From positions 224,001-288,000 of the forward strand of contig JBMOPW010000020.1 in assembly GCA_049322915.1 (NCBI GenBank): a stretch of DNA of 64,000 bases. Reading direction: 5' to 3'. How positions within the stretch are numbered: position 1 is the first letter of the stretch; every line of letters begins with the position of its first letter. Source of the stretch: Candidatus Zhuqueibacterota bacterium. GTDB lineage: Bacteria; Zhuqueibacterota; Zhuqueibacteria; Thermofontimicrobiales; Thermofontimicrobiaceae. The position numbers and the translations under genes are program-made. This document shows, piece by piece, positions 1 to 64,000 of the stretch. Under the pieces are notes generated by a model that was not told the origin of the DNA, ran no database searches, and saw only the letters and a list, made by a program, of their open reading frames with translations.

Positions 1-1018
1 GCGTGATGGTCAGCGTTTTTTTATTGCGGTTGTGCTTGGCGATGAAATGGTCGATCAAAATCGGCAGGTCGTCTTTGCGATCCCGCAGCGGCGGCACAGC
101 AATGGGGATGATATTCAACCGGTAAAAAAGGTCCTCCCGAAATTTTCCTTCCTTCACTAACTGATGCAGATTCACTTTGGTAGCGCAGACCACGCGAAAA
201 TCGACCGGAACCGCCTCCGAACTGCCGACCGGCTGAACCTCCCGTTCCTGTAAAACGCGGAGTAATTTCACTTGCAGCAGTAACGGCAGGTCGTCGATGT
301 CATCGATGAAAAGTGTCCCGCCGTGGGCGCGCGCGATGTAGCCCTTGTGGCGTCGATGCGCTCCGGTGAAGGCGCCCTTTTCGTGGCCGAACAATTCGCT
401 CTCCAGCAGGCTTTCCGGCAGTGTGGCGCAATTGATGGCAACGAACGGTCCATTGCTCCGCTCGCTGTACTGGTGCAGAATTCGCGCCACCAGTTCTTTG
501 CCGGTCCCGCTTTCGCCCTGCACGAGTACGGTGTGATCTGTCGGAGCCACCGATTGCAGCGTCGCCATGAGCCTTTGCATGACCGGCGTACTGCCAATCA
601 ACGCCGTGGTTTCGTATCGATGGATCCGATTTTTGAGCTGCCGGTTTTCCTGTAAAATTTCTTTGAATTGCCGGATATGCATCAGCATGCTCAGCAGTTT
701 ATCTGGCGAAAATGGCTTGGTCACATAATCGTACGCGCCGAGTTTTAACGCGGCGACGGCCGTTTCCACCGTCGCGTACGCAGTGATGACGATGACCGTG
801 CAGTCGGCATTTTTCTCCTTCGCGGCTTTCACAATATCCAGGCCGTTCAAGCCGGGCAGGCGCAAATCGGTCAGCACCACTTCGAATCGCTCGTGCTCCA
901 GCATTTCCAGACCGGCGTTGCCGGTGTCACAGGCGCTGACGTGATAGCCCTCCTTCCGGAGCATCTCTGTCAGCGTAATGCGGGAAATTTTTTCGTCTTC
1001 AACAAGTAAAATATTCAT
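1..1018 (-). CDS. Sigma-54-dependent (NtrC/AtoC-family) response regulator, 3' end truncated by the window edge
   Basis: Absent from the ORF track; read manually. ATG at 1018 overlaps the kinase stop (ATGA) and gives MNILLVEDEK (receiver), followed by GESGTGKE (Walker A), GAFTGA, GGTLFIDDIDDLP, LQVKLLRVLQE and FREDLFYRLN. Confidence 0.93.
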   Translation of the reverse strand, partial: MNILLVEDEKISRITLTEMLRKEGYHVSACDTGNAGLEMLEHERFEVVLTDLRLPGLNGLDIVKAAKEKNADCTVIVITAYATVETAVAALKLGAYDYVTKPFSPDKLLSMLMHIRQFKEILQENRQLKNRIHRYETTALIGSTPVMQRLMATLQSVAPTDHTVLVQGESGTGKELVARILHQYSERSNGPFVAINCATLPESLLESELFGHEKGAFTGAHRRHKGYIARAHGGTLFIDDIDDLPLLLQVKLLRVLQEREVQPVGSSEAVPVDFRVVCATKVNLHQLVKEGKFREDLFYRLNIIPIAVPPLRDRKDDLPILIDHFIAKHNRNKKTLTIT

Positions 1019-2475
1019 GCTGCACCCTGAATTGGCAGTGTCACGTGAAAGGTGGTTTTCACACCGGGCTGGCTGGAAACGCGAATTGCGCCGGCGTGAT
1101 TTTCAATGATGCCGAGGCTGACGGATAGTCCCAGCCCGGTGCCCTTGCCCTCATCCTTTGTAGTGAAAAAAGGATCGAAAATTTTGTCCAGATGCTGCGG
1201 CTCAATGCCGGTTCCATTGTCGGAAATTTCGAAGAAGATGGCGTCGCTGTTGAGGACGCCGGTCGCGATGGTGATTTGGCCCTGAACTTCGATGCTGTCG
1301 ATGCTGTTGATCAGCAGATTCATGATCACCTCCTGAATGAGATGGCCGTCCGCTTGAATCGCCGGGAGCTCATCGGCAAGCTGCTTCCTGATGTGAATAT
1401 TGTTTTTCTCGAGCCGATATTGTATCAGCGACAGGACATTGTCGATCTCGTCATTGAGATTGATTCGGGCAACGTGCTTGGATTGTTGGCGCGAAAAACC
1501 GAGCAGCTTCTGCACAATGAGCGCAATGTGATCCAGCCCTTCGTTGGCCAATTGGAGATAGCGATGAGTCTGACCCAGATCCTCGGGCTCGCGTCCGATG
1601 GCGTACAGGCAGTTCTTGATGCCATTGAGTGGATTGTTGATTTCGTGGGCCACGCCGGAAGCCAGCCGTCCCACAGAGGCTAATTTTTCAGCGTGAAAAA
1701 CCTGGCGCTGGGCTTCCAATAATTGCCGCCGCGATTGAGCCAGACGCTTTTTCATTTCTTCAAAGTTTGTGACCAGAAAGCCGATTTCATCGCGGCCGGC
1801 GGTTAACTGGATGGGGCCATCGCGTTCCAGGTCCAATTGATTCATTTCCGAGACCAGTTGCCGAAGCGACTTGGTGAGGCGATGAATGAGAACATAAATC
1901 ACTGCCAGAATGATCACGACCACGCTCAGCGTGAGCGTCAACAGCAGGAAAAATAATTGTTTCATTTTCGCCCGTGTCGGCTCGCTGTCAAAGCCCATTT
2001 TCAGAACGCCCCATGATTTGCCATGGATTTGCAGCGGGAAGGTCACTTCGGTGATCCAGCCGAAATCGGCGATGTTGTGTATGCGGCAGATGGGTTCGAA
2101 ATTGCCGGAAGAAGCGAGCGCGCCCGTTCCGTCAGCGATCTGGCTCGCCCCGGAATAGCTGCTGCGAACCATGATGTGCCCGTGAGGATCGTACACATGG
2201 ATGAATTTGACCTGCTCGTTTTTCTTCAAAAAATTGTGGATATGATTCTCTAAAAATCCTTCCTGTTGCAGCAGACCGCTTTCCTGGTAGATGAGCGCGT
2301 CGAGGATGGAAACGGAGAACGTCTGCGTCACCAGCAGCGCGCTCTCTGCCTGGTTTTTCAAAATGAGCGAGCGCCAGTGAATGAGCACGCTGATGGAAAT
2401 GGCCATCATCAGGAAAATGATGAGGCTGCCCATGAGCAGGACGAAGCGCGTTTTCAGGCTGTAGAGGTAGCTCAT
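1015..2475 (-). CDS. Membrane sensor histidine kinase (TM-periplasmic-TM-HAMP-HisKA-HATPase)
   Basis: H-box LASGVAHEINNPL, N-box NLLINSID, DNGTGI, FDPFFTTK and GTGLGL; two hydrophobic segments. Confidence 0.95.
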   Translation of the reverse strand: MSYLYSLKTRFVLLMGSLIIFLMMAISISVLIHWRSLILKNQAESALLVTQTFSVSILDALIYQESGLLQQEGFLENHIHNFLKKNEQVKFIHVYDPHGHIMVRSSYSGASQIADGTGALASSGNFEPICRIHNIADFGWITEVTFPLQIHGKSWGVLKMGFDSEPTRAKMKQLFFLLLTLTLSVVVIILAVIYVLIHRLTKSLRQLVSEMNQLDLERDGPIQLTAGRDEIGFLVTNFEEMKKRLAQSRRQLLEAQRQVFHAEKLASVGRLASGVAHEINNPLNGIKNCLYAIGREPEDLGQTHRYLQLANEGLDHIALIVQKLLGFSRQQSKHVARINLNDEIDNVLSLIQYRLEKNNIHIRKQLADELPAIQADGHLIQEVIMNLLINSIDSIEVQGQITIATGVLNSDAIFFEISDNGTGIEPQHLDKIFDPFFTTKDEGKGTGLGLSVSLGIIENHAGAIRVSSQPGVKTTFHVTLPIQGAA

Positions 2476-3422
2476 GGCCTCTCCGGCATCGATGCAATGA
2501 TGGGTTCAATGTGGTCGTAATCAGCGTCCCGGGCAATGGCGAATCCGAAGGCGAACTCCGGGTCCCAGTCTTTCACGATGCGCTGATATTCAGTTTTTCG
2601 AATATCGATTTTCAGAAATGCGCTCTGAATGGCCTGCGCGATGACCGCGTCCAGTTCCGCATTGACAACGATGGGCGAGCCGGGAATCGGTTCTGAGGTG
2701 GCGAGAAATCGGATGCCTTTATCGATGAATTCGTAGGCCACGCGATCTTTCACCACGCCCACATCGAAATTTCCCTGCAAAACCTGATAGATAACGGTGT
2801 GATGATAATCGAAATAATGAATGGAATCCAGGTCGCTGATCGTCAATCCATATTTTTTAAATTCGTGGCGGAACAACCAGTTGCCGGAAAACGACTGCGG
2901 CGAAGGGAGAGCCAGTCGCTTGCCTTTGATATCTTTGATGGACTGCAACGGGCTATCGGACCGCGTCACCAGCACGGAGCGGAAAAACGGCTCGAATTGA
3001 TTGTTGAGCGGTTTTAGGATGCACTTCAGCGGAGATTTTTCGCGGGCAGCCAGGTAGATGTAGGTCCCCAAGAATGCCGCCTGAACCTGCCCGCTGACCA
3101 GTTGGTGAATGGTCTCTTCGTAGGAATTACTCAATTTCAATTCGAACCGATACGGCGTCGATTGAGTGAGGTAATTCATGATGGGCTGATACCCTTCGTA
3201 GATCAAATTGGGTGAAAACCTGGAGATGACGCCGAAATAGACAACCGGCTTCGCGCCGGCCGGCGTGGTCGGGGAAGCGGCCAAGTCGGATTCGTCCGGC
3301 GCGATGGAGATGTCAGTGATGGCAAAGTAGCCATAAAAAACAGCTATGACGAAAATGATGAATGCGCCAATGGCCAAAAAGAATTGTAGGAATTTCATCG
3401 TGTGCTTTTCGTTGAACTTCAT
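2472..3422 (-). CDS. PhnD-like (phosphate/phosphite/phosphonate) periplasmic binding protein
   Basis: N-terminal hydrophobic anchor, FRSVLVTRSDSPLQSIKDIKGKRLA, PQSFSGN, HHTVIYQVLQGNFDVG and C-terminal ARDADYD, all typical of the family; 4-bp overlap with the kinase. Confidence 0.85.
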   Translation of the reverse strand: MKFNEKHTMKFLQFFLAIGAFIIFVIAVFYGYFAITDISIAPDESDLAASPTTPAGAKPVVYFGVISRFSPNLIYEGYQPIMNYLTQSTPYRFELKLSNSYEETIHQLVSGQVQAAFLGTYIYLAAREKSPLKCILKPLNNQFEPFFRSVLVTRSDSPLQSIKDIKGKRLALPSPQSFSGNWLFRHEFKKYGLTISDLDSIHYFDYHHTVIYQVLQGNFDVGVVKDRVAYEFIDKGIRFLATSEPIPGSPIVVNAELDAVIAQAIQSAFLKIDIRKTEYQRIVKDWDPEFAFGFAIARDADYDHIEPIIASMPERP

Positions 3423-3481
3423 GTTTTTGACGTTCCTTTGAGCAAAATGTATACCTCACAATTCTCTGGAAAAACAACAGC

Positions 3482-3510
3482 AATGTACGGTATGAAAAAA
3501 TCAAAGTCAA
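3482..3510 (-). promoter_or_regulatory. Putative sigma-70 promoter for the SBP-kinase-regulator operon
   Basis: Minus strand reads TTGACT-N17-TACATT, about 60 bp upstream of the 3422 start. Confidence 0.55.
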
Positions 3511-3516
3511 GGGGAT

Positions 3517-3574
3517 TGTCGAAATCTCGGCAGGCGGCTCATCGAAAAATCGATGAGTTGTCGGAGATTCGTGA
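3517..3574. promoter_or_regulatory. Candidate upstream activator sites for the sigma-54 activator
   Basis: Perfect inverted repeat CTCATCGA-AAAA-TCGATGAG (3538-3557) flanked by similar TGTCGA-AATC-TCGGCA (3517-3532) and TGTCGG-AGAT-TCGTGA (3559-3574), about 100 bp upstream of a -24/-12 site. Confidence 0.55.
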
Positions 3575-3650
3575 GAGCAGGAGCCGTGCGTCGACCGAAG
3601 ATGTCTGGAAAATATGTCGCAATTGTTGCATGTGAGCGGAGGACATTGAC

Positions 3651-3665
3651 TGGCATGGACTTTGC
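3651..3665 (+). promoter_or_regulatory. Sigma-54 (-24/-12) promoter
   Basis: TGGCATGGACTTTGC = GG-N10-GC, close to the TGGCAC-N5-TTGC consensus; about 40 bp upstream of the ATG at 3708 and adjacent to a sigma-54 activator gene. Confidence 0.8.
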
Positions 3666-3707
3666 GATTGCTATTACACTTCATTTTATTTAAACTTAGG
3701 AGATGGT

Positions 3708-4334
3708 ATGCCGGACGTTAAACCACGCTTTGAATTCCGGGCATTCGCTCAGAATTTTGGAATCGTCGAGGACAGGATGCGGCAACTGAGTCCTCTGGAA
3801 AAAATTCGGGAGAGTCTGGAAATTTATATCATGTCAGCCGGCAATAATGAGAACAACACCAAAATCCGAGACGGCCTCATGGATATCAAGGTGTTTGTGC
3901 AGTCGGTCGACGGGCTGGAACAATGGAATCCGCGAATGAAAGGCGAATTTCCCATGTCAGCGCAGATGATTCGCGACGAAGTATTCCCGGCTTTTGGTGT
4001 GACGGCGCCCTCATTGAACCGCAGCGCCTACACGCTGGAGCAATATATCCGCGAAGTGGTTGCGCCCCATCCGGGCCTGGCTGCGGTGAATGTGTTCAAG
4101 CGCCGATTCGCTTTCACCATTAACAATTGCATTGCAGAACTGGCGGACGTCTACATCAATGGCGCCAGAATCCGAACGGCCAGCCTGGAATCTGTCGATT
4201 CGGAAGCGATCCTGCAAGCCAAATCAATGGTCGGGTTGAATGACTTCGAAAATGTCAATTACCTGCTGGCGATCAAGCGCGTCATTGGCATGGAACCGTT
4301 GCCAGAGACATCGCCCTATCGCGTCGGATTTTAA
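3708..4334 (+). CDS. Hypothetical protein, probable divergent CYTH/triphosphate tunnel metalloenzyme
   Basis: AGGAG RBS. RFEFRAF, KIRDGLMDIK, FKRRFAF..IAELADV and ASLES parallel the CYTH motifs of the next gene. Confidence 0.6.
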   Translation: MPDVKPRFEFRAFAQNFGIVEDRMRQLSPLEKIRESLEIYIMSAGNNENNTKIRDGLMDIKVFVQSVDGLEQWNPRMKGEFPMSAQMIRDEVFPAFGVTAPSLNRSAYTLEQYIREVVAPHPGLAAVNVFKRRFAFTINNCIAELADVYINGARIRTASLESVDSEAILQAKSMVGLNDFENVNYLLAIKRVIGMEPLPETSPYRVGF

Positions 4335-4576
4335 CGCATCGCTTCGAAGAAAAGGGCGCCCGTGGAACTGGCGTCCGACGCGCCGGGATTGGGCTGGAAT
4401 CCGCTGAAGCCTTTGCGATGCCGGCGGCTTTTTCATCGCGAATTCAGCGTCGTCGATGACTTTGAAATTGCTCCGGCGCTTGTTCATTTCGGCGTGAGAT
4501 GGTCGCTTCCCGGACGACGACGGCGATGCTCCCAATTGAGACGAATGTTTGTTCATTTAAAAATGAAGGAAAAGGA

Positions 4577-5044
4577 ATGGCCAAAGAAATAGAACGCAAG
4601 TTCCTCGTGAACGGAGATGCCTGGCGCAAGCTGGCCCGTGGCATCCATTATCGGCAGGGCTATTTATCGACGGTGAAAGAACGGACGGTGCGCGTGCGTA
4701 CGGTCGACGCCAAAGGTTTTCTGACGATCAAAGGCATTACGGTCGGCGCGTCCCGGTCGGAGTTCGAGTACGAAATCCCGGTCGATGATGCCAATTTCAT
4801 GCTGGATCATCTCTGCGAGAAGCCGCTCATTGAGAAATATCGATACAAGATTCCATTTGAAGGACATGTATGGGAACTGGATGAGTTCGAAGGCGATAAC
4901 CAGGGGCTGATCGTGGCGGAGATCGAATTGAAACACGAGGACGAGATGTTCCAGCGACCGCAGTGGATCGGGCAGGAAGTGACCGGCGATCCGCGGTACT
5001 TCAATTCCAACCTGACGAAAAATCCATTCACCACCTGGCAATAG
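4577..5044 (+). CDS. CYTH-domain protein (inorganic triphosphatase-like)
   Basis: MAKEIERKFLV (ExExK), QGYLS, TVRVR, FLTIKG, EFEYEIP, EKYRY, WELDEF, VAEIEL and GQEVTGDPRYFN. Start moved to the ATG at 4577, which has an RBS. Confidence 0.92.
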   Translation: MAKEIERKFLVNGDAWRKLARGIHYRQGYLSTVKERTVRVRTVDAKGFLTIKGITVGASRSEFEYEIPVDDANFMLDHLCEKPLIEKYRYKIPFEGHVWELDEFEGDNQGLIVAEIELKHEDEMFQRPQWIGQEVTGDPRYFNSNLTKNPFTTWQ

Positions 5045-5056
5045 AGAGAAACCGCA

Positions 5057-6703
5057 ATGGCACAGAACGGGAATACACCGGAGAAAAATTTTACGAATAC
5101 GCCTGATGCATCCGGGATTGAACGCGACCCATTGGACATGAGCAACTACCATTTGAATTTGCTCCCCAAAAAGATCGTTTCGCCGCTGGAAAGCTTCCTG
5201 GCCAAAATCGGCGGGCCGCTCGCAATTCTGGTTTTCATCATTTTCAATTTTTTTATTGACTTCAAATTTCTGGACAATATCGATCCTGCCATTTTGAGCA
5301 AAGACGCCCGCGCTGTTTTCGACGCTGTTGGCGCGGACGCATTTCAGGCAAAAAACATCTCGATGCTGGCAGTGTTCGTTGCAGCGCTCATTTTGTGGGT
5401 GACTGAGGCCGTGCCCAATTATCTCACGTCGCTGATGCTGATCATCACTCTGGTGCTGACCGGCGTGCTCTCCGAAGTGGATGCATACCATCAGCTCGGG
5501 CATAAAATTATGTGGCTCAACATTCTGTCGTTCATCCTGGCCAGCATGCTGGTGAAGACCGGCGCTGCCAAGCGGTTTGCGCTCTGGTTCATCGTCCGGT
5601 TCGGGAAAAACGCATCGTCGATTTTTATCAGCTTCATCGCCATCAACCTGGTGTTGTCCGCGTTTATCTCCGCCACCACCGCTAAAGCCGCGATTCTGCT
5701 GCCAATTTTTATGGTGGTTGCCGCGATTTACGGCGCTCCCGGCGGAGCCAATAAGACGAACTTCGGGCGCAATATTGTCCTGCAGAATTTATTTCAGATC
5801 AACATCGGCGCCAGCGGATTTCTCACCGGATCGGGCGCGAATCTTTTGGCAGCGGCGCTCATCGGCGGCGCCCTTGGCGCTGAAATTTTTTATTCGGATT
5901 GGCTTATCATCGGCTTTCCGCTGGCCGTGGCGCTCATTCTCATCGGATGGGTGGTGGGCACGCGACTGATTTTCCCCCTGGCGGCAAGAGAACGAACGCC
6001 GCAAATCCAGGGTGGGATGGAGCGGCTTCGGAGCGAATTGAACCAACTTGGTCCCATTCGGACCGATGAAATAAAGTCCGTGTTGATCTTCATTGCCGTG
6101 CTGGCATTATGGGCGACCGACCGCTGGCATGGGCTGAGCGCTACAGCCGTTGCGTTCATGGGCGCTGTGATCGCGTTGATTCCCGGCATTGGGCCGGTGC
6201 GGTGGAACGATGTGGATATTCCCTGGCATCTGCTGCTTTTTTCGGCCGGCGCGTACACGCTGGGCGAGGGATTGCAGGTGACAGACCTGCCGGCGATCAT
6301 GGTTGATCGGCTTTTCATCAGCATGGGATTCAATGAAACCACGCCTTTCTGGGTTTTGTATCTCATCATCACCGGTTCCATGCTGTTCAGCGCGATCATT
6401 TTTCAATCCAAAACTATGCGCACGCTCATTTTTATCCCGATTGCCATTGGTGTGGCCAATCGATTCGGCTACCCGGTCATGAGCCTGGCCTTCCCGGCGG
6501 CGCTATTGATCGAGCACGTCTATGTGCTGCCGTTCAATAGCAAGCCGGCTGCGTTGCTGTATGTCACGGATCAGTATAGCTGGACTGATTCTTTCAAATT
6601 TGGATTTACGATGATGGTCATCGCCTGGATCATCAGCATCCTCATGGCGATGACGGTGTTTCGGTTCATGGGAATTACGCCTCATGGGCTGGGAATTTTT
6701 TGA
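5057..6703 (+). CDS. DASS/SLC13-family anion transporter
   Basis: Polytopic; LWVTEAVP, SAFISATTAKAAILLPI, FLTGSGAN, IPWHLLLFSAG and LPFNSKPAAL. Confidence 0.88.
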   Translation: MAQNGNTPEKNFTNTPDASGIERDPLDMSNYHLNLLPKKIVSPLESFLAKIGGPLAILVFIIFNFFIDFKFLDNIDPAILSKDARAVFDAVGADAFQAKNISMLAVFVAALILWVTEAVPNYLTSLMLIITLVLTGVLSEVDAYHQLGHKIMWLNILSFILASMLVKTGAAKRFALWFIVRFGKNASSIFISFIAINLVLSAFISATTAKAAILLPIFMVVAAIYGAPGGANKTNFGRNIVLQNLFQINIGASGFLTGSGANLLAAALIGGALGAEIFYSDWLIIGFPLAVALILIGWVVGTRLIFPLAARERTPQIQGGMERLRSELNQLGPIRTDEIKSVLIFIAVLALWATDRWHGLSATAVAFMGAVIALIPGIGPVRWNDVDIPWHLLLFSAGAYTLGEGLQVTDLPAIMVDRLFISMGFNETTPFWVLYLIITGSMLFSAIIFQSKTMRTLIFIPIAIGVANRFGYPVMSLAFPAALLIEHVYVLPFNSKPAALLYVTDQYSWTDSFKFGFTMMVIAWIISILMAMTVFRFMGITPHGLGIF

Positions 6704-6869
6704 CAGCAATGTTCATGGCCGTTGAAAAATGCTGACGCAGAAATCCTGTCCCGATTCGAAAGCGCGAGGCGTTTCGCTGTTGCGCTGACGTCCCTGAGTC
6801 GCTCACGCCTTCGCGGCTGGAAATCTGGGAGTCGTTTCAGATAATGTAATTATTCAGGCATGTATTTTT

Positions 6870-7009
6870 GCCGCAAAGGCGCCAGGTCACGAAGCCCTGG
6901 CGTTAAAGTCAGGTAACAGAAATTCAATTTTATTTTTAAAACCAAATTCAGTTTTCAGAATTCATTTTTAAGATGTTTCTTTTTCTTTGTGCTTTTGAGA
7001 CTTGGTGGC
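6870..7009. repeat. Inverted pair of 25-bp, 8-nt-periodic repeat arms around an AT-rich spacer
   Basis: GCCGCAAAGGCGCCAGGTCACGAAG (6870-6894) and CTTTGTGCTTTTGAGACTTGGTGGC (6985-7009); relatives occur at 33494 and 36474/36578. Confidence 0.55.
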
Positions 7010-7085
7010 TAAACAGTCACCAGATTTGAAAATGAAATAGTGGAATAACAAGAAGTTGGAATGAAAGTCATTGACGGTGAGGATG

Positions 7086-7730
7086 ATGTCTATTTTATTC
7101 AAATCAACAAAACAGTTAGTGATGCAGATTGATGAGTTTTTGGATGCCATTTCCCAGGGTAGTCTGCTGTTTAAATTGGGAGTGAAAAATTATCTGGAAA
7201 AAGATAATCCAAATTTCAATGAGCATCTCAAATCGATCGATTCCCTTGAAGGCAAAGCCGACGAATTGCGCCGTAATATTGAAAATCAACTCTACACTCA
7301 GACGCTCATCCCGGAGCACCGCGGCGATGTGTTGGGGCTGCTGGAGAGCACGGATAATGTGATCAACCAGATGAAAGCGACGCTGTTCCAGTTCGATATT
7401 GAAACGCCGGAAATTCCGGAATCATTGAATAAGCATTTCATCGACCTGACCGAGATGTCCGTGAACTCCACCGAGGTGTTGGTGAAGGCTATTCGCGCAT
7501 TTTTCAAGGATGTGAATTCGGTGAAAGATCATCTTCACAAAGTCTACTTTTTCGAAAAAGAAGCGGATCGAATTGGGGATGATCTCAAGCGCCATGCGTT
7601 CAAACTGAATATCGAGTTGAGCCAGAAATTTCATCTCCGGTACTTTGCGCTGCATATTCAGCAAGTGTCGGACAATGCCGAAGCGGTCGCTGACCGGCTG
7701 GACATCTGCACCATAAAGAGAACGATGTGA
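7086..7730 (+). CDS. DUF47 / PhoU-like phosphate transport regulator
   Basis: LEGKADELRR and FEKEADRIGD repeats, SDNAEAVADRL; immediately upstream of a PiT gene. Start could be 7083. Confidence 0.9.
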   Translation: MSILFKSTKQLVMQIDEFLDAISQGSLLFKLGVKNYLEKDNPNFNEHLKSIDSLEGKADELRRNIENQLYTQTLIPEHRGDVLGLLESTDNVINQMKATLFQFDIETPEIPESLNKHFIDLTEMSVNSTEVLVKAIRAFFKDVNSVKDHLHKVYFFEKEADRIGDDLKRHAFKLNIELSQKFHLRYFALHIQQVSDNAEAVADRLDICTIKRTM

Positions 7731-7731
7731 C

Positions 7732-9222
7732 ATGGTATCGGCATTTTTAATAAGCGGACTGTTTCTCGGCTGGTCGTTGGGTGCGAATGATGCGGGCAAT
7801 GTCTTCGGCACGGCTGTGGCGACAAAAATGCTGCGCTTTAAAACTGCCGCCGCGATTTGCAGTGTGTTCGTCATTCTGGGCGCTGCATTCAGCGGGGCCG
7901 GCGCCTCGCACACGCTGGAGCGATTGGGATCTGTGAACGCCATTGCCGGCTCCTTCATTGTGGCGCTGGCCGCTGCCATCACGACGTTTTTCATGACGCG
8001 CATCAAAATACCGGTCTCCTCGAGCCAGGGAATTGTCGGAGCGATTATTGGCTGGAATTTCTTTGCCGGCTATTTGACGGACTTTCGCTCTTTAACGACA
8101 ATCATCCTGACCTGGATTCTCTGTCCGGCGCTTTCTGCGGCGTTCGCCATCGTGCTCTTTTTGATCATGAAGGCCTGGCTCAGCCGATTGAAAATCCACA
8201 TGCTGCAAATGGATATGCTGACCCGAGTCGGCCTGATCATTGTCGGCGCGTTTGGTTCGTACACACTGGGAGCGAACAATATTGCCAATGTCATGGGCGT
8301 CTTCGTGCCGGTGGCCGATTTCCCGACCATTCACATTGCCGGTTTTTTGAACTTCACCGGCACCCAGTTGTTGTTCGCGCTGGGCGGTTTCGCCATTGCC
8401 GCCGGCGTGTTCACCTATTCCCATAAAGTGATGGATACCGTGGGCAAGAGCCTGTTCAAGCTATCACCCATTGCGGCGTTGATCGTGGTGCTGGCCCATT
8501 CAATCGTCCTGTTCCTTTTTTCATCGGAAGGATTGGGGCAATTTCTCGCCTCTATCGGATTGCCATCCATTCCGCTCGTGCCTGTCTCCAGCACTCAGGC
8601 GATTGTTGGCGCTGTCATCGGGATTGGCATTTTAAAAGGCGGACGGCAGATCAAATTCAAAATTTTAGGCGGAATAGCCCTGGGCTGGGTGACGACTCCC
8701 ATCATGGCCGGCCTGGTGGCATTTCTCTCGCTGTTCATTTTTCAAAATGTCTTTGACCAGCAGGTGTACCGGAAAGTCTCTTTCGATATGAATGAGCAGG
8801 TCATTCGCCAACTCAATGCAGAGGGCATTGTCGATACAAGCCTTGTTAGTTTGCAGAAAACCGAGTTTAAAAATCCCGCCCGGTTCGAATCGGTGCTCCG
8901 CGACCAAACGACGCTGAACCATGACCAGCGGAAAAAGGTAATCGAATATTCATTCGTGGAATCATACAGAGTCAATCCTCGGCTCATTGATAGTAAAATC
9001 GATAGTCTGTGGTTCACGCCGGACCAGATGGCAGCGTTGAGATCCCTTGCCGGAAAAACCTATTCGTATCGCTGGCAGTTTGTGAACGATTTACAGCGAT
9101 GGGGTGAGGCGTGGCGGTTTCGCGATGAAACAAAATTTACCCGGAATTACAATAAAGACCTGCAATCGAAATTCGAATTTCTATTCGAGATGTTTCGGGT
9201 CGATGACGAGGCAATGAATTAG
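7732..9222 (+). CDS. Inorganic phosphate transporter (PiT family) with a soluble C-terminal extension
   Basis: Signature motifs GANDAGN and GANNIAN; PVSSSQGIVGA and PVSSTQAIVGA. Confidence 0.93.
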   Translation: MVSAFLISGLFLGWSLGANDAGNVFGTAVATKMLRFKTAAAICSVFVILGAAFSGAGASHTLERLGSVNAIAGSFIVALAAAITTFFMTRIKIPVSSSQGIVGAIIGWNFFAGYLTDFRSLTTIILTWILCPALSAAFAIVLFLIMKAWLSRLKIHMLQMDMLTRVGLIIVGAFGSYTLGANNIANVMGVFVPVADFPTIHIAGFLNFTGTQLLFALGGFAIAAGVFTYSHKVMDTVGKSLFKLSPIAALIVVLAHSIVLFLFSSEGLGQFLASIGLPSIPLVPVSSTQAIVGAVIGIGILKGGRQIKFKILGGIALGWVTTPIMAGLVAFLSLFIFQNVFDQQVYRKVSFDMNEQVIRQLNAEGIVDTSLVSLQKTEFKNPARFESVLRDQTTLNHDQRKKVIEYSFVESYRVNPRLIDSKIDSLWFTPDQMAALRSLAGKTYSYRWQFVNDLQRWGEAWRFRDETKFTRNYNKDLQSKFEFLFEMFRVDDEAMN

Positions 9223-9296
9223 TCAGCAATAATGGGGCGGCCGGGCAATTACGTTTTTAAATCACTCATTCAAAATATTTCTTCACAGGAGATGGC

Positions 9297-10517
9297 ATGA
9301 AAATTTTTACTCCCGTAGTCGTACTTTCTTTACTCTTACTTTTCAGTATTTCTTTCGCGCAGACAGAGGCTCAAATCGCGCCGGGTCGAACGGAGTGGGA
9401 TCATGGAATCCTCATGTTCAAGTCGGATGACGGCGCGTTTCAGACCCGCTTTGATATGCGCGCTTATCTCAATGGCGGCTATTTCTTCGAGGACGAAGAT
9501 AGGCTCAGCAGCGGCACGCACGTGCGAAAAGCGCGATTCACCTTGAAGACATTGCTATATAACACCTGGCGGGCGGAATGGGATATTGATGTGGCTGAAG
9601 GCGTTGTGGAAATAAAAGATATGTTCCTGTCATTCGTGGGATTCGATAACTCCCACATCAAGTTTGGCCATTTCAAAATGCCGTTGGGACTGGAAGAATT
9701 GATGACGTCGCGGTACCAGACATTTGTGGAGCGAGCCTATCCCATGATGGCGTTTGAAACCGACCGCCATTTGGGCCTGCAATATTCGCGGTGGGGAACG
9801 AATTGGAATCTCAGGTCAGCAGTTTTCGGCCAGACGATGGATGCCGTTAAAAATAAGTCAATGGACGAAACCGGGAATGGCGCCGCGGCGCGCCTGGTGT
9901 ACACGCCTATCCAGAATTCGAAAGCCATCATTCACACCGGTCTGGCGCTCGCCTATCAGAAACCGGATGATGAAAGCAACGCCATGGAATTTCAGAGCGA
10001 AGCTGAGACGAAGCTGGGTGACGCCGAAATCCTTTCCACAGGGACGGTGTTCGATGTGAGCTATGCGTTCAAAACCGGACTGGAAGGAGTTATGGTTTAC
10101 AAAAATCTCTCGCTACAGGGAGAATATATTCAGACGAATTTACAGCGAATGAACGGCGCCGAGAATGCTACGTTGAGCGGCGGCTATGCGTTCATCAGTT
10201 GGATACTCACCGGCGAGATGCGTCCCTGGGTGAAAGAAGAAGGGGAGTTCGGTCAGATCATTCCCAAGAGCAACACCGTTGGCGCCTGGGAAATTGCGGC
10301 CCGCTACAGTCATCTCAATTTGAGCGATGACAAGGCCGGCATCACCGGCGGCAAGGCCAATAATTATACACTGGGATTGAACTGGTACGCCAATCCCAAC
10401 ATTCGGTTTATATTAAATTACACCTACGTGGATAATTCCATTTTCGCCACCAACGATGGATTCCCCGGTAATTACGATTTCAGCGTGCTCCATTTTTTGG
10501 CGATGGTTTTCTTTTAA
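9297..10517 (+). CDS. Phosphate-selective porin, OprO/OprP family
   Basis: Signal peptide, VRKAR, GHFKMPLGLEELMTSRYQTFVER, LQGEY, LTGE, GAWEIAARYS, TLGLNWY and C-terminal Phe. Confidence 0.9.
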   Translation: MKIFTPVVVLSLLLLFSISFAQTEAQIAPGRTEWDHGILMFKSDDGAFQTRFDMRAYLNGGYFFEDEDRLSSGTHVRKARFTLKTLLYNTWRAEWDIDVAEGVVEIKDMFLSFVGFDNSHIKFGHFKMPLGLEELMTSRYQTFVERAYPMMAFETDRHLGLQYSRWGTNWNLRSAVFGQTMDAVKNKSMDETGNGAAARLVYTPIQNSKAIIHTGLALAYQKPDDESNAMEFQSEAETKLGDAEILSTGTVFDVSYAFKTGLEGVMVYKNLSLQGEYIQTNLQRMNGAENATLSGGYAFISWILTGEMRPWVKEEGEFGQIIPKSNTVGAWEIAARYSHLNLSDDKAGITGGKANNYTLGLNWYANPNIRFILNYTYVDNSIFATNDGFPGNYDFSVLHFLAMVFF

Positions 10518-10771
10518 TCTGACTGGCATTTTAAAAAAGTGCCGAAGTAGTGGAAATCTTGCTGTGACCAATTTAGCACAGAGGTGAGAGTCGCGCGCCG
10601 GGACTTATTTAAAAAAAATGATAGTGAAACGAAATCATTCTAATCAGCAATGAGATGATGCAGTGACCATAGCTATTGTGCACCTAAATTCTGATTCCGG
10701 AGTCTAATAATTTGAAGCTTTTTTATATTGCGTTGAATCGATTGAGTAGAACACAATCTGGAGGGAAAATC

Positions 10772-12106
10772 ATGAAATTATGGCCTGTTCTATTGTTGTT
10801 AAGTTTTTCCATTTTGCTGACGTCATGCAGCACGGATGAATCGACTGGTCTGGATGACAAAAATGAAAAAAGTGAATTCAAGCTCCTCATCAATGAATTT
10901 ATGGCCAGCAACGACGCGGCCAGCGCTGACGCGGATGACAACGGCAGCGGCGATAACAGCCCCTATGACGACTGGTTTGAAATCTATAATGCCGACAGCG
11001 TCGCAGTGAATGTCGCTGGAATGTACGTGACCGACAATCTGGAAAATTTGAACCAGTACCAGATTCCCGGTGCCGATCCGGCAAAGACGACCATTCCTCC
11101 CGGCGGATTCATTGTCATCTGGGCCGATAATGAACCGGATCAGGGTCCCCTGCACGCGAACTTCGCCCTGTCCGGCAGCGGCGAATCCATCGCCATCGTC
11201 GAGTCAGATGGCCGGCTCATCATCAATTCTCTGACGTACGAGGCGCAGCAGACCGACTTCTCTTACGGCCGCAATCCGGATGGCAGCGATACGTGGCAGG
11301 TCTTTGCCCAGGCAACGCCGGCCGCATCGAACACCGGCGCATCATCCAATTTGCCGCCGACGATCAGCGAGATTTCTGTCACCCCGGCGACAATCCAGGC
11401 CGGGGAGTTGGTCACCGTGTCGGCCAAAGTTACGGACACAAATTTGAGCGGCGTTTCGCTCAGTTACGGGGAGGCCGGAAATATTTCAGCCTCAGCGACG
11501 ATGGCGCTGGCCAATGCCGTGTATCAGGCGCAGATTGGCCCCTTCGATGACGGAAAAGTGATCTATTATTTTATCACGGCGACCGATGAAGAAGCAGCCC
11601 GGACGCAGAGCGACACGCTGCATTTTGAAGTCGGCTATGTCCCGCCGGTGCTTTTTATCAATGAATTTTTAGCCAGCAATGATTCCTCGTTCAAAGATCC
11701 GGACGAGGACGATCTCGACGGCGACCCCCAGGACGACTGGATCGAAATTTACAATCCCGGCCCGAATCCGGTGAACATCGCCGGCATGTATATCACGGAT
11801 AAATTGTCAAATCTCACGGCCTGGCAAATCCCTGAAACAGACTCTGCAAAAACGACAATCGATGCCGGTGGGTTTGTCATCATTTGGGCGGACAAAGAGA
11901 TGCAACAGGGACCGCTGCATGTCGACATCAAATTATCCGGGGATGGTGAGCAAATCGGGCTCATTGCGCCGAACGGCACGACTGTAATCGATTCTCTGAC
12001 TTACGGCGCGCAGACCGAAGACATCTCCTTTGGACGGTCTCCGGATGGCAGTCCCAACTGGATTCTTTTCAATACGCCATCGCCGGGCGCTTTGAACGGG
12101 AAATAA
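10772..12106 (+). CDS. Lipoprotein with two lamin-tail domains separated by an Ig-like domain
   Basis: Lipobox LTSC; two INEF.ASN...DW.EIYN...WAD...LSG.GE...S.GR.PDG...W...P repeats. Start set at ATG 10772 after GGAGG. Confidence 0.85.
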   Translation: MKLWPVLLLLSFSILLTSCSTDESTGLDDKNEKSEFKLLINEFMASNDAASADADDNGSGDNSPYDDWFEIYNADSVAVNVAGMYVTDNLENLNQYQIPGADPAKTTIPPGGFIVIWADNEPDQGPLHANFALSGSGESIAIVESDGRLIINSLTYEAQQTDFSYGRNPDGSDTWQVFAQATPAASNTGASSNLPPTISEISVTPATIQAGELVTVSAKVTDTNLSGVSLSYGEAGNISASATMALANAVYQAQIGPFDDGKVIYYFITATDEEAARTQSDTLHFEVGYVPPVLFINEFLASNDSSFKDPDEDDLDGDPQDDWIEIYNPGPNPVNIAGMYITDKLSNLTAWQIPETDSAKTTIDAGGFVIIWADKEMQQGPLHVDIKLSGDGEQIGLIAPNGTTVIDSLTYGAQTEDISFGRSPDGSPNWILFNTPSPGALNGK

Positions 12107-12232
12107 TCCGGGAGTAAAGTCTGCATGCTGCCGGCGTTATGCTGCTGGGCGCGCTGATGCAGACGTCTTGCATGCATTGGCAGCGTGGACTGTGACTGAA
12201 TTGCAATTACCATAAAACTGATTTGAAGCGAT

Positions 12233-12970
12233 ATGAAATTGCTTAACTACTGGATAAGCCTGGCGATCATCTCCGGCTGCAGTGTCAGCGAAAACGCTGT
12301 GCAGCCGGAGCATACCGGGCCATCATTGAAAATCATCTCACAATTTCTACTGGATGTGCCTGAACCTTCGGGACTGGCATTCGACCGATCCCGGAGCGCA
12401 ATGTGGACTGTCAGCGATCAGAATGGCTGCCTGTATAAACTGGACCTGACTGGCAACATTATTCAGACGATGACCTTGGAAGCGACCGATCTCGAAGGCG
12501 TCAGTTTCAATTGGCATACCGGTGAATTGTTAGTCGTGGAAGAAAACGCCGGCGATGTGGTGCAGTTGGATTCGCTGGGAGCTATTTTGGGAAAGCATCA
12601 GATTCTGCAGACCCACGATAATTCCGGTTTGGAAGGTGTCTGCGCAGACGATAAAGGCAGGATTTTTGTCATCAAAGAGAAAGCGCCGGGAAAGTGGATT
12701 GCACTGAATCCCGATTTCTCAATTGCAGAGACGAAGGAATTGACCTTTGCGCCTGATTACTCGGATATTGCCTGCGATACCAGTGACAATAGATTCTGGA
12801 TTCTCAGCGATCAGGGTCAGCAATTGTTCCTCTGGGATACCAATGAAGGAGTATTGGAAAGCTATCACGTGGCAATAGAAAATCCCGAAGGAATTGTCAT
12901 TGATTTTGTCAATCAGATATTTTATATTGTGAGCGATTCTCAGCAGCGACTATTCCTTTTAACTCAATGA
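12233..12970 (+). CDS. SdiA-regulated/YjiK-family beta-propeller lipoprotein
   Basis: Lipobox ISGC; blade motifs EPSGLAF, WTVSD, DLEGV, VVEE, NSGLEGV, WILSDQ and NPEGI. Confidence 0.82.
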   Translation: MKLLNYWISLAIISGCSVSENAVQPEHTGPSLKIISQFLLDVPEPSGLAFDRSRSAMWTVSDQNGCLYKLDLTGNIIQTMTLEATDLEGVSFNWHTGELLVVEENAGDVVQLDSLGAILGKHQILQTHDNSGLEGVCADDKGRIFVIKEKAPGKWIALNPDFSIAETKELTFAPDYSDIACDTSDNRFWILSDQGQQLFLWDTNEGVLESYHVAIENPEGIVIDFVNQIFYIVSDSQQRLFLLTQ

Positions 12971-13043
12971 TATAAACAACAGTTGAGCAGCGATTCTGCT
13001 TATAAATAATTCATTAGAAAATTTACAAACGTGGAGGTTTAAC

Positions 13044-14309
13044 ATGAAAAGAGGGGTTACTATTTTATTAGTACTTTTTTCCTTGCTGGTTGTGTCAATT
13101 TCATTCGGACAGGCCCCGGCATTGAAAATCAATGAGTTCCTGGCCAGTAACGACACGGCCAATACCGATCCTTTTGGCGGTCATGATGACTGGATTGAAA
13201 TTTACAATGCAGGAACAGAGCCAGTCGACATAGGCGGCATGTTCATCACCGACGATCTGACCGAGCCCAACAAGGTACAAATACCGGCGACGCGACCGGA
13301 TTCAACGACGATTCAGCCGGGCGGCTTTCTCATCATCTGGGCTGACGATGAACCGGAGCAAGGTGTTTTGCATGTAGAAATTAAATTAGGCGCCGGCGGC
13401 GAGCAAATTGGGCTGTATGCCAGCGACGCTGCTACAGTCATCGACACGCTCACCTTCGGAGACCAGACCACTGATCAGTCCGCCGGGCGTCTCGCTGACG
13501 GCGAAAACAACTGGGTATTTTTCTCGAATCCGACTCCGGGTTATACCAACCGCATGATTCCCATAATCGTGAATGAATTCCTGGCCAGCAATGATTTTAT
13601 TACAACGGATCCTTACGGCGAAAATGATGACTGCATCGAAATTATGAACGTGGGAATTTTCCCGGTGAACATTGGTGGCATGTACGTGACTGACAAACTG
13701 TCGTCTCCCACGGAATGGCAAATCCCGACCGATATGCCGGATTCCACGACACTTCAGCCTGGCCAGATTCTTGTGCTCTGGGCGGATAAACAGACGTCCC
13801 AGGGAGTTTTCCATGTCGATATTAAACTAAGCGGCGACGGCGAGCAGATTGGAATTTTCGCTTCCGATGGCATCACAGTCATCGATTCTCTTTCCTTTGG
13901 ACCGCAACTTCCGGATACCTCGTATGGGCGAATTAGCGATGGCATGAACTCATGGACCCATTTTTCAACCCCAAGCCTGGGAGCCTCCAATTCAACGGGC
14001 GTCATCTCGGCAGTATTCGATACTGACGTCACTGCGAACACAATTGGTTCCTTTGAATTATATCAGAACTACCCCAATCCGTTCAACTCGGTCACCACAA
14101 TCCGATTCAATCTGCCACAAGCGCAGAAAATAAATATTTCAGTGTTCAACGTGATTGGCCAAAAAATTGCAACTCTCATTGATGGATTTCTTAAAGCAGG
14201 CCGTGGAGAGGTGCATTGGGATGCTGCGAACCAGGTGAGCGGAGTCTATTTCTATCAGATTAAATCCGATAACTATACCATGACCCGACGAATGGTTCTA
14301 TTGAAGTAG
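13044..14309 (+). CDS. Secreted protein with two lamin-tail domains and a C-terminal sorting (T9SS type-A-like) domain
   Basis: Signal peptide; two LTD repeats; C-terminal LYQNYPNPFNSVTTIRF...SGVYFYQI...RMVLLK. Confidence 0.88.
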   Translation: MKRGVTILLVLFSLLVVSISFGQAPALKINEFLASNDTANTDPFGGHDDWIEIYNAGTEPVDIGGMFITDDLTEPNKVQIPATRPDSTTIQPGGFLIIWADDEPEQGVLHVEIKLGAGGEQIGLYASDAATVIDTLTFGDQTTDQSAGRLADGENNWVFFSNPTPGYTNRMIPIIVNEFLASNDFITTDPYGENDDCIEIMNVGIFPVNIGGMYVTDKLSSPTEWQIPTDMPDSTTLQPGQILVLWADKQTSQGVFHVDIKLSGDGEQIGIFASDGITVIDSLSFGPQLPDTSYGRISDGMNSWTHFSTPSLGASNSTGVISAVFDTDVTANTIGSFELYQNYPNPFNSVTTIRFNLPQAQKINISVFNVIGQKIATLIDGFLKAGRGEVHWDAANQVSGVYFYQIKSDNYTMTRRMVLLK

Positions 14310-14344
14310 CCATATTTCATCTCATGAAATAAGCGAAATTACCT

Positions 14345-14385
14345 GCATGGCAGAAGGGACAACTCTTCTGCTGTGCTCATTTTTT
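14345..14385 (+). terminator. Probable intrinsic terminator
   Basis: GCATGGCAGAAG-N8-CTTCTGCTGTGC stem followed by a T-run, just after the 14309 stop. Confidence 0.55.
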
Positions 14386-14907
14386 GATTTCTCCTGATCC
14401 TTGTGCCGGCCTAAAAAAAGTTTCTGAGATCCCCAGTTTAGTCTTGTATAGTCTAACTTAAGCAATCATAAAATTTAAATGGATGAAGTTGTTGTTACGG
14501 TTCTGAAGGTGTAATAACAATTTTGTATTTAATCCCAAAATATGTTAATCAATCTTAAGAAAAACTAGAGATTGTTCGATATATTAATTATAATAGGCCT
14601 TAATTTTTAAAGCGTTAAGGGCCTGATTGTGTTAAACATCATATTTTTCAGTCATTAAAAAAATGTAATTATTAAGCGGGGGTAGAAGACCAATAAAAAT
14701 AGCGGATTAGTAGAACGAGTTTATAGGGGTGGAAAAAGGAATATAGCTTGCATTTAAAAATTGAAATAATTACGTTATACGCATTCTGAAAATGCGTTCC
14801 CAACGATTCCCAAAGCTCGATAAGAAGAATGGAGCATTATCAATCGGCGATGAAAAGCGTGACATTAGTTTATCCTCTGAGAGAAAAGATTTTTACAACA
14901 ACATCGG

Positions 14908-16401
14908 GTGACCATGAACTGCATCGTGAGCTGCATATTTAAAATTAGTAGAAGGACATGTTGGGGGTTGATGATCCTGTTATTGGTCCATTCAAACGGA
15001 TTAGCCCAGTTGGATCAATTCCATTCGTCCGGTCCGCATTTTTCCATGGCGGGATTGAGCGACAGCGGGATGATTTCGGATGACAAGAAAGAAAGTGATG
15101 ACACCATCCGTGAAATCAACCGGTTCACGTTGAGCGATTCCCTCTGGAGGATGTGGCAAGCTGTGGCAGATTCTCAATACGTCATTGCCAGAAAAGATTC
15201 GATTCAGGCGGAGAAGCTATTTATATCCGGAGCCAAATTAGCCCGCGAAGCATTTAATTCCATTAAGAATATCAATCGCAGCGAAATGGACTCCTCGGAC
15301 GTGCGCAAGATCGAAGTGAAAGCAATCCTGCATTTTGAGCAGGCGCGCATGTATTTTGAACAGACCTTCAAGTTGAATCCTTTTGATATCAAGACGCAAA
15401 ATTACCTCATCTGGATTTTCCAAAACCTGGCTGAATTACATGCCCACTGCGACAATGCTACCCGCGCGATTACCATGCTGGAGTACCTGACTTACATCGT
15501 GAATGACGATCCCGGGTTGTATTACAAATTAAGCCAGAAATATTTCAATGCTGGCCGCTGGGACAAGGCGCTGACGAACATCAAATCGGCGATTGAGTTA
15601 TTATTGAATGATGACTGGAATAAAATTGACACGAACTACCTGTTCGGCCATTACTATATTAAATCAAATGCCGAGATTCAATTGAACATGATTCCGCAAG
15701 CGTTGCAGTCCCTGCAGTATGCCAAACTCATTGCCCCGACGCCGGTCGAAGCGAAGCGCATTCAGCAGAAAATTGATTGGATCAACTGGGACGATGGAAA
15801 TCTGACGGCATCCCGACGGTCCGACCAGTTGAATTACAAGGTGCAGCAGGGAGATTCAGATTATCTGACAATCAAAGAAGAGTACATGGACTTGCTGAAC
15901 CAGGTGACTACGGAGCGCGCCAAACAGGACATCAACTGGAAGGTTGCTCAGTTGGAGTATTCGTTTCTTGACCAGAAATTGCTGGCAGCGGATAGAATGC
16001 GGGAACTGGCAGAACAGATCCCACTGGATTCAACTGGACAGGCGCTTCGGCCCGAAGATCAGAAATACCTCGAAGATTATGGGATGATATGTTATAACCT
16101 GGGTCAGCAGCGCCTCCAGGAAAATGATCTCCGAAGTGCATTTGTTTATTTTTTCCAATCGGTCAATTTTCAATGGAGCGGTGTGGGAAAAAGCTACCTT
16201 CAACTTTCCAAGTTGACATCGCTGGATAATAAATCGTCACTTAAATATGCACAATCGGCGCTCGCACTGGAGGAGCAATTGTCCATCGATGAAAAGAATG
16301 ACCTGTACTATGCCATTTACCTCGCCTATAAACGCATGGGCAGTTTTGATGATGCCCGACAATGGTTTCAAAAGTCAAGCAATTTAACGATGAGTCGGTG
16401 A
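14908..16401 (+). CDS. Exported TPR protein, paralog 1 of a tandem triplet
   Basis: Signal-like N-terminus, helical TPR pattern, LNPF and WINWDDGNL motifs shared with its neighbours. Exact start uncertain. Confidence 0.8.
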   Translation: MTMNCIVSCIFKISRRTCWGLMILLLVHSNGLAQLDQFHSSGPHFSMAGLSDSGMISDDKKESDDTIREINRFTLSDSLWRMWQAVADSQYVIARKDSIQAEKLFISGAKLAREAFNSIKNINRSEMDSSDVRKIEVKAILHFEQARMYFEQTFKLNPFDIKTQNYLIWIFQNLAELHAHCDNATRAITMLEYLTYIVNDDPGLYYKLSQKYFNAGRWDKALTNIKSAIELLLNDDWNKIDTNYLFGHYYIKSNAEIQLNMIPQALQSLQYAKLIAPTPVEAKRIQQKIDWINWDDGNLTASRRSDQLNYKVQQGDSDYLTIKEEYMDLLNQVTTERAKQDINWKVAQLEYSFLDQKLLAADRMRELAEQIPLDSTGQALRPEDQKYLEDYGMICYNLGQQRLQENDLRSAFVYFFQSVNFQWSGVGKSYLQLSKLTSLDNKSSLKYAQSALALEEQLSIDEKNDLYYAIYLAYKRMGSFDDARQWFQKSSNLTMSR

Positions 16402-17867
16402 TGCGGAACGTTGGGATAGCCTTTCTGATAGCTACAATTCTTACCTCATGCGCGGTAAATCGCTCGCTGAATACAGAACAAAAATCCAGGCACGTTTCAA
16501 CTGAGGTTGTGCATTTTCCGGGCGTGGATAGCACAGTCGCCCGCGAGGCGCTGAACTACGCCGATCGCATCCTTGCTGATGCCGCACAGATGGATGCCGC
16601 TGACTCTTTATATCAACGGGCGAAAATTTCATTTGAATGTGCAGACACGCTGTCTTTGGCGCTGCGCCATTCAAAAGAGCATGATCCCATTGGTGAGAAT
16701 CTGTGCCATCGTTGGATCAACCAAATCGGACTCTCAGGCAAAACGCGAAACCTATTTCTGAAGCTCAATTCCAGGCGTAAGCTAGAATACATTTTTACAA
16801 ATGCGAACGAGGATGCGGCTCAGGCGAAGCTGCTCAATCCATTCAATCTGAACACGCGGGGACTCCTTGTCCAGATAAATATGATGCTGGGCAATCTCAC
16901 CAATCGTAACGATTATTACTTGGTTGCTGTGAATGAAATTGAAAATTTGCTGCTGGTCGATAAGAGCAATCCCGATGTGTACACGCGGTTGGCCGAATGC
17001 CATTATGCACTGGGCAATTGGGCGAAATGCGATGAGAGTTTTCGGGAAGCGGAAAAGGTGCTTCACGTCGTCGCCCAGTTTAAAATGATTGAAGAACCTG
17101 GCAGCAGCAACGACGTGGATACATCGAAATGGGTGTACCTGCTTCGGGGACAGGGCGAAGCCAGAGCGAAAATGTACGATGCCGAAGGCGCAATTGGCTT
17201 TCTCACCCGGGCGTATGAACTCACCGACTCCGAGTCGTTGCGAACTGAATTGACGAATTACCTGTCCTGGATAAAATGGGATGAGGGGAATATTCGCGCA
17301 TCGGAATTGCGCGATGAAGTTGTTGAACTGGAACAGCATGCGGACTATAAACAGGCGAGTGAGAAATACATCGACCTGTTGAATCACCTGAAAACCCAGC
17401 GCACCAGAAATGAGATCAATTGGAAAATTGCCTCTATCGAATATCAGCATCTGAATCGGGAGAAAGACGCTGTGGCCCGGCTTTTTAGTGTGTTGAAAAA
17501 TATTCCCGACGATGAAACGAATGTGCCGCGACATGAGCGCTTTCGCAAAGACTATGCTGCGATGTGCTTTTCTCTCGGCTTGAAATATTCCAGGATGAAT
17601 GAAATGCGGCTGGCCTATATCTACCTCAGGCAGGCTTCAAAAATTGAATGGGACTATCGAGCCAGGAGCTATCTGCAACTGGCATTATTGTCCCAGTCGA
17701 ATCCCGAAGAGACAATACGCAACTGCACATTGGCGCTGAACGAGCGGGAGCAGCTATCCAGCGACGAGATTTACAAAATTCATCAGATGTTATTTGGTGC
17801 CCATAAGCAAAATGGCAATTACGACGATGCCCGGCATTTTCACAAATTGCTGGCGAACCATAATTAA
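16401..17867 (+). CDS. TPR lipoprotein, paralog 2
   Basis: TGATG coupling with the previous gene; lipobox LTSC; LNPF, WIKWDEGNI and EINWKIASIEY. Confidence 0.82.
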   Translation: MRNVGIAFLIATILTSCAVNRSLNTEQKSRHVSTEVVHFPGVDSTVAREALNYADRILADAAQMDAADSLYQRAKISFECADTLSLALRHSKEHDPIGENLCHRWINQIGLSGKTRNLFLKLNSRRKLEYIFTNANEDAAQAKLLNPFNLNTRGLLVQINMMLGNLTNRNDYYLVAVNEIENLLLVDKSNPDVYTRLAECHYALGNWAKCDESFREAEKVLHVVAQFKMIEEPGSSNDVDTSKWVYLLRGQGEARAKMYDAEGAIGFLTRAYELTDSESLRTELTNYLSWIKWDEGNIRASELRDEVVELEQHADYKQASEKYIDLLNHLKTQRTRNEINWKIASIEYQHLNREKDAVARLFSVLKNIPDDETNVPRHERFRKDYAAMCFSLGLKYSRMNEMRLAYIYLRQASKIEWDYRARSYLQLALLSQSNPEETIRNCTLALNEREQLSSDEIYKIHQMLFGAHKQNGNYDDARHFHKLLANHN

Positions 17868-19349
17868 ATGAGTTCCATGAGAGAAATTTTCCTGAAAAGT
17901 CTGATTTCAATTGTGTTGTATGCCCTGATATTCCTGAATGGCTGCGGGACGACGCGTCATCAGTTTCATGCCGGGGACGAAGGATCTGACCCGGTGGGAG
18001 TCGATAGCCTCACCCTGGCCGAAGCGGATTCCATCATCCCGCATCTTTTTGTGAATTTTCACCATAAGCAAAAGTCGACCCAACTTTGCAATGACGGCGA
18101 ACGTTCCCTCACAGCCGCGGATTCACTGTGGCAATTGCTGCGTACTGAAATCCGGGATTCGTCACAAAATTCCGACACAACATCGGAGACTATCCTTACC
18201 CGGGAGAAAAGGCGGCAGAGCCACGTCGAAGAGCTGACCAAATGCCTGGTTGCTGCGGAGAAAAATTTTCAGAAATCGATCGAGTTAAATCCATTTGCCC
18301 TGGATTGCCGGGATGGTCTGGCTCGAACCTATTTTTTAAAAGCAGATGTTGAAAAGAATAATTCCAATTTCGTAAAAGCGGAGCAGGTGCTTCTTGAAAT
18401 TCTCGAGCGTGAGAAGGGCGAGCATAACCTTTACTTCAATCTGGGGGAATGCTATTTCAAACTGGAGCAGTGGGAAAACGCATTTCAAAATTACAGTCGG
18501 GCAGCATCTGTTTTTAGCCAGACAAAAGACTTTTATTTTGACAGCACCAGATCTGCCCAAGCGCAAGATTCAAGCGCCAATGCGCTCAACTTCACTTATC
18601 TCTATTCGCAGGCAGTGTGCCTGTCCAGGATGTACCGCTCGGCCGAGGCGCTCGAAATGATTCGTCAGGCAAAAACCATGGCGGAGACAGAACAGCGCAA
18701 ATCGATTGCCGCGCATTTCGAGAACTGGCTGAATTGGGATAACGGGAATATTCAGTCCGCAGAGAAGAAAAACAACATCCTGAATCTGGTCAAAGCGGAG
18801 AAATATACCGACGCTGCCAATCAATTTCAAACGTTGAAAGAATCGTTGTCGGACAGAGATGCCATTGATGAGATTGAATGGCGCATTGCCGGTCTTGAAT
18901 TTCAATATTTGAATAAGAAAGAGCAGGCGTGCGACCGGTTACTGCGCGTCATTCGCAACCGGGAAAAAACGGCTTCCATCGCCCTGTCAAATCAGGAGAA
19001 CATGAGGCAATATCTGAAAGATTGCGGTGCGATGCACTACTACCTGGGGATGAATTACATTGAAAAAGCGGACTATCGGTCGGCCAAAGACTATCTGGCA
19101 GTCGGCGCAGAAATCGAATGGTCCGGCAAGTACAAATGCCAACTCGAACTGGCTAAGATGAACAAACACAACCCACAGATGTCGCTGGAACTGATTCAAA
19201 AGGTCCTGAGCGCAGATTCCAATCTCACTATTCCCGAAAAAATCGATGCGCTCCAGGTGAAGCTCAAAGTGTTGAAAAAATTAGGCCCGGATTACCTCCT
19301 CGAAGCAAAACAGACCTACCTTCAAATCAGAGAACTTCAGAAGAACTGA
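17868..19349 (+). CDS. TPR lipoprotein, paralog 3
   Basis: Lipobox LNGC; LYFNLGECYFKLEQWENA TPR; LNPF, WLNWDNGNI and EIEWRIAGLEF. Confidence 0.82.
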   Translation: MSSMREIFLKSLISIVLYALIFLNGCGTTRHQFHAGDEGSDPVGVDSLTLAEADSIIPHLFVNFHHKQKSTQLCNDGERSLTAADSLWQLLRTEIRDSSQNSDTTSETILTREKRRQSHVEELTKCLVAAEKNFQKSIELNPFALDCRDGLARTYFLKADVEKNNSNFVKAEQVLLEILEREKGEHNLYFNLGECYFKLEQWENAFQNYSRAASVFSQTKDFYFDSTRSAQAQDSSANALNFTYLYSQAVCLSRMYRSAEALEMIRQAKTMAETEQRKSIAAHFENWLNWDNGNIQSAEKKNNILNLVKAEKYTDAANQFQTLKESLSDRDAIDEIEWRIAGLEFQYLNKKEQACDRLLRVIRNREKTASIALSNQENMRQYLKDCGAMHYYLGMNYIEKADYRSAKDYLAVGAEIEWSGKYKCQLELAKMNKHNPQMSLELIQKVLSADSNLTIPEKIDALQVKLKVLKKLGPDYLLEAKQTYLQIRELQKN

Positions 19350-19577
19350 TGCCGCTGGTATCGCGTTTGATTCGACCCTCCGTTGGAATATCAATCCCAT
19401 GACTGTTTTTTATCCGAAATTTCCCCTGAACTTTTTAATTTTTGTATCGTCTAAAAAAGTAGTTCAGGAAAAAGTTGTCTATCCATTTGAAATAGTATGT
19501 GTTTCTTGGAATTAAATCATAAATAATTTCTGCGGAGTTAACAGATAAGACCCAATAAAATACAGGAGGAGAAGCTG

Positions 19578-20666
19578 ATGAAAACGAACAGATCATCTTT
19601 TTACCTGGCAACGCTGCTCATTTTTATGATGAGCTTTATTTTGCCGGGATGTTACACACAGCTTTCCCGGCCGCAAGTGGATACTCAGGATGAGTATTAT
19701 TCGGATGAAAACCGAAGTGAATACGATGCGGAAGAGGCCGAGGATTATTACGATGATGAACAATACGCCGACTCGACGGTGATTCAGGAAACGGATGTCT
19801 ACATTCACAATTATTATCCTTACGGGCCGGGCTGGAATTTCGGGTATTATGACCCCTTCTATTACGACTATTATCGCTGGAGCTATGTTGGCTATTATCC
19901 AGATTTCTGGTGGGATCCGTACAGCCACTATTGGGGCCCGGGCTGGTATGTCGGATATAGTTATTACGATTATTATTACTGGCGCAATCCCGGCTATTAT
20001 CACAATTACTACGGTTACAACAATAAACCGGAGCGGGGAGCGATGAATCAGCGGGAATTCAATCGTCGGTCGCCGGGATTGGCAGATCACACGCGACGGG
20101 ATGAGCCGCGAAATGTATCCCGCGTGGATCCGGCTCAAAACGTCAATCGAGCAGGACGAACCGATGCGGCATTGAAAAATCCAACCATTCGGGATGACGC
20201 TCGTTCCGTGAAACGGGCGGTGAAACAGACGCCCTCTATTACCACGCGTCCCAGGACGAAGGACAATAAAGCCATGGTCAATGATTTGAAAAAGCGGTAT
20301 TCTGAAAATAAACGGAATAATACTGCGACGGACGCTCGTAAGACGATTCGGGTGAAAGATCAGCCGCGTCAGGTGAAGCAAAATGTGCAGCGGCCGAAAA
20401 TAACAACGGTTCCAAAATCTCGCAGCGATGCGTCTCGCAGCACGAATAAAAATAGCGCTTCTCCGAGCACATCGAATCGGAGCAGCGGAAGTACGTCCGA
20501 CAAATCCAATACACCACCAAGCGGCAGCAGTTCATCCGGCAAGTCCTATACACCGCGCAGCAGCGGAAGCAGTTCTGGCTCTGCCACACGAAGCGTTTCC
20601 GCGCCCCCGGCGCGAACGACTGAAACCAGTTCAACGACTTCTAAAGGTTCAACCAACAAAAAGTAA
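19578..20666 (+). CDS. Lipoprotein with an acidic segment, a Tyr/Trp/Gly-rich block and an Arg/Ser-rich disordered tail
   Basis: AGGAG RBS; lipobox LPGC; composition read directly from the translation. Confidence 0.8.
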   Translation: MKTNRSSFYLATLLIFMMSFILPGCYTQLSRPQVDTQDEYYSDENRSEYDAEEAEDYYDDEQYADSTVIQETDVYIHNYYPYGPGWNFGYYDPFYYDYYRWSYVGYYPDFWWDPYSHYWGPGWYVGYSYYDYYYWRNPGYYHNYYGYNNKPERGAMNQREFNRRSPGLADHTRRDEPRNVSRVDPAQNVNRAGRTDAALKNPTIRDDARSVKRAVKQTPSITTRPRTKDNKAMVNDLKKRYSENKRNNTATDARKTIRVKDQPRQVKQNVQRPKITTVPKSRSDASRSTNKNSASPSTSNRSSGSTSDKSNTPPSGSSSSGKSYTPRSSGSSSGSATRSVSAPPARTTETSSTTSKGSTNKK

Positions 20667-20686
20667 CTTTTACATTGGAGCTGAAA

Positions 20687-21976
20687 ATGAAAAAATGGAT
20701 TATTTTTCCAATACTTCTGTTGGTCGGGTTGGTTGTTACATCCGCACAAGCGCAGACAGAAGCTTTCTTCCTGGGCCATATCACCGGTGTTGGTGGGCGC
20801 GCCCTCTCTATGGGTAGCGCATACCTGGCGGTTTCGGATGATTATTCGGCGACACTGTGGAACCCGGCCGGTCTCACGCAACTGCGACGGATGGAATTGT
20901 TCGCCTCAATGTCCAATTTAAAGTATCTGAACGAGTCCACCCTGGGCGAAGTGAAAAACTCGGATAAAACGACCAAGACCAAATTGAATTCAATCGGGTT
21001 CGCGTTCCCTGTCCCGACCTATCGCGGCAGCCTCGTGTTTGCCGTGGGCTATAATAGGGTACGTAACTTTGATTCCGGTTTTTCGTTAGGTCTGTACAAC
21101 AGCTATTACGGAGTGAATCAAGAATTTACTGAAATCGAAGAAGGCGGATTGAACAATTGGGTTTTTGCCGGCGCGATGGAAGTCACTGAAAATCTGTCCA
21201 TCGGCGCATCGATGAATATCTGGCGCGGAAATGATGATTACTATTTGAATTTCTATGAAGAAGACATTGATGATGCATATTATTATGATAACTATTCCTA
21301 CGATCAACAAATACTAACCAAGTACAACGCAGTGAATTTCAAGTTGGGAGCGCTCTATAGATTCGCCCGCTTCTTTAGATTTGCTGCCACCGTCGCCACG
21401 CCGGTGTCGATGAATGCCGAAGAAGATTGGGAGGAATTGACCTCGCAGGTGGAAGACGCCGACAGTCCGGATGAGGATTACCTGAACGATCAGTCCGGTA
21501 GCTGGGACTATGGCATCAAATTCCCGTTTGTATTTTCAGCCGGTGCTGCAGTCACTTTGTTGCCGAATATCGTGGTTTCAGGTGACGTTGAATACACGGA
21601 TTGGTCCCAGACCCGATACACCAAAGAACCGCCGGTCGGCGACAGGTTCAGCGAGAATCTGGATTTCAAACAGAATTATGCCGCCACGACCACGTATCGG
21701 GTGGGAGCGGAGTTCACAGTGCCGTTGATCAATGCCCAGTTACGGGCTGGCGCAATCAGAATTCCCTCGCCGCTCAAAGACGCAACGTCCCAGCAGGATA
21801 GAAATTACTACACCGTCGGTGGCGGGTTGTTGCTGGACAAACAAGTGAAAATCGATGTGGCATACATTCACGGCTGGTGGGAGAAAGCTGAAAGCTCTCT
21901 CTCCGAAGGCCTTGATCCTCTCAACGAAAAAATTACGTTTGATACCGTGTTTGCGACGTTGTCAGTTCGATTCTAA
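20687..21976 (+). CDS. Outer-membrane beta-barrel, FadL/TodX/OmpP1-like
   Basis: Signal peptide; GGRALSMGSAYLAVSDDYSATLWNPAGL; C-terminal SVRF. Confidence 0.82.
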   Translation: MKKWIIFPILLLVGLVVTSAQAQTEAFFLGHITGVGGRALSMGSAYLAVSDDYSATLWNPAGLTQLRRMELFASMSNLKYLNESTLGEVKNSDKTTKTKLNSIGFAFPVPTYRGSLVFAVGYNRVRNFDSGFSLGLYNSYYGVNQEFTEIEEGGLNNWVFAGAMEVTENLSIGASMNIWRGNDDYYLNFYEEDIDDAYYYDNYSYDQQILTKYNAVNFKLGALYRFARFFRFAATVATPVSMNAEEDWEELTSQVEDADSPDEDYLNDQSGSWDYGIKFPFVFSAGAAVTLLPNIVVSGDVEYTDWSQTRYTKEPPVGDRFSENLDFKQNYAATTTYRVGAEFTVPLINAQLRAGAIRIPSPLKDATSQQDRNYYTVGGGLLLDKQVKIDVAYIHGWWEKAESSLSEGLDPLNEKITFDTVFATLSVRF

Positions 21977-22006
21977 TTTACCAGTACAAAAAGCGATTTG
22001 TGAATT

Positions 22007-22051
22007 ATCTCTGCCATCGAATCCCGGCTTCCGGTGGCAGGGATTTTTTTT
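22007..22051 (+). terminator. Intrinsic terminator
   Basis: ATCTCTGCCATCG ... CGGTGGCAGGGAT stem followed by a T-run. Confidence 0.6.
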
Positions 22052-22065
22052 AATTTCAAATTGAG

Positions 22066-24177
22066 ATGAAACGGATCAGTCCGCAAATAATATTCCTCAC
22101 CTACCTGCTGCTCCTTATATTTCCTGCGCAGACTGCCGCCTCGGAAAAAACCAAACGGGCAGAGGCGCATTACCAGCAGGCCGTCTCGTTCTACCAGCAA
22201 AGCAACCGCGATTCCGCGCTCCATCATCTGAAAAAAGCTATCTCGCTCAATCGAAAACACGCAAAGGCATACCACCAATTAGCCGTGCTGTTCATGGACG
22301 AGGGGACTGTGCACGGCCGGTTCAAGGCGACTTTTGAAATGGAACGCGCTTTAAAACTGGAACCAAACAATCCGGAATTCCGCTATTCCTGCGCCCTTCT
22401 CAATCTCAAAAAAGGCTTGACCTTCGAAGCCAGGCGACAGTTCGAGAAAATCGTCGAGGCTGATCCGTACCATTACCAGGCTTATTTTCAACTTGCCGCT
22501 CTGGAAGAAGACCAGGTGATGGCCTACAAAGATATGATCAGCATCGATCCGGATCTGGATGGGATTATCTTCATGCAGTCCTTTGCCCTGCAAGCGCAAC
22601 AAAAGGCCGCGGATTACTTCAGGCAGGCCATATCAGCGAATCCCCATTTTACAACGGCATACTATCGTCTGGCGCTCCTCTATTTTGAATTCCAGCAACT
22701 GGAGCACATGATTCAATTATTGGAGAGCGCGGTGAAGATTATGCCGACGGATAAAAATTGCCATCTGTTTTTGGGATTTGCCTATCAGCACTCGCGACGC
22801 TATGCTGAAGCGGAACGCGAATATCATCTGGCCAGATCGCTCATGACGCACGAAGAGGAGTCAATTTTCGAATCGGTGGAGCCCATTCTGTCCCCGACTC
22901 AACTCAAACAGCTTCAGCGTCCGGGGCGCCCGGCTGATACAGACTCCCTGCTCGAAAATGTATGGATGAGCAAGGACCCGCTTTTTCTTACTGAATTCAA
23001 TGAGCGGAAATTGGAGCACTTCAGTCGCGTGGCCTATGCAAACCTGAGGTATTCTTTTCCGGACAGGGGCATCGAAGGTTGGCAGACGGACCGGGGTAAA
23101 GTGCTGATTCGCTATGGCAGCCCTGCCTTCAAATATCGCACGCGACCGTACATCGGCGCGTTTGTCGGTGGCACCCGGAATCCGCTTCACCATTCGAAAG
23201 AGTACTGGATTTATTCGGACTTTCATTTTATTTTCGAAGACCAGTATCTCTCCGGCAATTTCGCCTTTGCCTGGGAGGATGGGACGCAGCCCGATTTCAA
23301 ATATGTGTATGAAGAGATGATCAAGGACAGACCTGATTTTTACCAGGTTCATCCTGACTCCGAGATGTTTGACGTGCCAATGGAGATCGCTGCGTTCAAG
23401 GGCGCGACAGGGAAAACCGAGTTGGAAATTTATTACGGCATACCGGCCGGGAAAATCCGGATGAAACAGCAACAGTTCCATTTGAAACAGGGCGTGTTTT
23501 TTTTCGATCCGGATTGGAAACCGGTTGTGAACAGCCGGGCGGATCTATTTCTGACACATGGCGACCTCATCGAAGTGGACAACAGCGCCTTTGGTGTGGG
23601 TCGGTTTCAGGCAGTTCTGGCGCCCGGCGACTATTTTTTCGCCATGGAATTTTTGGATCAAAATTCCAGGCAGTCAGCGACCGTTCATCAGGAGGTGGCC
23701 ATCGATTCGTTTTTCGCGGATCGATTTCAAATGAGCCACGTGCTGTTCGCCCATGATCTGAACCCACCCCGGACAGACTCGCTGCCGACGCGGGCGGATT
23801 TTCACATCATCCCCAATCCGCTCAAAACCTATGGGCCGGGACAGCCGGTGATCCTTTACTACGAAATTTATGGGTTGAGTCAGGATAATTTCGGAGCAAG
23901 CCGATATAGCATAGAGTATAAAATTGGTCAGGATAGCAAATCAATCCCCGGCTGGAGGAAATTTTTTACGGAATTGAAATTGCTGAAAAAGCGGGGAGAA
24001 GTCACCTCCAGCTACGAGTACGCCGGAAATTCGAGAGACGATATTCAGTATCAGAGAATCATCCTGCCGCCGGACCTGGTGGGGAGGGTGCAACTCATCA
24101 TTCAAATCACGGATTTAATCGGCAATGCCACGATACAGCGGCAGGAACTGGTGACCGTCATCGACAGGAAAAAATAG
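22066..24177 (+). CDS. GWxTD-domain protein with N-terminal TPRs
   Basis: EHFSRVAYANLRY..EGWQTDRGKVLIRYGSP; signal peptide and TPRs. Confidence 0.88.
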   Translation: MKRISPQIIFLTYLLLLIFPAQTAASEKTKRAEAHYQQAVSFYQQSNRDSALHHLKKAISLNRKHAKAYHQLAVLFMDEGTVHGRFKATFEMERALKLEPNNPEFRYSCALLNLKKGLTFEARRQFEKIVEADPYHYQAYFQLAALEEDQVMAYKDMISIDPDLDGIIFMQSFALQAQQKAADYFRQAISANPHFTTAYYRLALLYFEFQQLEHMIQLLESAVKIMPTDKNCHLFLGFAYQHSRRYAEAEREYHLARSLMTHEEESIFESVEPILSPTQLKQLQRPGRPADTDSLLENVWMSKDPLFLTEFNERKLEHFSRVAYANLRYSFPDRGIEGWQTDRGKVLIRYGSPAFKYRTRPYIGAFVGGTRNPLHHSKEYWIYSDFHFIFEDQYLSGNFAFAWEDGTQPDFKYVYEEMIKDRPDFYQVHPDSEMFDVPMEIAAFKGATGKTELEIYYGIPAGKIRMKQQQFHLKQGVFFFDPDWKPVVNSRADLFLTHGDLIEVDNSAFGVGRFQAVLAPGDYFFAMEFLDQNSRQSATVHQEVAIDSFFADRFQMSHVLFAHDLNPPRTDSLPTRADFHIIPNPLKTYGPGQPVILYYEIYGLSQDNFGASRYSIEYKIGQDSKSIPGWRKFFTELKLLKKRGEVTSSYEYAGNSRDDIQYQRIILPPDLVGRVQLIIQITDLIGNATIQRQELVTVIDRKK

Positions 24178-24179
24178 GG

Positions 24180-25064
24180 ATGAAGAAACTGCTCATCACT
24201 GGCGGGAGCGGATTTGTAGGCACGTTTGTGACGGAGCTTGCCGCTCCCGGATATGAAGTTTATTCGCTGTACTCACAGCATGTGCCCGGTCATCGAAAAG
24301 CGACATTGATTCAGGTCAATTTCACCAATCCGGATCAGCTCCACCAGGTGCTGGCGCGCGTGAGGCCTGATATCATTCTGCACACTGCCGCTATTTCCAA
24401 GCCGGACGCCTGCGAAGCGGATCGGGACAGGACGGTGCAGGTGAATATCCAGGCGACGGTCAGTCTGGCTGACTGGGCCAGAGCCAATGGGGCGCGAATG
24501 ATTTTCACATCGTCGGATCTGGTTTTCGATGGTCGGCGCGGACATTACAGTGAGGACGATGCGACCAATCCGATCAGTTTTTACGGGGAGACAAAAGCGC
24601 GCGCCGAACAGTTACTGTCGGCTATGGACTTCAACTGCGCTTTGGTGCGACTCGCCCTGGTTTACGGCATCGGTCAGTTGCACCAGGAGAATTTCTTCCA
24701 CCAGATGGTGAATCAATTGCGGGCCGGGAAGTCCGTCAATCTTTTTTATGATCAATTCCGAACGCCCATCTCTGGCATCACCTTAGCCGAAGCATTGCTC
24801 GAATTGGCTGAGAGCGATTTCACCGGCATTCTGCACGTGGGGGGCAGCGAGCGGATCAGCCGTTGGGACTTTGGTCTGAAAGCGTGCGCCATCCTGAACC
24901 TTCCGACGGATACACTGCAACGCACGTCCATGTTCGATTTCCCATCCGCGGCGTCGCGTCCCCAGGATGTTTCCATGAATACAACCCTGGCGCAGCGCGT
25001 GCTGCGCACAAAACTGCTCGATTGCACCGAAGGCTTGCAGCGTGTGAAGTCTGCATTGCCATAG
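24180..25064 (+). CDS. RmlD-like (dTDP-4-dehydrorhamnose reductase family) extended SDR
   Basis: ITGGSGFVG, HTAA, SSDLVFDG, YGETK, DQFRTP and RPQDVSM. Confidence 0.85.
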   Translation: MKKLLITGGSGFVGTFVTELAAPGYEVYSLYSQHVPGHRKATLIQVNFTNPDQLHQVLARVRPDIILHTAAISKPDACEADRDRTVQVNIQATVSLADWARANGARMIFTSSDLVFDGRRGHYSEDDATNPISFYGETKARAEQLLSAMDFNCALVRLALVYGIGQLHQENFFHQMVNQLRAGKSVNLFYDQFRTPISGITLAEALLELAESDFTGILHVGGSERISRWDFGLKACAILNLPTDTLQRTSMFDFPSAASRPQDVSMNTTLAQRVLRTKLLDCTEGLQRVKSALP

Positions 25065-25080
25065 AACATCGATTTTATTC

Positions 25081-25109
25081 TTGCTTTTTTGACGCGGTTT
25101 CTTTATAAT
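25081..25109 (+). promoter_or_regulatory. Putative sigma-70 promoter for the MFS operon
   Basis: TTGCTT-N17-TATAAT. Confidence 0.6.
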
Positions 25110-25197
25110 AGCGGTGCATGAAACGATTCATCACGTAAAAACATCCTTCCTAAATTCCCTGATCATCGTATCTATTTCATTTAGCTGGAGCAATTTC

Positions 25198-26592
25198 ATG
25201 ACTCAAAACTTGCTGGACAAACCAGTTCACAGTCGCGAATTTCGCATCCGCCGATTCCTGAACTGGTTCCCCATGGGTCTGACCTATGCGTTTCTCTATA
25301 TGGGGCGCTACAATTTAACGGTTTCCAAGAATGCCCTCGGCGACCTCATGTCGAAAGCTGATTTCGGCGTCATCTTCGGCGCCGGGACAATCACCTATGC
25401 GTTCGCTTTTTTAATCAACGGCCCGTTGACGGATCGCATGGGAGGCAAAATGGCCATTCTGACCGGCGCATTGGGGGCTGCATTCATGAACGCCATTCTG
25501 GGCGTGGTCACTTATCTCGTGCTGACACAGAAAGCGACTATTAATCTCGTCCTGGTCTTTTCAATTATTTACTCGCTGAATATGTATTTCCAGAGCTTCG
25601 GCGCCGTGGCTATTGTGAAAGTGAACTCGTCGTGGTTCCATGTGCGCGAGCGCGGCGTATTCGGGGGAATCTTCGGCGTGCTCATCTCACTGGGCATTTA
25701 TTTCGCATTCGATTGGGGCACAGCGATCGTCGAAGCAACGCGCGCCACGCTGACCACGGATTTGAATTTCATTCAGACCGGGCTGCGAAATCTGATCGGC
25801 GTGACAGGATCGACCGTTGACCAGACCTGGTGGGTGTTCTTCATCCCTGCCATTCTGTTATTTGTGTTCTTCATATTCGAAATTTTTCTGCTCAGAGATA
25901 CGCCGTCTCAGGCCGGGCTACGGGATTTCGATACGGCCGACGCCTCGTCCGGCGAGGACGAAGGAAAGTATCAACTCCGTTTGCTTCTCAAAAAAATTCT
26001 GACCAATAAAATCATCATCACCGTCGCGGTCATTGAGTTTTGTACCGGCGTTCTACGGCAGGGCATCATGCACTGGTATCTCATTTTCACCAACGAGACC
26101 GGGCTCAGCGCCGAACATTTCATGCGCGCGCATTGGGGCCTCATTCTCATGCTGACCGGTTCTTTAGGCGGTATCTTCGCCGGATTTGTCTCTGACAAGA
26201 TTTTTGGCTCGCGGCGCGGGCCCGTGGCTGCGCTGTTTTACGGCATGATGATTGTGCTGACTGCAGCCATGGGGTTTGTCCTGGACATGAATCCCTTTGT
26301 CCTGGGCGCGATTGTTTCGCTCATTTCACTGGCAGTGATTGGCACCCACGGCATGCTCTCCGGCACAGCGACTATGGATTTCGGCGGACGAAAAGGCGCG
26401 GCTACCGCTGTCGGCCTGATCGATGGATTCGTCTATCTGGGAACCGGATTTCAATCAATTTGTCTGAGCCAACTTGTCACCATCAGTTGGAGTTACTGGG
26501 CGCCGTTTCTTGTCCCATTCGCCATCATCGGATTCATTCTGGCGATTAAAATCTGGCACGCCTACCCGCAGGGAAAACAAAAAGGCCATTAA
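25198..26592 (+). CDS. MFS transporter, organophosphate:Pi antiporter (GlpT/UhpT-like) family
   Basis: YAFLYMGRYNL, NGPLTDRMG, WFHVRERG, GFVSDKIFGSRRGP and TAVGLIDGFVYLG. ATG at 25198 follows GGAG. Confidence 0.85.
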   Translation: MTQNLLDKPVHSREFRIRRFLNWFPMGLTYAFLYMGRYNLTVSKNALGDLMSKADFGVIFGAGTITYAFAFLINGPLTDRMGGKMAILTGALGAAFMNAILGVVTYLVLTQKATINLVLVFSIIYSLNMYFQSFGAVAIVKVNSSWFHVRERGVFGGIFGVLISLGIYFAFDWGTAIVEATRATLTTDLNFIQTGLRNLIGVTGSTVDQTWWVFFIPAILLFVFFIFEIFLLRDTPSQAGLRDFDTADASSGEDEGKYQLRLLLKKILTNKIIITVAVIEFCTGVLRQGIMHWYLIFTNETGLSAEHFMRAHWGLILMLTGSLGGIFAGFVSDKIFGSRRGPVAALFYGMMIVLTAAMGFVLDMNPFVLGAIVSLISLAVIGTHGMLSGTATMDFGGRKGAATAVGLIDGFVYLGTGFQSICLSQLVTISWSYWAPFLVPFAIIGFILAIKIWHAYPQGKQKGH

Positions 26593-26615
26593 CTTTTAAC
26601 TGAAGGAGCGCTTTC

Positions 26616-27329
26616 ATGAATTTCTTTGAAATTATCATCCTCACGGCTCGCCCGGCCTCGGGCAAATCTGAAGTCATTGACTATTTGAAAAAGACAGAAG
26701 TGGAAACCCGAAAGCAGCGGTTTCATATAGCTGAATTCGATGAGATCGATGACTTCCCATTTGTGTGGGATACCTTTGTCATCGATGATATTCTGACCCG
26801 GCATGGCAGACCCCGCCTGTTCACCAACGAAGATTATTATTTCAACGACCCATTTGTGTGGAATTTATTCATCGAAAAGATCAATGTCGCCTACGCCAAG
26901 AAACTGGCCTATAACCCCAATTATCACAAAACCCACAGCGCCATCATCGAGTTCGCGCGCGGCGGTGAAAATGGCATTGGCGAAGCGCTGTCCTATTTGA
27001 GCGCCGATATCCTCAGTCGGGCGGGCATTGTGTACATCGATGTTTCGTACGAAGAGTCAGTTCGAAAAAACCGGGCGCGGGCACGAAAAGGCCAGGAGGA
27101 TTCTATCCTGTTTCATTCATTGCCGGATGAAAAAATGGAGTTTTATTATAAGACAAATGACTGGAAAAAATTGACGGGCGCGGATCCTGAATTCATCAAC
27201 GTGAAGGGAATCAATGTGCCGTACTCGGTCTTTCGCAATGAACCGGACGTGACCACGCGCGGCGGTGAGCCGCTGGGCAAAGCGCTGGAGGATACGCTCG
27301 GCCGACTGTGGAAAATCAAAAATAAATAG
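26616..27329 (+). CDS. Uncharacterised P-loop NTPase/kinase-like protein
   Basis: N-terminal IIILTARPASGKSE (Walker-A-like), IIEFARG and YIDVSYEESVRKNRAR (lid-like). Confidence 0.7.
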   Translation: MNFFEIIILTARPASGKSEVIDYLKKTEVETRKQRFHIAEFDEIDDFPFVWDTFVIDDILTRHGRPRLFTNEDYYFNDPFVWNLFIEKINVAYAKKLAYNPNYHKTHSAIIEFARGGENGIGEALSYLSADILSRAGIVYIDVSYEESVRKNRARARKGQEDSILFHSLPDEKMEFYYKTNDWKKLTGADPEFINVKGINVPYSVFRNEPDVTTRGGEPLGKALEDTLGRLWKIKNK

Positions 27330-27349
27330 TCTGTTCGCCGGAATAAAAT

Positions 27350-27384
27350 AAAAGTGCACGACGGGTTTTGCCGTGCACTTTTTT
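27350..27384. terminator. Bidirectional intrinsic terminator
   Basis: AAAAGTGCACG-N11-CGTGCACTTTTTT between convergent genes. Confidence 0.75.
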
Positions 27385-27554
27385 CATTTCTGAATCGGTG
27401 GATGATACCGGCGTGGCTCCACTGTTCCGGGAGTCACTGGCCTGCCACAGGCAGTAACGCAGATAACTTTCACACCCTGCTGCAGCGGACGCCGATGGCC
27501 GGCGCGATGAGCATGACAGCCTCTTTCCCGATGAGTCGTCATCGGAGCGGGACA

Positions 27555-29081
27555 TCACTTCATGCGAATTCGGCCTTCGATTTTCGAATCAATTTTTTTC
27601 TGCTGCTCAATGGCCTTCACCACGACTTCCGTGAGAGGGATCATCAGATCGATCACTTTTTCAGGTTTGGAATACAGGTATTTTTCGTAATTGGCGAGGA
27701 CAAAATCCACGGTTGCCCCGGTGTAGATTCGCTGCGGATCGATCTTCTTGCCATTGACATGAGCCTTGAGTATTTTTATCGAACCATCGCCCTTTTTTTC
27801 GATGGCAATGGTAAGCCCTGAAACTTGCAGGATTCCGCCTTGCTTGTCCATGGCCGCTAGGGCGTTGTTATGAATCACGTTCAACAGATTCGCGCCGGTC
27901 ATTTCAAATTTGCACAGCGAATTATTGAACGGCAGGATGTTTTTGATATCCAGCTTTTTAATCACCCCGCTATCCAGATCCCGGCGAATGCCGCCGCTGT
28001 TGATCACCGCAAAATCGGCCTCGCAGTAGGTCCGAATGCAGTCCGCGATGAAATTGCCGATATTACTTTCCCCTTCAGAATTGCGATGCCACGGCGCGAC
28101 CAGTTCGCCAATGACGCGATCGTATTCCGCATTGATCTGGTTCTCGTAGATGGCAATCTCTTTCTGCAGCGAGGAATCGGGCGCGACACCCTCATTTTCG
28201 AGAGGAATGAGTTCGTAGGTGAACTGCTGAACCGTGTCAGCGGCAACCGTGACGTCGATATGTCCCAGGTTCATGCAGTTGCTGCCGGCCTGAACTATGT
28301 ATTTTCCATTGACACGAACCGGCTCTTTCAGCCGGGAATGGCTGTGTCCGCCGATGATGATGTCCACCGCCGGGCCGACATTAGAAGCCATCTCATAGTC
28401 AGCGTCCAGCCCGCGGTGACTGAGGACAATGATGAGATCGGTCAGCGGGTCGATGACTTGGGCGAGCGAATCCACGATGGGAATCGCCGGACGGACGATA
28501 ACCTGGTTGCGCTGCGGCATGTTGATGTAATCTTTCAGATCGTCCACGATGACGCCGATGACTCCGATTTTCAAATCCGCTTTCGTGAAAATGACGTAGG
28601 GTTTCTCGGTGAATAACGCGCCGTCTTCGGTGAACAGATTGGCCGAGACCACCGGAAAATTACACAGGCGAATCAGGTTGCGGACGTTGGCCACAGAAAT
28701 GTCGAACTCATGATTCCCCAGGGTCATGCCATAGTATTTCATGTAATTGAAAAAATGAATCAACGCGCCGCCCCTGGCGCTGTCCACCTCGATGTCTGAA
28801 ATGGGATTGCCGGTCATAAAATCGCCGGCATCCAGCAGCAGGAGTTGAGGCTGCTCCGCTCTGAATTTACTGATGTAATGGTTGAGCGCCTGCACTCCGC
28901 CCACCCATCGCGTGCCGCCCTGGGGTTCTTTCGATTTGATGGAGACAGGGACGAATCCCGCGTGGATGTCATTCGTGTGTAGAATCGTAATCGTTTTTCT
29001 GGACGAGTCGGTACCATAACAGGACTGGAACAGCGCCAGCGTGAGGATGATTGTTGTAATCAGATTGTTTTTTATTTTCAT
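27555..29081 (-). CDS. 5'-nucleotidase / UDP-sugar hydrolase-family metallophosphoesterase
   Basis: ILHTNDIH, LDAGD, LGNHEFD, LSHRG, IGGHSH, NSGGIR, ILPFNN and LQVSGL; signal peptide. Confidence 0.93.
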   Translation of the reverse strand: MKIKNNLITTIILTLALFQSCYGTDSSRKTITILHTNDIHAGFVPVSIKSKEPQGGTRWVGGVQALNHYISKFRAEQPQLLLLDAGDFMTGNPISDIEVDSARGGALIHFFNYMKYYGMTLGNHEFDISVANVRNLIRLCNFPVVSANLFTEDGALFTEKPYVIFTKADLKIGVIGVIVDDLKDYINMPQRNQVIVRPAIPIVDSLAQVIDPLTDLIIVLSHRGLDADYEMASNVGPAVDIIIGGHSHSRLKEPVRVNGKYIVQAGSNCMNLGHIDVTVAADTVQQFTYELIPLENEGVAPDSSLQKEIAIYENQINAEYDRVIGELVAPWHRNSEGESNIGNFIADCIRTYCEADFAVINSGGIRRDLDSGVIKKLDIKNILPFNNSLCKFEMTGANLLNVIHNNALAAMDKQGGILQVSGLTIAIEKKGDGSIKILKAHVNGKKIDPQRIYTGATVDFVLANYEKYLYSKPEKVIDLMIPLTEVVVKAIEQQKKIDSKIEGRIRMK

Positions 29082-29134
29082 GACGACCACCTGGAAGTGT
29101 TTTTTGAATAGTATGGAATTAGCGCGTGCGGAGC

Positions 29135-29163
29135 AATGTATACAAATAATTGAAAAAAATCAA
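29135..29163 (-). promoter_or_regulatory. Putative sigma-70 promoter for the nucleotidase
   Basis: Minus strand reads TTGATT-N17-TACATT. Confidence 0.45.
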
Positions 29164-29320
29164 GCACTTTGTAACATGGTCTGAGAAGGCGAAACCGGAT
29201 CATAAAAAGGAAATTTTATCATTGATTCTGATTTTCAAAATTAATATCTTGTGACTATCGAAAATTTTATTGTACACATCATGGAAAATTGACGATTCAA
29301 TAAAAATTGCGGAGCGGTCT

Positions 29321-29623
29321 ATGGTCAAACATATTGTCATGTGGCAACTGCACGAACATGCGGAAGGGCGTTCAAAACTGGAAAATGCAAATCGGGTGAA
29401 GGCGAGGCTGGAGGCACTAGCAGAATCGATACCGGAGATAAAATTGCTGGAAGTGGGATTGAATATCACGTCGGACCCGGATGCCTGCGATATCGTCCTT
29501 TATTCCGAATTCGACAGCCGCGAAGATTTACAGACCTACCAGGACCACCCGGACCACGTTGCGTTCAAGAAATTTATTCAGCCCATTCGATCCGAAAAGC
29601 GAGTGATAGACTATCTCATTTGA
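29321..29623 (+). CDS. Dabb (stress-responsive A/B barrel) protein
   Basis: MVKHIVMW...IPEI..LEVG...DIVLYSEF...YQDHPDH...IDY. Confidence 0.9.
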   Translation: MVKHIVMWQLHEHAEGRSKLENANRVKARLEALAESIPEIKLLEVGLNITSDPDACDIVLYSEFDSREDLQTYQDHPDHVAFKKFIQPIRSEKRVIDYLI

Positions 29624-29694
29624 ACCGCTCTGTGCCATGTACTGAGCAGATGTGCGGACGAATTTTAAAATACATCAAAGGGAGGATGAAAACC

Positions 29695-30657
29695 ATGCCA
29701 CTGCTGTTTGATATGCCTTTGGAAGAGTTGTACACTTATGCCGGCTGCAATCCACGACCGGATGACTTTGATCAATTCTGGGATTCGGGATTGGAGGAGA
29801 TGCATTCCATTGAGCCGAAAATTGAACTGGTCCATGCGAAGTTTCAGACGTCATTTGCCGAGTGTATGGATTTATACTTCACCGGCGTTGGCGGCGCGAG
29901 AATACATGCGAAATTTATTCATCCGCGCAATGCAAAAAAGCCGCATCCGGCAGTGCTGATCTTCCACGGGTACGCGGGCAATTCCGGCGACTGGACGGAC
30001 AAGTTAGGGTATGCAGCGCTGGGCTACACCGTGGCGGCGTTGGATTGTCGCGGCCAGGGCGGGAAATCCGAGGACAAAGGCGGCGTATTTGGCCACACAT
30101 TGAACGGACACATTATCCGCGGGTTGGACGATGTGCCGGAGAAGATGCTGTACCGGCAAATCATGCTGGATACGGCGCAATTGGCGGGCATTGTCATGGC
30201 CATGCCGGACGTGGATGAGAATCGCGTCGGCGCCCTGGGCGGCAGTCAGGGTGGCGCTTTGACTCTGGCCTGCGCCGCGCTGGAGCCGCGCATTAATCGC
30301 GCCGCGCCGGTGTTCCCGTTCCTCTCGGATTACAAACGCGTGTGGCAACTCGACCTGGCGGAACGCGCCTATGCCGAGCTGAAGGAGTACTTCCGTAAAT
30401 TCGATCCGCTGCATCAGCACGAGGAGTGGGTATTCACGCGATTGGGCTACATCGATATCCAGCACCTCTGTCCGCGCATTGCCGGCGAGGTGTTCCTGGG
30501 CGTCGGCCTGATGGATACAATTTGCCCGCCATCGACCCAATTCGCTGCCTACAACAAAATCACAGCGAAGAAATCGCTGGCCATTTATCCTGATTTTGGC
30601 CATGAAGAGTTGCCCGGTCATGCGGACAGCGTGTTTCAATTCATGGCAGAAATGTAA
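29695..30657 (+). CDS. Acetyl xylan esterase / cephalosporin-C deacetylase (CE7)
   Basis: FDMPLEELYTY, RPDDFDQFW, FHGY, DCRGQGG, GGSQGG nucleophile, DTICPPSTQFAAYN and GHE. Start follows GGAGG. Confidence 0.92.
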   Translation: MPLLFDMPLEELYTYAGCNPRPDDFDQFWDSGLEEMHSIEPKIELVHAKFQTSFAECMDLYFTGVGGARIHAKFIHPRNAKKPHPAVLIFHGYAGNSGDWTDKLGYAALGYTVAALDCRGQGGKSEDKGGVFGHTLNGHIIRGLDDVPEKMLYRQIMLDTAQLAGIVMAMPDVDENRVGALGGSQGGALTLACAALEPRINRAAPVFPFLSDYKRVWQLDLAERAYAELKEYFRKFDPLHQHEEWVFTRLGYIDIQHLCPRIAGEVFLGVGLMDTICPPSTQFAAYNKITAKKSLAIYPDFGHEELPGHADSVFQFMAEM

Positions 30658-30903
30658 TGTCGAACGGAGACGCTGCCGCTGAAAACGCTGCATCACGATG
30701 GGTCGATTTTGCAGGGAGCGGTTTTTTATGCGGAGCGAATCATACCGGCGCGGTTCAGTCGCACGGTTCATGGACAGCGCCATTGCTTCAGATTTGAACA
30801 GAATTTCAGACTCTTTAAAAATATGAGAAATGCGGGACGCATGGTTTTTCATTCGAACTTTGTATCGAACAGACAGTGACCTACTTATTGAAAGGAAAAT
30901 GGC

Positions 30904-31584
30904 ATGGTGCATGATCTGAACTCGCTTTTAAAATTAATGGGAGAGGTGTTCAAAGCGCACCCCTGGCATGGCATTTCCATTGGCGACGGCCAGCCCAAAG
31001 TTGTGACGGCGTACATCGAGCTCGTGCCGGAGGATACGGTAAAATATGAATTGGACAAAGAAAGCGGCTTGCTCAAAGTGGATCGGCCGCAGGTGTACTC
31101 CAACATTTGTCCCACCCTGTACGGGTTGATTCCCCAGACCTATTGCGGTGAAAAAATTGCCGAATTCTGCCAGCAGAAAACCGGGCGGCAGCACATTGTG
31201 GGTGATGGCGATCCGCTCGATATTTGTGTCTTCTCTGAAAAGCTCATTCCCCACGGCGACGTGATTTTGCAGGCGCGGCCGGTCGGTGGTTTGCGCATGA
31301 TCGACCACGGCGAAGCGGATGACAAAATTATCGCTGTCATGAAAAATGACGCTGTGTTCGAGGAATGGGACGATATCACCGACTGCCCCAACAAAGTCAT
31401 CGAGCGATTGAAGCATTATTTTCTGACCTACAAACAAGCGCCGGGCAGCTCGCTGACCGATTGCGAAATCACAGATGTCTATAATAAACAGGAAGCCTAT
31501 GAGATCATCCGGCGTGGGTATGAAGATTACCGGTCAAAATTCCCGGAAATAGAAAACGTGATGTCCACGATGTTGCGCCGATGA
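30904..31584 (+). CDS. ppa: Family I soluble inorganic pyrophosphatase
   Basis: AHPWHG, VKYELDK, VDRP, YGLIPQTY, GDGDPLDICV, DDKII and HYFLTYK. Confidence 0.93.
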   Translation: MVHDLNSLLKLMGEVFKAHPWHGISIGDGQPKVVTAYIELVPEDTVKYELDKESGLLKVDRPQVYSNICPTLYGLIPQTYCGEKIAEFCQQKTGRQHIVGDGDPLDICVFSEKLIPHGDVILQARPVGGLRMIDHGEADDKIIAVMKNDAVFEEWDDITDCPNKVIERLKHYFLTYKQAPGSSLTDCEITDVYNKQEAYEIIRRGYEDYRSKFPEIENVMSTMLRR

Positions 31585-31865
31585 TTTTTAAAAGGATAAA
31601 ATCCAATGGCTGGTGGGCGTTCTTTCCTGCATTGGAACGGATTGAAAAATATATTATCAACAATCCGATAAAATGGTCGAATGATAGATTTCGCGCGCCG
31701 CGAAGATGAATAGGAATAAACAGAAACCGAATCGCCTCTCTCTGGGTGGAATTTCGCGTATCTATTTCGCGGCTGAAATTCGAATAGTTGAAGGAAAGCA
31801 AGAGTAAATACTTATTTACAAATAGGGGTTATCTATTTATAATTCGAAATAATTAAGGAACCTGA

Positions 31866-33329
31866 ATGAACGCCTGGACATGGAATATTCAAAATGAAGA
31901 TTTTCTTCAACGAACCATAAAAAGATGCCGCAGACAAAATATTATCCTCCCAACATTTCATCAACTCAGGCACCCTGATACGATTCCGCAGGAAATACAG
32001 GCCGGACTGGATTCAGTGAACATGCATGACCTGCATCCGCTCAATCTGTTCCGGATCAACTGGTGCAATGATCCCGCACATGGTCGGTTCGCCGGCATCA
32101 ATTATCTGGAAATTCCCCGGCAAATCACCGGCGTTGACGCGCGGATCATCGGATTGGTGGGCAAACATTTCCCAACCGGAGCGCACAAAGTCGGGGCGAC
32201 CTATGGCTGTCTCGCGCCGTATCTGGTCACCGGCCGCTTCGATCCGGAATACCACAAAGCGGTCTGGCCATCCACCGGTAACTACTGCCGCGGCGGCGTG
32301 TTCAATTCCAATTTGCTGTCGGTGCACTCTGTCGCCATTCTGCCGGAAGAAATGAGCCAGGAGCGTTTCGACTGGCTGCGCGAGCGCGCCGCCGAAGTAT
32401 ACGCCACGCCGGGCTGCGAGAGCAATGTCAAGGAAATTTACGACAAGTGTCACGAGTTGGAGGCCCTGAGCGACGAGTATTTGATCTTCAACCAGTTCGA
32501 TCAGTTCGGCAATGCTGTGTGGCATTACGAAATCACCGGCTTCACCATCGAGTCGCTGTTCGAGCAGGTGCGGGAGAGCAAGCAGCGCATGAGCGGGTAT
32601 GTCAGCGCGACCGGCTCGGCCGGAACCATTGCCGCCGGAGATTATCTGCGCACGAAATTCCCGCACGTGAAAGTTCTGGCCACTGAAGCAAAGCAATGCC
32701 CCACGCTGCTGATGAACGGATTTGGCGGCCATCGCATCGAGGGCATCGGCGATAAACACGTGCCCTGGATTCACAACGTGAAAAACCTGGATGCCGTCGC
32801 TGCCATCGATGATGAGCAAACGCTCCGAATTTTACGGTTGTTCAACGAGACAGCCGGCCAGGAATGGCTGATGCAGCAGGGCGTTCCCGGCGAGGAGGTC
32901 GGGAAACTGCCGCTGCTGGGGATATCCTCCATCTGCAATGTGCTCAGCGCGGTGAAATTAGCCAAATATTTTGAGTACAATGAAAATGATGTCATCTTCA
33001 CCATTTTCACGGATTCTGTGGAATTGTACCGCTCGCGGCTGGAGGAGATGCGGACTGCCCGGGGCGAATACACGAGTCGGCAAGCCGAAGTCGACTGGAC
33101 CAGCATTTTCAAAAATGCCGGTATCGACTATTTCAAAGAGCTATCGTATTTCGATAAAAAAGCGATCCATAATTTGAAGTATTTCACCTGGGTGGAACAG
33201 CAGGGCAAGGAAGTGGAGGAACTCAACGCCCAGTGGTATGACGAAAGTTACTGGCCTGAGCGATTTTCCATTGCGCCGCAATGGGATAAGTTTATCACTG
33301 AATTCAATGTAAATGTTGGATTGCTGTAA
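31866..33329 (+). CDS. Fold-type II PLP-dependent enzyme (cysteine-synthase/TrpB-like, long form)
   Basis: FPTGAHKVGA (PLP Lys), PSTGNY, ATGSAGT and HRIEGIGDKH. Confidence 0.85.
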   Translation: MNAWTWNIQNEDFLQRTIKRCRRQNIILPTFHQLRHPDTIPQEIQAGLDSVNMHDLHPLNLFRINWCNDPAHGRFAGINYLEIPRQITGVDARIIGLVGKHFPTGAHKVGATYGCLAPYLVTGRFDPEYHKAVWPSTGNYCRGGVFNSNLLSVHSVAILPEEMSQERFDWLRERAAEVYATPGCESNVKEIYDKCHELEALSDEYLIFNQFDQFGNAVWHYEITGFTIESLFEQVRESKQRMSGYVSATGSAGTIAAGDYLRTKFPHVKVLATEAKQCPTLLMNGFGGHRIEGIGDKHVPWIHNVKNLDAVAAIDDEQTLRILRLFNETAGQEWLMQQGVPGEEVGKLPLLGISSICNVLSAVKLAKYFEYNENDVIFTIFTDSVELYRSRLEEMRTARGEYTSRQAEVDWTSIFKNAGIDYFKELSYFDKKAIHNLKYFTWVEQQGKEVEELNAQWYDESYWPERFSIAPQWDKFITEFNVNVGLL

Positions 33330-33493
33330 AGAAGATTTGTCAAAAGACAACTTTTTTAGGACACTGATAAACGTTGATTAACACAGATTATTTTAAGTAA
33401 ATTTTTAAAAATAATGTTATTGCCCAATTTACCAATAACTTGAATGAATTTAGAATTCGTCAAAAATTTCATTCAATTAGCCCCATGGATTTT

Positions 33494-33518
33494 CTTCGCG
33501 TCTTGGCGTCTTAGCGGC
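33494..33518. repeat. Single arm of the 8-nt-periodic 25-bp repeat
   Basis: CTTCGCGTCTTGGCGTCTTAGCGGC. Confidence 0.55.
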
Positions 33519-33549
33519 AAAACAATACGTAGAAATCGGCGAGGCCACT

Positions 33550-35016
33550 ATGAACACTTCAGAGTTGAAAGTAATGCAGAATGTCTTCATTTCTAAAAAA
33601 GACAATCTGCTGCAATTGGCCGATATTCTATTCAGCAACAAAATTGAAAAAGTCATTCCCCTGTCCGAAAAATTGATCGATTGGCGTGACATTTCAACTG
33701 CGGAAAAATTGAAACAGTTTCTGCAAACAGCCTCCCCCGGAGACGATTACCCGGATCGAAAAAAAATTGAAGGTCGGTTCTTGCTGGCCATGCCCGGCGC
33801 CATCGATCCCCACGTGCATTTTAACACGCCGGGATTTGAGTCCCGGGAAAATTTTAAGCATGGGTCGCTGGCTGCTGCGTTTGGCGGCGTCACGACGATA
33901 ATGGATATGCCGTGCACATCGGTTCCGGCGGTCACTTCACGCGAAAATCTTGAAATAAAGCTCGACCAGATTCGTGGCAAAAGTCACGTCGATTATGCAC
34001 TCTGGGGCGGGATTTCGAGATTGGGTTTCTCCCCGGAAAAAGACCTCGAAAGTGATATCCATCGATTGGCTTTAGCCGGCGTAATCGGATTCAAGGCTTA
34101 TTTTTTATCCGGAATGGATACGTTCCCGGACCTGGATTTTGATCGGATGGAATTCGCTGCGATTGTGGCAGATGAAAATATGAGGCCTTTGGCCGTCCAT
34201 GCCGAAGAGAGAATATATGTCGTTCAACGGCAGCAGCGTTTTGAAATGATGGGGAGAAACGATTGGCGCGCGTATTGTGAGTCGCGCGACGATCTTGCCG
34301 AAGCAAAAGCAGTTGCCAGATTAATTCAGATTGCCCGGGATATTTCAGCAAAAATTCATGTCGTTCATTTGAGTTCAAAACTGGCGCTGGATTTGATTCG
34401 GGAAGCGCAGGCCAATAGCGTAAAAATCACCGCCGAGACATGTCCGCATTATCTTTATTTCACACAGGAAAATTTTAAGGACGAATCCATCGCCGCGTAT
34501 TTGAAAACCGCGCCGCCGGTGAAATTCGAAGTTGACAAAGAAGCGCTGTGGCAGGGGCTGCGGGACGGTGCTATTTCTTTCGTCACGACCGACCATGCCG
34601 GCTGCAATCCCAAAAAGGAGAAGTCGTCATTCAATTTCTGGGAGGTGTACGGCGGCATCCCCGGCGTGGAACACCGCGTGCCGTTTCTTTTCAGCGAAGG
34701 ATTCAAAAAAGGACGACTGACTCTGGCGCAAACCATTGATTTGTTGGCAACGAACGCAGCGCGATATTTTTCTATTTCGAAGCGAAAGGGCGAATTGAGT
34801 CCGGGCAAAGATGCAGATATGGCGCTGATAAATTTATGGGACGGGCAGGTCGTCGAAGCCGGAAATATGCACAGCAAAGGGAAGTACACGCCGTTCGAGG
34901 GCGTAACATTTTCGGCAGTGGTGGAAGCAACGTTTCTGCGGGGGCAATGCGCGATGGACAGAAATGGAGAGCCGGAAGTCGGTTTGGGATATGGTGAATT
35001 TATTAAGCCGGAATGA
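33550..35016 (+). CDS. Cyclic amidohydrolase (allantoinase/dihydropyrimidinase/dihydroorotase family)
   Basis: PGAIDPHVH, GGVTTIMDMP, GFKAY, VHAE, HVVHLS, ETCPHYL, TDHA and GKDAD. Confidence 0.9.
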   Translation: MNTSELKVMQNVFISKKDNLLQLADILFSNKIEKVIPLSEKLIDWRDISTAEKLKQFLQTASPGDDYPDRKKIEGRFLLAMPGAIDPHVHFNTPGFESRENFKHGSLAAAFGGVTTIMDMPCTSVPAVTSRENLEIKLDQIRGKSHVDYALWGGISRLGFSPEKDLESDIHRLALAGVIGFKAYFLSGMDTFPDLDFDRMEFAAIVADENMRPLAVHAEERIYVVQRQQRFEMMGRNDWRAYCESRDDLAEAKAVARLIQIARDISAKIHVVHLSSKLALDLIREAQANSVKITAETCPHYLYFTQENFKDESIAAYLKTAPPVKFEVDKEALWQGLRDGAISFVTTDHAGCNPKKEKSSFNFWEVYGGIPGVEHRVPFLFSEGFKKGRLTLAQTIDLLATNAARYFSISKRKGELSPGKDADMALINLWDGQVVEAGNMHSKGKYTPFEGVTFSAVVEATFLRGQCAMDRNGEPEVGLGYGEFIKPE

Positions 35017-35114
35017 AAAAATATTTTGCTCACGGATTACGCGGAAGCACGCGAAAACTAAAGTTGTAATTTATACATGCATTCCTGTGCATCAATTTTT
35101 TCAACGCGAAAAAT

Positions 35115-36449
35115 ATGAAAGAAGAAATTGAAAAGAAAATAATCAATGCGTGGATTTGCCAGGCTGACGGCAACAAAATTTCCCCGGTTTTTGGGGATGT
35201 GATTATTTCAAATGGTAAAATCGCCGAGATTCGGGAAAGAAATTTTGAAGCCTTTTGGAGCGAACCTGTTCATAATTCAGAAAATGTATTGAACGCGGTC
35301 GGGCGGGTTTTAACAGTGCCAATGATCAATTTTCACGATCATTTTTATTCCCGATTGGCAAAGGGGCTCCCTCTGTTCGGACCCATGGAAAATTTTCACA
35401 ACATCCTCGAAAATCTCTGGTGGAAGCTCGATCGGGCGCTGGATTTGGAAATGGTGGAGGCGTGCGCGCAAATGGGCGCGATGGAATCCATCCGAAATGG
35501 CGCGACGTATTTTTTCGATCACCATGCCTCGCCCGATGCAACTGCCGGCAGCCTGAATATCATTCGCGATGTTCTGGCGCAGTTCGGATTGCGCGGCGTG
35601 CTGTGTTTCGAAACCTCGGATCGCAATGGCAGTGAACTGGCAGCGGCTGGGCTTCGGGAAAATGAGCGATTCCTTCGCGAAGCGATGGCCGATGATTTCA
35701 AGGGCATGGTGGGGCTTCATGCGTCGTTCACTCTCACCGATGAAACGCTGCAGCGAGCCGCGGAGATTGTTCGAACCTGTGACGTTGGCATTCATATTCA
35801 TCTCTGCGAGGCTGGCGTCGATCCGGAACTCAGCTCGCAGCGATACGGCGCTTTTCCGACGCAGCGATTGGCGCATTTCAACCTTCTAAATGACCGATCG
35901 ATTTTATCTCATGGCGTTTTTTTGAGCGATGCCGATTATTCGCTCATCGCCCGATATGGTGCAGCCCTTGTCTATAATCCGGATTCGAACATGAACAACG
36001 CTGTGGGATTGCCGCAGTTCGCTCGTGTTCCTGCAGGAATTCCGATTCTGACCGGGACTGATGGCATGCACGCCAACGTGGCCCGCTCGATCAAACAACT
36101 TTACCTTCTGTTGCGCCACAGCGGTCTTGATTTCGAGGGGTCGTTTCAGCGGATTCAAACGAGTCATTTCGACCAATTAGCGTTTGTCAGAAAATATTTC
36201 CCTGACTTCCCGTCGCTGAAAATCAATGATCGGGCGGATATGATTTTGTGGGATTATGTTCCGCCAACGCCATATTCCGCGGACAATTTCTGGAGCCATT
36301 TTCTGTTCGGTATGCTGGAACGGAATATTCACAGCGTTGTTCAACGTGGCGCGTTTTTATTGAAAAATTTTCAGCTTGTCGGAGTCGATGAAGCGGCAAT
36401 CATGGAGAATATTTTTCGGCAGGGGAAAAGGCTGTATAATAAAGTGTAA
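35115..36449 (+). CDS. SsnA-like aminohydrolase (amidohydrolase superfamily)
   Basis: INFHDHFYSRLAKG, ILENLWWKLDRAL, DHHAS, CFETSDR, GLHASFT, HIHLCE, NPDSNMNNAVG and GTDG. Confidence 0.82.
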   Translation: MKEEIEKKIINAWICQADGNKISPVFGDVIISNGKIAEIRERNFEAFWSEPVHNSENVLNAVGRVLTVPMINFHDHFYSRLAKGLPLFGPMENFHNILENLWWKLDRALDLEMVEACAQMGAMESIRNGATYFFDHHASPDATAGSLNIIRDVLAQFGLRGVLCFETSDRNGSELAAAGLRENERFLREAMADDFKGMVGLHASFTLTDETLQRAAEIVRTCDVGIHIHLCEAGVDPELSSQRYGAFPTQRLAHFNLLNDRSILSHGVFLSDADYSLIARYGAALVYNPDSNMNNAVGLPQFARVPAGIPILTGTDGMHANVARSIKQLYLLLRHSGLDFEGSFQRIQTSHFDQLAFVRKYFPDFPSLKINDRADMILWDYVPPTPYSADNFWSHFLFGMLERNIHSVVQRGAFLLKNFQLVGVDEAAIMENIFRQGKRLYNKV

Positions 36450-36473
36450 GACCATAATTTGGGTAATTGAATC

Positions 36474-36602
36474 GCCGCGAAGTCGCAAAGACTCCAAGCG
36501 TTGGTGGGTTGCAACCAATCATATTATTTCAAATAGAACTCTGAATTGAAAAAAATGATATGATAAATAAATTAAAACTTTACGCCTTCGAGTCTTCGAG
36601 GC
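36474..36602. repeat. Inverted pair of 8-nt-periodic repeat arms around an AT-rich spacer
   Basis: GCCGCGAAGTCGCAAAGACTCCAAG (36474-36498) and CTTTACGCCTTCGAGTCTTCGAGGC (36578-36602). Confidence 0.6.
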
Positions 36603-36627
36603 GAAGAAAAGGAAATGGAAAAAATAA

Positions 36628-37071
36628 ATGAAACGAATACGTCCCATCGCACTGTGCATATTCAGAAATAATGGCAGAATTTTGGTCGGTGAGTTCCAGG
36701 ATCTCGTCAGCAAGAAAATATTTTATCGTCCCCTGGGCGGGGGCATTGAATTTTTGGAACCGGGGGAGAAGGCGGTCCAGCGGGAAATTCAGGAAGAGCT
36801 GTCTGAAGACATCGAAAACGTGAAGCTATTGGGCTACCTCGAAAATATATTCTTTCACGAGGGCGAGCACAAGCACGAAATTGTGATGGTGTTCGACGGG
36901 GAATTCAAAGATAAATCGGTTTACGCAAAAACACAGGTGGATGGCATGGAGGCCAATGGCGAGAAAATCAAGGCGCTGTGGAAGAGCCTGAGCGAATTCG
37001 GGGACAATGGCCTCACGCTTTATCCCGATGGTATGCTGGAATTTTTGAGGAGACATCGCTCGGAAGAGTAG
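36628..37071 (+). CDS. NUDIX hydrolase
   Basis: GGGIEFLEPGEKAVQREIQEEL Nudix box. Confidence 0.9.
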   Translation: MKRIRPIALCIFRNNGRILVGEFQDLVSKKIFYRPLGGGIEFLEPGEKAVQREIQEELSEDIENVKLLGYLENIFFHEGEHKHEIVMVFDGEFKDKSVYAKTQVDGMEANGEKIKALWKSLSEFGDNGLTLYPDGMLEFLRRHRSEE

Positions 37072-37136
37072 GAATTTTCGGGTAGGTCATTTTTTGCTGT
37101 ACTTGTTTTTATTAAAACGGTCAACGGAGAAAATAC

Positions 37137-37829
37137 ATGGAAATTTTAGATAAAATCCCTTTTCAACTCGACGAAGAAAAATTACTGAAGAAGCTGAGAA
37201 TTGATAAAGCGAGCGACTATTATGGTGAAATCAGCCGGCTGATTGAAAAGATTGCGCCGGTGGTGCGGCCAAAGGTTGTTTTTAGCGTTTCCTACATCAA
37301 CGAAAAAAACGCGGATTCGATTGTGCTGGATGGTGTTCGGTTCACCAGCCGCGTGCTCAGCGCCAACGTGGAGAAGGTGGAGCGTCTGTTCCCGTTCGTT
37401 GCCACGTGCGGAGCCGAGCTGGATGAGTTCGAAAAATCATGCGATGACATGCTGGAAATTTTCTGGATCGATACCATCAAATATTTTGCGCTGGAAACCA
37501 GCTCCCAATTTCTCAAAAATCAATTGAAAGAAAAATTTGCCCTCACAAAAATTTCCTCCATGAGTCCCGGTTCCGGCAAGGCAGACACCTGGCCCATCGA
37601 ACAGCAGAAGCAGCTTTTTTCGCTGTTCGGTGATGTGGAAGCGCTCATCGGCGTGAGGCTTACGGATAGCTGTTTGATGATCCCCAACAAATCGGTGTCC
37701 GGCATCTATTTCCCGCGGGACGTGACCTTCGAGAACTGCCAGTTGTGTCCCCGCGAAGGCTGCCCCGGCCGCCGCGCCGCGTACGACGAAAGCCTGCTGC
37801 ACTCATATTTCGATGAAGTGACGCAATGA
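37137..37829 (+). CDS. Stand-alone B12-dependent methionine synthase activation-domain-like protein with a Cys-rich tail
   Basis: FVATCG, SPGS, WPIEQQKQLF, IGVRLTDSCLMIPNKSVSGI and CQLCPREGCPGRR. Confidence 0.78.
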   Translation: MEILDKIPFQLDEEKLLKKLRIDKASDYYGEISRLIEKIAPVVRPKVVFSVSYINEKNADSIVLDGVRFTSRVLSANVEKVERLFPFVATCGAELDEFEKSCDDMLEIFWIDTIKYFALETSSQFLKNQLKEKFALTKISSMSPGSGKADTWPIEQQKQLFSLFGDVEALIGVRLTDSCLMIPNKSVSGIYFPRDVTFENCQLCPREGCPGRRAAYDESLLHSYFDEVTQ

Positions 37830-39109
37830 CTGTAAATTCATCCCCCAAAAAAGTGATTGTCATTGGCGGCGGACCTGCCGGGTTGATGGCAGCCGGCCAG
37901 GCCGCCCAAAATGGCGCCGAGACGATTCTGTTCGAAAAGATGAACCAGCCCGGGCGCAAGCTGAGAATCACCGGCAAGGGGCGCTGCAACCTGACCAATG
38001 TGGCGCCGGTTTCGGATTTCATCGAACATTTTGGCATGAATGGCAGATTCCTCCGCCAGGTCTTTTCCCGATTCTTCAGCGAGGAATTAATTGAATTTTT
38101 CAACCACCTGGGCGTGGAAACAATCGTCGAACGGGGAGGCCGCGTGTTCCCGGCAAGCGGTAGCGCGCCTGAGGTCGCCGCGGCGCTGTTGGCCTGGGCC
38201 AGGGAAAGCGGCGTTCGCATTATCACTGGTGCCAGAGCGGAAGGATTGATCGTCAGGGAGAATCGGCTCGTCGGCCTGAACGTGTTCAATATGAAGACAA
38301 AGCAAACCACGCAATACGAGGCCGATGCGATTATCATTGCAACAGGAGGTAAATCGTACCCGGGAACCGGCTCGACCGGGGATGGTTATCAATTGGCAAA
38401 ATCGGTCGGGCACACCATTGTTCCTGTCCGGCCGGCGCTGGTTCCGCTGGAAATAGCCGGGAAGATTTGTTCCCGGTTGAAGGGCCTGACCCTCCGAAAT
38501 GTGGAGGTGACTGTTTTCTCCGATGAAAAAATGATGGGCCGGGAATTTGGCGAAATGGAATTTGAGGAATACGGCGTCACCGGCCCGATTATCCTTTCGC
38601 TCAGCCGTCTCGTTGTCGAAGCCATCAGCGAAAAACGAAATGTCACTCTCTCCATCAATTTGAAGCCGGCCCTGGACGCGGAAAAGCTGGACGCCCGCCT
38701 GCTCAGGGAAGTGGACAGCAATGGTAAAAACGAATTCCAAAAAATGTTGACGGCCCTGCTCCCGGCACGGTTAATTCCCGTTTGCCTCGAAGCAGTCAAA
38801 ATTTTGCCGCAAAAGCCGTGTAGTCAAATCTCTGCGGAGGAACGGAAGCGATTAAGGCGCTGGTTGCACAACTTCACGCTGCAGGTAACCGGGTATCGCC
38901 CGTTCTCCGAAGCGCTGGTTACGGCCGGCGGCGTGGATTTGAGCGAGGTTTATCCCCGCACCATGGAATCGCGGATTCTCAACGGACTTTACTTTGCCGG
39001 CGAAGTGCTGAATGTGGATGCGGATACCGGGGGGTATAATTTACAGGCTGCGTTTTCTTCCGGGTACGTGGCAGGCCTTTCGGCGGCTGAGTTTCGAACT
39101 TTTAAATAA
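37826..39109 (+). CDS. HI0933/YhiN-family flavoprotein oxidoreductase
   Basis: IGGGPAGLMAA, GRKLRITGKGRCNLTN, ATGGKSYPGTGSTGDG, VTAGGV and AGEVLNVDADTGGYNLQAA. Confidence 0.92.
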   Translation: MTVNSSPKKVIVIGGGPAGLMAAGQAAQNGAETILFEKMNQPGRKLRITGKGRCNLTNVAPVSDFIEHFGMNGRFLRQVFSRFFSEELIEFFNHLGVETIVERGGRVFPASGSAPEVAAALLAWARESGVRIITGARAEGLIVRENRLVGLNVFNMKTKQTTQYEADAIIIATGGKSYPGTGSTGDGYQLAKSVGHTIVPVRPALVPLEIAGKICSRLKGLTLRNVEVTVFSDEKMMGREFGEMEFEEYGVTGPIILSLSRLVVEAISEKRNVTLSINLKPALDAEKLDARLLREVDSNGKNEFQKMLTALLPARLIPVCLEAVKILPQKPCSQISAEERKRLRRWLHNFTLQVTGYRPFSEALVTAGGVDLSEVYPRTMESRILNGLYFAGEVLNVDADTGGYNLQAAFSSGYVAGLSAAEFRTFK

Positions 39110-39275
39110 GAGAATACTTCAGCCGCCTGGCATTACTCTACATCAATCTCAAAGAAATCAGAACGAACATTGCCTAACCAATATCTGCCATCAGATAATT
39201 TTCGCTATTAATATACTACTTTTCTTCTAATAGCTAATTGGTTTCTAATAAAAGCAACAAATCATTTCCAATTCA

Positions 39276-40094
39276 TTATGGAATAATATTTACTGCAATC
39301 TCTGATATACGAGACACAACATTCCTACTGTTTATTACAACAAATTCTATTGTATGTACACCAAGAAAGGGTTCGGGCACATAATTTCGGGAGGCGATAA
39401 ATGTAAACACATTCTCAGGATCGCTCTCGACATTGAATAAGCCAAAAAGATATTGATATTCCAATGATTCATTCCGAGGATCAATTGCATTTACGGTTAT
39501 TTTTATAGATTCTCCCTCTTTCAAACTATTTTTACTTAACGTAATCGAATTTATTTTTGGAAGTGTGATAGAATTTTCAATTGATATGTATGACTCTTCT
39601 TCCAATATGTCAGCATCAATTGCTTTGGCTAAATCTATTACTTTTCCATAACTGCGAGAGTTAATTCTAAAGAGAGCATTTCTCCGAATAAACAAAATAT
39701 CTGCTACGTTGGTAGAATCCGGATTTGGTGACGACCACCATAATTCATCCCCGATAGATACTCCCTGTATTGGACCTTCCTGCATAATCCCGCTAATACT
39801 TTTCAAATATGCCAGGGCAGTTTTTACTGCATCTTCATGTGATTGATATATTCCTACAGTTAGAAATACAGATACCTGGTTATCAGATTTCTGATAAACG
39901 AATTCCCTGCCTCGATTCCACTGAGCGCGTTTTCTTATAAATTCAAACTCTGGTAGATATTTTTTTGCTATGCCTTCTACGCCAATTTTGGTAATAAATG
40001 TTTCATCATCTTTTGGATTAAAAATACCCTCGCAAAATAGAAAGAAGTATGGAAGTGTTAAGAAAAAAACGAAAAGGAACTGTTTAATTCTCAT
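39276..40094 (-). CDS. Hypothetical exported (probable lipo)protein with a C-terminal Ig-like segment
   Basis: 272-aa ORF in AT-rich DNA; hydrophobic leader ending in FLFC; GGAG RBS. Confidence 0.7.
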   Translation of the reverse strand: MRIKQFLFVFFLTLPYFFLFCEGIFNPKDDETFITKIGVEGIAKKYLPEFEFIRKRAQWNRGREFVYQKSDNQVSVFLTVGIYQSHEDAVKTALAYLKSISGIMQEGPIQGVSIGDELWWSSPNPDSTNVADILFIRRNALFRINSRSYGKVIDLAKAIDADILEEESYISIENSITLPKINSITLSKNSLKEGESIKITVNAIDPRNESLEYQYLFGLFNVESDPENVFTFIASRNYVPEPFLGVHTIEFVVINSRNVVSRISEIAVNIIP

Positions 40095-40152
40095 ATTAAT
40101 TTTCTCCTTACAAAAGAAAAAAAGAACAAAGTCAAGCTATTGCATGTGTACA

Positions 40153-40503
40153 TCAAGGAGTTTTTAAAGTTCGTCCATCATTTATCCAATTTCCCTTTTC
40201 ATCCACATTGATTACAAAAACATAAAGTAATCCTTCTGAATATCCCTCACATTGAATTGTATATTCCATTTCATGAACTCTGATTTCGAAAGTATCATCG
40301 ATCATTGAGTTCAAATCCCAGTAAGTCCTGCATGTCTTTTTGATTTGGTTATAAACTTCGGAATCAAGCCAGTTGATTTCCGGGAAAACGAATCCCTCAG
40401 AAATCTGAGTGATGCTTTTTTCATTCTGACAAGAAAAGAAAAATAGATAGATTAAAATAAAAAATATATTGGATTTTAGTATTATCATTCTCATTTTTCT
40501 CAC
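40153..40503 (-). CDS. Small hypothetical lipoprotein
   Basis: Leader ending in FFSC; GGAG upstream. Confidence 0.65.
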   Translation of the reverse strand: MRKMRMIILKSNIFFILIYLFFFSCQNEKSITQISEGFVFPEINWLDSEVYNQIKKTCRTYWDLNSMIDDTFEIRVHEMEYTIQCEGYSEGLLYVFVINVDEKGNWINDGRTLKTP

Positions 40504-40626
40504 TCCTATCAGTCAGTTATATAAATAATTGCAATGTAAATAATAATAAAGTTTTTTCAGCTTTAATAATGGTGTTGAAGATTTACCTTGCCACTAACGA
40601 TTGCGCTTCAAATGAAGTGTCAAAAG

Positions 40627-41148
40627 TTATTTACTTAACGAATCAATCCTGCTGGCGATCTCGGCTGCGGTCTCGATTAAAATGTTCGGAACCTCTTCAT
40701 AAGCAGGGTAATAATATGCTGTTTCGATTATTGTATTCCACTGATTTAGGAAAACAGCATTCGCAGGGCTTTTAGCCAGCCACCATTTCCCTTTGATCAA
40801 GTCATGTTTTTCGCCTTCTACCACCACTGTTGCAATATTGTTTTTTCGTAGCTCCATTGCCTCGATTGCATCGACTTGTGATTTGAATACAGAAACCGCA
40901 ATATTGTTTTTATCGCCACTGTACTGGACGCCTTCCAGGAATTCAGAATAGTCATTGAAGTAACTGTCAATAAAATCAGATGTATGCTTAAGGCTATCAT
41001 CACCCCAAAAATTACCTACTTCTGTCAAGGAAAGCAGAGGTAATTTTTGCGGATCAAAAAACTCTTCATTGTGTGCTGATGGTTCTTTTTCACAATTAAA
41101 AAAAGCCAGACAGGTTATAATAATAAGCATTTTGCATATTTTGAACAC
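40627..41148 (-). CDS. Hypothetical lipoprotein
   Basis: Leader ending in FFNC-EKEP; 173 aa. Confidence 0.7.
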   Translation of the reverse strand: MFKICKMLIIITCLAFFNCEKEPSAHNEEFFDPQKLPLLSLTEVGNFWGDDSLKHTSDFIDSYFNDYSEFLEGVQYSGDKNNIAVSVFKSQVDAIEAMELRKNNIATVVVEGEKHDLIKGKWWLAKSPANAVFLNQWNTIIETAYYYPAYEEVPNILIETAAEIASRIDSLSK

Positions 41149-41622
41149 TCAAAATTGGATCAGCGTTTTGAATTCCTTCCAATGAAATGAATGAATAAAA
41201 ATCAACCAATAGTTAAAAACTGCTCTCATCTTTTGTAAATTTTTAAATACGTTCACAAATCCGCGCAGACTTTCAAATATGCTATTGTCAAAGTAATCGC
41301 ATTCAAACGTGCAGCTCCCCAGTTTTCCTGGAAACCTGTCCGCACAAGAATTCTTCGGCTCTTGTTGGTCTTTCAAATGATAATTTATACCAATAAATGA
41401 TAGAAGTCAAACGATATTTTATTTATTGAAAAAAAATATTGCGTCCCGGTAATTGAGTCGAACACTCTGCTAACAACATTTAAACCTGGATAAAGTTTCC
41501 GGAACAAATTTTCTGCAAAATCGTTTGATTGTGCATATTATTCGCTTTCGTCCAAATATACTATGGAAAACGATTGGAATAGACGAACAATGTGAGCAAC
41601 ATGTATTGAAAAGGAATCAGCA

Positions 41623-42690
41623 ATGAAATTAGGTTTGATTGGATTACAGAATTCAGGCAAAACGACCATCTTCAACGCGCTCAGCAACTCCAGGGCAGAG
41701 GTGACCGCATTTTCAAGCGGCAAGGCCGAACCGAACCTGGCCGTGGTGGATGTGGGCGACGAGCGTATCGATAAATTATCCGAGCTTTATTCCCCGAAGA
41801 AAACCACGTACGCCACGGTGGAACTTGTGGATTTTGCAGGCATGACCGAGGGCGCGGCCAAAAACGGAAGCTTCTCGGCGGAGTTGATGGCGCTCATCAA
41901 AAATATGGATGCGCTGGCGCTTGTCGTGCGGAATTTCACAGACAGCCTGGGCGACGATCCTGAACCACTCGAGGATATTGAACGTGTCAACACAGAATTG
42001 ATCCTTTCCGATCTGGTTCTGGTAGAGACACGGCTTGAGCGAATTGAGGCCAATTACGCAAAAAATAAAAAAACAGTAGGCTTGCAACTTGAGGAAAAAA
42101 TTCTCCGCAGAATTTTAGAGCAATTGAATGACAACAAACCAATACGCAATCTCGAATTGAGCGAGGAGGAGGAAAAGAACATTCGAGGATTTCAGTTTCT
42201 CACAAAAAAGCCGTTTCTGGTCATCCTGAACTCGGATGAAACCAGGTTTGGCAAGAATGAAAAACTGATTGCTGCCATTCAGGAACAATACAACACCATC
42301 GAATTTGCCGGCAATTTCGAGATGGAGCTTGCGCAACTGAGTCCCGAAGATGCGGCCCTTTTCATGCAGGACATGGGCATACGGCAATCGGCCAGGACGC
42401 GGCTCACCGGTTTTCTGTACAGCATTTTGGGCTACATCAGTTTTTTTACGGTTGGCTCCGACGAGGTTCGGGCGTGGAGCATCCGCAAAGGACAAACCGC
42501 AGTGGAAGCAGCCGGCGTTATTCATACCGACCTGACACGCGGCTTCATTCGCGCAGAATGTTTTTCTTACAATGATCTTATCAAATATGGCTCGGAGAAA
42601 GCAGTGAAAGAAAAAGGATTGTTTCGCCTGGAGGGCAAAGATTACATCGTGAAAGATGGGGATGCCCTGAGTATTCGGTTTAACGTATGA
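41623..42690 (+). CDS. ychF: Redox-regulated ATPase YchF (Obg family)
   Basis: GLQNSGKTTIFNAL, LVDFAG, FFTVGSDEVRAW, IHTD, GFIRAE and RLEGKDYIVKDGD..FNV. Confidence 0.95.
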   Translation: MKLGLIGLQNSGKTTIFNALSNSRAEVTAFSSGKAEPNLAVVDVGDERIDKLSELYSPKKTTYATVELVDFAGMTEGAAKNGSFSAELMALIKNMDALALVVRNFTDSLGDDPEPLEDIERVNTELILSDLVLVETRLERIEANYAKNKKTVGLQLEEKILRRILEQLNDNKPIRNLELSEEEEKNIRGFQFLTKKPFLVILNSDETRFGKNEKLIAAIQEQYNTIEFAGNFEMELAQLSPEDAALFMQDMGIRQSARTRLTGFLYSILGYISFFTVGSDEVRAWSIRKGQTAVEAAGVIHTDLTRGFIRAECFSYNDLIKYGSEKAVKEKGLFRLEGKDYIVKDGDALSIRFNV

Positions 42691-43356
42691 TATGCATTTG
42701 GGAATGATGTGAGCCAGCGACTGACGCGTCACGAATCCTCTGACGCGATAGAGAGAACGATCCAATGCCATCTTCTTCTTTTACCTTTATGTTAATCTTC
42801 AGCCTGTTGCAGCAGAATCGCCTTCCAATGATAGTCGATGATAATGAAACAACACCCTGCCTGGAATCAATCCACGCTTTCCTCTGTCACCCTCAAGGAT
42901 GTGAATAATCCCTGTATTCCCAAATTGGATTTAACCCTACTATGTCACATAGATTTTTTATCGTTGTATATTGTATTTTTGATAGATGAAAAACTCAACA
43001 TATTGTGATAAATTTACTAAATGACGTTGTAGGGTTAATCAACATGCGCTAACGGGCTAATTTCGTAAATGACTTGGAAGGCAATGCCCGTGTGCGTCTC
43101 CGGCATATTAATGCATGGTATGTGAGTGGCGTTGAGGCTGTATCAAAAATCATTTTCGATAACTCGACTTTACTAAATTTTGATTTCAAGCAATCATCGC
43201 ATCTTGTATTCAACTCCTGGATTCGGATGAGATTAATCTTTTCCCGGCAGTCGTTAAATCATGATATCTGGAAAAATTCAGAAAAGTGCCTCAGGTCACA
43301 CGGCGATTCTGTTAAAATGTTAAATTTAATTCAGAAAATTGAAGCCCACTCAACTT

Positions 43357-43430
43357 AGTAACCAGAGACTGAATCAATATAAATATTGCCCCCCAACATT
43401 TAATTGAAGGTCTCTGGTTACTTTTTTTTT
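43357..43430 (+). terminator. Long stem-loop followed by a T-run (terminator, possibly the 3' end of an sRNA)
   Basis: AGTAACCAGAGAC (43357-43369) / GTCTCTGGTTACT (43410-43422) perfect 13-bp stem plus poly-T. Confidence 0.6.
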
Positions 43431-43614
43431 ATCCGCTCTCTGTTCATGCAACTGAAAATTTATCCCCCCCATCAATTAATACCACATGGGCGACGTCACT
43501 CAGCCAGCGAATTTCCAGATTTTACATTCACCAAAGATGTAGAAATTTTCTCTTGATTTTTATCCAAAATTTTCTACATTGAATTAATTTATTTGAAAGC
43601 ACAAAGGGCGAGTT

Positions 43615-44241
43615 ATGAAAAAGAATGGTGTAATACTGGCTTCGATACTTGCGATGATGATCGCATGCGCTGGTTCAGTGAGCATGTTGCCTGCGCCGCT
43701 GGACTCGAAAAACCTGCTCATAGGCGCGCTCATCTTCGATGTGAATGGCTACAATGATACGTTTGAATCAGTGCGCAAGCAAATCGAAGTTGCCATCGTC
43801 GGCAATGTGATTGAAAATGGCGAGATGAAGAGCTACGGCCAATGGGCGGTCACAGACGAGAATGGCTATTTTTTTTTGGCCAATGTACCGGATGGTGAAT
43901 ATGTGATAAAGGGCTTCAGGATTCACTCCATTGGTGCCGATAATCTAACTATTAGCAATGACTTGATTAATCCAAGGGAAGATTATTACGAGTTGCAGGA
44001 CGAGGATATCATTTATTTGCAGGCTGCCTATTTCGACACACAATCGAACCGGCGAATTGTGAATTTTAAGCATCATGTTTTTACGCTGCATTCCAATGAA
44101 TTTATCAAACATGAGCAATACGATGAATTGCGCGAAGTGAAGCTGTCAACAGGTGAACTTGTCAGTGAACCCCCTGTTCCGCAATATTTTCTCAATAAAT
44201 TTCCCGCGAATCCCTGGGCGCCATTTTTGGAGTTAGAGTAG
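43615..44241 (+). CDS. Hypothetical lipoprotein with a carboxypeptidase-regulatory-like beta-sandwich motif
   Basis: Lipobox IAC; TDENGYFFLANVPDGEYVI. Confidence 0.7.
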   Translation: MKKNGVILASILAMMIACAGSVSMLPAPLDSKNLLIGALIFDVNGYNDTFESVRKQIEVAIVGNVIENGEMKSYGQWAVTDENGYFFLANVPDGEYVIKGFRIHSIGADNLTISNDLINPREDYYELQDEDIIYLQAAYFDTQSNRRIVNFKHHVFTLHSNEFIKHEQYDELREVKLSTGELVSEPPVPQYFLNKFPANPWAPFLELE

Positions 44242-44425
44242 CAGTAATGCAATTCTGTGGGATGTCCGGGTGGGCTTGGAATGATGGTGTGTGCCCGGGA
44301 ATAGTCATGCTACCACTTACCGTATATTTCCACTCCGTGCAATGATTATTATTTTCAAATCATTCCTGAATAAATTTTAATGTGCTGATACATCCGATAA
44401 CCGCTAATGATTGGGAATACTGGCC

Positions 44426-47400
44426 ATGCAAGATGTTACAACCGTGAGATACAGCAATTTTCTGAAAGAGCAATCAGCGTTGAAACGAGTTTCGGAGCAA
44501 CGCAACGCCACTGAGCTTCTGTACCAGAGCGAGAAATTTCAATCAAATACTCCAGTCCAGAGTCTGCCTGGTTGGACGGAATTGCGGCAGAAGCTTTCCG
44601 AGGCATCCGTCATTTTCTTTCCCAATGATGTGCAGCAGCAGACCTACACTGCGGATACCGGCACCCATATTGTCCCGTCCATCTTCAAGCGAATGCTGGT
44701 GAAAATCAAGTTGTCCTTTGTATTTCGTCCCGGCTGTGTCGAAGATTTGAGCGTATTTGTGAAATGGGCGTATGAAAACAAGATTCATTACACCATTCGC
44801 GGCGCAGGCACCTGGCCGTTTGGGGGCTGTGTGCCCATCAACGGGGATGTTGTGGTTGATCTTTCTTACCTTGATTTTATGCACGTGGATGAGCGCGAGG
44901 GGATTTTCACATTCGGGGCCGGCGTCGTTTTCCCCAAGGCCAGGAAATTTTTACAGGAGCGGGAATTCACGTTAAAGCAGGAAATCACCAATCCTGGCAG
45001 CGGCACCATTGCCGGCTGGTTGGCGACCGGCGGCATTGGACTCGGCAGCTACAAATACGGGCATGTCTCCAATTCCGTGCGCGCGCTGCTGGTCATTACC
45101 CCTGCGGGCGAATGCATCACCGTGGATCGGGACGACGCCAACTTCACCAGCTATTTCGGCAGCGAAGGCCAGTTCGGCATTATCGCCGGCGCATCCATGG
45201 AGGTGCGACGGGAATCCTACGTCACCAAGCCGTACGCGTTTTCCTTTACAAAATTCGAAGATGCGGTGCAGTTCATCCACATGCTTGAAAAAGCGCAACT
45301 GAAGCCCACTTCGGTCATTTACTTCAGCGACACCTACATTGCCGAGACGTATAAAATCGAGAAGCGCCACGTCGAAGAGCGACTGAATGAAGCGCTGGAC
45401 AATAACGACCAGACGCGTTTGCGCGAGACGCGCGAAGACCGCGATACCATCGAGGCGATGAAGCAGTACCAGCATGTCGTCGTCATCCATTTTGATGAAA
45501 ACAGCGATTACCAATTCGCTTTGAAGTCGCGCCTGTTTGGCAAGAGCGGCGAATTGCGCCGCGCGAGTCATATCAGCTATTTGCAACTGCCCACTGACCT
45601 GGCGCATATATTCTGGGATCACCGATTTCTGCCGGTGCAGCTTAAAGTCAACGGGCCGACTGTCCTTGTGAGTGAATTCGTGTTGCCGTTGGCGGCGTTT
45701 TCGAATTTTCAAAACACGCTGCAAAAGGTGCTGGCTCGCTTGCTGAATATCGAGTTGAAGTCGGAAGCGCATCTTCTTCAAGACGGCGAAGTGTTGACGC
45801 AAGCCATGTTCCTGGCTGACACGCGGACGTTTCGGCACAAGCTCTATTTTTCGCTAATTCCGCTGATGACGCAGGTCGGCTATTATTTTGGCGCCAGGCC
45901 GTACGGGATCGGTCTGTGGAATTATCCCTCATTGAGGCGGTGGCGAAGCGTGAACCGGGAGAAGGCCGATGCCATGATGGCGTTCAAAAAGGAATCGGAT
46001 CCGCGCGGTCACATCAACCAGGGTAAATTCATCAATCCCCGGCGGCAGACGTTGGCGTTCAAGCTGTTCAAAATTATCACTCCCCGTTTCAACCAATGGT
46101 TCGTCGCCACCTACGATAAACGGATTCAGCAGAAAAAATTCGTCCTCACCTTCCCATTTCAGAAGTTGGTGTGGAATATCACCCGATTCATTTTCCCGCG
46201 AATGGTGCCGCCGGGGTTGAAAGCCGGAGAGCATGAACCCATCGAACGGATGATTTCAGTTTGCGCCGAATGCGACTCGTGCGAACGGGTCTGTCCGACT
46301 TCGGATGTGTTCGGACTTTACGGCCCGGCCACGCCGATCACCCGCCGCCGCACAGCGCAGCGCTTGATTGCCGGAGAGAAAATCAGTCGGAATGAGGCGC
46401 TGGGATTCCTCGCCTGCACCCGCTGCGACAATTGCACCGACATTTGTCCAACCAACATCAACCTCACGCAGGTGTTCGATCTGGTGGAAATGAATCCAAA
46501 GTTCAACGCCCAGTTGAATTTCAGGAACGGTGAAAAGAAGGAGTATATCGATCGGTTCTGGCAGATCATGAAAGAGAGTCCGCTGTACATCGAACATACG
46601 CTGGCCGTTCAGAAAGAAGAGAAATCGCATCTGGCTCACGGGCTGAAAATTCTGTACGACAAAGGATTTGCCTACAGCGAATTGTACATCGATCCGACCA
46701 CCTGTATCCATTGCGGCATGTGCAGCAACGAAAACGCCTGCATGTACGCTGCCAGAGAAAGCCAGCCACGTCAGATTCCTGAACTGCGCCACATCAACTG
46801 CGCGCTGTGCAATGCCTGCGTTAATTTCTGTCCCCAGAACAAAATCATGGAGCGCACCCGGCTGTATTTCGATAAATTGATCCATCATGCCGTTGATCTG
46901 GAAGAGAAACGCTACTGGACCAAACAGCAGGCGCGGGTGCACGATACAACCACGGTGCAGCGGTCCACGCTGCTCACAGAAATGGCCGACCGCTACGTGA
47001 CGGAAGAAATTATCATGGAAATTGATAAAGAGGCGTCCACCGGCAAAATCCCGGTTTCAGGATCGGGTCAGGGCGACCGGCACATGGGCATCGGCTTCGA
47101 CGCCGAGCGGTTCGCTCATTTTCACATCGTGGGGCCGGCGCAAAACCGTCTGCACGAGGGCGATCCGGCAGAGGAACTGGCGGTGATTCTGGGCAAGCGG
47201 GAAGATTTCTGCAAGTTTGACCGGGATGGCAATCTGGTGAATCCCGTGCATGCCAATATCAAATTGATGACGCCGATTTTATACAACGCCATCCCGCTGG
47301 AGAGCAACGGCAATGTGGAACTGGTTCTCATCAAAGTGGCGGAACAGCAGAAAAGCCTTGTGGTGATTCAATTGGAGCGGCTGCTGGAACACCATCAGGA

Positions 47401-50400
47401 AATCCTGAAAAATGGCGGGTATGCGCGCCTGCCCCAGGTGATTGTTCCGAGGGTGGGCAGCGATCTGATCAATCTGCTGACTGTCCACCAAAACACGAGC
47501 CGCGATTTCATCACAGATCTGTGGCGCATGCCGGTGTTCGAGGTGGAATACCATCCGGACATCGAGCAGACCATCAGCTACATCCGCGGTTGCGTCGCCA
47601 GCAGCGAGAAAGTGCGGGCGCTGATCAGCGGGTATCTGGAAATTTCCGAGTACGACCTCATCGGCTCACTGAGTCTGACAGCGGATATCAAAGAGAAAGT
47701 GAACCACTTCCTCGACCAGAAAGTGGATATAGTGCACATCCGCGGGCTGAGAAATAAAGACGAGTACTTTGTAACGTCCCGCGCAGTTCGCGCGCTGCAT
47801 CATTATCTGATGCGAATTGGCCGGCGGCATGAAGTGAGCATCATTGCATCGGGCGGAATACGGCTGGCATCGGACACGCAAAAGACAATTCAGCGCGGGG
47901 CTGAGGCCACGTTGATCGATTTCGCGGCACTGTTGGCGCTGGATCCTTCGACCTATCGCGCAATGATTGAGAATAAATCCACCACGGAAAAATTATTGAG
48001 CCTGGATGTGGATTGGGCAGTGAAAAGGCTGCTCAACCAGGCTGAATCGCGCAAAGTGCAAATCCTTGAAGTGCTGGGCGCTGCCGGGTTCAAAGACCTG
48101 AAAAAGACGGTGGGCGAGGAAGGACGGCTCATCGATTTTCACAAACTGGAGAACAGAATTCAGCGGACGATTTTCGAAAATGAGCAACTCGTGGATGAGT
48201 ATTCGACCTGTAACGAGCAACTCATCAAAAATGAAACCATCCCGGAAACGCAGGTGCGCAGCTACAGCGTCCTGAAGACGAAACTGGCGCCCATGCCGGC
48301 GCCGCACGATTTTTACAATCTCGGCGAAGTGAATCAGGTGCTGTACAAACGCGATTTTGTCTGGCCCGGGGCATTGATCGAATCCATGGGACGTATGGCA
48401 GCCGGGGACATGTCCATGCTCGATTTCAACAACGTGAAAAAGACCGGCCTGCTTGGCGATGGATTCGACGTCATGCGCATTTTGTACAACAAAGACCCGA
48501 TGGATATTCACGAATCTGAATTGAACCAGATCTCCACTTCCTTGCTGCTGGACAAAGGCCTGATCCTCGAAGCGCCGTGGATGTTCGGTGGCAAATCCAT
48601 CGGCTCCATCGGACTGGACACGTGGAAAGCGCACGTCACAGCGTCGCGGGAATTGGGCATTCAGTTCGACACCGGCGAGGGGGGCTATCCCACCAGCTTT
48701 TTCCTGAATTCGAAAGGCGAGCCGCTGTTCTTCACGGAGAATGAAATTCAACTCATCAAATCCTATTTCGAATCGGGCAGTGATTACACCATCGAGCAGA
48801 TACAAAAGACGCTGGCAGAGAAGAAGATCACCGAAGAAAGCCATCCGGAATTGTACAAAAAACTGAAGCAATTTCCCTCGCTCAAGCCCTTCCGGTTTCT
48901 CGTCATCGTCGATGAACAGGACCAGCCGTTCGTTTCGACTGAATTGAAAACCGGGCTGTTTGGCGTCACCAAGACTACGATTCAGAAAGCGCGGCGCGTG
49001 GTGATTGCCTACAGTCAGGGCGCCAAGATGGGCATCGGCGGACACATCCTTGCGCAGAAGGTGAATAAACTGGTTTCGTACATGCGGGGGGTGGAAGGCA
49101 TCGAATACACCCACGCCGAGAAAGTGGAGCAGTTGTACCAGAAATTACAAAAAATCGCCTCGAAAAATGACCATCCGCTCCATGAACTGGCTGTTGCCAA
49201 TCTGGACATTTTCAACGCTATGGAAGACCAGCGGACTGCAACCGAAGCGTTCAAAAATGCGCTGTGGCAGATTCAGGAATATGCCTATAATCTCCATGCC
49301 CGCAATGCGATTGATCCCATCGAATTCAAAAACATCCTGCAATTGTGCGAGGAGATCATCGACTACTCTTACAGCAGCATCATTTCGCCGTTCCCGTTTC
49401 ACAATTGTTATTCCATTGAAGATGTGAAAGCGTTCATCGATGTCGTGCGAATGATCAATCCGGAGGCGGTCATTGCCATCAAAGTGTCGCCGTCCATTGA
49501 TATCGAATTCATTGCCACCGGACTGGGACGCATTGCGCGCGACAATACCGACGAAATTTTAGCCGCCAGATTCAACAAAACTCAGGCCGGATCGGACCCG
49601 TTGTCCGTCGAGATGGCCGAATATACCCGGAAATACGGAATGAAAATTGAAATCTGGCTGGATGGACCGCGCGGCGGCACCGGCGCGTCGCCCAATATCA
49701 TCAAAGGTCAAATGGGCATGCATCTGGAATACGCCATTCCGCTGATTCACTATCGGCTTGTTAAAGACGGGCTGCGGAATTATGTCAAATTTATAGTCTC
49801 CGGCGGGATACGAACCTTTGAAGATGTGATCAAGGCTGTCGCCCTGGGCGCTGATGGTGTGGTCTGGGGAACGGCTCCGCTGGTGGCCATTGGCTGCGAC
49901 CGAAACCGGAACTGTCACGACGGCTGTTCGCGCGGCATTGCCACGAGCAATTTGAAGCTGCAACAACTGCGCGATGTGGCGGTTAACACGCAGCAAATCA
50001 TCAACGCGTTCACCATGATTCAGATGCAATGTATCCGCGCCATTGCCGCGCTGGGATTTTCCGACATCCGCGAGCTGCGCGGCCGGTTCGACAAAATTCA
50101 TTGGCTGGGTCTCAAAGAACGGGTGGATCACCGCTATCGGGTGCGCGCTGAAGTGATTAAAGAGATTGAGAAGGACGAGCAGCTATTCGAGCAGCGCATG
50201 GCTCGCGCGACTGGCCAGAGCAATTGCGGCGTGGCGGCCATTAACGGCACGACGGCAATTCCCGGCTATATACTCGACCAGACGCTGCAATCGATGCGGA
50301 ACCGCGGCATGGATGGCGTTGGCATTGCCAAAACGCTCTGTTTCCCGGACCATCCGAATGAATACGCCTATCGCATCCTGGTGAAGGGTCGGCTGCACCG

Positions 50401-53077
50401 GGATATTGAATTTGAGCTGAGAAAATCGCAGGACGGAAAGAATGAGGCGATGGATGAAAATGAACTGCGGACGCTCGCCCGCGAAAGAACCGTCGCCCTG
50501 CGAATCAGCCTGATGCGCAAAATCAAGTCGATTTATCTCGATCCCTATTTCGATTATTTCGGCCAGGACGATGTGACACGGTGTCGCGAGCCGTACAAAG
50601 TCAACGAGCAGAGCGCAGAGAGGGACTATCGGGAGTTTGGAAATGCCAATACTGATCCCGGCGATGTCTTTCGTTTCTTCGTACGGGTGAAACCGGCGGC
50701 GCTGTACCATTTCATCGAAAATGAACTGCTCCGCGGCGGCAAGCCGCGATTGCTGGAGCACCTGTTCCCGGAGATAACGCCGAATAATTACCGGCAGAAC
50801 GAGACTTTTCTGAACAAGGCAGAGGATTTGTTCATCCTGCAGCACTCGCACAATGTGACGCGGATTCTCTATGTGTCGTCGGTGCTGCCTGATGAATTGG
50901 AAAAGTTCGCCGGCAAGAAGATCGGTCTGAAGCGCATTTCCGAAGCCGATGAGGAATACATTCTGGCGGATGTCCGCGATGAGGATTGCTCCGATTATCT
51001 TAAACTGCTGCGTGATTTCATGCTAGCCCATCCGTTTGAACATCACAAGCATCGCTACGGGGTGCGTAATCATAAAATCGCGGCGGTGATGTCGTGCGGG
51101 AAGAATTTCGCCGTGTGGAAGACAGCCGGCCGCGAAATACCTTGGCAGACGCCGGACGCTCCCAACAATATCATTCACGTGCGATTGGCCACCGGCTCGG
51201 TGGTCGAGCAGATGAATTCGCACCCGTTCGCCAAACTGCACACCGCGCTGACTCACAACGGCGAGACCACCAATTACGAGGCGCTGAAGCAGCGCGTGGA
51301 GCAATTCAATCTATCGCCATTGGCCAGCACCGATACGGAGGTGGCTTCGTTGAAATTTCATCTCACCGCCGATGAATGGGAATACCCGGACTGGGCGTTG
51401 TTCGAAAGTTTCTCGCCTACCACCGGCGATGATTTGCAATTGGTGGACGAAAAGATCAGGCCGCAGTTGGAGCAGGTGCAGCGTGTGGAATTCACCAGTT
51501 CCCCGGATGGCCCGTATCAATACCTGTGCCTGCGCCACAATCCCTACACCCGGGTGACCGAGCGCGTGGATTTGAAAGACCCGGCGGACCTGCGTCCCAA
51601 TGTGACCGCATTCTGGAGCGATCAATCCAACGGCCAACGGCGCGTCTTCAGCATCATCGCTTCGGAAGAACAGGCCATCAACACCATGCTGCGACTGCTG
51701 GATAAAGAGGGCATCATTCAGGGGAGCGTTGCAGATTTGACCTTTGTGAACGCCGGCATGATCAGCCGCTATTGGTACGACGAAGCCAATCGGATCACGG
51801 ATTTCCGTTTCGTCGACCGCTACGGTCGCGCCATTCAACTGGAAAATAGCGGCATGCATCACAGTGTGCGCCAGGGAAAACCGTTGCCGACGCAGGGAAA
51901 AGACACCCATGCTGGCTGGCAGAATCGCTATCAGCAGTTTTTCAGGGACAATCTGGCTGCCATGACGTTCGATGAGTTCCGCTGGCTGCTGCATCAGCAG
52001 TCCAACGAAAACGCGGACAATGCCGCCTTTGCGCGCACCCTGGAAATTTTCACCTGGCTTCGCGATTATCTTCGCACGCTGAATCCCGGAGAAAAGGCGC
52101 AGAGTTCGCTCATCGACATCACGCAGTATTACATCGACGCGCTGCTGGATAGGGCGAAGGAATCGGTTTACAGCAATTATGTCTGGTGCAGCCGGGAGTC
52201 GGCATTGCAATTCAACACGCGGGCTGGCGAGGGCCAGACACTGGTGATCAATGCCGGGAAATTTCTGCCGGAGGGCACAGACCCGGCAGTCTCGCTGACC
52301 GCATTTCTGTCAAAAGCCCACCGCCTGGGCTGGCGCAAATTCATCCTGTACAATACAACAGGTCAGCGGCTCATTTCAACGGCGGCGCTGCACGGAGGTG
52401 ATTCGGACGATGTGGTCATGGATGTGTACGGCTCTGTCGGCGAATACTTTGGCGCGTTCATGCAGGGCGGCATTCTGCGATTGCACGGCAACGCACAGAA
52501 CTTCGCCGCCATGTGCATGCATCACGGCGAATTGTACATTTTTGGCAATGCCGGCAAAGTGTGCGGCTACGCATCCAAAGGCGGCAAGGTCGTTGTTCTC
52601 GGCAATGTCGTGGATCGCTGCTGGACCAACTCGGTGAACGATTCGCGCTGTCAGGATCTGGACGTGATGATTTTGGGTTCCGCGACAAAGTACGCCGGCG
52701 AGTCTCTCATGGGCGGTAAATTTTTCTTTGCCGGACTTCATTTCGATGTGAAAGGCAATTTATGCTTCAACGAGCGGCCCTACCTGGGCACGAAAATGCT
52801 CGGCGGCGCTTCACGCGGCGATTTCATTTTCTTCGATCCTGAAAATCGGCTCATCCACGCGCAGTACGTCCACGGCGCAGAGAAGCAGTTCACCATTGAG
52901 GAATGGCAGGCGTTCAAAGAAAAAGCCAAATCGGTCTTTCGTCTGTCCAATATCCCCATCCACGAGGCCGACGGCGTCGAATCCATTCAGGTGGGTGATC
53001 GCCGATACGACCTCATCCCGGCGCACTTCAAATTTATCGTTCCCAGAGGCGGACTCCGCGGCTATGAGTCCCATTGA
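44426..53077 (+). CDS. Giant multidomain flavo-iron-sulfur protein: FAD-binding (GlcD/D-LDH-like) + 4Fe-4S domains + two glutamate-synthase FMN barrels + class II glutamine amidotransferase + GXGXG domain
   Basis: RGAGT..GG, TIAGWLATGGIG and GSEGQFGII; four CxxCxxC motifs; DTGEGG, SQGAKMGIGGH, SPFPFHNCYSIED, DGPRGGTGA, SGGIR and CDRNRNCHDGC; CGVAAI, RGMDGVG, HVRLAT, SHPF, HNGE and TDTEV; GSVGEYFGAFMQGG. Start at ATG 44426 or TTG 44411. Confidence 0.9.
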   Translation: MQDVTTVRYSNFLKEQSALKRVSEQRNATELLYQSEKFQSNTPVQSLPGWTELRQKLSEASVIFFPNDVQQQTYTADTGTHIVPSIFKRMLVKIKLSFVFRPGCVEDLSVFVKWAYENKIHYTIRGAGTWPFGGCVPINGDVVVDLSYLDFMHVDEREGIFTFGAGVVFPKARKFLQEREFTLKQEITNPGSGTIAGWLATGGIGLGSYKYGHVSNSVRALLVITPAGECITVDRDDANFTSYFGSEGQFGIIAGASMEVRRESYVTKPYAFSFTKFEDAVQFIHMLEKAQLKPTSVIYFSDTYIAETYKIEKRHVEERLNEALDNNDQTRLRETREDRDTIEAMKQYQHVVVIHFDENSDYQFALKSRLFGKSGELRRASHISYLQLPTDLAHIFWDHRFLPVQLKVNGPTVLVSEFVLPLAAFSNFQNTLQKVLARLLNIELKSEAHLLQDGEVLTQAMFLADTRTFRHKLYFSLIPLMTQVGYYFGARPYGIGLWNYPSLRRWRSVNREKADAMMAFKKESDPRGHINQGKFINPRRQTLAFKLFKIITPRFNQWFVATYDKRIQQKKFVLTFPFQKLVWNITRFIFPRMVPPGLKAGEHEPIERMISVCAECDSCERVCPTSDVFGLYGPATPITRRRTAQRLIAGEKISRNEALGFLACTRCDNCTDICPTNINLTQVFDLVEMNPKFNAQLNFRNGEKKEYIDRFWQIMKESPLYIEHTLAVQKEEKSHLAHGLKILYDKGFAYSELYIDPTTCIHCGMCSNENACMYAARESQPRQIPELRHINCALCNACVNFCPQNKIMERTRLYFDKLIHHAVDLEEKRYWTKQQARVHDTTTVQRSTLLTEMADRYVTEEIIMEIDKEASTGKIPVSGSGQGDRHMGIGFDAERFAHFHIVGPAQNRLHEGDPAEELAVILGKREDFCKFDRDGNLVNPVHANIKLMTPILYNAIPLESNGNVELVLIKVAEQQKSLVVIQLERLLEHHQEILKNGGYARLPQVIVPRVGSDLINLLTVHQNTSRDFITDLWRMPVFEVEYHPDIEQTISYIRGCVASSEKVRALISGYLEISEYDLIGSLSLTADIKEKVNHFLDQKVDIVHIRGLRNKDEYFVTSRAVRALHHYLMRIGRRHEVSIIASGGIRLASDTQKTIQRGAEATLIDFAALLALDPSTYRAMIENKSTTEKLLSLDVDWAVKRLLNQAESRKVQILEVLGAAGFKDLKKTVGEEGRLIDFHKLENRIQRTIFENEQLVDEYSTCNEQLIKNETIPETQVRSYSVLKTKLAPMPAPHDFYNLGEVNQVLYKRDFVWPGALIESMGRMAAGDMSMLDFNNVKKTGLLGDGFDVMRILYNKDPMDIHESELNQISTSLLLDKGLILEAPWMFGGKSIGSIGLDTWKAHVTASRELGIQFDTGEGGYPTSFFLNSKGEPLFFTENEIQLIKSYFESGSDYTIEQIQKTLAEKKITEESHPELYKKLKQFPSLKPFRFLVIVDEQDQPFVSTELKTGLFGVTKTTIQKARRVVIAYSQGAKMGIGGHILAQKVNKLVSYMRGVEGIEYTHAEKVEQLYQKLQKIASKNDHPLHELAVANLDIFNAMEDQRTATEAFKNALWQIQEYAYNLHARNAIDPIEFKNILQLCEEIIDYSYSSIISPFPFHNCYSIEDVKAFIDVVRMINPEAVIAIKVSPSIDIEFIATGLGRIARDNTDEILAARFNKTQAGSDPLSVEMAEYTRKYGMKIEIWLDGPRGGTGASPNIIKGQMGMHLEYAIPLIHYRLVKDGLRNYVKFIVSGGIRTFEDVIKAVALGADGVVWGTAPLVAIGCDRNRNCHDGCSRGIATSNLKLQQLRDVAVNTQQIINAFTMIQMQCIRAIAALGFSDIRELRGRFDKIHWLGLKERVDHRYRVRAEVIKEIEKDEQLFEQRMARATGQSNCGVAAINGTTAIPGYILDQTLQSMRNRGMDGVGIAKTLCFPDHPNEYAYRILVKGRLHRDIEFELRKSQDGKNEAMDENELRTLARERTVALRISLMRKIKSIYLDPYFDYFGQDDVTRCREPYKVNEQSAERDYREFGNANTDPGDVFRFFVRVKPAALYHFIENELLRGGKPRLLEHLFPEITPNNYRQNETFLNKAEDLFILQHSHNVTRILYVSSVLPDELEKFAGKKIGLKRISEADEEYILADVRDEDCSDYLKLLRDFMLAHPFEHHKHRYGVRNHKIAAVMSCGKNFAVWKTAGREIPWQTPDAPNNIIHVRLATGSVVEQMNSHPFAKLHTALTHNGETTNYEALKQRVEQFNLSPLASTDTEVASLKFHLTADEWEYPDWALFESFSPTTGDDLQLVDEKIRPQLEQVQRVEFTSSPDGPYQYLCLRHNPYTRVTERVDLKDPADLRPNVTAFWSDQSNGQRRVFSIIASEEQAINTMLRLLDKEGIIQGSVADLTFVNAGMISRYWYDEANRITDFRFVDRYGRAIQLENSGMHHSVRQGKPLPTQGKDTHAGWQNRYQQFFRDNLAAMTFDEFRWLLHQQSNENADNAAFARTLEIFTWLRDYLRTLNPGEKAQSSLIDITQYYIDALLDRAKESVYSNYVWCSRESALQFNTRAGEGQTLVINAGKFLPEGTDPAVSLTAFLSKAHRLGWRKFILYNTTGQRLISTAALHGGDSDDVVMDVYGSVGEYFGAFMQGGILRLHGNAQNFAAMCMHHGELYIFGNAGKVCGYASKGGKVVVLGNVVDRCWTNSVNDSRCQDLDVMILGSATKYAGESLMGGKFFFAGLHFDVKGNLCFNERPYLGTKMLGGASRGDFIFFDPENRLIHAQYVHGAEKQFTIEEWQAFKEKAKSVFRLSNIPIHEADGVESIQVGDRRYDLIPAHFKFIVPRGGLRGYESH

Positions 53078-53147
53078 GATGAACTAAATGCACCCTGCGG
53101 GGTTAAATTATCAGATTAAAATCGACAGACCTCGCAGGTGCCCATTT

Positions 53148-54593
53148 ATGAAAATGACTATCCCGTCAAATATTTCTTTTCTCAAGTACAGCATTCGCAC
53201 GCGACTGATCCTCCTTTTTTTCCTTTCCACCATCATGATTTTTGCTTCCGCCGGCTATTACCTGAACTGGCAGATTCGCGCGACGCTGGACCATGCGCTC
53301 AGTCAAAATGTCGAGGCGATTGCCTCCACGTTTGCCGGGCAAATCGACCCGGGGCTGATCGTTCACATCCAGCCCGGCGACGAAAATTCCCGCACCTATC
53401 GGCATGTGCTGCAGCAGTTCGATCAATTCAAGCGGGTGAAAGGCATCTCCCGGATCTACCTGTTTTTAGCCGATGGCGCCAGTCTTGTCGATTCCGATTC
53501 AACCGTGCGAATTGGCCAGAGATACGCGCAACTGAATTACAGTCAGCAGGAAATGCAGGAGGTATTCTCCGGGCGCACGGCCAGTTCGGTTCTCTTTGCC
53601 GGCGTTGGTGGGCGATTGTACAAGTCCGGGTTCGCTCCCATCTGGCACGGCGACAGAGTACTGGCCGGAATCGCCGTCGAAGCCAGCGCGGAAATGCTGG
53701 AGGCGGTCGACGCCATTCGGAACGATCTGCTGATTCTGGGAGTGGCTGTTGCCATCGGCGCCATTTTCGTCGGCGCTATTTTTGCAAACCGCATCACCAC
53801 GCCGCTGAAGAAATTGCAGCACGCTTCGGAGAAAATAAGTCAGGGCTATTTCTTTCAGCCAATTCCTGATTGCGGCCGGGACGAGGTTGGATTTCTCAGC
53901 AGCACCATGGAACAGATGCGCCAGAATATTTTGATTCGGGATAAGCGCCAGCAGGCCATGCTCGCCGGCGTTGCCCATGAAATTCGGAATCCGCTGGGCG
54001 GCATTGAACTCTGCGCCGGGCTGCTGACCAATGACATCGAAAATCACGGATTGAAAAAATACGCCCAGAAAATCCTCGTGGAAGTGCAGCATCTCAAGTC
54101 CATCATTCAGGGATTTCTGGATTACGCCCGACCCAATCCGGCGGCAAAGCAGTGGACCGACATCCGAGCCGTCTGGGACGAAGTGCAATTTTTGCTGGCC
54201 GGCGAAATGAATGCGGTGACGGTGAGTTTCACGCGCGCGCGCGATGCGGCAACCCTGTTCGTCGATCCCCTGCATCTCAAACAGATATTTTTGAACCTGC
54301 TGAAAAATTCACTGATAGCGGTTGGAACCGATGGAACGATTTTTGTTGAAATACACCGGGCCAACGACGACGTCGAGATCATTTTTTCTGATACCGGCCC
54401 GGGAATACCGGCCGAATTGCAAAGCCAGATTTTCGAGCCATTTTTCACGACGCGCGAAAAGGGCACCGGCCTGGGACTGGCTGTGGTGAAAAATCTCGTG
54501 GAGGAAAATGGGGGCGTGATTCGCTATCAGGAAGGCGAAGGGGGAGGAGCTTGTTTTGTCATCACGTTTCCAATTGAGCTGATGAGAAGATGA
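53148..54593 (+). CDS. Membrane sensor histidine kinase (HAMP-HisKA-HATPase)
   Basis: AGVAHEIRNPLG, NLLKNS, DTGPGI and FEPFFTTREKGTGLGL; two TM segments. Start uncertain (53088, 53148 or 53154). Confidence 0.93.
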   Translation: MKMTIPSNISFLKYSIRTRLILLFFLSTIMIFASAGYYLNWQIRATLDHALSQNVEAIASTFAGQIDPGLIVHIQPGDENSRTYRHVLQQFDQFKRVKGISRIYLFLADGASLVDSDSTVRIGQRYAQLNYSQQEMQEVFSGRTASSVLFAGVGGRLYKSGFAPIWHGDRVLAGIAVEASAEMLEAVDAIRNDLLILGVAVAIGAIFVGAIFANRITTPLKKLQHASEKISQGYFFQPIPDCGRDEVGFLSSTMEQMRQNILIRDKRQQAMLAGVAHEIRNPLGGIELCAGLLTNDIENHGLKKYAQKILVEVQHLKSIIQGFLDYARPNPAAKQWTDIRAVWDEVQFLLAGEMNAVTVSFTRARDAATLFVDPLHLKQIFLNLLKNSLIAVGTDGTIFVEIHRANDDVEIIFSDTGPGIPAELQSQIFEPFFTTREKGTGLGLAVVKNLVEENGGVIRYQEGEGGGACFVITFPIELMRR

Positions 54594-54598
54594 ATGGG

Positions 54599-54937
54599 AA
54601 ATTCCAATTACAAAAAGACAAAAAACAAATATAAATCAATGACCAAATTCGAATAGAAAAATTTATTTTGATTCTCGATACAGGACACTTTTTATATAAT
54701 TGCCTGTTTGATTGAATTGTCATGCCCGAATGGTTCTATCGGGCATCCATTTGAAAATATTTTTCGAGATTCACGCTAAAAACATGCGATTGAAATGAGT
54801 GCCTGTGGTACGGGACTGACAGAACCACCAAACATAATTGAAAAAGTGTCCGGTAGATTGTTATGTTTCAAAGTAAGTGGTTGTGAAATTGGAAATTCGT
54901 ATTTATTTGTAAATTGAATTTTGCTTTTTTGGAATTT
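54599..54937. repeat. Nested palindromic intergenic element
   Basis: Outer inverted heptamer-periodic arms (AAATTCCAA.../...TTGGAATTT), middle GGACACTTTTT/AAAAAGTGTCC and inner hairpin ATGCCCGA-N9-TCGGGCAT (54722-54746). Confidence 0.55.
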
Positions 54938-54999
54938 AGAAGAGTAACAAATTATTTTCGTTGCGCAGTTTTAATGATTTCATCAATGCGGAGTAAAAG

Positions 55000-56382
55000 G
55001 TGCCCGAAATATTGATCGTCGAAGATAACGCCACCATGCGCGAGGCCATGGTTGCCATTGTGGAGCGAATGGGCTATTCCTGCGATCAGGCAGAAAACGG
55101 TCGCGTGGCCCTGGAGCGGTTGGCCGCTAACGCGTATGAGTTTGTCGTGAGCGACTATAAAATGGAAGGCAAAAACGGGCTGGAAATTTTGAACCATATC
55201 AAGGGTACCACCCCGGCGACGGAGGTTCTCATCATCACTGCCTACGGGACAATTGAATTGGCCGTGGACGTGATGAAAGCCGGGGCAGCCGATTTCATCA
55301 CCAAGCCGTTTTCCCACGATGAATTCAGGATGAAGGTGGAGCGCATTTTTCAGCGAATCCAGGAACGAAAAGAGCTGTCCCGCATTTCCGATGAAAATGC
55401 CTACCTGCGTCAGGAACTTGACGAGCAGTTCAATTACGGCGATATCATCGGACAGTCCGACGCCATGCGCAAAGTGTACCAGACCATCGACAAAGTGGCT
55501 CAGACAGATTCGTCGGTGCTGATTTATGGCGAGAGTGGGACCGGGAAGGAATTGGTCGCCCGCGCCATTCACAAAGCCAGCCCGCGGAAGAATAAACCGT
55601 TTGTACGGGTCAATTGCGGCGCGCTGGCCGAGACGTTGCTGGAATCGGAATTGTTCGGTCACGAGCGGGGCGCGTTCTCCGGCGCCATCAAGAGGAAAAA
55701 AGGCCGGTTCGAACTGGCCGATGGCGGCAGTATTTTTCTCGATGAAATCGGGGACATCTCGGCCAACATGCAGTTGAAATTGCTGCGTGTGCTGCAAGAG
55801 AAGGAGTTTGAACGGGTCGGCAGCGAAGAGACAATTCAGGTGGATGTTCGTATTCTCGCTGCGACAAATAAAAACCTTTCGGACCTGGTTCAGCAGGGGA
55901 CGTTCCGCGAAGATCTGTATTACCGGCTGCATATCATTCCCATTTATCTCCCGGCGTTGCGCGAGCGGACGAGCGACATCCCCATCCTGATTGATTTTTT
56001 CCTCGCCAGATTCAGGTCAGAATTCAAGCGACAGCATATCAGCATCAGCCGGGATGCTGTTGAAAAACTTGTGAGCTACCGCTGGCCCGGCAATGTGCGG
56101 GAACTGGAAAACGTCATCGAGCGCGCATTTGTCCTCTGCGATGGCGACGCCATTCGGAGCAGCGATTTGCCGATTCTCACTTCGGAAGAGTCGCACAAAT
56201 TGCCGGCGGATCTGCTGGATCGGTTCCAGCTCAATCTGAACGACACGCTGTACGCGGTTGAAAAGCACCTGCTGGAACGGGCGATGCAGCAGAGCGACGG
56301 GAATAAATCCCAGGCCGCCAAAATTTTAGGCATTAAAACGAATCTGCTGTATTATAAATTAGAAAAATTTGGAATGATTTGA
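55000..56382 (+). CDS. Sigma-54-dependent response regulator (receiver-AAA+-Fis HTH)
   Basis: ILIVED, GESGTGKE, GAFSGA, FLDEIG, FREDLYYRL, WPGNVRELEN and GNKSQAAKILGI. Confidence 0.95.
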   Translation: MPEILIVEDNATMREAMVAIVERMGYSCDQAENGRVALERLAANAYEFVVSDYKMEGKNGLEILNHIKGTTPATEVLIITAYGTIELAVDVMKAGAADFITKPFSHDEFRMKVERIFQRIQERKELSRISDENAYLRQELDEQFNYGDIIGQSDAMRKVYQTIDKVAQTDSSVLIYGESGTGKELVARAIHKASPRKNKPFVRVNCGALAETLLESELFGHERGAFSGAIKRKKGRFELADGGSIFLDEIGDISANMQLKLLRVLQEKEFERVGSEETIQVDVRILAATNKNLSDLVQQGTFREDLYYRLHIIPIYLPALRERTSDIPILIDFFLARFRSEFKRQHISISRDAVEKLVSYRWPGNVRELENVIERAFVLCDGDAIRSSDLPILTSEESHKLPADLLDRFQLNLNDTLYAVEKHLLERAMQQSDGNKSQAAKILGIKTNLLYYKLEKFGMI

Positions 56383-56445
56383 AGGCAATTAGCTCTTGGC
56401 CGTTAGCCAAAAGCTAAAAACTATCACCGAACAACTTGAAATAGA

Positions 56446-57438
56446 ATGTCTATGAAACGTATTTTATTTGGTATAACAATTTTTCTGCTTCTTGGTTCGC
56501 TCATCTTTTCCCAGGAAATGAATGAAGCTGCAATCGAGGCGAAAAATGGTGAATTCGAGATGAGAATCCGTTTGGAGGAGCGCAGTTCAGCCGGCCTGCA
56601 AAAACAGGGCGATTCGCTGGCCGTGATAATTCGGGAGCTGAAAGCGGATAACAGCCTCAACATTTTCGAGCGGCAGCGATTGGAGCGACTGCTCAGAGAA
56701 TCCCAGGCGCTCGATGCTCGTGCGCAGGCGAAGCGGCAGGAATTGGCAAAAACGAAACAGGATTATCAGGTTTTTCTGGGAGAAGCAGTTGCCTGGTTTG
56801 ATGATGAAATCAGGAAGCAGTTAGCGTCCATTCAAAATTTAAAAACACCGCAGCAAGAAAGGCAAAAACGGATTGATGGAATAATTGCATTGAAGGAGAG
56901 GCGAAAGCAATACAGCCAAAAATTGGAGCCGTACGAACTACCGGCGCCGGTGAGTTCAGCCATCGAGATTGGCGAATTCGATTCCTACGACAAGATGATT
57001 CAGAAGGCGGATCTGGTGAAGGACCAGGAGGAAAAAGCCCGCAAGCAATTGGCCGTTCTGAAAGAGCATGCCAAAGAGGCGGAGAATGAACTCAAGCTTC
57101 GAAGCAAAATGAACGAGCTGATTTCAGACACCTATTTGATGGAACACCAGTCGGAAACATTTTTAGCGACTTCGAAGGCGGACAAAGGGCGGATGACAGA
57201 CGCCGAGGAAGGTGTTTACAATTCGGATATTTCAGCCGAATCGGAGATACTAGTCACCATTTTTGATGATTTCCTGAAATTCGATGTCAGCGAAATTTCA
57301 AGCATGGACTTGGAATTTTACCTGAAAAATTTGAATGCGATGATAGCAATGATGGCATTGTCCGCCGATAGCCTGCAACTGAAAGCCGAAAAATTCTATC
57401 GCGCCGCTGAAATGAAACGTGAGGGCAGCAAAAAGTGA
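56446..57438 (+). CDS. Exported coiled-coil hypothetical protein
   Basis: Signal peptide; E/K/Q/R-rich helical heptads. Confidence 0.75.
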   Translation: MSMKRILFGITIFLLLGSLIFSQEMNEAAIEAKNGEFEMRIRLEERSSAGLQKQGDSLAVIIRELKADNSLNIFERQRLERLLRESQALDARAQAKRQELAKTKQDYQVFLGEAVAWFDDEIRKQLASIQNLKTPQQERQKRIDGIIALKERRKQYSQKLEPYELPAPVSSAIEIGEFDSYDKMIQKADLVKDQEEKARKQLAVLKEHAKEAENELKLRSKMNELISDTYLMEHQSETFLATSKADKGRMTDAEEGVYNSDISAESEILVTIFDDFLKFDVSEISSMDLEFYLKNLNAMIAMMALSADSLQLKAEKFYRAAEMKREGSKK

Positions 57439-58508
57439 CCGATCCCCTGAAATCGACACTCATTCAACTATTCATTATCGCAGCGATTTCTCCATCGGTT
57501 ACGTTCGCTCAGGCGGATCAGTCAGCCTGGCTTTTCAAAACGCGCATTCAGCAGGGTTTTGAATACGATAGCAATACGCTCGAGGCCAAAGAAAATTTGG
57601 AAAGCGACGCGCTGTACAAACTCATTCTAAGTACACAGGCAAAAATTTCAGGCAAAGGCTGGTTAGGCCAGTTGCACTATCATGGCGGCTTTCACCGGTA
57701 TTTTTTTTCGCCCTCGGAAAACAAGCTGACCAATGACCTGCAAACCTACTTTGTCCACAATTTAATGAAAAACAGAATCAGCATTGGCGGGCAGGCGCTG
57801 GTTCGGTTCAAGTATTTCCACCATCATGATTGGGAATACAGTCTGTCCAATATCGAGCCATTCATTGCGGCCACAGTTTTTCAAACGCGGTTGGCCATTT
57901 CTTTCAATTTCGAACAGTTGCATTATTTTGAATATGACCAGTTCAATTTTAAAGCGCGCACAATTTCGCTCTCTGCAGGAAAACGGCTGCATGGAAACGT
58001 TCGTCTCCAGCTTAAAGCTGGGCAGCAAACGCGAAATTACGATCGGTTCGCCCTGGTATATAAACCGTTTCTGGATTCAGCGTTGTATTCTAATTTACTT
58101 CAAAAAGATGTTTTCAATTTTGGCGGGTTCGAATTATCCCTGCAAAAGCGGATGTTGTGTTCGATAGAATATGTATTTCAGGACAATGCGTCAAATAGCT
58201 ATGGATTTACCTACACGCAGCATCGGCTGACGGTTTCGGCTGCTGTGCCGTTGAAAAACGGAATGCTGATTCGATTGTTAAGCGGCCTTCAGCGCAAAGA
58301 GTATGCGGAATCCCTGAACCGAATCATCGTCACGGAGTTGGACACCGAACGCGAAAACAGCAATTTTTTCATCATCGATTTCTCCAGGAACCTCTCTTCA
58401 ACGCTGAATCTGTTGGTCCGCGGATCGTGGTTCAATAACGAATCCCCGATTCCCGGCCGCTACTACCAGAAATCTCTGACCTCCATCTGCCTTGAATACT
58501 CGTTCTGA
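57435..58508 (+). CDS. Probable outer-membrane beta-barrel protein
   Basis: Signal peptide, GFEYDSN, alternating aromatic strands and C-terminal LEYSF; GTGA overlap with the previous gene. Confidence 0.75.
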   Translation: MTDPLKSTLIQLFIIAAISPSVTFAQADQSAWLFKTRIQQGFEYDSNTLEAKENLESDALYKLILSTQAKISGKGWLGQLHYHGGFHRYFFSPSENKLTNDLQTYFVHNLMKNRISIGGQALVRFKYFHHHDWEYSLSNIEPFIAATVFQTRLAISFNFEQLHYFEYDQFNFKARTISLSAGKRLHGNVRLQLKAGQQTRNYDRFALVYKPFLDSALYSNLLQKDVFNFGGFELSLQKRMLCSIEYVFQDNASNSYGFTYTQHRLTVSAAVPLKNGMLIRLLSGLQRKEYAESLNRIIVTELDTERENSNFFIIDFSRNLSSTLNLLVRGSWFNNESPIPGRYYQKSLTSICLEYSF

Positions 58509-58546
58509 CTATCAAATATTTGATAGGACTTTCAAAATTCTGATAG
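58507..58546. promoter_or_regulatory. Tandem palindromic upstream activator sites
   Basis: Perfect 18-bp palindrome CTATCAAATATTTGATAG (58509-58526) and variant CTTTCAAAATTCTGATAG (58529-58546), with a 20-bp period. Confidence 0.7.
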
Positions 58547-58638
58547 GTAAACTGGTATTCCATCCCATACGTTTTCAGCCGGGAGCTTCAAACCTGTACA
58601 TAGGAGCCAATTTCATCCCGTCAAAAAAAGTTGCGGCA

Positions 58639-58654
58639 TGGCATACAAGTTGCA
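58639..58654 (+). promoter_or_regulatory. Sigma-54 (-24/-12) promoter
   Basis: TGGCATACAAGTTGCA = GG-N10-GC, about 80 bp upstream of ATG 58734. Confidence 0.82.
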
Positions 58655-58733
58655 TTTAACGAACAACAACAGTCCCAGTGGGATGTGTTGAAGAAAAGCA
58701 ATGAATCATTCGCTTCGAAAAGTGAGGTTCACT

Positions 58734-61202
58734 ATGAAAACAAAACCCTGGCAGACGGTAATCCTCTGTGGGATCGTTCTTTTTAGCTTCACCTCGTTGA
58801 GCGTGTCACAGATTCCGGTCACAATTCCTGATGATGTGGAGACCGAGTTTGGGACGTACCATCCAATTCCGGTCCAATTCACCCCGCAAGTTCCTGAGTT
58901 TCAGCTCGAGTCTGATTTCAGCAATGTCACCAATTATAATTCTCTCGGCTGGTGGTTCAACGCGACCGACATGAGTCTGCTGCTGGACAATCATTTTACG
59001 GTGAAAAAAAGCCAGTACAAGCAACTTTACGAAGTGTACAATGCCTGCACCTGGGACGGAACCCCGATATTCGTCACAGCCGATGCGGTGCTGCATACCT
59101 ATCATGTGCTGTTCGATTATTTTCTCTCCGAAATTGAGGCTCGGAAATTCGTGGCTGCGTTGAGCGAATTGACCGATGCGATGATCCTCAACATTGAGGC
59201 CGATTACCCGCAGCTCATGACAGCGCAGGCCCGGGATGCGGCTTTGTCCAACCTGGCCTATTTCTATGTCGCCCGAAAATTGCTTTCCCCTGATGATGCG
59301 GCGCCGGCGGAGATCGCAGATGTGGTGGATGCGGAATTAGCCCTCATCGATGCGCACGAAGGCTTTTCTTTCTCCCCGATTTTTGGGGAATTCTCCAAAC
59401 TGGATTATAGCCAATTCAAACCGCGCGGGCATTACACGAAAAGCGAAACGCTTCAGGTTTATTTCAAAACCATGATGTGGTACGGCTGGACTATTTTCAC
59501 GATGGAACCTCAACTGTTCGGCGAAATTGCAGCGCGGCATTCACTCCAGGCGCTGCTGATGGTTCAGGATATCTATACGCTGCAGGGAGCAGAAGCGTCG
59601 CTTGAAACGCTGTGGGACTCCATTTACGAACCGACTGTGTTTTTCGTGGGCAGAACCGATGATCCGAACATCCGCGATTATCGCATCCTTGGGGAGCAGA
59701 TTTATGGCGATAATTTTCTGACCCTTTCCGGGGATAGCCTGGCCAATGCCCACCTGCTGGATGCGTTCATGGCGCAGGCGCAGACGCTGCCTGAGCCAAA
59801 AATACCCAACTGGATTCATGGCGCTTTTATCACGTACAAGGGATTCCGCTTCATGGGTCAGCGATTCATCCCTGACTCGTACTGGATGGCGCATCTCATC
59901 GATCCGTATGTTAGGTCCCGCTATTTCCCCAAAGGACTCGACGTACTGGCAATTTTAGGTTCGGCCCGCGCGTGCGCCTTGATGGATTCAGTCTACCACG
60001 AAACGAGTCCTGGCTACGCTGAAAAAATCGCCGAGTTTCGAGCCGAACTGATGGCGCTGAATCCGGAACAGTGGGCGCAGAACCTGTATTGGAACTGGCT
60101 CTATTGTCTGCTGCCGTTGCTCGGAGAGAAAGGCGCCGGCTACCCATTGTTCATGCAGACGCTGGCCTGGGCCGATAAAGAGTTGCTCACCGCTCTGGCG
60201 TCCTGGGCAGAACTCAGGCACGATACCATCCTCTATGCAAAACAAAGTATGACTCCCTGCGGTACAACGCCCGGTACACCAAAAAGCTACGTCGAACCCA
60301 ATCCACTTCTTTATGCGCGGCTGGCCAGTCTGGTCCAGTTCACAAAGGATGGATTGAGTTCAAGAAATCTTCTCCTGGATGGCTTCGACGTCAGACTGGA
60401 TTCATTTGAGAGGCTGCTCTTATTTTTGAAGGACATTTCGATCAAAGAATTGGAAAGCATACCGCTGACAGACACAGATTATGAAAATATTTTCTGCTTC
60501 GGATCGGTGATGCAAGACCTGGTATCTGTGACGTTAGACCCGAATAATCCCTTCAACAGGGACGTCGACGACATGGCCGTCGTGGCCGATGTGCATACCG
60601 ATTCCAACAGCGAACAATGCCTGGAAGAAGGCGTGGGCTATCCGCTGGAAATTTATGTCATCGTCAACGAAGGCGGGGACATTCGGTTGACGCGCGGAGC
60701 GATTTTTTCTTACTACGAATTCACTCAGCCCATCGCCGATCGATTGACCGATGAAAAATGGCGACAGATGCTCGTCAGCGATGCTCCGCCCAAAATGCCG
60801 GAGTGGGTATCCGGCTTTGTGAACGTGAATGAGGAGCAGCCCGAGTACTCCGAATTTTCCCCGGGTAACCTGTTCAATCATCTGTTTCTAAGCGTGGAGC
60901 GCATCCATCGAGAAGTGAAGCCGAAGACCACTCAACTCCTGACGAATTATCCAAATCCGTTCAACCCCCGGACGACGATTCAATATCAATTGGATAAAGC
61001 AGCGTTCGTCCGCCTGGAAATCTACAACATCAACGGGCATAGGATTCGCACATTGGTCAATGAAGTGCAGACGTCGGGGGTGTACGCGGTGCGCTGGGAT
61101 GGACGGGATGAATCCGGGAGAGCCGTCGCCAGCGGCGTCTATTTCTGCGCGATGAAATCCGGCGACTATGCCAAAGCTAATAAACTGTTTCTATTGAGAT
61201 AA
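58734..61202 (+). CDS. DUF3160-family protein with a C-terminal FlgD-like/sorting domain
   Basis: PIFVTADAVLHTYH, DYSQFKPRGHYT, YFKTMMWYG, FRFMGQRFIPDS, LASWAELRHDTILYAKQ, YVEP, VADVHTD, SYYEF and RLTDEKW; tail NYPNPFNP...WDGRDESGRAVASGVY. Confidence 0.87.
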   Translation: MKTKPWQTVILCGIVLFSFTSLSVSQIPVTIPDDVETEFGTYHPIPVQFTPQVPEFQLESDFSNVTNYNSLGWWFNATDMSLLLDNHFTVKKSQYKQLYEVYNACTWDGTPIFVTADAVLHTYHVLFDYFLSEIEARKFVAALSELTDAMILNIEADYPQLMTAQARDAALSNLAYFYVARKLLSPDDAAPAEIADVVDAELALIDAHEGFSFSPIFGEFSKLDYSQFKPRGHYTKSETLQVYFKTMMWYGWTIFTMEPQLFGEIAARHSLQALLMVQDIYTLQGAEASLETLWDSIYEPTVFFVGRTDDPNIRDYRILGEQIYGDNFLTLSGDSLANAHLLDAFMAQAQTLPEPKIPNWIHGAFITYKGFRFMGQRFIPDSYWMAHLIDPYVRSRYFPKGLDVLAILGSARACALMDSVYHETSPGYAEKIAEFRAELMALNPEQWAQNLYWNWLYCLLPLLGEKGAGYPLFMQTLAWADKELLTALASWAELRHDTILYAKQSMTPCGTTPGTPKSYVEPNPLLYARLASLVQFTKDGLSSRNLLLDGFDVRLDSFERLLLFLKDISIKELESIPLTDTDYENIFCFGSVMQDLVSVTLDPNNPFNRDVDDMAVVADVHTDSNSEQCLEEGVGYPLEIYVIVNEGGDIRLTRGAIFSYYEFTQPIADRLTDEKWRQMLVSDAPPKMPEWVSGFVNVNEEQPEYSEFSPGNLFNHLFLSVERIHREVKPKTTQLLTNYPNPFNPRTTIQYQLDKAAFVRLEIYNINGHRIRTLVNEVQTSGVYAVRWDGRDESGRAVASGVYFCAMKSGDYAKANKLFLLR

Positions 61203-61227
61203 ATTTTAAACGGAAAGGTGAACGACC

Positions 61228-62454
61228 ATGTTGAAATTAAAATGGCTCATTATTGCTGCACTGACGATTGGTATGTTTGGTCGCTGTTCGAAAACGCCCA
61301 CGACGCCGGACACAACACTGCCCCGCGAATTGACGTCTGCTGAAAAGTCGATTGTCGAATCGGACAACAAATTCGGCCTGAAGCTATTTCGCCAGATCAA
61401 CACAGAAGAGGGCGCGAAGAATATTTTCATCTCACCGCTGAGCGTTTCCATGGCCCTGGGTATGACGCTGAATGGCGCTCATGGCAGCACGTACGACGCC
61501 ATGCGGGCCACGCTCGAATACGAGGGATTGACTGAAGAGCAAATCAATAAATCCTATCACGATTTGATGGAATTACTACTCGGTCTGGATCCTGAAGTTG
61601 TGTTACAGATAGCCAATTCCATCTGGTATCGGAACACGTACACGTTTCGGGAGACTTTCATCAATACGAACAAACAGTATTTTGACGCCGAGGTGGCCGG
61701 ATTGAATTTCGATGATCCGGCGTCCGTGAATGTCATCAATGGCTGGGTGAATCAGAGCACCAATGGCAAAATCACCGAAATCATCGACAGCATCCATCCG
61801 GCCACCGTGATGTTTCTCATCAACGCCATTTATTTCAAAGGAACCTGGACCTACCAGTTCGAAGAAAAAGATACATACGATGGCTATTTCACGCTGCCGG
61901 ATAATTCGCAGCAAAACTGCAAGATGATGCGCCAGGCCAATGAATTCAATTATTTCAACGATGAACAGATTCAGGCTGTGGAACTGCCTTACGGCGATGG
62001 ATTGTTCAGCATGATCTTGATGCTGCCGAAACAGGACGTGGACATCGAGGCGCTGATTAAAAACTTAGATCAGACCGCCTGGGATAGCTGGCTGGGTAAA
62101 TTGACCAAGCAAAATGGCACCGTTCACCTGCCTCGGTTCAAGCTGGAATATGAAATCAAAATGAACGACGCGCTGACAGCGCTGGGCATGGGGATTGCAT
62201 TTTCAGATTTGGCTGATTTCACCAGCATGTACGAACCGGGTGGATTGTTCATCAGTCAGGTGAAACATAAATCGTTCGTGGAAGTTAATGAAGAGGGGAC
62301 AGAGGCGTCGGCTGTGACCATTGTCGAAATTCGGGAGACTATGGCCACTGACGAATTCAATCTGGTTGTCAATCGTCCGTTCATTTTTGCCATTCGGGAG
62401 AATCATTCCGGCAGCATTTTGTTCATCGGTAAAATTGTGAACCCGAATTCGTGA
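61228..62454 (+). CDS. Serpin (serine protease inhibitor), probable lipoprotein
   Basis: NIFISPLS, INGWV..TNGKI, LINAIYFKGTW, LPRFK, EVNEEGTEASAVT and NRPFIFAI; leader ending in GRC. Confidence 0.95.
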   Translation: MLKLKWLIIAALTIGMFGRCSKTPTTPDTTLPRELTSAEKSIVESDNKFGLKLFRQINTEEGAKNIFISPLSVSMALGMTLNGAHGSTYDAMRATLEYEGLTEEQINKSYHDLMELLLGLDPEVVLQIANSIWYRNTYTFRETFINTNKQYFDAEVAGLNFDDPASVNVINGWVNQSTNGKITEIIDSIHPATVMFLINAIYFKGTWTYQFEEKDTYDGYFTLPDNSQQNCKMMRQANEFNYFNDEQIQAVELPYGDGLFSMILMLPKQDVDIEALIKNLDQTAWDSWLGKLTKQNGTVHLPRFKLEYEIKMNDALTALGMGIAFSDLADFTSMYEPGGLFISQVKHKSFVEVNEEGTEASAVTIVEIRETMATDEFNLVVNRPFIFAIRENHSGSILFIGKIVNPNS

Positions 62455-62462
62455 GGAAGAAT

Positions 62463-62888
62463 ATGAGACGAGTCCTCTGGTTGCCGGGAATACTCCTGGC
62501 CCTGCTGGCGTGCGCCGGGGAAAATGCTCTGGACAGCCTGGCGCTACAGGAAAATCGATATAGCTACAGCGGCTACGATTCCACCGGCGTAAAAATAGTC
62601 CAGGGCTGGATTGAATTTCAGACCACTGATAGCTCCACGGTCGTCGGGCAATGGGAATTGAGTCCTGTGGGCAATCCACAACAGATTGGTCCCCAGACCG
62701 GCAGCGGGGAACTATCAGGTGGCCAGGTAGATGGCCGAATTTACATGGATTTAAATCCGACCTATCGCGATAACAATGTGGTGCTCGAGGCCGATTACAA
62801 CCGGGAGAAACTGGACGGAGAATGGAGTTATATCGGTTTCCCGGGCGTCCTCAATCGCGGAAGTTTCAAGGCAGTGAGAGAGCGGTAG
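62463..62888 (+). CDS. Small beta-rich hypothetical lipoprotein
   Basis: Lipobox LLAC; an alternative GTG start at 62451 overlaps the serpin stop. Confidence 0.75.
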   Translation: MRRVLWLPGILLALLACAGENALDSLALQENRYSYSGYDSTGVKIVQGWIEFQTTDSSTVVGQWELSPVGNPQQIGPQTGSGELSGGQVDGRIYMDLNPTYRDNNVVLEADYNREKLDGEWSYIGFPGVLNRGSFKAVRER

Positions 62889-62911
62889 TGTCTGACGAAT
62901 GGAGGCGTGAC

Positions 62912-64000
62912 ATGAAAATGCCCGATCTTTTTTTGTTCCTGTTCATTTTACTTTTTCACAGTCTGTTTCCGGCTACAGCAATTCCTCATGAGATGCCGAT
63001 GTTTTGCCACGAGTTTCGCGTCGGCGGCGGGGCCCGTCCGGATGTGGCGTCGCTGCCGAACGGAAATATCGTCATTTGTTGGGAAGGTGGAAACGGTCAT
63101 GTTCTGGCCAGGATATTTGATCGAAACGGCGTGCCGGTCACGGATAACTTTCAGGCCAGTGCAACGCCGTCGGATGAACATCCTGAGCCCCGAATTGCCA
63201 GTCAAACCAATGGCAATTTCCTGATTTGCTGGGAAGTTTATAAGGAAGCGGAAAACAAAAATTCCGATGTCTATGGTCAGTTCTTCTCTCAGGATGGTTC
63301 TCCGCTCGGTCCTGAATTCATTGCTTGCTCCAACCCTGTGGAGAATTGGTCACAGCGGGAATGCGATGTCGTCGCCTTGAATAACGGTGACTTCATCGTG
63401 GTCTGGATGAGCTACTACGAGGATAGCTTCCAGGGTGGCATTTTTGGACAGCGATTTACCAGCAGTGGAGAGACGGTGGGCGCGCAGTTTCAACTCAATT
63501 CATTCCCTGAAGAAGCGGACGAAAGAGCGCCAAATGTCACCAGCTTTGGGGAGTCCGGCTTTGGCGCTGTTTGGTTTCGCGGGTGGTTCGATTTCGGGCC
63601 GGATATAAGCCATGAGGAAATCGCCATTCAACGGTTCAATGCCAGAAATGAGTGCATGTGGACTGAAAAAACAGTGTGCGGCGAGCAATTGGGGACAGAT
63701 AGGCGACATGCAGTGACAGCGTTGCACGATAGCACGTTTGTCGTATGCTGGAGTAACTGGAGCGGTTTGTATCAGGAAACGGTCTGGGCGCGAAAATACG
63801 ATAGAGATGGGATTGCACTGGCAGCGCCATTTCGGGTGAACACCGCGCTCACTGCGATGGCGCTTGAACTTTCCATTGCCACCCTGAACAGTGGTGATTT
63901 CGTCATCTGCTGGAGGCATCATACTCCGGCCATTGAGGACGGTGAGCAAGTGACGCATCTTGAAATCCACGGGCAAATTTTCAATGAAGCGGCAGAAAAG
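62912..64000 (+). CDS. Secreted beta-propeller-repeat protein, truncated by the window edge
   Basis: Absent from the ORF track; read manually. GGAGG then MKMPDLFLFLFILLF...; repeats such as PDVASLPNGNIVICW, PRIASQTNGNFLICW..DVYGQFF..G...EF and DVVALNNGDFIVVW..IFGQRF. Confidence 0.8.
   Translation, partial: MKMPDLFLFLFILLFHSLFPATAIPHEMPMFCHEFRVGGGARPDVASLPNGNIVICWEGGNGHVLARIFDRNGVPVTDNFQASATPSDEHPEPRIASQTNGNFLICWEVYKEAENKNSDVYGQFFSQDGSPLGPEFIACSNPVENWSQRECDVVALNNGDFIVVWMSYYEDSFQGGIFGQRFTSSGETVGAQFQLNSFPEEADERAPNVTSFGESGFGAVWFRGWFDFGPDISHEEIAIQRFNARNECMWTEKTVCGEQLGTDRRHAVTALHDSTFVVCWSNWSGLYQETVWARKYDRDGIALAAPFRVNTALTAMALELSIATLNSGDFVICWRHHTPAIEDGEQVTHLEIHGQIFNEAAEK

Follow-up and report, generated by a model that had tools for sequence, protein, structure and literature searches.

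The window, that is, the whole 64,000-nucleotide stretch of DNA that was analysed, begins with an operon and its divergent sensor genes. They represent a widespread, uncharacterised phosphate module in the form that it takes in one lineage, whose nearest named relatives belong to candidate division KSB1. Reading from the sequence, we tentatively propose, with a confidence that comes close to an even chance, that the operon would serve the uptake and splitting of condensed inorganic phosphates of short chain length, namely triphosphate and short polyphosphate, with pyrophosphate as a further possibility. In the literature we found neither a paper on this module nor described bacterial genes for a tri- or polyphosphate uptake-and-splitting route. 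The computed results concern gene content and synteny, the conservation of the promoter and of protein motifs, folds, and gene swaps and fusions; we infer the ligands, substrates and transport direction of the operon proteins.

Gene content of the locus

All 12 genes named by the initial annotation were reproduced by open reading frames and Pfam/NCBIfam matches. The features are as follows.

2-1018, minus strand: NtrC-type sigma-54 response regulator, REC and AAA+ (Pfam Sigma54_activat, E 2.5e-71; Response_reg, E 2.7e-30)
1015-2475, minus strand: membrane histidine kinase with HAMP, HisKA and HATPase_c (Pfam)
2472-3422, minus strand: PhnD-superfamily periplasmic binding protein, membrane-anchored (Pfam Phosphonate-bd, E 7.4e-57)
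3517-3532, 3540-3555 and 3559-3574, no strand: candidate enhancer, three tandem 16-bp near-palindromes (read from the sequence)
3651-3665, plus strand: sigma-54 -24/-12 promoter element TGGCATGGACTTTGC (motif, position and conservation)
3708-4334, plus strand: variant triphosphate-tunnel protein ("CYTH-like"), 208 aa, cytoplasmic (predicted fold)
4577-5044, plus strand, reading frame open from 4499: canonical CYTH/TTM protein, 155 aa (Pfam CYTH, E 8e-16)
5057-6703, plus strand: divergent DASS/SLC13-type anion carrier (Pfam Na_sulph_symp, E 6e-48)
7071-7730, plus strand, alternative starts 7083 and 7086: DUF47/PhoU_div protein, the usual PiT partner (Pfam PhoU_div, E 5.6e-25)
7732-9222, plus strand: PiT/PHO4 phosphate carrier (Pfam PHO4, E 1.4e-58, residues 17-330)
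9297-10517, plus strand: OprO/OprP-type anion-selective outer-membrane porin (Pfam Porin_O_P, E 3.7e-55)
10772-12106, plus strand, reading frame open from 10712: lipoprotein with two lamin-tail (LTD) domains (Pfam LTD, two stretches)
12233-12970, plus strand: YjiK-type (SdiA-regulated, phytase-like) beta-propeller lipoprotein (Pfam SdiA-regulated, E 1.8e-17; Phytase-like, E 2e-8)
13044-14309, plus strand: secreted protein with two LTD domains and a type IX secretion sorting tail (Pfam LTD, two stretches; Por_Secre_tail, E 1e-10; TIGR04183)
14345-14386, plus strand: terminator-like hairpin, 14-bp stem and T-run (terminator scan of the window)

The response regulator is truncated by the window start, its Fis-type HTH C-terminal part lying outside; translated from the genome, the full-length protein has 458 aa. 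It matched no NCBIfam equivalog at its cut-off, and the top NCBIfam matches of the kinase, AtoS and ZraS, were both far under theirs. The likely start of the CYTH gene at 4577 was set by alignment to NE1496, while that of the first LTD gene is marked by a ribosome-binding site and ATG at 10772, with an L-T-S-C lipobox in the translation. The gaps at 6704-7085 and 10518-10771 were confirmed in the sequence, and a third lies at 4335-4576. The hairpin at 14345-14386 likely marks the operon end; the scan found 14 such hairpins in the window against 12.9 expected, so this one is favoured by position and stem length alone.

As first annotated, the window contains no pst, phoBR or phn gene among open reading frames of at least 120 aa. 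A PhoB/PhoR-like pair with PstS, PstC, PstA, two PstB and PhoU lies on a separate contig (C7), and the description of the operon, which has its own sensor and sigma-54 promoter, as PhoB-independent is plausible. The downstream ppa gene is where it was reported to be (30904-31581, 16.6 kb away), but many unrelated genes lie between, and it shows no link to the operon.

A conserved promoter and a lineage-specific sensor

The element TGGCATGGACTTTGC ends 43 nt 5' of the ATG at 3708. The -24/-12 motif occurs twice in the window against 5.7 matches expected, and 98 of 100 shuffles reach two; as this count is not above chance, the weight of the element comes from its position and conservation. Ten distinct loci of relatives have the divergent sensor genes (L013 and L021, being the same contig, count once); TGGCA[TC]-N5-TTGC was found 5' of the variant-tunnel orthologue in nine of them, and the tenth, L023, carries TGGCAC-N5-TTGT. 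Weaker variants of the promoter were seen at L014, L022, L023 and L029, and rpoN was found in the genome. The -24/-12 element proposed initially is present and conserved in relatives. The near-palindromes, which share the core TGTCGA-N4-TCGRCA, lie 80-135 bp upstream of it and are kept in an alignment of six orthologous intergenic regions, and they are candidate (enhancer) binding sites for the response regulator.

The binding protein scores 112.7 against TIGR01098 (cut-off 112.05), and its nearest solved chains are ArrX (E 4e-20), followed by PtxB, HtxB and AioX. The ligands of these chains are arsenate or phosphate, phosphite, and hypophosphite, according to the excerpt of PMC5908839. The position of the ArrX/AioX cysteine is Gly in 13/13 orthologues of the binding protein, which, from its sequence, we read as the probable sensor partner of the HAMP kinase. 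A binding-protein match was found in only seven of the 80 related loci described below; since the sensor triad is lineage-specific, the term "sigma-54-controlled" fits this lineage's version and not the module as a whole.

Co-occurrence, swaps and fusions across phyla

The neighbourhood comparison revealed strong gene co-occurrence in many phyla. At least 574 relatives were confirmed, and of the best 80, 70 have both tunnel proteins, CYTH-like and CYTH. These 80 loci are the closest relatives, a non-random sample of kin that are not independent of one another, and two of them repeat contigs of the first set. Of the related loci, 44 have flanks of 5 kb or more on each side; a DASS or TTT (Tct) carrier was found in 42 of these, a DUF47/PiT/NaPi unit in 35 and an OprO/P porin in 31. 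In five of the eight loci of related genomes, the set is retained from the sensor triad via CYTH-like, CYTH, DASS, DUF47 and PiT to the porin; four of these (L015-L018) extend to YjiK and an LTD protein, the L013 set extends as far as the porin, and one further locus is interrupted by a contig end. The marker occurs in 21 of the 145 genomes of the phylum, so the module is accessory.

Several positions in the module are exchangeable. At L014, a Ppx/GppA exopolyphosphatase stands in the place of CYTH; TctC-TctB and TctA replace DASS at L014 and L019 and in 12 of the 80 loci; and a Na/Pi cotransporter replaces or joins PiT at L019 and L029. Since most loci fill both the carrier slot and the Pi slot, the two probably carry different things. 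The variant tunnel protein is also found fused to CYTH (P0121 and P0122), to the cytoplasmic end of PiT (P0123) and to Ppx/GppA (P0124, P0227, P0230 and P0269).

A canonical and a variant tunnel protein

The best solved relatives of the CYTH protein are the NE1496 entries 3typ and 2fbl (E 2.5e-17), to which it aligns end to end, and residues E4, E6, K8, R39, R41, K52, E62, E64, K87, R89, E100, D102, E115 and E117 are invariant in 72/72 sequences. It is a probable inorganic triphosphatase resembling Nitrosomonas NeuTTM, with the catalytic residues intact; the NE1496-type enzyme (NeuTTM) is described as specific for inorganic triphosphate in the excerpt of PMC3440374.

The variant had no match in Pfam or NCBIfam. 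Its AF2 model (pLDDT 93.5) gave 49 Foldseek matches at E<=0.001, nearly all of them TTM/CYTH chains and the remainder Mediator head subunits, and aligned with the YgiF tunnel domain (VIA-align Z 12.9, rmsd 4.6 A over 183 residues) and with ThTPase (Z 12.4). Judged by this model, the protein has the triphosphate-tunnel fold. It carries RxExR where CYTH has ExExK, and R7, E9, R11, R34, E38, K52, R54, D59, K61, K78, K131, R133, E144 and E161 are invariant in 72 sequences, nine of these residues being basic. There was no profile similarity to the neighbouring CYTH (hhalign probability 0.08). With the first Glu of ExExK lost and no such similarity, the variant may bind rather than cleave, and the 55-80% identity that it keeps across phyla would be compatible with a regulatory subunit as well.

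Carriers and porin

The DASS protein scores 189.8 against TIGR00785, under the cut-off of 198.6. In alignment with SLC13A1, its SNT-type motifs read S-A-T-T-A-K and S-K-T, and P-F-N-S-K-P stands in place of the N-P-P-N stretch; these altered motifs are conserved in 43/43, 43/43 and 42/43 cluster-linked DASS proteins, respectively. Both SNT asparagines are replaced (the first by Ala, the second by Lys), with more invariant lysines nearby. In VcINDY, such hairpin motifs take part in Na+ and substrate binding, and the lysine-bearing versions seen here would suit a highly charged anion. The initial annotation had invoked yeast Pho87/90/91 as a precedent for phosphate transport by this family. This was not backed: the solved DASS proteins closest to the one here transport dicarboxylates and sulfate, and at E<=0.001 the solved relatives included no Pho87/90/91-type chain.

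PiT (by tblastn), DUF47 and the OprO/P-type porin are each the only one found in the genome, and PiT has a C-terminal extension of ~150 aa with no assigned fold. The porin matches solved OprP (E 2e-22) and OprO (E 8e-21) almost equally well and is therefore assignable to neither. In the excerpt of PMC9769906, OprO is pyrophosphate-specific and OprP phosphate-specific, both being induced by Pi limitation.

Proposed pathway and alternatives

In the proposed pathway, the membrane-anchored PhnD-type protein would sense a periplasmic phosphorus oxyanion and, by way of the HAMP kinase, signal to the NtrC-type regulator, which, bound to the three palindromes, would open the promoter at 3651-3665. The surface LTD and YjiK-type proteins may hold or trim the polymer, which would enter the periplasm through the OprO/P-type porin and the cell through the lysine-bearing DASS carrier without a Na+ site (TTT in some relatives). 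Canonical CYTH and the variant tunnel protein would then hydrolyse it, with Ppx/GppA serving for CYTH in one relative, and DUF47-PiT would move orthophosphate, either importing Pi set free outside the cell or offsetting Pi set free within it.

A condensed-phosphate pathway had been proposed at the outset. Apart from the Pho87/90/91 precedent and the ppa link, it drew support from the co-occurrence, the CYTH residues, the Ppx and TTT swaps, the fusions and the failure to find PPK1, PPK2 or Ppx in the genome (96% complete). With these three not found, there is no known endogenous polyphosphate cycle to feed the tunnel enzymes, although a missing PPK could be in the unassembled 4%. Among the points against this reading, Ppx/GppA enzymes also act on pppGpp, the substrates known for DASS and TTT carriers are carboxylates and sulfate, and triphosphate is not known to be abundant as a natural substrate.

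The operon could instead serve orthophosphate uptake and homeostasis, with porin, PiT and DASS all moving Pi, DASS as a second Pi carrier in the manner of yeast Pho87/90/91, and the tunnel pair acting on endogenous triphosphate or short polyphosphate, or with the variant as an SPX-like, ligand-binding regulator of the carriers. We regard this as doubtful, though by no means negligible. PiT, DUF47 and the OprP-like porin belong to Pi handling, and each is the sole copy found in the genome; the variant is unusually conserved, lacks the first ExExK Glu and CYTH profile similarity, and is fused in P0123 to the cytoplasmic end of PiT; and ArrX, the nearest solved relative of the sensor, binds phosphate (excerpt of PMC5908839). 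However, two inner-membrane Pi carriers would be redundant, yet their slots swap independently and are usually both present; an endogenous polyphosphate source is missing, PPK1 and PPK2 not having been found, as is a Pho87/90/91-type chain among the solved relatives at E<=0.001. We also know of no SBP-dependent TTT system that imports Pi.

The surface proteins bear on an unlikely alternative, in which the LTD and YjiK-type proteins capture and trim organic polyphosphorylated compounds, such as phytate and lower inositol phosphates, or else nucleotides derived from nucleic acid outside the cell, and the carrier imports a phosphorylated product. The YjiK-type protein matches Pfam "Esterase-like activity of phytase" (E 2e-8), its match to solved YjiK being weak (E 0.0024), and a 5'-nucleotidase lies 13 kb downstream. 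LTD genes occur in 15 and YjiK-type genes in eight of the 44 well-flanked loci, but these are the least constant parts of the module, the constant core being the tunnel pair, carrier and PiT. Moreover, the closest relative of CYTH is the enzyme specific for inorganic triphosphate (excerpt of PMC3440374), and the operon has no inositol or nucleoside catabolic gene by Pfam.

It is very improbable that the active and altered tunnel proteins polymerise phosphate supplied by PiT and DASS, as a VTC-like synthase standing in for the polyphosphate kinases PPK1 and PPK2 not found in the genome. The pair does recall Vtc4 with Vtc2/3, the variant model aligns with Vtc2 and VTC-complex chains (Z 8.2-8.4), and yeast couples VTC with the DASS carrier Pho91. 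Against this, Z to hydrolases is far higher (12-13), the canonical CYTH resembles NeuTTM, the exopolyphosphatase seen as swap-in and fusion partner is a degrading enzyme, and neither tunnel protein has a membrane channel or SPX domain.

We give equally little credence to a composite neighbourhood with no single pathway, in which DASS or TTT imports di- or tricarboxylates and adjacency is incidental or reflects co-regulation only: carboxylates are known substrates of both carrier families, and dicarboxylates, citrate or sulfate are what the nearest solved DASS proteins transport, but linkage persists across many phyla despite altered gene order, the DASS proteins linked to the cluster make up a subfamily whose altered motifs are invariant, and the cluster genes abut without gaps in relatives.

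Comparison with known systems

The uptake-and-splitting module proposed here shares with yeast VTC/Pho91 an active and an altered tunnel protein alongside a DASS-family carrier in phosphate handling. VTC, however, synthesises polyphosphate and has SPX and membrane domains, whereas the evidence here points to hydrolysis and the variant resembles VTC only at the fold level (Z ~8). As in NeuTTM (NE1496), the ExExK motif and the paired Arg/Lys and Glu residues are kept in CYTH, and the variant model is closest to the tunnel domain of YgiF. Unlike in either, canonical and variant (RxExR) tunnel proteins are paired within a transport operon, no similarity between the variant and CYTH is detectable in sequence, and a CHAD domain is absent.

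With Pseudomonas OprP/OprO, which work with PstSCAB-PhoU-PhoBR, the locus shares a porin of the same Pfam family. It differs in having a dedicated sigma-54 sensor triad rather than PhoBR and, as inner-membrane partners, DASS and PiT rather than Pst, with the genome's own Pho/Pst set on another contig. The Salmonella PgtABC-PgtP system, a phosphoglycerate transport system with periplasmic sensing, likewise combines a binding-type protein, a kinase and an NtrC-family regulator, divergent from the transporter they induce, and senses an external phospho-compound; NCBIfam lists weak PgtA and PgtB similarity for the present locus. These scores are far under the PgtA and PgtB cut-offs, however, the binding protein belongs to another family, and the carrier is DASS instead of an organophosphate:Pi antiporter.

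The AioXSR, ArxXSR and ArrXSR arsenic sensors have the same composition as the triad here, namely a PhnD-superfamily binding protein, a membrane histidine kinase and an NtrC-type sigma-54 activator, as well as the same -24/-12 type of target promoter, the aio genes being sigma-54-dependent. In contrast to them, the present binding protein has Gly for the ligand cysteine of the subfamily (AioX Cys106), as PhnD does, and the target is a phosphate-transport operon instead of an arsenic oxidoreductase. AioX orthologues are called the sole signalling members of their protein family in the excerpt of PMC5908839, so the triad described here would be a further signalling branch.

Gene content and boundaries of the operon

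All 12 genes that the initial annotation had assigned to this operon (1-14309) were found at their given positions from open reading frames and Pfam/NCBIfam matches, and the described layout, with sensor genes divergent from a -24/-12 element and nine co-oriented genes following it, was likewise seen. The features, with strand in brackets, are:

2-1018 (-): NtrC-type sigma-54 activator, cut by the window edge; the complete protein has 458 aa
1015-2475 (-): HAMP histidine kinase
2472-3422 (-): membrane-anchored PhnD-type binding protein
3708-4334 (+): 208-aa protein with no family match
4499-5044 (+): CYTH protein, probable start at 4577
5057-6703 (+): DASS carrier
7071-7730 (+): DUF47 protein
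7732-9222 (+): PiT carrier
9297-10517 (+): OprO/P porin
10712-12106 (+): lipoprotein with two LTD domains, probable start at 10772
12233-12970 (+): YjiK-type lipoprotein
13044-14309 (+): protein with two LTD domains and a T9SS tail
14345-14386: hairpin with a 14-bp stem and a T-run, at the operon's 3' end

Two non-coding gaps of 242 nt (4335-4576) and 382 nt (6704-7085) lie within the operon. The first was seen again in locus L012 from the same genus; among the other relatives' loci, the genes for DASS and DUF47 are contiguous in L013 and L016-L018, and those for the 208-aa protein and CYTH in L015-L018. Judged from these alignments, both gaps may be restricted to this genus. A hairpin of 14 pairs with a T-run (6659-6694) lies over the 3' end of the DASS gene; it could represent an attenuator, or else an inserted element. 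The PiT protein has a C-terminal extension of about 150 aa (8770-9222) without a Pfam match, which aligns in L013 and L014, while in L015-L018 the alignment stops near residue 350. An Rfam search over 1-15500 gave no match at E<=0.1, and the sequencing runs listed for 3500-13400 were two of DNA, one of them possibly the source, and none of RNA.

Beyond the operon terminator, three tandem paralogues (14908-19346) encode TPR-containing proteins of about 495 aa each, and 3' of this trio are an unknown gene and one for a FadL/TodX-type outer-membrane protein (20675-21973). Elsewhere in the window, a single 2,888-aa open frame (44411-53074) carries FAD_binding_4, 4Fe-4S dicluster, glutamate-synthase core, glutamine amidotransferase and GXGXG domains, and looks like a giant fused glutamate-synthase-like protein.

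A predicted sigma-54 promoter

The -24/-12 element TGGCATGGACTTTGC occupies 3651-3665, 5' of the operon's first plus-strand gene. The bare pattern occurs twice in the window against 5.7 expected, that is, not above chance. Among ten distinct relatives' loci with divergent sensor genes, TGGCA[TC]-N5-TTGC precedes the orthologous first gene in nine, and the tenth has TTGT at -12. Weaker variants were present in loci with co-directional sensor genes, and none in loci lacking sensor genes. In addition, three tandem 16-bp near-palindromes (3517-3574), located 80-135 bp upstream, are kept in six aligned intergenic regions, and we infer that they are candidate activator binding sites. The host genome encodes rpoN (contig C34). 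With a GG-N10-GC element, an enhancer-binding protein encoded nearby and rpoN all present, the operon is predicted to be sigma-54-dependent. No second sigma-54 element was found in its internal gaps, where sigma-70-like and terminator-like matches were weak and at chance level.

The sole other -24/-12 match of the window, TGGCATACAAGTTGC (58639-58653), lies directly 5' of a gene for a DUF3160 protein (58701-61199), which is followed by a serpin gene (61228-62451). The window further encodes another HAMP histidine kinase (53088-54590) together with a full sigma-54 response regulator (55000-56379), and two genes without a family match come after them.

The canonical CYTH protein and a variant tunnel protein

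The canonical CYTH protein matches Pfam PF01928 with 58.8 bits (cut-off 23.2) and aligns end to end with NE1496 of Nitrosomonas (E 2.5e-17), which is described as a specific inorganic triphosphatase in excerpts of PMC3440374 and in its PDB title. It possesses the ExExK motif as well as paired basic and acidic tunnel residues, and E4, E6, K8, R39, R41, K52, K87, R89, E100, D102, E115 and E117 are kept in 72/72 sequences. By similarity to NE1496, we regard it as a candidate NeuTTM-type inorganic triphosphatase. The host genome has a second canonical CYTH gene (contig C39:588-1007, locus L002).

The 208-aa protein, hereafter the variant tunnel protein, has no Pfam or NCBIfam match, and hhalign detected no similarity to the profile of the neighbouring CYTH protein (probability 0.08). 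It lacks ExExK and carries R7-x-E9-x-R11; across 72 sequences, nine basic and five acidic residues are invariant and alternate along strands, a tunnel-lining pattern. An earlier model from 9 sequences gave weak fold matches only (TM ~0.4), and the model from 72 sequences reached a pLDDT of 93.5. In VIA-align, all of the top eight rows for the latter were TTM proteins (Z 9.7-12.9), with YgiF at 12.9, PH1012 at 12.5 and ThTPase at 12.4, and Foldseek returned 49 matches at E<=0.001. On this modelling, the variant protein is predicted to have the eight-stranded triphosphate-tunnel fold.

The carriers and the porin

The divergent DASS carrier matches Pfam Na_sulph_symp with 164.5 bits (cut-off 27), and its NCBIfam TIGR00785 score of 189.8 is slightly below the cut-off of 198.6. 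In VcINDY, two hairpin motifs of the Ser-Asn-Thr type bind Na+ and substrate. When aligned with SLC13A1, the DASS carrier shows S-A-T-T-A-K in the first hairpin motif and S-K-T in the second, neither of the Ser-Asn-Thr type, and N-S-K-P at the later N-P-P-N stretch of SLC13A1; these altered motifs are shared by 42 to 43 of the 43 cluster-linked sequences. In the alignment, the lysine of the first motif stands opposite the arginine of LaINDY and the plastid DiT carriers, which are Na+-independent exchangers. Sulfate uptake, considered owing to the SLC13A1 and CysP-like matches, was set aside because it leaves the tunnel enzymes and a Ppx replacement seen in relatives unexplained. The porin scores 188.1 bits with the Porin_O_P profile and is equally near to the solved OprP (E 2e-22) and OprO (E 8e-21).

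Distribution and rearrangement of the module

The variant tunnel protein was used as the marker for relatives. It is present in 9/41 related genomes (own genome counted) and in 21/145 genomes of the phylum with at least 80% completeness, and its distribution is patchy. Five of the eight fetched loci keep together the sensor triad (binding protein, kinase and activator), the variant tunnel protein, CYTH, DASS, DUF47, PiT and the porin. Of the five, L015-L018 additionally have YjiK and an LTD protein, neither of which was seen in L013. One further fetched locus ends after DASS at a contig end.

A scan of one genome per species yielded at least 574 confirmed relatives, and the following counts use the best 80, which are the closest relatives and among which kin are not independent (L021 and L025 are duplicate contigs of L013 and L014). 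They include candidate division KSB1, Calditrichota, Aminicenantes, Myxococcota, SAR324, Alpha- and Gammaproteobacteria, Desulfobacterales, Spirochaetota, Riflebacteria and many Bacteroidota, gut genera among them. The genes for the variant protein and CYTH lie on the same strand in 70/80 of these loci. In the 44 loci flanked on each side by 5 kb or more, we found DASS or Tct (TTT importer) genes in 42, DUF47, PiT or Na/Pi cotransporter genes in 35, a porin in 31, an LTD protein in 15, a YjiK-type protein in 8 and a binding protein in 5. The order in Bacteroidota is DUF47, PiT, porin, LTD, tunnel pair (variant protein and CYTH) and DASS. Thus, the co-occurrence across genomes expected from the initial annotation was borne out, in that the gene set persists although its order varies between phyla. 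For the marker family, one search gave 3,837 clusters at 90% identity and another at least 1,776 representatives at 50% identity; sources that name it have 'hypothetical protein', except for one UniRef entry, 'CYTH domain-containing pro…'.

Several loci show replacements. In L014, a Ppx/GppA phosphatase takes the place of CYTH, and a TctC-TctB fusion with TctA that of DASS, while L019 has a Tct set with a Na/Pi cotransporter; Tct genes occur in 12/80 of the best loci. A periplasmic binding protein is required by TTT systems, so the slot held by DASS or TTT is probably one for import. This slot and that of the Pi carrier (PiT or Na/Pi cotransporter) are usually both occupied and vary independently, which suggests two different cargoes. 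Fusions were observed too: the variant protein is joined to CYTH in relatives P0121 and P0122, to the PiT C-terminus in P0123, and to Ppx/GppA in P0124 and the partial P0227, P0230 and P0269, the Ppx fusion being found again in separate clusters. Few such fusions were seen, and errors in gene calling may account for some of them.

In a Bacteriovoracaceae relative, a phage-type integrase (L033:15473-16459) directly follows a module of variant tunnel protein, TctB, TctA, DUF47 and PiT. This integrase, the patchy distribution and the high cross-phylum identity together hint at horizontal spread. In two Spirochaetota loci (L046 and L047), the variant gene has no adjoining CYTH gene; it is preceded by genes for an unknown protein of 315-321 aa and an OprO/P-type porin, and a divergent regulator of the LysR type takes the place of the sigma-54 triad.

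Other phosphate genes of the host genome

By tblastn, the operon is single copy and holds the genome's sole PiT, DUF47 and OprO/P-type porin. PPK1, PPK2 and Ppx/GppA were not found in this genome, which is an estimated 96% complete. A PhoB/PhoR-like pair is encoded on contig C7, namely an OmpR-type regulator (263.6 bits with the PhoB model; the cut-off is 296) and a HAMP-PAS kinase, and beside them two PstS-like proteins, PhoU, two permeases and two PstB-like ATPases (327 and 297 bits, cut-off 343). The PhoU protein encoded at the head of these pst genes (L118:4760-5911) carries a fused low-molecular-weight phosphotyrosine phosphatase (LMWPc) domain.

A possible route for exogenous condensed phosphate

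The most economical account of these findings, which we put at a little under an even chance, is that the operon is a route for exogenous condensed phosphate. Such a compound would be sensed in the periplasm, enter via the porin, be imported by DASS or TTT and be cleaved in the cytoplasm by the tunnel pair or Ppx, with PiT and DUF47 handling orthophosphate. A stronger version, which we hold only tentatively, is that the operon constitutes a complete substrate-sensing pathway importing intact condensed inorganic phosphate. Here, the lysine-bearing DASS carrier without Na+ sites, or a TTT importer, would move tri- or short polyphosphate into the cytoplasm, and a two-part tunnel machine, consisting of the canonical triphosphatase and the new RxExR protein, would split it. 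In the boldest form, the released phosphate would exit through PiT together with protons; the anhydride bond energy of environmental polyphosphate would then be harvested besides its phosphorus, and this would account for the operon's dedicated ligand sensor in place of PhoBR control.

The variant tunnel protein could act as a hydrolase with another specificity, or as a subunit that binds or regulates. For the operon as a whole, a Pi homeostasis module in which the tunnel protein is regulatory is a rather unlikely alternative. Organic polyphosphates, e.g. phytate, would be improbable substrates. VTC-like synthesis and an incidental carboxylate carrier are both very improbable.

Poly- and pyrophosphate account for a real fraction of the phosphorus in solution and in sediments, and tripolyphosphate pollutes as an industrial product. 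A 2026 paper (PMC13318637) states that the metabolism of polyphosphate in microbes is regarded as confined to intracellular cycling. In our literature search, we found neither a description of this gene cluster nor a paper naming genes for condensed-phosphate uptake, and term searches in the main text of PMC8115612 gave no hit for CYTH, lamin, citrate, SLC13, triphosphat-, pyrophosph- or PhoU. The module, whose marker forms at least 1,776 representative clusters and which occurs in gut Bacteroidota, marine SAR324, and soil and sediment lineages, would, if the condensed-phosphate route is real, supply testable candidate genes for that flux. To this the window contributes a sensor triad with a conserved sigma-54 promoter and candidate enhancer, and a host genome where no known polyphosphate kinase or exopolyphosphatase was found. 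The route would also give a function to a large unannotated tunnel-fold protein family, and would define a DASS branch with a changed binding site and a non-arsenic branch of signalling PhnD-type binding proteins.

Comparison with known systems

In the VTC polyphosphate polymerase, the tunnel domain is joined to SPX and membrane-channel domains, whereas both tunnel proteins here are single-domain and soluble; VTC chains resemble the variant protein at the fold level only (Z ~8).

The sensor triad resembles the arsenic three-component systems. The nearest solved relatives of its binding protein are ArrX (E 4e-20), PtxB, HtxB and AioX. According to excerpts of PMC5908839, ArrX, AioX and ArxX are the sensor proteins of such systems, ArrX binds arsenate at 1 uM and phosphate at 150 uM, and the AioX subfamily has a ligand-pocket cysteine (Cys106 of AioX) that PhnD lacks. 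The ArrX match raised the possibility of arsenic sensing, which was set aside in view of the absence of both the subfamily cysteine and arsenic genes; no molybdoenzyme was found among the window's ORFs. By Pfam matches and gene order, the triad has the same composition as AioXSR and ArrXSR, that is, a PhnD-superfamily binding protein beside a membrane histidine kinase and an NtrC-type sigma-54 activator. In contrast to the AioX subfamily, the position aligned with ArrX 'FICTY' is a glycine in the window and in 12/12 orthologues, as in PhnD. Furthermore, AioXSR and ArrXSR target an arsenite oxidase or arsenate reductase operon, whereas the target operon here encodes transport and tunnel proteins. 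Judged from its sequence, the triad thus appears to work like AioXSR and ArrXSR yet to lie outside that family, because the pocket cysteine is replaced by glycine.

Follow-up and report, generated by a model that had tools for sequence, protein, structure and literature searches.

A conserved single-gene protein of uncultured bacteria combines predicted glutamate synthase domains with a fused FAD/Fe–S module

A single gene in a 64,000-nucleotide stretch of Candidatus Zhuqueibacterota DNA (hereafter, the window) encodes, in this order, an FAD module, two ferredoxin-type domains (Fer4A and Fer4B), two barrels (barrel 1 and barrel 2), a glutamine amidotransferase (GATase) and a GXGXG β-helix. From its domains and motifs, we consider it reasonably probable that this giant protein is a self-contained glutamine:2-oxoglutarate amidotransferase (glutamate synthase), in which split archaeal-style subunits would have been fused in operon order and the FAD/Fe–S module would replace GltD. 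The positions of all features are given in Table 1.

The uninterrupted frame and the domain order claimed in a preliminary description of this DNA were both recovered, as a single stop-free frame and as Pfam matches obtained by scanning the whole protein and six pieces of it. The named motifs also lie where they had been placed, with DPRGHINQGK starting at residue 530, CDRNRNCHDGC at residue 1829 and the cysteine groups at residues 618, 669, 765 and 797. The first ATG, at 44426, gives a 2883-aa form, which is database protein P0003. It is scarcely credible that the gene arose by misassembly or is a pseudogene in decay, and nothing was found in favour of either. An independent contig (depth 71.6), possibly from the same source sample, covers 44300-53200 with 0 differences and 0 gaps. 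Moreover, one open frame was found in 28 of 30 full-length loci from other genomes, the exceptions being frameshifted (L034) or containing N (L045), so the gene is not always split in relatives. Full-length relatives (2786-2992 aa, at least 95% query coverage) make up 72 of the 120 database matches listed, and a ~2530-aa form with the same parts makes up 35 more. Among aligned homologues, the mean column identity was 57-75%, with hundreds of invariant positions. The G+C content of the gene (0.50-0.57) exceeds that of the 4 kb upstream (0.34-0.48), a step for which horizontal transfer is a possible reason. Rfam families all stayed below their gathering scores in the window; the promoter and terminator scans gave no excess over shuffled sequences (13 vs. 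9.4 ± 3.0 and 18 vs. 13.4 ± 3.2, respectively), and no sigma-54 -24/-12 element was seen by eye in 44242-44410.

Table 1. Features of the giant gene and its downstream neighbours (positions in the window; aa, residues of the 2888-codon frame)
Feature	Position	Strand	Basis or remark
Whole ORF	44411..53077	+	2888 codons from TTG; stop codon 53075-53077; no internal stop
FAD_binding_4 (PCMH-type FAD domain), aa 103-238	44717..45124	+	Pfam 9e-26; 90.6 bits vs. cut-off 26.4
Cap/substrate domain (FAD-oxidase_C-like), aa ~275-540, ends DPRGHINQGK	45233..46030	+	Pfam and AF2/Foldseek
Fer4A, 2x[4Fe-4S], Fer4_8 / GlcF-HdrC kind, aa 616-683	46256..46459	+	Pfam Fer4_8 7.5e-11
Fer4B, 2x[4Fe-4S] ferredoxin-type, aa 759-811	46685..46843	+	Pfam Fer4_21 1.1e-8
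Barrel 1, TIM barrel, aa ~850-1260	46958..48190	+	Weak Glu_synthase-like match; profile comparison
Barrel 2, glutamate synthase FMN/synthase domain, aa ~1380-1900	48548..50110	+	Pfam Glu_synthase
C1829-x5-C1835-x3-C1839	49895..49927	+	Aligned to GltB FMN-domain three-Cys motif
Class II (Ntn) glutamine amidotransferase, aa 1939-~2480	50225..51850	+	Pfam GATase_6; NCBIfam GlmS/PurF matches
Cys1939 codon, predicted Ntn nucleophile	50225..50227	+	'CGVAA' in 25/25
GXGXG β-helix, aa ~2560-2888	52088..53074	+	Pfam GXGXG; FwdC-type matches
Histidine kinase (HAMP-HisKA-HATPase_c), 11 nt downstream	53088..54593	+	At this downstream position only in L017 and L019, of 53 loci
Sigma-54-dependent response regulator (NtrC family architecture)	55000..56382	+	Directly after the kinase only in L017 and L019 (53 loci)

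Barrel 2 scored 213.2 bits against Glu_synthase (cut-off 20.4), with a match up to residue 1883 (3e-59 when scanned as a piece). It also matched GltB (2vdc_A / 1ea0_A; 7e-29), in an alignment that brings the QGAK-G-GG, ISP-P-H--YSIED and GGTGASP motifs into register. The three cysteines aligned to the GltB motif, whose residues we take to be the ligands of its [3Fe-4S] cluster, are invariant in 25/25 homologues, and the second and third of them lie one residue closer together than in GltB. The curated GltB equivalog NF008730 failed (119.8 bits vs. 1047). The amidotransferase is highly divergent, with ~60 residues matching Pfam (GATase_6, residues 2252-2311, 4e-8), and contains 'HVRLATGS', 'HNGETTN' and 'TDTEVA', motifs conserved in 25/25 homologues. 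Residues 2661-2772 matched GXGXG at 34.9 bits when the C-terminal piece was scanned (cut-off 32.5) and at 30.7 bits in the whole protein. The failure of the GltB equivalog and of Glu_syn_central, the one-residue shift in Cys spacing and the divergence of the amidotransferase count against a glutamate synthase, as does the lack of a glnA gene beside the giant gene in the window.

The predicted Ntn nucleophile, Cys1939, is not at the start of the chain, a point that the preliminary description had overlooked. Because such a nucleophile needs a free α-amino group, the polypeptide would have to be cleaved for glutaminase activity, and self-cleavage at N1938-C1939 into two chains is predicted. The linker ahead of this site varies in length. 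Furthermore, in each of six split loci the GATase–GXGXG gene starts with a leader ahead of 'GG|CGV', of 10 to ~50 residues depending on the choice of start; therefore, leader removal would already be part of the lineage. We know of no precedent for an internal Ntn nucleophile behind ~1938 residues, and a protein cut at that distance from its N-terminus would be, to our knowledge, the longest Ntn self-processing precursor.

Barrel 1 is where the protein is best conserved (75% mean column identity) and had been termed an FMN barrel. It was recovered as a barrel with a weak likeness to Glu_synthase (best stretch residues 1125-1226, 2.2e-5 by Pfam), and its FMN binding is putative. It proved to be a paralogue of the synthase barrel that keeps 'SGGIR' and lacks the cluster cysteines; hhalign places its homology to barrel 2 across ~136 columns (probability 97%). 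Glu_syn_central (PF04898) reached 17.0 bits, under its cut-off of 22.8. The AF2 model of barrel 1, built with 29 sequences, had a mean pLDDT of 56 and left the most conserved 92 residues unmodelled. The VIA wide search gave generic TIM-barrel matches only, with near-equal scores for DERA (Z 11.4) and the GltB FMN domain (Z 10.4), and the PDB profile search matched only the 'GGIR' stretch of IMPDH. Because the model was poor and the matches generic, the function of barrel 1 cannot be read from structure; we suggest that it substitutes structurally for the GltB central domain.

The proposal of up to four 4Fe-4S sites fits the Fer4A (C618/621/624/628 and C669/672/675/679) and Fer4B (C765/768/771/777 and C797/800/803/807) cysteines, all 16 of which are invariant in 25/25 aligned homologues. 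Together with the three of barrel 2, the single chain thus has 19 conserved cluster Cys. In split relatives, Fer4B forms the N-terminus of the barrel-1 subunit, and the Fer4_8 domain of the FAD module is of the type found after GlcD-type flavoproteins. The FAD domain itself matched LctD in the PDB (7qh2_C, 1.2e-16). The AF2 model of the cap/FAD region had a mean pLDDT of 75.9, and Foldseek related it to LctD, mouse D-LDH and ADPS, with TM(target) values of 0.56-0.80. In the Protein Atlas, the module fell only among broad 'FAD-binding PCMH-type' clusters, most of them archaeal.

The 64-kb window contains no gltD-like gene, as had been stated; the only TIGR01317 match was a 41-residue dinucleotide-fold match (E 5.4e-4) in an HI0933-like gene at ~37841. 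No GltD-like gene lies beside the giant gene in 31 relatives, and a search of 53 loci found no conserved partner gene beyond the closest relatives, the recurring neighbour clusters being generic kinase/regulator or secretion-tail domains. The enzyme looks self-contained because GltD is missing from the window and a conserved partner gene is lacking. The source genome (96% complete) encodes one Gln-synt_C gene on another contig, one large GDH-type gene and many ferredoxin-type proteins; nothing else in it carries these GATase, GXGXG or barrel domains, and a second GltB-type gene was not found. Among 151 genomes sampled from the phylum (counts including G088 and G144), 13 of 17 carriers of the giant gene had no Glu_syn_central match, and such a match was present in 69 of 129 genomes without any barrel-1 match.

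Split operons in metagenomes encode FAD/Fer4A, Fer4B–barrel 1, Fer4–barrel 2 and GATase–GXGXG in the same order as the giant gene. The protein had been regarded as a permuted GltB; since the split operons already carry this gene order, joining such an operon end to end accounts for the order better than a rearranged GltB would. In the two split loci whose intervening gene was scanned (L073 and L074), a type I GlnA is encoded between barrel 2 and the GATase (487.8 and 547.7 bits vs. the TIGR00653 cut-off of 429.15), and both synthetases fall short of the type III threshold (320 and 373 bits vs. 469.6). The FAD module is fused or adjacent in 15/79 metagenome loci, all retrieved with patterns from a single query. 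The other 64/79 core loci, many of them short, show no FAD module, which counts against an electron input by FAD, as does the consideration that ferredoxin could reduce the Fer4 clusters directly. Another giant protein (P0238) has a different order, GXGXG...FAD...Glu_synthase; some core loci have a GltD/HdrA-like flavoprotein beside the core in place of the FAD module, as if its input modules were exchangeable, and one core operon (L127) lacks both the FAD module and Fer4 domains. As to the claim that the N-terminal module replaces GltD, its electron-input part was strengthened, the module being fused to or directly upstream of synthase parts in many lineages and in more than one arrangement, whereas the proposed donor found no support. 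Recurrence of this kind typically marks functional partners in genomes, and it fits an electron-input role; the FAD/Fe–S module probably supplies the electrons of the synthase.

No description of this architecture was found in the literature searched, whose coverage leaves out most subscription journals, in agreement with the view that it has no characterised example. GltB/GltD of Azospirillum brasilense (1ea0, 2vdc and 6s6s) shares the FMN barrel motifs, the three-Cys site, the Ntn amidotransferase, the GXGXG domain and a second barrel-like domain. Its GltB is ordered GATase–central–FMN–GXGXG, whereas the giant protein is ordered FAD–FeS–barrel 1–barrel 2–GATase–GXGXG, with its nucleophile Cys ~1938 residues from the N-terminus, and fails both NF008730 and PF04898. 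Unlike GltB/GltD, it has no GltD or NAD(P)H domain, binds FAD in a VAO/PCMH fold and has four [4Fe-4S] sites in place of two. The wire of GltB/GltD, as outlined in PMC8097209, runs from a flavin through two [4Fe-4S] clusters and a [3Fe-4S] cluster to FMN. The same source mentions individual GltS domains as separate ORFs in Archaea. The closest split relatives retrieved resemble these synthases in having a ~490-aa Fer4 plus Glu_synthase subunit and a separate amidotransferase; the giant protein differs from the archaeal-type split genes in that GATase and GXGXG form a unit, the barrel-1 part is never missing and all parts are joined in one chain. Two control genomes, those of Thermotoga maritima and Methanocaldococcus jannaschii, gave matches to PF01645 and none to PF04898.

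Putative F420H2-dependent synthases of methanogens, FGltS(I/II), are described in PMC3448663 as proposals from genomic context only. They likewise team a synthase with a non-standard input flavoprotein bearing extra [4Fe-4S] clusters (as summarised in PMC3448663); that input is an FrhB/FdhB-type F420H2 dehydrogenase in contrast to the VAO/PCMH-type FAD of the giant protein, and both are predicted enzymes. GlcD-GlcF, YdiJ and the LctD of Ldh-EtfAB (7qh2) share FAD_binding_4 and the cap, with a Fer4_8 dicluster following in the GlcF/YdiJ types. The giant protein lacks their CCG domains and their His...His and Glu-His motifs, and its electrons would reach a synthase and not quinone or ETF.

In the scheme that we favour, whose direction of electron flow, cleavage, barrel 1 role and donor we infer, a two-electron donor would reduce the non-covalent FAD of the N-terminal VAO/PCMH-type module. 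Single electrons would then travel through four [4Fe-4S] clusters, first those of Fer4A and then those of Fer4B, and reach the synthase FMN by way of the three-Cys cluster in barrel 2. The amidotransferase domain would hydrolyse glutamine, and the ammonia would move to barrel 2 and join 2-oxoglutarate, giving an imine that would be reduced to glutamate. Barrel 1, a barrel-2 paralogue without the cluster site, may be a structural stand-in for the GltB central domain. The predicted self-cut at N1938-C1939 would yield a ~1938-residue redox chain and a ~950-residue amidotransferase–GXGXG chain, which would stay associated.

The donor had been proposed to be a 2-hydroxyacid, and this part of the earlier reading was not supported. 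According to this alternative, the same synthase would be fed by a D-2-hydroxyacid (D-lactate, glycolate or D-2-hydroxyglutarate) oxidised at the FAD, and 2-hydroxyglutarate would also yield 2-oxoglutarate for the synthase site, giving the net reaction 2-hydroxyglutarate + glutamine -> 2 glutamate. The top sequence and fold matches of the module (LctD, mouse D-LDH, D2HGDH and GlcD) favour it, as do the order FAD_binding_4 then Fer4_8, which is the GlcD-GlcF / YdiJ layout, and the 'RGAGTWPFGG' stretch, which lacks the His for covalent FAD and so suggests a non-covalently bound cofactor, like that of the aligned GlcD-type ORFs. However, 'H-x-GDGN-x-H' and 'GEHG(I/V)G', kept in 4/5 other FAD_binding_4 ORFs of the same genome, are absent from the giant protein and from 6/6 aligned stand-alone relatives, all of which, the giant protein included, show a 3-residue deletion and 'PYG(I/L)G(I/L)WN' instead ('RPYGIGLWN' in the giant protein, where GlcD-type paralogues carry 'GEHGIG'). 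In D-LDH and D2HGDH, the residues that bind metal and substrate lie in 'H-x-GDGN-x-H' and 'GEHG'. Because these active-site motifs are missing, lactate, glycolate or 2-hydroxyglutarate is a guess and the donor cannot be named. The glcD equivalog TIGR00387 (55.2 vs. 567.9 bits) failed, as did the YdiJ equivalog NF049975 (27.5 vs. 1350); FAD-oxidase_C, recorded for some relatives, stayed under its cut-off at residues 275-442 (15.6 vs. 21.2 bits), and ADPS and vanillyl-alcohol dehydrogenase fit the fold about equally well. A 2-hydroxyacid donor is therefore doubtful. Also unlikely is a synthase free of both pyridine nucleotide and ferredoxin, one gene product that would oxidise an organic acid at a new VAO-fold site, with Tyr for the Glu-His pair, and pass the electrons through five Fe–S clusters to FMN.

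Alternatively, the electrons may come from reduced ferredoxin or a different redox protein that docks at Fer4, as in Fd-dependent glutamate synthase, with the FAD module serving a second reaction, an electron vent or regulation. The FAD module is missing from many related core operons, and some, such as L127, lack Fer4 as well; the enzymes of such operons must draw electrons from a soluble carrier, and many ferredoxin-type proteins are at hand in the genome. Nevertheless, the FAD-binding glycines and cap residues are invariant in the giant proteins (25/25 and 29/29), the FAD module recurs with synthase parts in independent arrangements and Fer4_8 is always retained between it and the remainder, and we regard a ferredoxin-fed enzyme as rather unlikely. 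By analogy with MgsABC, the protein might not be a glutamate synthase at all and might be a related amide-transfer or reductive-amination enzyme acting on another γ-glutamyl amide or 2-oxoacid. MgsABC is likewise a set of GltB-like amidotransferase, GXGXG and FMN domains encoded in an operon with a glutamine-synthetase homologue, MgsA, MgsB and MgsC matching GltB domains 1, 3 and 2, as reported in PMC6237917. The score far under the GltB equivalog cut-off and the MTHFR genes beside some related core operons fit this alternative as well. In contrast to the single-chain giant protein, MgsABC consists of three small separate subunits (best matches of 300, 225 and 442 aa), and PMC6237917, which describes its redox cofactors as not known, gives no FAD or Fer4 domain for it, both of which the giant protein has. 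GmaS, the partner of MgsABC, has its closest likeness among type III glutamine synthetases (PMC6237917), whereas the synthetases of the L073 and L074 split relatives are of type I. Furthermore, the 16 Fer4 Cys, the three cluster Cys and the FAD module argue for net electron input, and the source genome would otherwise be without a glutamate synthase. A different substrate is thus quite improbable, and a glutamate synthase with its own FAD/Fe–S input remains the reading that we prefer.

Characterised glutamate synthases are described as taking electrons from NADPH, NADH or ferredoxin (PMC8097209 and PMC3448663). If the preferred reading is true, a VAO-type flavoprotein with its own Fe–S wire would be a fourth feed for the central reaction of ammonium assimilation. 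The exchangeability of input modules becomes testable, as the synthase core occurs fused, split, FAD-fed and Hdr/GltD-adjacent, and so does the maturation of an Ntn amidotransferase from an internal position. The giant type is conserved in uncultured bacteria. Because 13 of 17 giant-bearing genomes show no canonical GltB, reconstructions that look for gltBD only would wrongly score GOGAT as absent. On the preferred reading, nitrogen assimilation would be tied to a further electron donor in KSB1, Calditrichota and related uncultured bacteria.

The fused FAD/Fe-S and glutamate synthase protein (hereafter the giant) is encoded by one open frame of 2888 codons, starting from TTG at 44411-53077 (+) of the window; the first ATG is met at 44426 and gives a 2883-aa protein already in the protein collection as P0003. 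Its domain map comes from scanning the whole protein, and six overlapping pieces of it, against Pfam. Together with the open frame and the motif positions, the map upheld the fused FAD/Fe-S/synthase ORF reported in the preliminary description, whose quoted motifs were recovered where it had placed them. As it had also said, there is no gltD-like gene in the window.

Domain map of the giant protein (positions in amino acid residues)
Feature	Position	Evidence
FAD_binding_4	103-238	Pfam, 9e-26
FAD-oxidase_C-like cap	275-442	15.6 bits, under the cut-off of 21.2
Fer4_8-type dicluster domain (Fer4A)	616-683	Pfam
Ferredoxin-type dicluster domain (Fer4B)	759-811	Pfam
Weakly Glu_synthase-like barrel (barrel 1)	1125-1226 (best stretch)	2.2e-5
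Glu_synthase domain proper (barrel 2)	up to 1883	213 bits (whole protein)
GATase_6	2252-2311	Pfam
GXGXG	2661-2772	Pfam

The continuity of the ORF was confirmed by a Logan contig from run X1, a biofilm metagenome that is possibly the source sample itself; this independently assembled contig spans 44300-53200 in one piece at a depth of 71.6, with 0 differences and 0 gaps. A protein search with the giant returned 214 relatives. Among the 120 listed, at least 72 were full-length (2786-2992 aa, query coverage at least 95%, identity 53-100%), at least 35 represented a ~2530-aa form (identity 39-44%) that has the same parts and differs solely in its shorter loops, and the remaining 13 were shorter and mostly labelled partial. 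In addition, a scan of one genome per species identified 195 stretches encoding a relative, and 53 loci were kept. All 53 come from metagenome-assembled genomes (among them KSB1, Calditrichota, Gemmatimonadota and Vulcanimicrobiota), and the giant is so far known from uncultured bacteria only. Of the 53 loci, 22 are truncated by the ends of their contigs and L027 nearly duplicates L026; in the other 30, all matching the query to both ends, the frame was uninterrupted in 28. The exceptions were L034, with a plain frameshift, and L045, which contains N. The preliminary description had considered a chimera, or an ORF always split in relatives; neither was found, and for practical purposes an assembly chimera or pseudogene is ruled out as the origin of the ORF.

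On the synthase side, barrel 2 aligned to the Azospirillum GltB FMN domain (2vdc_A and 1ea0_A; 7e-29) and matched its QGAK-G-GG, ISP-P-H--YSIED and GGTGASP motifs. Residues C1829/C1835/C1839 aligned to the three-Cys motif that provides the [3Fe-4S] ligands of GltB, although in the giant the spacing from the second Cys to the third is shorter by one residue. These three residues, like all 16 dicluster Cys of Fer4A and Fer4B, were invariant in 25 of 25 aligned homologues. Barrel 1 is the most conserved segment of the giant (mean column identity 75%) and keeps the 'SGGIR' phosphate-binding stretch, as in FMN or IMP barrels. It is homologous to barrel 2 over the last ~136 columns (hhalign probability 97%, E 1e-10), and in this alignment a deletion in barrel 1 falls exactly at the site of the barrel 2 cluster Cys. 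The predicted structure of barrel 1 was too poor for further reading, and its match to Pfam Glu_syn_central was below the cut-off. According to PMC8097209, the GltB central domain is an alpha/beta barrel in truncated form, possibly duplicated from the FMN barrel, and barrel 1 fits the role of this domain.

A metagenome scan using a 1218-aa Chloroflexota protein as query yielded 79 further loci, which were annotated with HMMs built from the seven parts of the giant. Loci with two or more of the parts had them in the order of the giant, and none of the 79 showed a different one. The FAD module occurred in 15 of the 79: in L070-L074 it is fused to barrel 1, and in the others (e.g. L077, L080, L084, L086 and L101) it is encoded by the gene directly upstream. 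Three layouts were confirmed by Pfam: L073 encodes proteins of 1197 aa (FAD-cap-Fer4-Fer4-barrel 1), 489 aa (Fer4 and Glu_synthase, 317 bits), 456 aa (glutamine synthetase) and 847 aa (GATase-GXGXG), L077 proteins of 584, 433, 497 and 815 aa, and L084 proteins of 734, 995 and 868 aa. In L073 and L074, the synthetase genes scored above the curated type I GlnA cut-off and below the type III cut-off. Given the shared part order, and the glnA inside L073 and L074, the giant is a multi-subunit system in fully fused form, one that some lineages co-transcribe with glnA.

In four other loci (L095, L107, L119 and L125), the core operon consists of barrel 1, barrel 2 and GATase-GXGXG without the FAD module and is followed by a ~1500-aa ORF, which is a GltD/HdrA-like flavoprotein in both loci scanned (L095 and L107). 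The presence of this flavoprotein next to cores lacking the FAD module suggests that input modules are exchangeable on the synthase core. L095 also encodes an HdrB-like CCG protein, and MTHFR and DUF5981 genes border this locus. MTHFR was also seen in L079, and DUF5981 upstream in L091. The arrangement may point to an alternative module for electron input or to a tie with C1 metabolism. The nearest published parallel found to the giant is the pairing of glutamate synthase with F420H2-dehydrogenase units in methanogen genomes, proposed from context only in PMC3448663.

The genome of the window (6.25 Mb, 96% complete) carries a single Gln-synt_C gene and one large GDH-type gene; apart from the giant, nothing in it matches the GATase, GXGXG or barrel profiles. 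None of its five GltD-like ORFs reached the GltD equivalog cut-off; one, on contig C14 (locus L015), is a NuoF-GltD fusion and the other four lie in ORFs of 561-889 aa. L015 (C14:645000-662000) is a second redox cluster. Besides the 1021-aa NuoF and GltD-like fusion it encodes a NuoE-like protein, a Fer2/Fer4 protein, an FMN protein of 525 aa that is weakly Glu_synthase-like (47.8 bits) and a large NAD-specific glutamate dehydrogenase; two further ORFs, of 584 and 490 aa, had no Pfam match. The giant-derived barrel profiles found no match in this cluster. Across 151 genomes of the phylum (G000 included; G088 and G144 flagged unpublished), barrel 1 was matched in 22, as the giant proper in 17 and more weakly inside other giant ORFs in 5. 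A second giant-ORF type with a weaker barrel-1 match was seen in G022, G064, G122 and G144 (2552-3337 aa) and in G100 (1341-aa open frame). Canonical Glu_syn_central was matched in 73 of the 151 genomes, namely 4 of the 22 with a barrel-1 match vs. 69 of the 129 without, and the canonical gene was absent from 13 of the 17 giant-bearing genomes. The giant tends to occur where canonical GltB is absent, which is a tendency and not a test, kin genomes not being independent.

Within the window, the giant ORF is followed after 11 nt by genes for a HAMP histidine kinase and a sigma-54-dependent response regulator (53088-56382), with no terminator-like site seen between the giant and the kinase genes; among the 53 loci searched, this directly downstream pair is common only to the two closest relatives. 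Upstream (39000-44400), the G+C is 0.34-0.48 vs. 0.50-0.57 inside the gene, and the ORFs of 272, 173 and 208 aa had no Pfam match. Farther downstream (58701-62454), an 833-aa DUF3160 protein carrying a T9SS sorting tail is followed by a 408-aa bacterial serpin (Serpin, 401 bits).

The FAD module groups with LctD, D-LDH, D2HGDH, GlcD and alkyl-DHAP synthase by sequence and fold (AF2 model with mean pLDDT 75.9; Foldseek TM(target) up to 0.80). The module was aligned with the five other FAD_binding_4 ORFs of the genome and six stand-alone relatives. The motifs 'H-x-GDGN-x-H' and 'GEHG(I/V)G', which contain the residues binding metal and substrate in D-LDH and D2HGDH, are kept in four of the five other ORFs but replaced in the giant, which shares a three-residue deletion and 'PYG(I/L)G(I/L)WN' with all six stand-alone relatives. 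Judged by sequence, the module is an atypical member of the LctD/D-LDH/D2HGDH/GlcD group. An exhaustive search with residues 1-600 returned 3288 relatives, 87 at E <= 1e-30. The sixteen scanned with Pfam included stand-alone FAD and Fer4_8 proteins (Methanocellales and Dehalococcoidales, 610-750 aa), FAD-Fer4-Fer4-barrel 1 proteins of ~1200 aa from Chloroflexota, and other giants of 2508-3152 aa, one ordered GXGXG...FAD...Glu_synthase (P0238). P0156, P0207 and P0238 combine FAD_binding_4, Glu_synthase and GXGXG in orders unlike that of the window's giant. Elsewhere on C14 (539399-547676) lies an ordinary GlcD/GlcE/GlcF-like cluster of three FAD_binding_4 ORFs and a Fer4_8-type ORF, in which two FAD ORFs keep 'GDGN-H' and 'GEHGIG'.

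Class II amidotransferases, of the Ntn family, use the alpha-amino group of Cys1. The amidotransferase motifs CGVAA at 1939, HxRLATGS, HNGETTN and TDT were invariant in all 25 aligned homologues, and the class II GATase domain agrees with the preliminary description, which had missed that the Cys is internal. Residue 1939 is preceded by a variable-length linker and a conserved (T/P)(G/A)(Q/P)(S/T)(N/D) stretch, and the GATase-GXGXG gene of six split operons also encodes a leader before 'GG|CGV', of 10 to ~50 residues depending on the start chosen. Given the internal Cys and these leaders, autoproteolysis at N1938|C1939 is predicted.

With the parts of the giant, their order, conservation and genomic company established here, we propose that electrons would pass from a donor to FAD, through Fer4A and Fer4B to the three-Cys cluster and FMN, and on to 2-iminoglutarate, the ammonia for which would come from glutamine hydrolysis. 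This direction is proposed by analogy, because in the GlcD/GlcF-type layout the substrate reduces FAD and electrons exit via the Fer4_8 domain, and because the GltS wire described in PMC8097209 offers a precedent. A 2-hydroxyacid, the kind of donor considered in the preliminary description, is possible at the FAD module but draws no support from the active-site motifs, which are replaced; direct electron supply from ferredoxin to the Fer4 domains is another possibility. A reaction other than GOGAT, of the kind catalysed by N-methylglutamate synthase (MgsABC; PMC6237917), is unlikely because of the electron-input apparatus, the link to type I glnA, and a genome otherwise without any glutamate synthase.

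Database names of the relatives are merely 'FAD-binding protein' or 'glutamate synthase-related protein', and no description of an enzyme of this architecture was found in the literature searched, the coverage of which excludes most subscription journals. The glutamate synthase core is already known; new in the giant are its electron-input module, its domain order and its internal Ntn site.

Follow-up and report, generated by a model that had tools for sequence, protein, structure and literature searches.

A single gene in this bacterium is predicted to encode all the subunits of an undescribed glutamate synthase, fused end to end in one giant chain. Because the subunits share that chain, the catalytic cysteine of the glutaminase part lies about 1,938 residues inside it. 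In class II (Ntn) amidotransferases this cysteine is residue 1 of the mature chain and its alpha-amino group is free. Since a residue that normally comes first is here internal, activity probably depends on the protein cleaving itself into two chains. We favour, with some reserve, autoproteolysis in cis between Asn1938 and Cys1939, which would yield a 220-kDa redox chain and a 108-kDa glutaminase chain. A broader and clearly more tentative proposal is that the protein may represent a new glutamate synthase class, one supplied with electrons straight from a 2-hydroxy acid (D-lactate-like) by an FAD/Fe-S wire of its own, the fused form cutting itself about 1,938 residues in.

Nitrogen enters biomass mainly through glutamate synthase. 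Characterised members use NADH, NADPH or ferredoxin, according to the available text of PMC3448663, and the form described here, fused or as an operon, brings its own FAD-linked dehydrogenase module. A nucleophile deep in a very large precursor also confronts an Ntn amidotransferase with an exposure problem for which descriptions have so far come from other Ntn families alone. If the broader proposal holds, this would be the first two-chain, internally processed Ntn amidotransferase, and a natural system in which leader removal by glutamate synthases can be read from a gel. As the cut would leave chains of 220 and 108 kDa, processing could be traced by simple electrophoresis, making the leader-removal mechanism of the enzyme class directly testable.

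The giant frame and its modules

The window, the whole 64,000-nucleotide stretch analysed, contains one uninterrupted plus-strand frame at 44411..53077, which gives 2888 aa from a TTG start at 44411. The database copy of the same protein (P0152) begins at ATG 44426, has 2883 aa and shows no other difference (Table 1). Residue numbers are counted from the TTG start; Cys1939 is Cys1934 from the ATG. Uninterrupted frames of 2877-2893 aa recur in six relatives of other genera and families, the full-length frame is also present in 13 named MAG or chromosome records, and 215 database proteins of 1588-5054 aa carry the same uninterrupted frame. Full-text searches of the literature outside subscription journals returned no description of the fused architecture, and the ESM Atlas held generic GATase_6 clusters only (0.88-0.91), whose members bear generic names. 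A quick unrooted tree of 54 rows divided the relatives of the giant protein into three groups; independent origins of the fusion were considered and set aside, the same tree being compatible with a single origin as well. One database protein, P0027, is a permuted singleton with the GATase first.

Table 1. Features of the giant gene; coordinates refer to the window and residue numbers to the TTG start.
Feature	Coordinates	Strand	Residues and remarks
Giant gene	44426..53077	+	ATG 44426 start, 2883 aa; predicted mass 328.6 kDa
FAD_binding_4 core	44717..45124	+	103-238; Pfam 9.1e-26, 90.6 bits
First 2x[4Fe-4S] ferredoxin domain	46256..46459	+	616-683; CxxCxxCxxxC at 618 and 669
Second ferredoxin-type dicluster domain	46688..46843	+	760-811; CxxCxxCxxxC at 797
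Central-domain-like second barrel	46976..48184	+	about 856-1258; weak Glu_synthase/Glu_syn_central matches
Glu_synthase FMN barrel with insertions	48461..50107	+	about 1351-1899; PF01645 8.4e-63
GltS-type Fe-S motif C1829-x5-C1835-x3-C1839	49895-49927	+	aligned with the GltS cluster region
Linker, putative former leader (propeptide) of the GATase-GXGXG subunit	50108..50224	+	1900-1938; ends S1937-N1938
Met1930 (ATG) within the linker	50198-50200	+	9 codons before Cys
Cys1939 codon (TGC)	50225-50227	+	predicted N-terminal nucleophile; proposed scissile bond Asn1938-Cys1939
Class II (Ntn) glutamine amidotransferase domain	50225..51730	+	about 1939-2440; long insertions; GATase_6
Glutamine-site residues R2258; N2283-G2284; D2308	51182-51184; 51257-51262; 51332-51334	+	
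Middle region, then GXGXG beta-helix domain	51731..53074	+	Pfam core 2661-2772 (52391-52726)

The FAD_binding_4 core sits in a GlcD/LctD-like FAD-linked oxidase module of about residues 1-560. Its best solved relative is the lactate dehydrogenase LctD (7qh2_C, 1.2e-16), with alkyl-DHAP synthase and D-2-hydroxyglutarate dehydrogenase also near; NCBIfam matches to GlcD and YdiJ are weak and fall far under their cut-offs. The FAD-oxidase_C cap reaches 15.6 bits in the window protein, under the cut-off, and is clear in P0006, P0010 and the corresponding subunit of locus L072. We propose this module as the electron-input site. Further along the chain, the central-like barrel matches by alignment the separate Fer4 plus central-like subunit of unfused operons; it aligns to an 846-aa protein of genome G021, and to gene 2 of loci L072 and L061 (giant residues 765-1258). 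The FMN barrel scores 213 bits against PF01645 (cut-off 20.4) and matches GltS chains (1ea0_A, 1llw_A and others) at 4e-27 to 3e-23, its C1829/C1835/C1839 triad aligning to the cysteine region of 1llw and 2vdc.

The glutaminase domain opens with CGVAAI and is a sequence-profile match to PF13522 (31.1-33.5 bits, cut-off 27). The motifs listed in a preliminary description of this DNA (RGMDGVG, HVRLAT, SHPF, HNGE and TDTEV) are all present in the translation, and the long insertions it mentioned are borne out by the Cys-to-HNG distance, which is 323-353 residues in 16 mapped giant loci with an [S/T]N junction and 273-275 in a 2525-aa class, against 213-234 in stand-alone relatives. The core aligns to residues 67-128 of GlmS and 47-134 of PurF, the stretches that carry the glutamine site. 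N2283-G2284 is the Asn-Gly oxyanion pair, D2308 the Asp that binds the alpha-amino group of the substrate, and R2258 the equivalent of GlmS R73. R2258, T2261, F2273, N2283, G2284 and D2308 are conserved in 124/124 homologues, and the same six residues are invariant in a 37-row alignment that includes stand-alone forms. The GXGXG part matches PF01493 at 35.9 bits when submitted as a piece (cut-off 32.5) and at 30.7 bits, under the cut-off, within the whole protein; the profile is also matched by FwdC and GltS beta-helix chains.

The junction, the unfused operons and the genomic setting

The preliminary description had placed a cysteine codon at 50225, near residue 1939, within MARATGQSN-CGVAAI, and both position and motif proved correct. 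It had also named loss of this cysteine in homologues as a ground for abandoning its interpretation; the residue is kept in 120/120 mappable long homologues and shares an alignment column with the cysteine of stand-alone subunits. Because it is so consistently kept and the frame recurs in six relatives, the burial of a glutaminase cysteine is far beyond chance, and we predict that Cys1939 is the glutaminase nucleophile. The linker before it is charged, as had been noted (D, E, K or R at 17 of the 39 residues, 1900-1938). The suggested alignment of the residues preceding the cysteine brought out a conserved [S/T]-[N/D] pair behind a variable stretch: among the long homologues position -1 is N in 78 and D in 42, and position -2 is S or T in 119/120. 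Entropy is about 3 bits, with indels, at -30 to -5 versus 0.8-0.9 bits at -2/-1, in an alignment whose rows had been picked by the junction motif. A class of 3000-aa giants has Ala at -1 with D at -2, and stand-alone forms have Gly at -1, which is why the N/D at -1 may reflect clade history rather than mechanism.

Other genomes encode the same modules as separate genes, in the order FAD-oxidase plus Fer4, Fer4 plus central-like barrel, Fer4 plus FMN barrel, and GATase plus GXGXG, which is the order within the giant. Loci L056, L061 and L072 carry them as three to four genes; at L093 the FAD-oxidase and Fer4 homologues upstream of the FMN gene were found by tblastn only, and L093 itself was discarded as a fusion, being a high-GC open frame. 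The gene boundaries fall in the linker region. In G021 the 846-aa protein stops at giant residue 1899, and residue 2 of the 885-aa protein encoded by the next gene aligns to giant residue 1905, its own cysteine falling on Cys1939 and the linker aligning to its residues 2-34. Similarly, giant residue 1911 is where gene 3 of L072 ends, and the alignment of gene 4 of L061 starts at 1912. By this computed homology, the 39-residue linker appears to be the old leader of a free GATase-GXGXG subunit. The stand-alone loci that reach the cysteine read EGG-CGV in 51/51 cases, after a leader of roughly 10-100 residues (mostly 30-40), and one or more FMN genes lie directly upstream of the free GATase plus GXGXG gene in 45/55. 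A leader directly before CG[VI]GF is also found in 11 of 12 canonical GltB genes of relatives. Because the leader of the free subunits carries conserved features, it may serve some purpose other than removal.

A gene split exactly at the Asn-Cys bond was not found among close homologues. The shorter database proteins that are candidate splits begin at contig ends or internal Mets, and four loci considered as natural splits were rejected, two for frameshifts well upstream of the junction (L030, L040) and two for sequence containing N (L037, L049).

The genomic setting adds a link to glutamine. In one Thermodesulfobacteriota-labelled class a glutamine synthetase gene (glnA) lies directly upstream on the same strand at 3/3 and 16/16 examined loci, that is 19/19, which are kin and not independent; such a gene is also the first of the unfused L072 operon. 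In the genome of the window (G000) it is not beside the giant gene but on contig C1. The giant frame is the only strong PF01645 match in that genome, PF00310 has no match anywhere in it, and the giant gene is the only glutamate-synthase-like gene found there. The giant enzyme is not simply the sole GOGAT everywhere, because G018, G019, G020 and G044 have it together with canonical GltB. A distribution complementary to that of canonical GltB was considered and holds only in part: family f1 shows no canonical GltB match over the cut-off in 13 genomes, G018-G020 have both genes, and both are missing from many genomes. Whether fused or encoded by an operon, the giant type is widespread among uncultured anaerobes; in one Thermodesulfobacteriota-labelled class, 36 of the 61 genomes sampled gave a match, and further records with it bear the labels Calditrichota, KSB1, Gemmatimonadetes, Krumholzibacteria and Brocadiae. 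As for regulation, no sigma-54 consensus is present in 44242-44425 (34 matches window-wide versus 37 expected), and Rfam gave no family match in the window and none at E<=1 in 43500-44600. For a downstream histidine kinase and sigma-54 regulator we claim no link, as their conservation is limited to L025, a locus of the same genus, and in part to L029.

Maturation and competing explanations

We suggest that the gene gives a single-chain precursor that would have arisen by end-to-end fusion of four once-separate subunits. The first would have resembled FAD-linked 2-hydroxyacid dehydrogenases and carried a 2x[4Fe-4S] domain, the second and third would have paired a ferredoxin with a central-like barrel and with an FMN/Fe-S barrel, respectively, and the last would have joined a class II (Ntn) glutaminase to a GXGXG beta-helix. 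After folding, the thiol of Cys1939 would attack the carbonyl of Asn1938; the N-to-S acyl shift and subsequent hydrolysis would leave Cys1939 with a free alpha-amino group, the 220-kDa and 108-kDa chains remaining associated. The mature enzyme would then hydrolyse glutamine and hand the ammonia over to 2-oxoglutarate at the FMN site, where the imine would be reduced by electrons running from FAD through the Fe-S clusters to FMN. The electron source is probably a 2-hydroxy acid such as D-lactate, a reading suggested by one PDB ranking (LctD) and one neighbouring gene, a lactate permease fragment directly upstream of the giant gene at L044.

Among the three options raised in the preliminary description, namely cleavage at the Asn-Cys bond, re-initiation nearby and use of free ammonia, cleavage is the best supported, because linker and leader can be aligned, the motif at the junction is kept behind a variable linker, separate genes meet at this boundary and class II enzymes offer a precedent in cis; the cut itself we infer. 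The word polyprotein, used there as well, is apt only if taken to mean an enzyme that cleaves itself into two chains. The available text of PMC9140057 has the residues before the cysteine of class II amidotransferases removed autocatalytically and gives the known leaders as "a few amino acids", and that of PMC3207474 has Ntn precursors, including family C44, cleaved in cis. Our literature searches found no precedent in the class II amidotransferase family for a pro-part with folded domains.

There is some room for a chain that is never cut, in which the internal cysteine would work through another general base, or the glutaminase would serve as a structural or ammonia-tunnel module of an enzyme using free ammonia. 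PurF without its cysteine loses the use of glutamine yet still takes ammonia, as stated in the available part of PMC3261824. The conserved leader features of the free subunits would fit a retained segment, and the genome has an NAD-type GDH and ammonia may be plentiful in the habitat. We nevertheless regard an uncut chain as unlikely, and free ammonia as disfavoured, given that the cysteine (120/120) and all the glutamine-binding residues (124/124) are kept over deep divergence and that glnA stands directly upstream at all 19 examined loci of one class. To our knowledge, there is no class II amidotransferase that is active with the amino group of its cysteine blocked.

Less probable again is that the same bond is cut by another chemistry or agent. 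The Asn/Asp side chain might cyclise, as happens in asparagine peptide lyases and where inteins end at their C-terminal junction, or a separate protease might act. Cutting of this kind would suit the two main giant classes, whose members have Asn or Asp at -1 in 120/120 cases, and Asn-dependent self-cleavage is an established catalytic type in the available text of PMC3207474. However, with Ala at -1 in the 3000-aa class and Gly-Gly in the free subunits, no single side-chain chemistry fits the family. Furthermore, Pfam reported no intein/Hint or protease domain in the giant protein, and no conserved protease neighbour was seen at the loci examined.

Separate production of the GATase-GXGXG part from Met1930, followed by loss of a 9-residue leader, can be considered very improbable. 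The in-frame ATG at 50198, which the preliminary description had pointed to, would give a leader of ordinary length, but just 16 of the 114 distinct homologues have Met in this column, P0003 and P0004 have none within 12 residues of the cysteine, and the 20 bases ahead of the ATG show no purine-rich ribosome-binding motif. In addition, 18 distinct orthologous genes have no excess of synonymous conservation near the junction (0.52-0.69 versus a mean of 0.60). Re-initiation was rejected on the Met column, the synonymous sites and the P0003/P0004 evidence. Finally, an assembly or sequencing artefact joining two genes, a natural suspicion for a draft genome of 45 contigs, has a negligible chance given the same frame in the six relatives, the 13 full-length records and the 215 database proteins.

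Comparison with known systems

Canonical GltB and Fd-GltS (Azospirillum brasilense 1ea0/2vdc, Synechocystis 1llw/1ofd, Bacillus subtilis 7mfm) have the same four catalytic modules as the giant: a class II glutaminase, a central-type barrel, an FMN barrel whose Fe-S site has the pattern Cys-x5-Cys-x3/4-Cys, and a GXGXG beta-helix. A leader before the cysteine is common to both, as the 11 of 12 GltB genes of relatives illustrate. The module order differs, being central-FMN-GATase-GXGXG in the giant and GATase-central-FMN-GXGXG in canonical GltB, and therefore the cysteine of the giant lies about 1,938 residues inside instead of behind the usual short leader. The glutaminase domain of the giant also matches PF13522 instead of PF00310, and electrons would enter through an FAD-linked oxidase and two ferredoxin domains, whereas GltB systems rely on GltD or ferredoxin. 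Closer in layout are the split "archaeal-type" glutamate synthases, including Ignicoccus Igni408/407 (PMC2614490), which combine a GATase plus GXGXG protein with an FMN subunit and a ferredoxin-bearing central-like barrel, in the gene order of the giant. There the glutaminase is separate with a short leader (EGG-CGV, 51/51), whereas the giant is one chain with [S/T][N/D]-CGVAA.

For the proposed maturation, the nearest parallels come from glycosylasparaginase (T2), gamma-glutamyltransferase (T3), penicillin G acylase (S45) and acid ceramidase (C89), in which an internal nucleophile, cleavage in cis and two chains that stay together follow the logic we propose for the giant (available parts of PMC3207474 and PMC9140057). 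These are other Ntn families; class II amidotransferases (C44) appear in the available text of PMC9140057 with short leaders only. Within C44, B. subtilis PurF exposes its cysteine by leader removal, as the giant would (available parts of PMC3261824 and PMC3207474), but its leader is a short peptide, whereas some 1,938 residues and four cofactor-binding modules precede the cysteine of the giant.

On the electron-input side, the predicted F420-dependent glutamate synthases of methanogens likewise join an archaeal-type GltS core to a non-standard electron-input flavoprotein; as presented in the available text of PMC3448663, they differ from the giant in having an FrhB/FdhB-like donor module, separate subunits and no internal cysteine. 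The N-terminal module of the giant matches the FAD_binding_4 domain of LctD, GlcD, D-2-hydroxyglutarate dehydrogenase and YdiJ-type fusions with Fe-S domains, but unlike these proteins, the giant has its FAD module fused to the core of a predicted glutamate synthase.

Architecture of the giant protein and its downstream neighbours

The giant gene forms one open reading frame, encoding 2888 aa when counted from its TTG, the numbering used here as in the preliminary description; the database copy P0152 (2883 aa) begins at ATG 44426 and is otherwise identical. Translation around Cys1939 reads ...EQRMARATGQSN-CGVAAI..., with RGMDGVG, HVRLAT, SHPF, HNGE and TDTEV downstream, and the buried cysteine codon, preceding residues and GATase motifs noted earlier are exact to the base. 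In addition to the Pfam domains listed in the table, CxxCxxCxxxC motifs occur at residues 618, 669 and 797, and a C-x5-C-x3-C at residue 1829 aligns with the Fe-S cysteine region of solved glutamate synthases. The FMN part matches GltS large chains (4e-27), and the nearest solved relative of the N-terminal part is the lactate dehydrogenase subunit LctD (7qh2_C, 1.2e-16), followed by alkyl-DHAP synthase and D-2-hydroxyglutarate dehydrogenase. Residues 67-128 of GlmS and 47-134 of PurF align with the glutaminase core, a stretch containing the glutamine-site Arg, Asn-Gly and Asp. The giant is a glutamate synthase whose modules are permuted and fully fused; it brings its own FAD-linked module for electron input, and its Ntn nucleophile lies about 1,938 residues inside the precursor. 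Full-text literature searches found no published description of this architecture.

Features of the giant gene, its product and the downstream region
Feature	Window position	Strand	Residues	Basis
Giant gene	44411-53077	+	1-2888	ORF list
FAD_binding_4, with weak FAD-oxidase_C cap			103-238	Pfam
4Fe-4S dicluster domain, first			616-683	Pfam
4Fe-4S dicluster domain, second			760-811	Pfam
Second Glu_synthase/central-like barrel, weak			about 1125-1226	Pfam
Glu_synthase FMN barrel, four stretches			1748-1883 (best stretch)	Pfam
Met1930 (ATG)	50198-50200	+	1930	sequence
Cys1939 (TGC)	50225-50227	+	1939	sequence
GATase_6			2252-2311	Pfam
GXGXG			2661-2772	Pfam
Kinase/regulator pair	53088-56382	+		
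Sigma-54 activator	55000-56382			
Candidate sigma-54 site	58639-58654	+		
DUF3160/T9SS-tail gene	58701-61202			
Serpin gene	61228-62454			

Directly after the giant gene lie a HAMP-HisKA histidine kinase and a sigma-54-dependent response regulator (NtrB/NtrC-like), a pair kept in the same-genus locus L025, resembled by one about 4 kb further downstream in L029, and absent from the other giant loci. Further along, TGGCATACAAGTTGCA has one mismatch to the sigma-54 promoter consensus and stands 47 bases ahead of the DUF3160/T9SS-tail gene, which the serpin gene follows; consensus matches with up to two mismatches are no commoner than chance in the whole window.

Unfused forms and the origin of the linker

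Proteins of about 880 aa with only GATase and GXGXG are widespread. Species-representative genomes gave 588 relatives, and the best 80 of these include 55 such loci, from both bacteria and archaea (labels include Bathyarchaeia, Thermoproteota, Heimdallarchaeota, Chloroflexota and Planctomycetota). The cysteine was reached in 51 of the 55, the other four ending at contig ends before it, and all 51 read EGG-CGV after a leader of mostly about 30-40 residues, an upper bound because lengths run from the frame's first Met. In 45 loci the central-like and FMN gene(s) immediately precede the GATase-GXGXG gene in the same orientation; of the other ten, seven have upstream DNA that is missing or too short. 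In G021, a genome of the window's own class, an 846-aa central+FMN protein, collinear with giant residues 856-1899 and ending there, stands 56 bases ahead of an 885-aa GATase-GXGXG protein whose residue 2 aligns at giant residue 1905 and whose cysteine falls on Cys1939. Four stand-alone loci also carry FAD-oxidase (same strand) and Fer4 homologues upstream: L056, L061 and L072, where ORFs and Pfam domains give the giant's module order, and L093, checked by tblastn only. For example, L072 runs glnA, FAD_binding_4+FAD-oxidase_C+Fer4 (622 aa), Fer4+central-like (470 aa), Fer4+Glu_synthase (502 aa) and GATase+GXGXG (844 aa). In that order, the four subunit genes after glnA correspond in the giant to residues 73-726, 765-1258, about 1351-1911 and 1912 onward. 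Together, the stand-alone leaders, the split pair and the unfused operons show that the giant joins the subunits of a three- or four-part enzyme end to end, with residues 1900-1938 as the former leader of the glutaminase subunit.

In 13 of the 55 operons (L054, L058, L063, L064, L066, L067, L073, L074, L080, L085, L091, L094 and L103), the FMN subunit genes are preceded, usually immediately, by a co-oriented MTHFR-like gene (PF02219, confirmed by Pfam in the eight loci scanned). A MetV-like DUF5981 gene just precedes it in L058, L074, L094 and L103 and occurs without it in L104, and an ETF-alpha gene takes the corresponding place in L068 and L071; the electron-input partner of the glutamate-synthase core thus seems exchangeable.

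Distribution, conservation and metabolic context

The giant has a match in 22 of 41 related genomes, with uninterrupted frames of 2885 (G001), 2890 (G005), 2893 (G010), 2890 (G018), 2877 (G016) and 2884 aa (G019), and one of 3031 aa at 32% identity in G033. Relatives number 619 at E<=0.001 in the representative library, and a word-indexed search gave 215 proteins of 1588-5054 aa, none annotated beyond 'glutamate synthase-related' or 'FAD-binding' protein, with Calditrichota/Calditrichaceae, KSB1, Gemmatimonadetes, Krumholzibacteria, Brocadiae and Syntrophaceae among the source names. In a quick, unrooted tree the two main size classes, about 2880 and 2525 aa, group together (support 100), the 3000-aa class sits with the permuted singleton P0027 (86), and the stand-alone forms make one group (100), a topology with which a single origin of the giant fusion would be compatible. 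P0027 (3152 aa, from one ENA contig of 60,697 nt) is a circular permutation, with a 78-residue leader ending TEGG-CGV, then GATase-GXGXG, FAD_binding_4/FAD-oxidase_C and Glu_synthase; a search for a second protein with this order found none, and P0027 may therefore be a rare form or a chimeric assembly.

Three relatives (L011, which is G008:C45:1-9000; G011:C433; G013:C151/C95) yielded no full-length giant gene and instead several 200-565-nt copies of its catalytic core (window 50993-51310, HVRLAT..HPF..HNGE), about 82-87% identical among themselves and 74-81% to the window, spaced about 1.3-2 kb between unrelated small genes (Fic/DOC, AAA_14+DUF4143). Every copy has small TCCGCC..GGCGGA palindromes, which the giant gene lacks. 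These copies resemble either repeated pieces of a decayed gene or an array of cassettes, and many short 'proteins' of the representative library (P0020, P0023, P0026, P0033, P0035) may be of the same kind.

Cys1939 was mapped by BLAST onto 126 other proteins longer than 1500 aa, and all 120 that could be mapped have a cysteine there, preceded by Asn (78) or Asp (42) at -1 and by Ser/Thr at -2 in 119. Among the remaining six, P0010 and P0106 (3000-aa class) read ..DA-CGVVSF at 1896 and 1991, P0027 has its cysteine at residue 79, and P0034, P0048 and P0110 match the giant only outside this region. R2258, T2261, F2273, N2283, G2284 and D2308 are kept in all 124 long homologues with a BLAST alignment and are invariant in a 37-row alignment (A1) that includes stand-alone forms. 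When 114 distinct junctions were aligned with MAFFT, with rows picked by junction motif so that -2/-1 are constrained by that selection, positions +1 to +5 (CGVAA) proved invariant and -30 to -5 variable (about 3 bits of entropy) with indels.

In the window's genome (96% complete), no match was found to PF00310, the canonical GltB glutaminase, and the only strong PF01645 match is the giant ORF (two other hits at 35 and 23 bits); the genome also encodes a single glutamine synthetase, a single large NAD-type GDH and several GltD-like proteins. A separate co-directional cluster (L012, G000:C14:643000-657000) contains an NAD-type glutamate dehydrogenase of 952 aa, two ORFs (490 and 584 aa) that match no Pfam family, a 525-aa protein matching Glu_synthase in part only (47.8 bits) and a 929-aa NuoF+GltD-like fusion. 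In one class, 36 of 61 genomes sampled gave a match (34 of giant type), and a glutamine synthetase gene lies directly upstream of the giant gene in 19 of 19 loci there, which are relatives of one another rather than independent cases. These are L041, L043 and L046, with both genes on one strand, and all 16 further genomes whose upstream DNA was fetched, with the same arrangement and with enzymes 88-92% (15) or 39% (one) identical to that of L041. PF00310 was searched for and not found in G041-G043 and G045; G044 has both a match and the giant gene. By context and composition, the giant is a glutamate synthase, and its coexistence with canonical GltB in G018, G019 and G020 means that it is not the only one everywhere; many of the window's relatives have neither.

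An L-lactate permease fragment (PF02652, 5e-29; L044:3-686, a KSB1-labelled MAG) lies directly upstream of a giant gene on the same strand; the sole lactate permease of the window's genome is on a different contig, C7. The LctD-like module and this one neighbouring fragment suggest that the electron donor may be a 2-hydroxy acid, which is thermodynamically reasonable from standard potentials because pyruvate/lactate, at about -190 mV, lies below 2-oxoglutarate+NH4+/glutamate.

Proposed maturation at the buried cysteine

Class II amidotransferases are Ntn enzymes, grouped in MEROPS family C44. PMC9140057 describes autocatalytic loss of the residues ahead of the cysteine in class II enzymes. PMC3207474 describes cleavage in cis for Ntn precursors, C44 included, and PMC3261824 reports that PurF requires the cysteine for glutamine and that ammonia still serves without it. 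For the giant, the preliminary description had proposed cleavage before the cysteine, re-initiation at Met1930 or use of free ammonia, and the first is the best supported. The fusion retained both the leader and the full glutaminase site. We infer most simply that the intramolecular reaction of class II enzymes would cut the chain at Asn1938-Cys1939, yielding a redox part of 220.3 kDa and a GATase-GXGXG part of 108.4 kDa and recreating the subunit boundary of unfused operons. A variable, indel-prone tether ending in conserved [S/T][N/D] fits a segment that would show the scissile bond to the cysteine and then leave the glutamine pocket. A natural split exactly at this bond was looked for among close homologues and not found.

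Every clade has an acidic or amide residue at one of the three positions ahead of the cysteine (N/D at -1; D at -2 in the 3000-aa class and canonical GltB; E at -3 in free subunits), a pattern that we note without claiming a mechanism. Asn/Asp cyclisation or a separate protease could also make the cut, although this does not account for every clade. An uncut enzyme using ammonia is disfavoured by the completely conserved glutaminase site and the glnA linkage. Internal initiation is rejected, since Met occupies the column of Met1930 in only 16 of the 114 junctions and synonymous sites near the junction show no constraint in 18 orthologues. Recurrence of the giant frame in many independent assemblies excludes an assembly artefact.

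Canonical gltB genes encode a leader directly before the cysteine in 11 of 12 relatives (L013-L023), ten of the 11 ending ..HD[S/G/A/N]-CGVGF. Nine read GLY[DNR][PS]xx[ED]HD[S/G/A/N] directly before CGVGF; that of L015 reads GGLYDPRFDHDG, and L017 differs (..FERGN-CGIGF). These conserved leaders suggest that the residues before the cysteine matter for processing in textbook GltB too.
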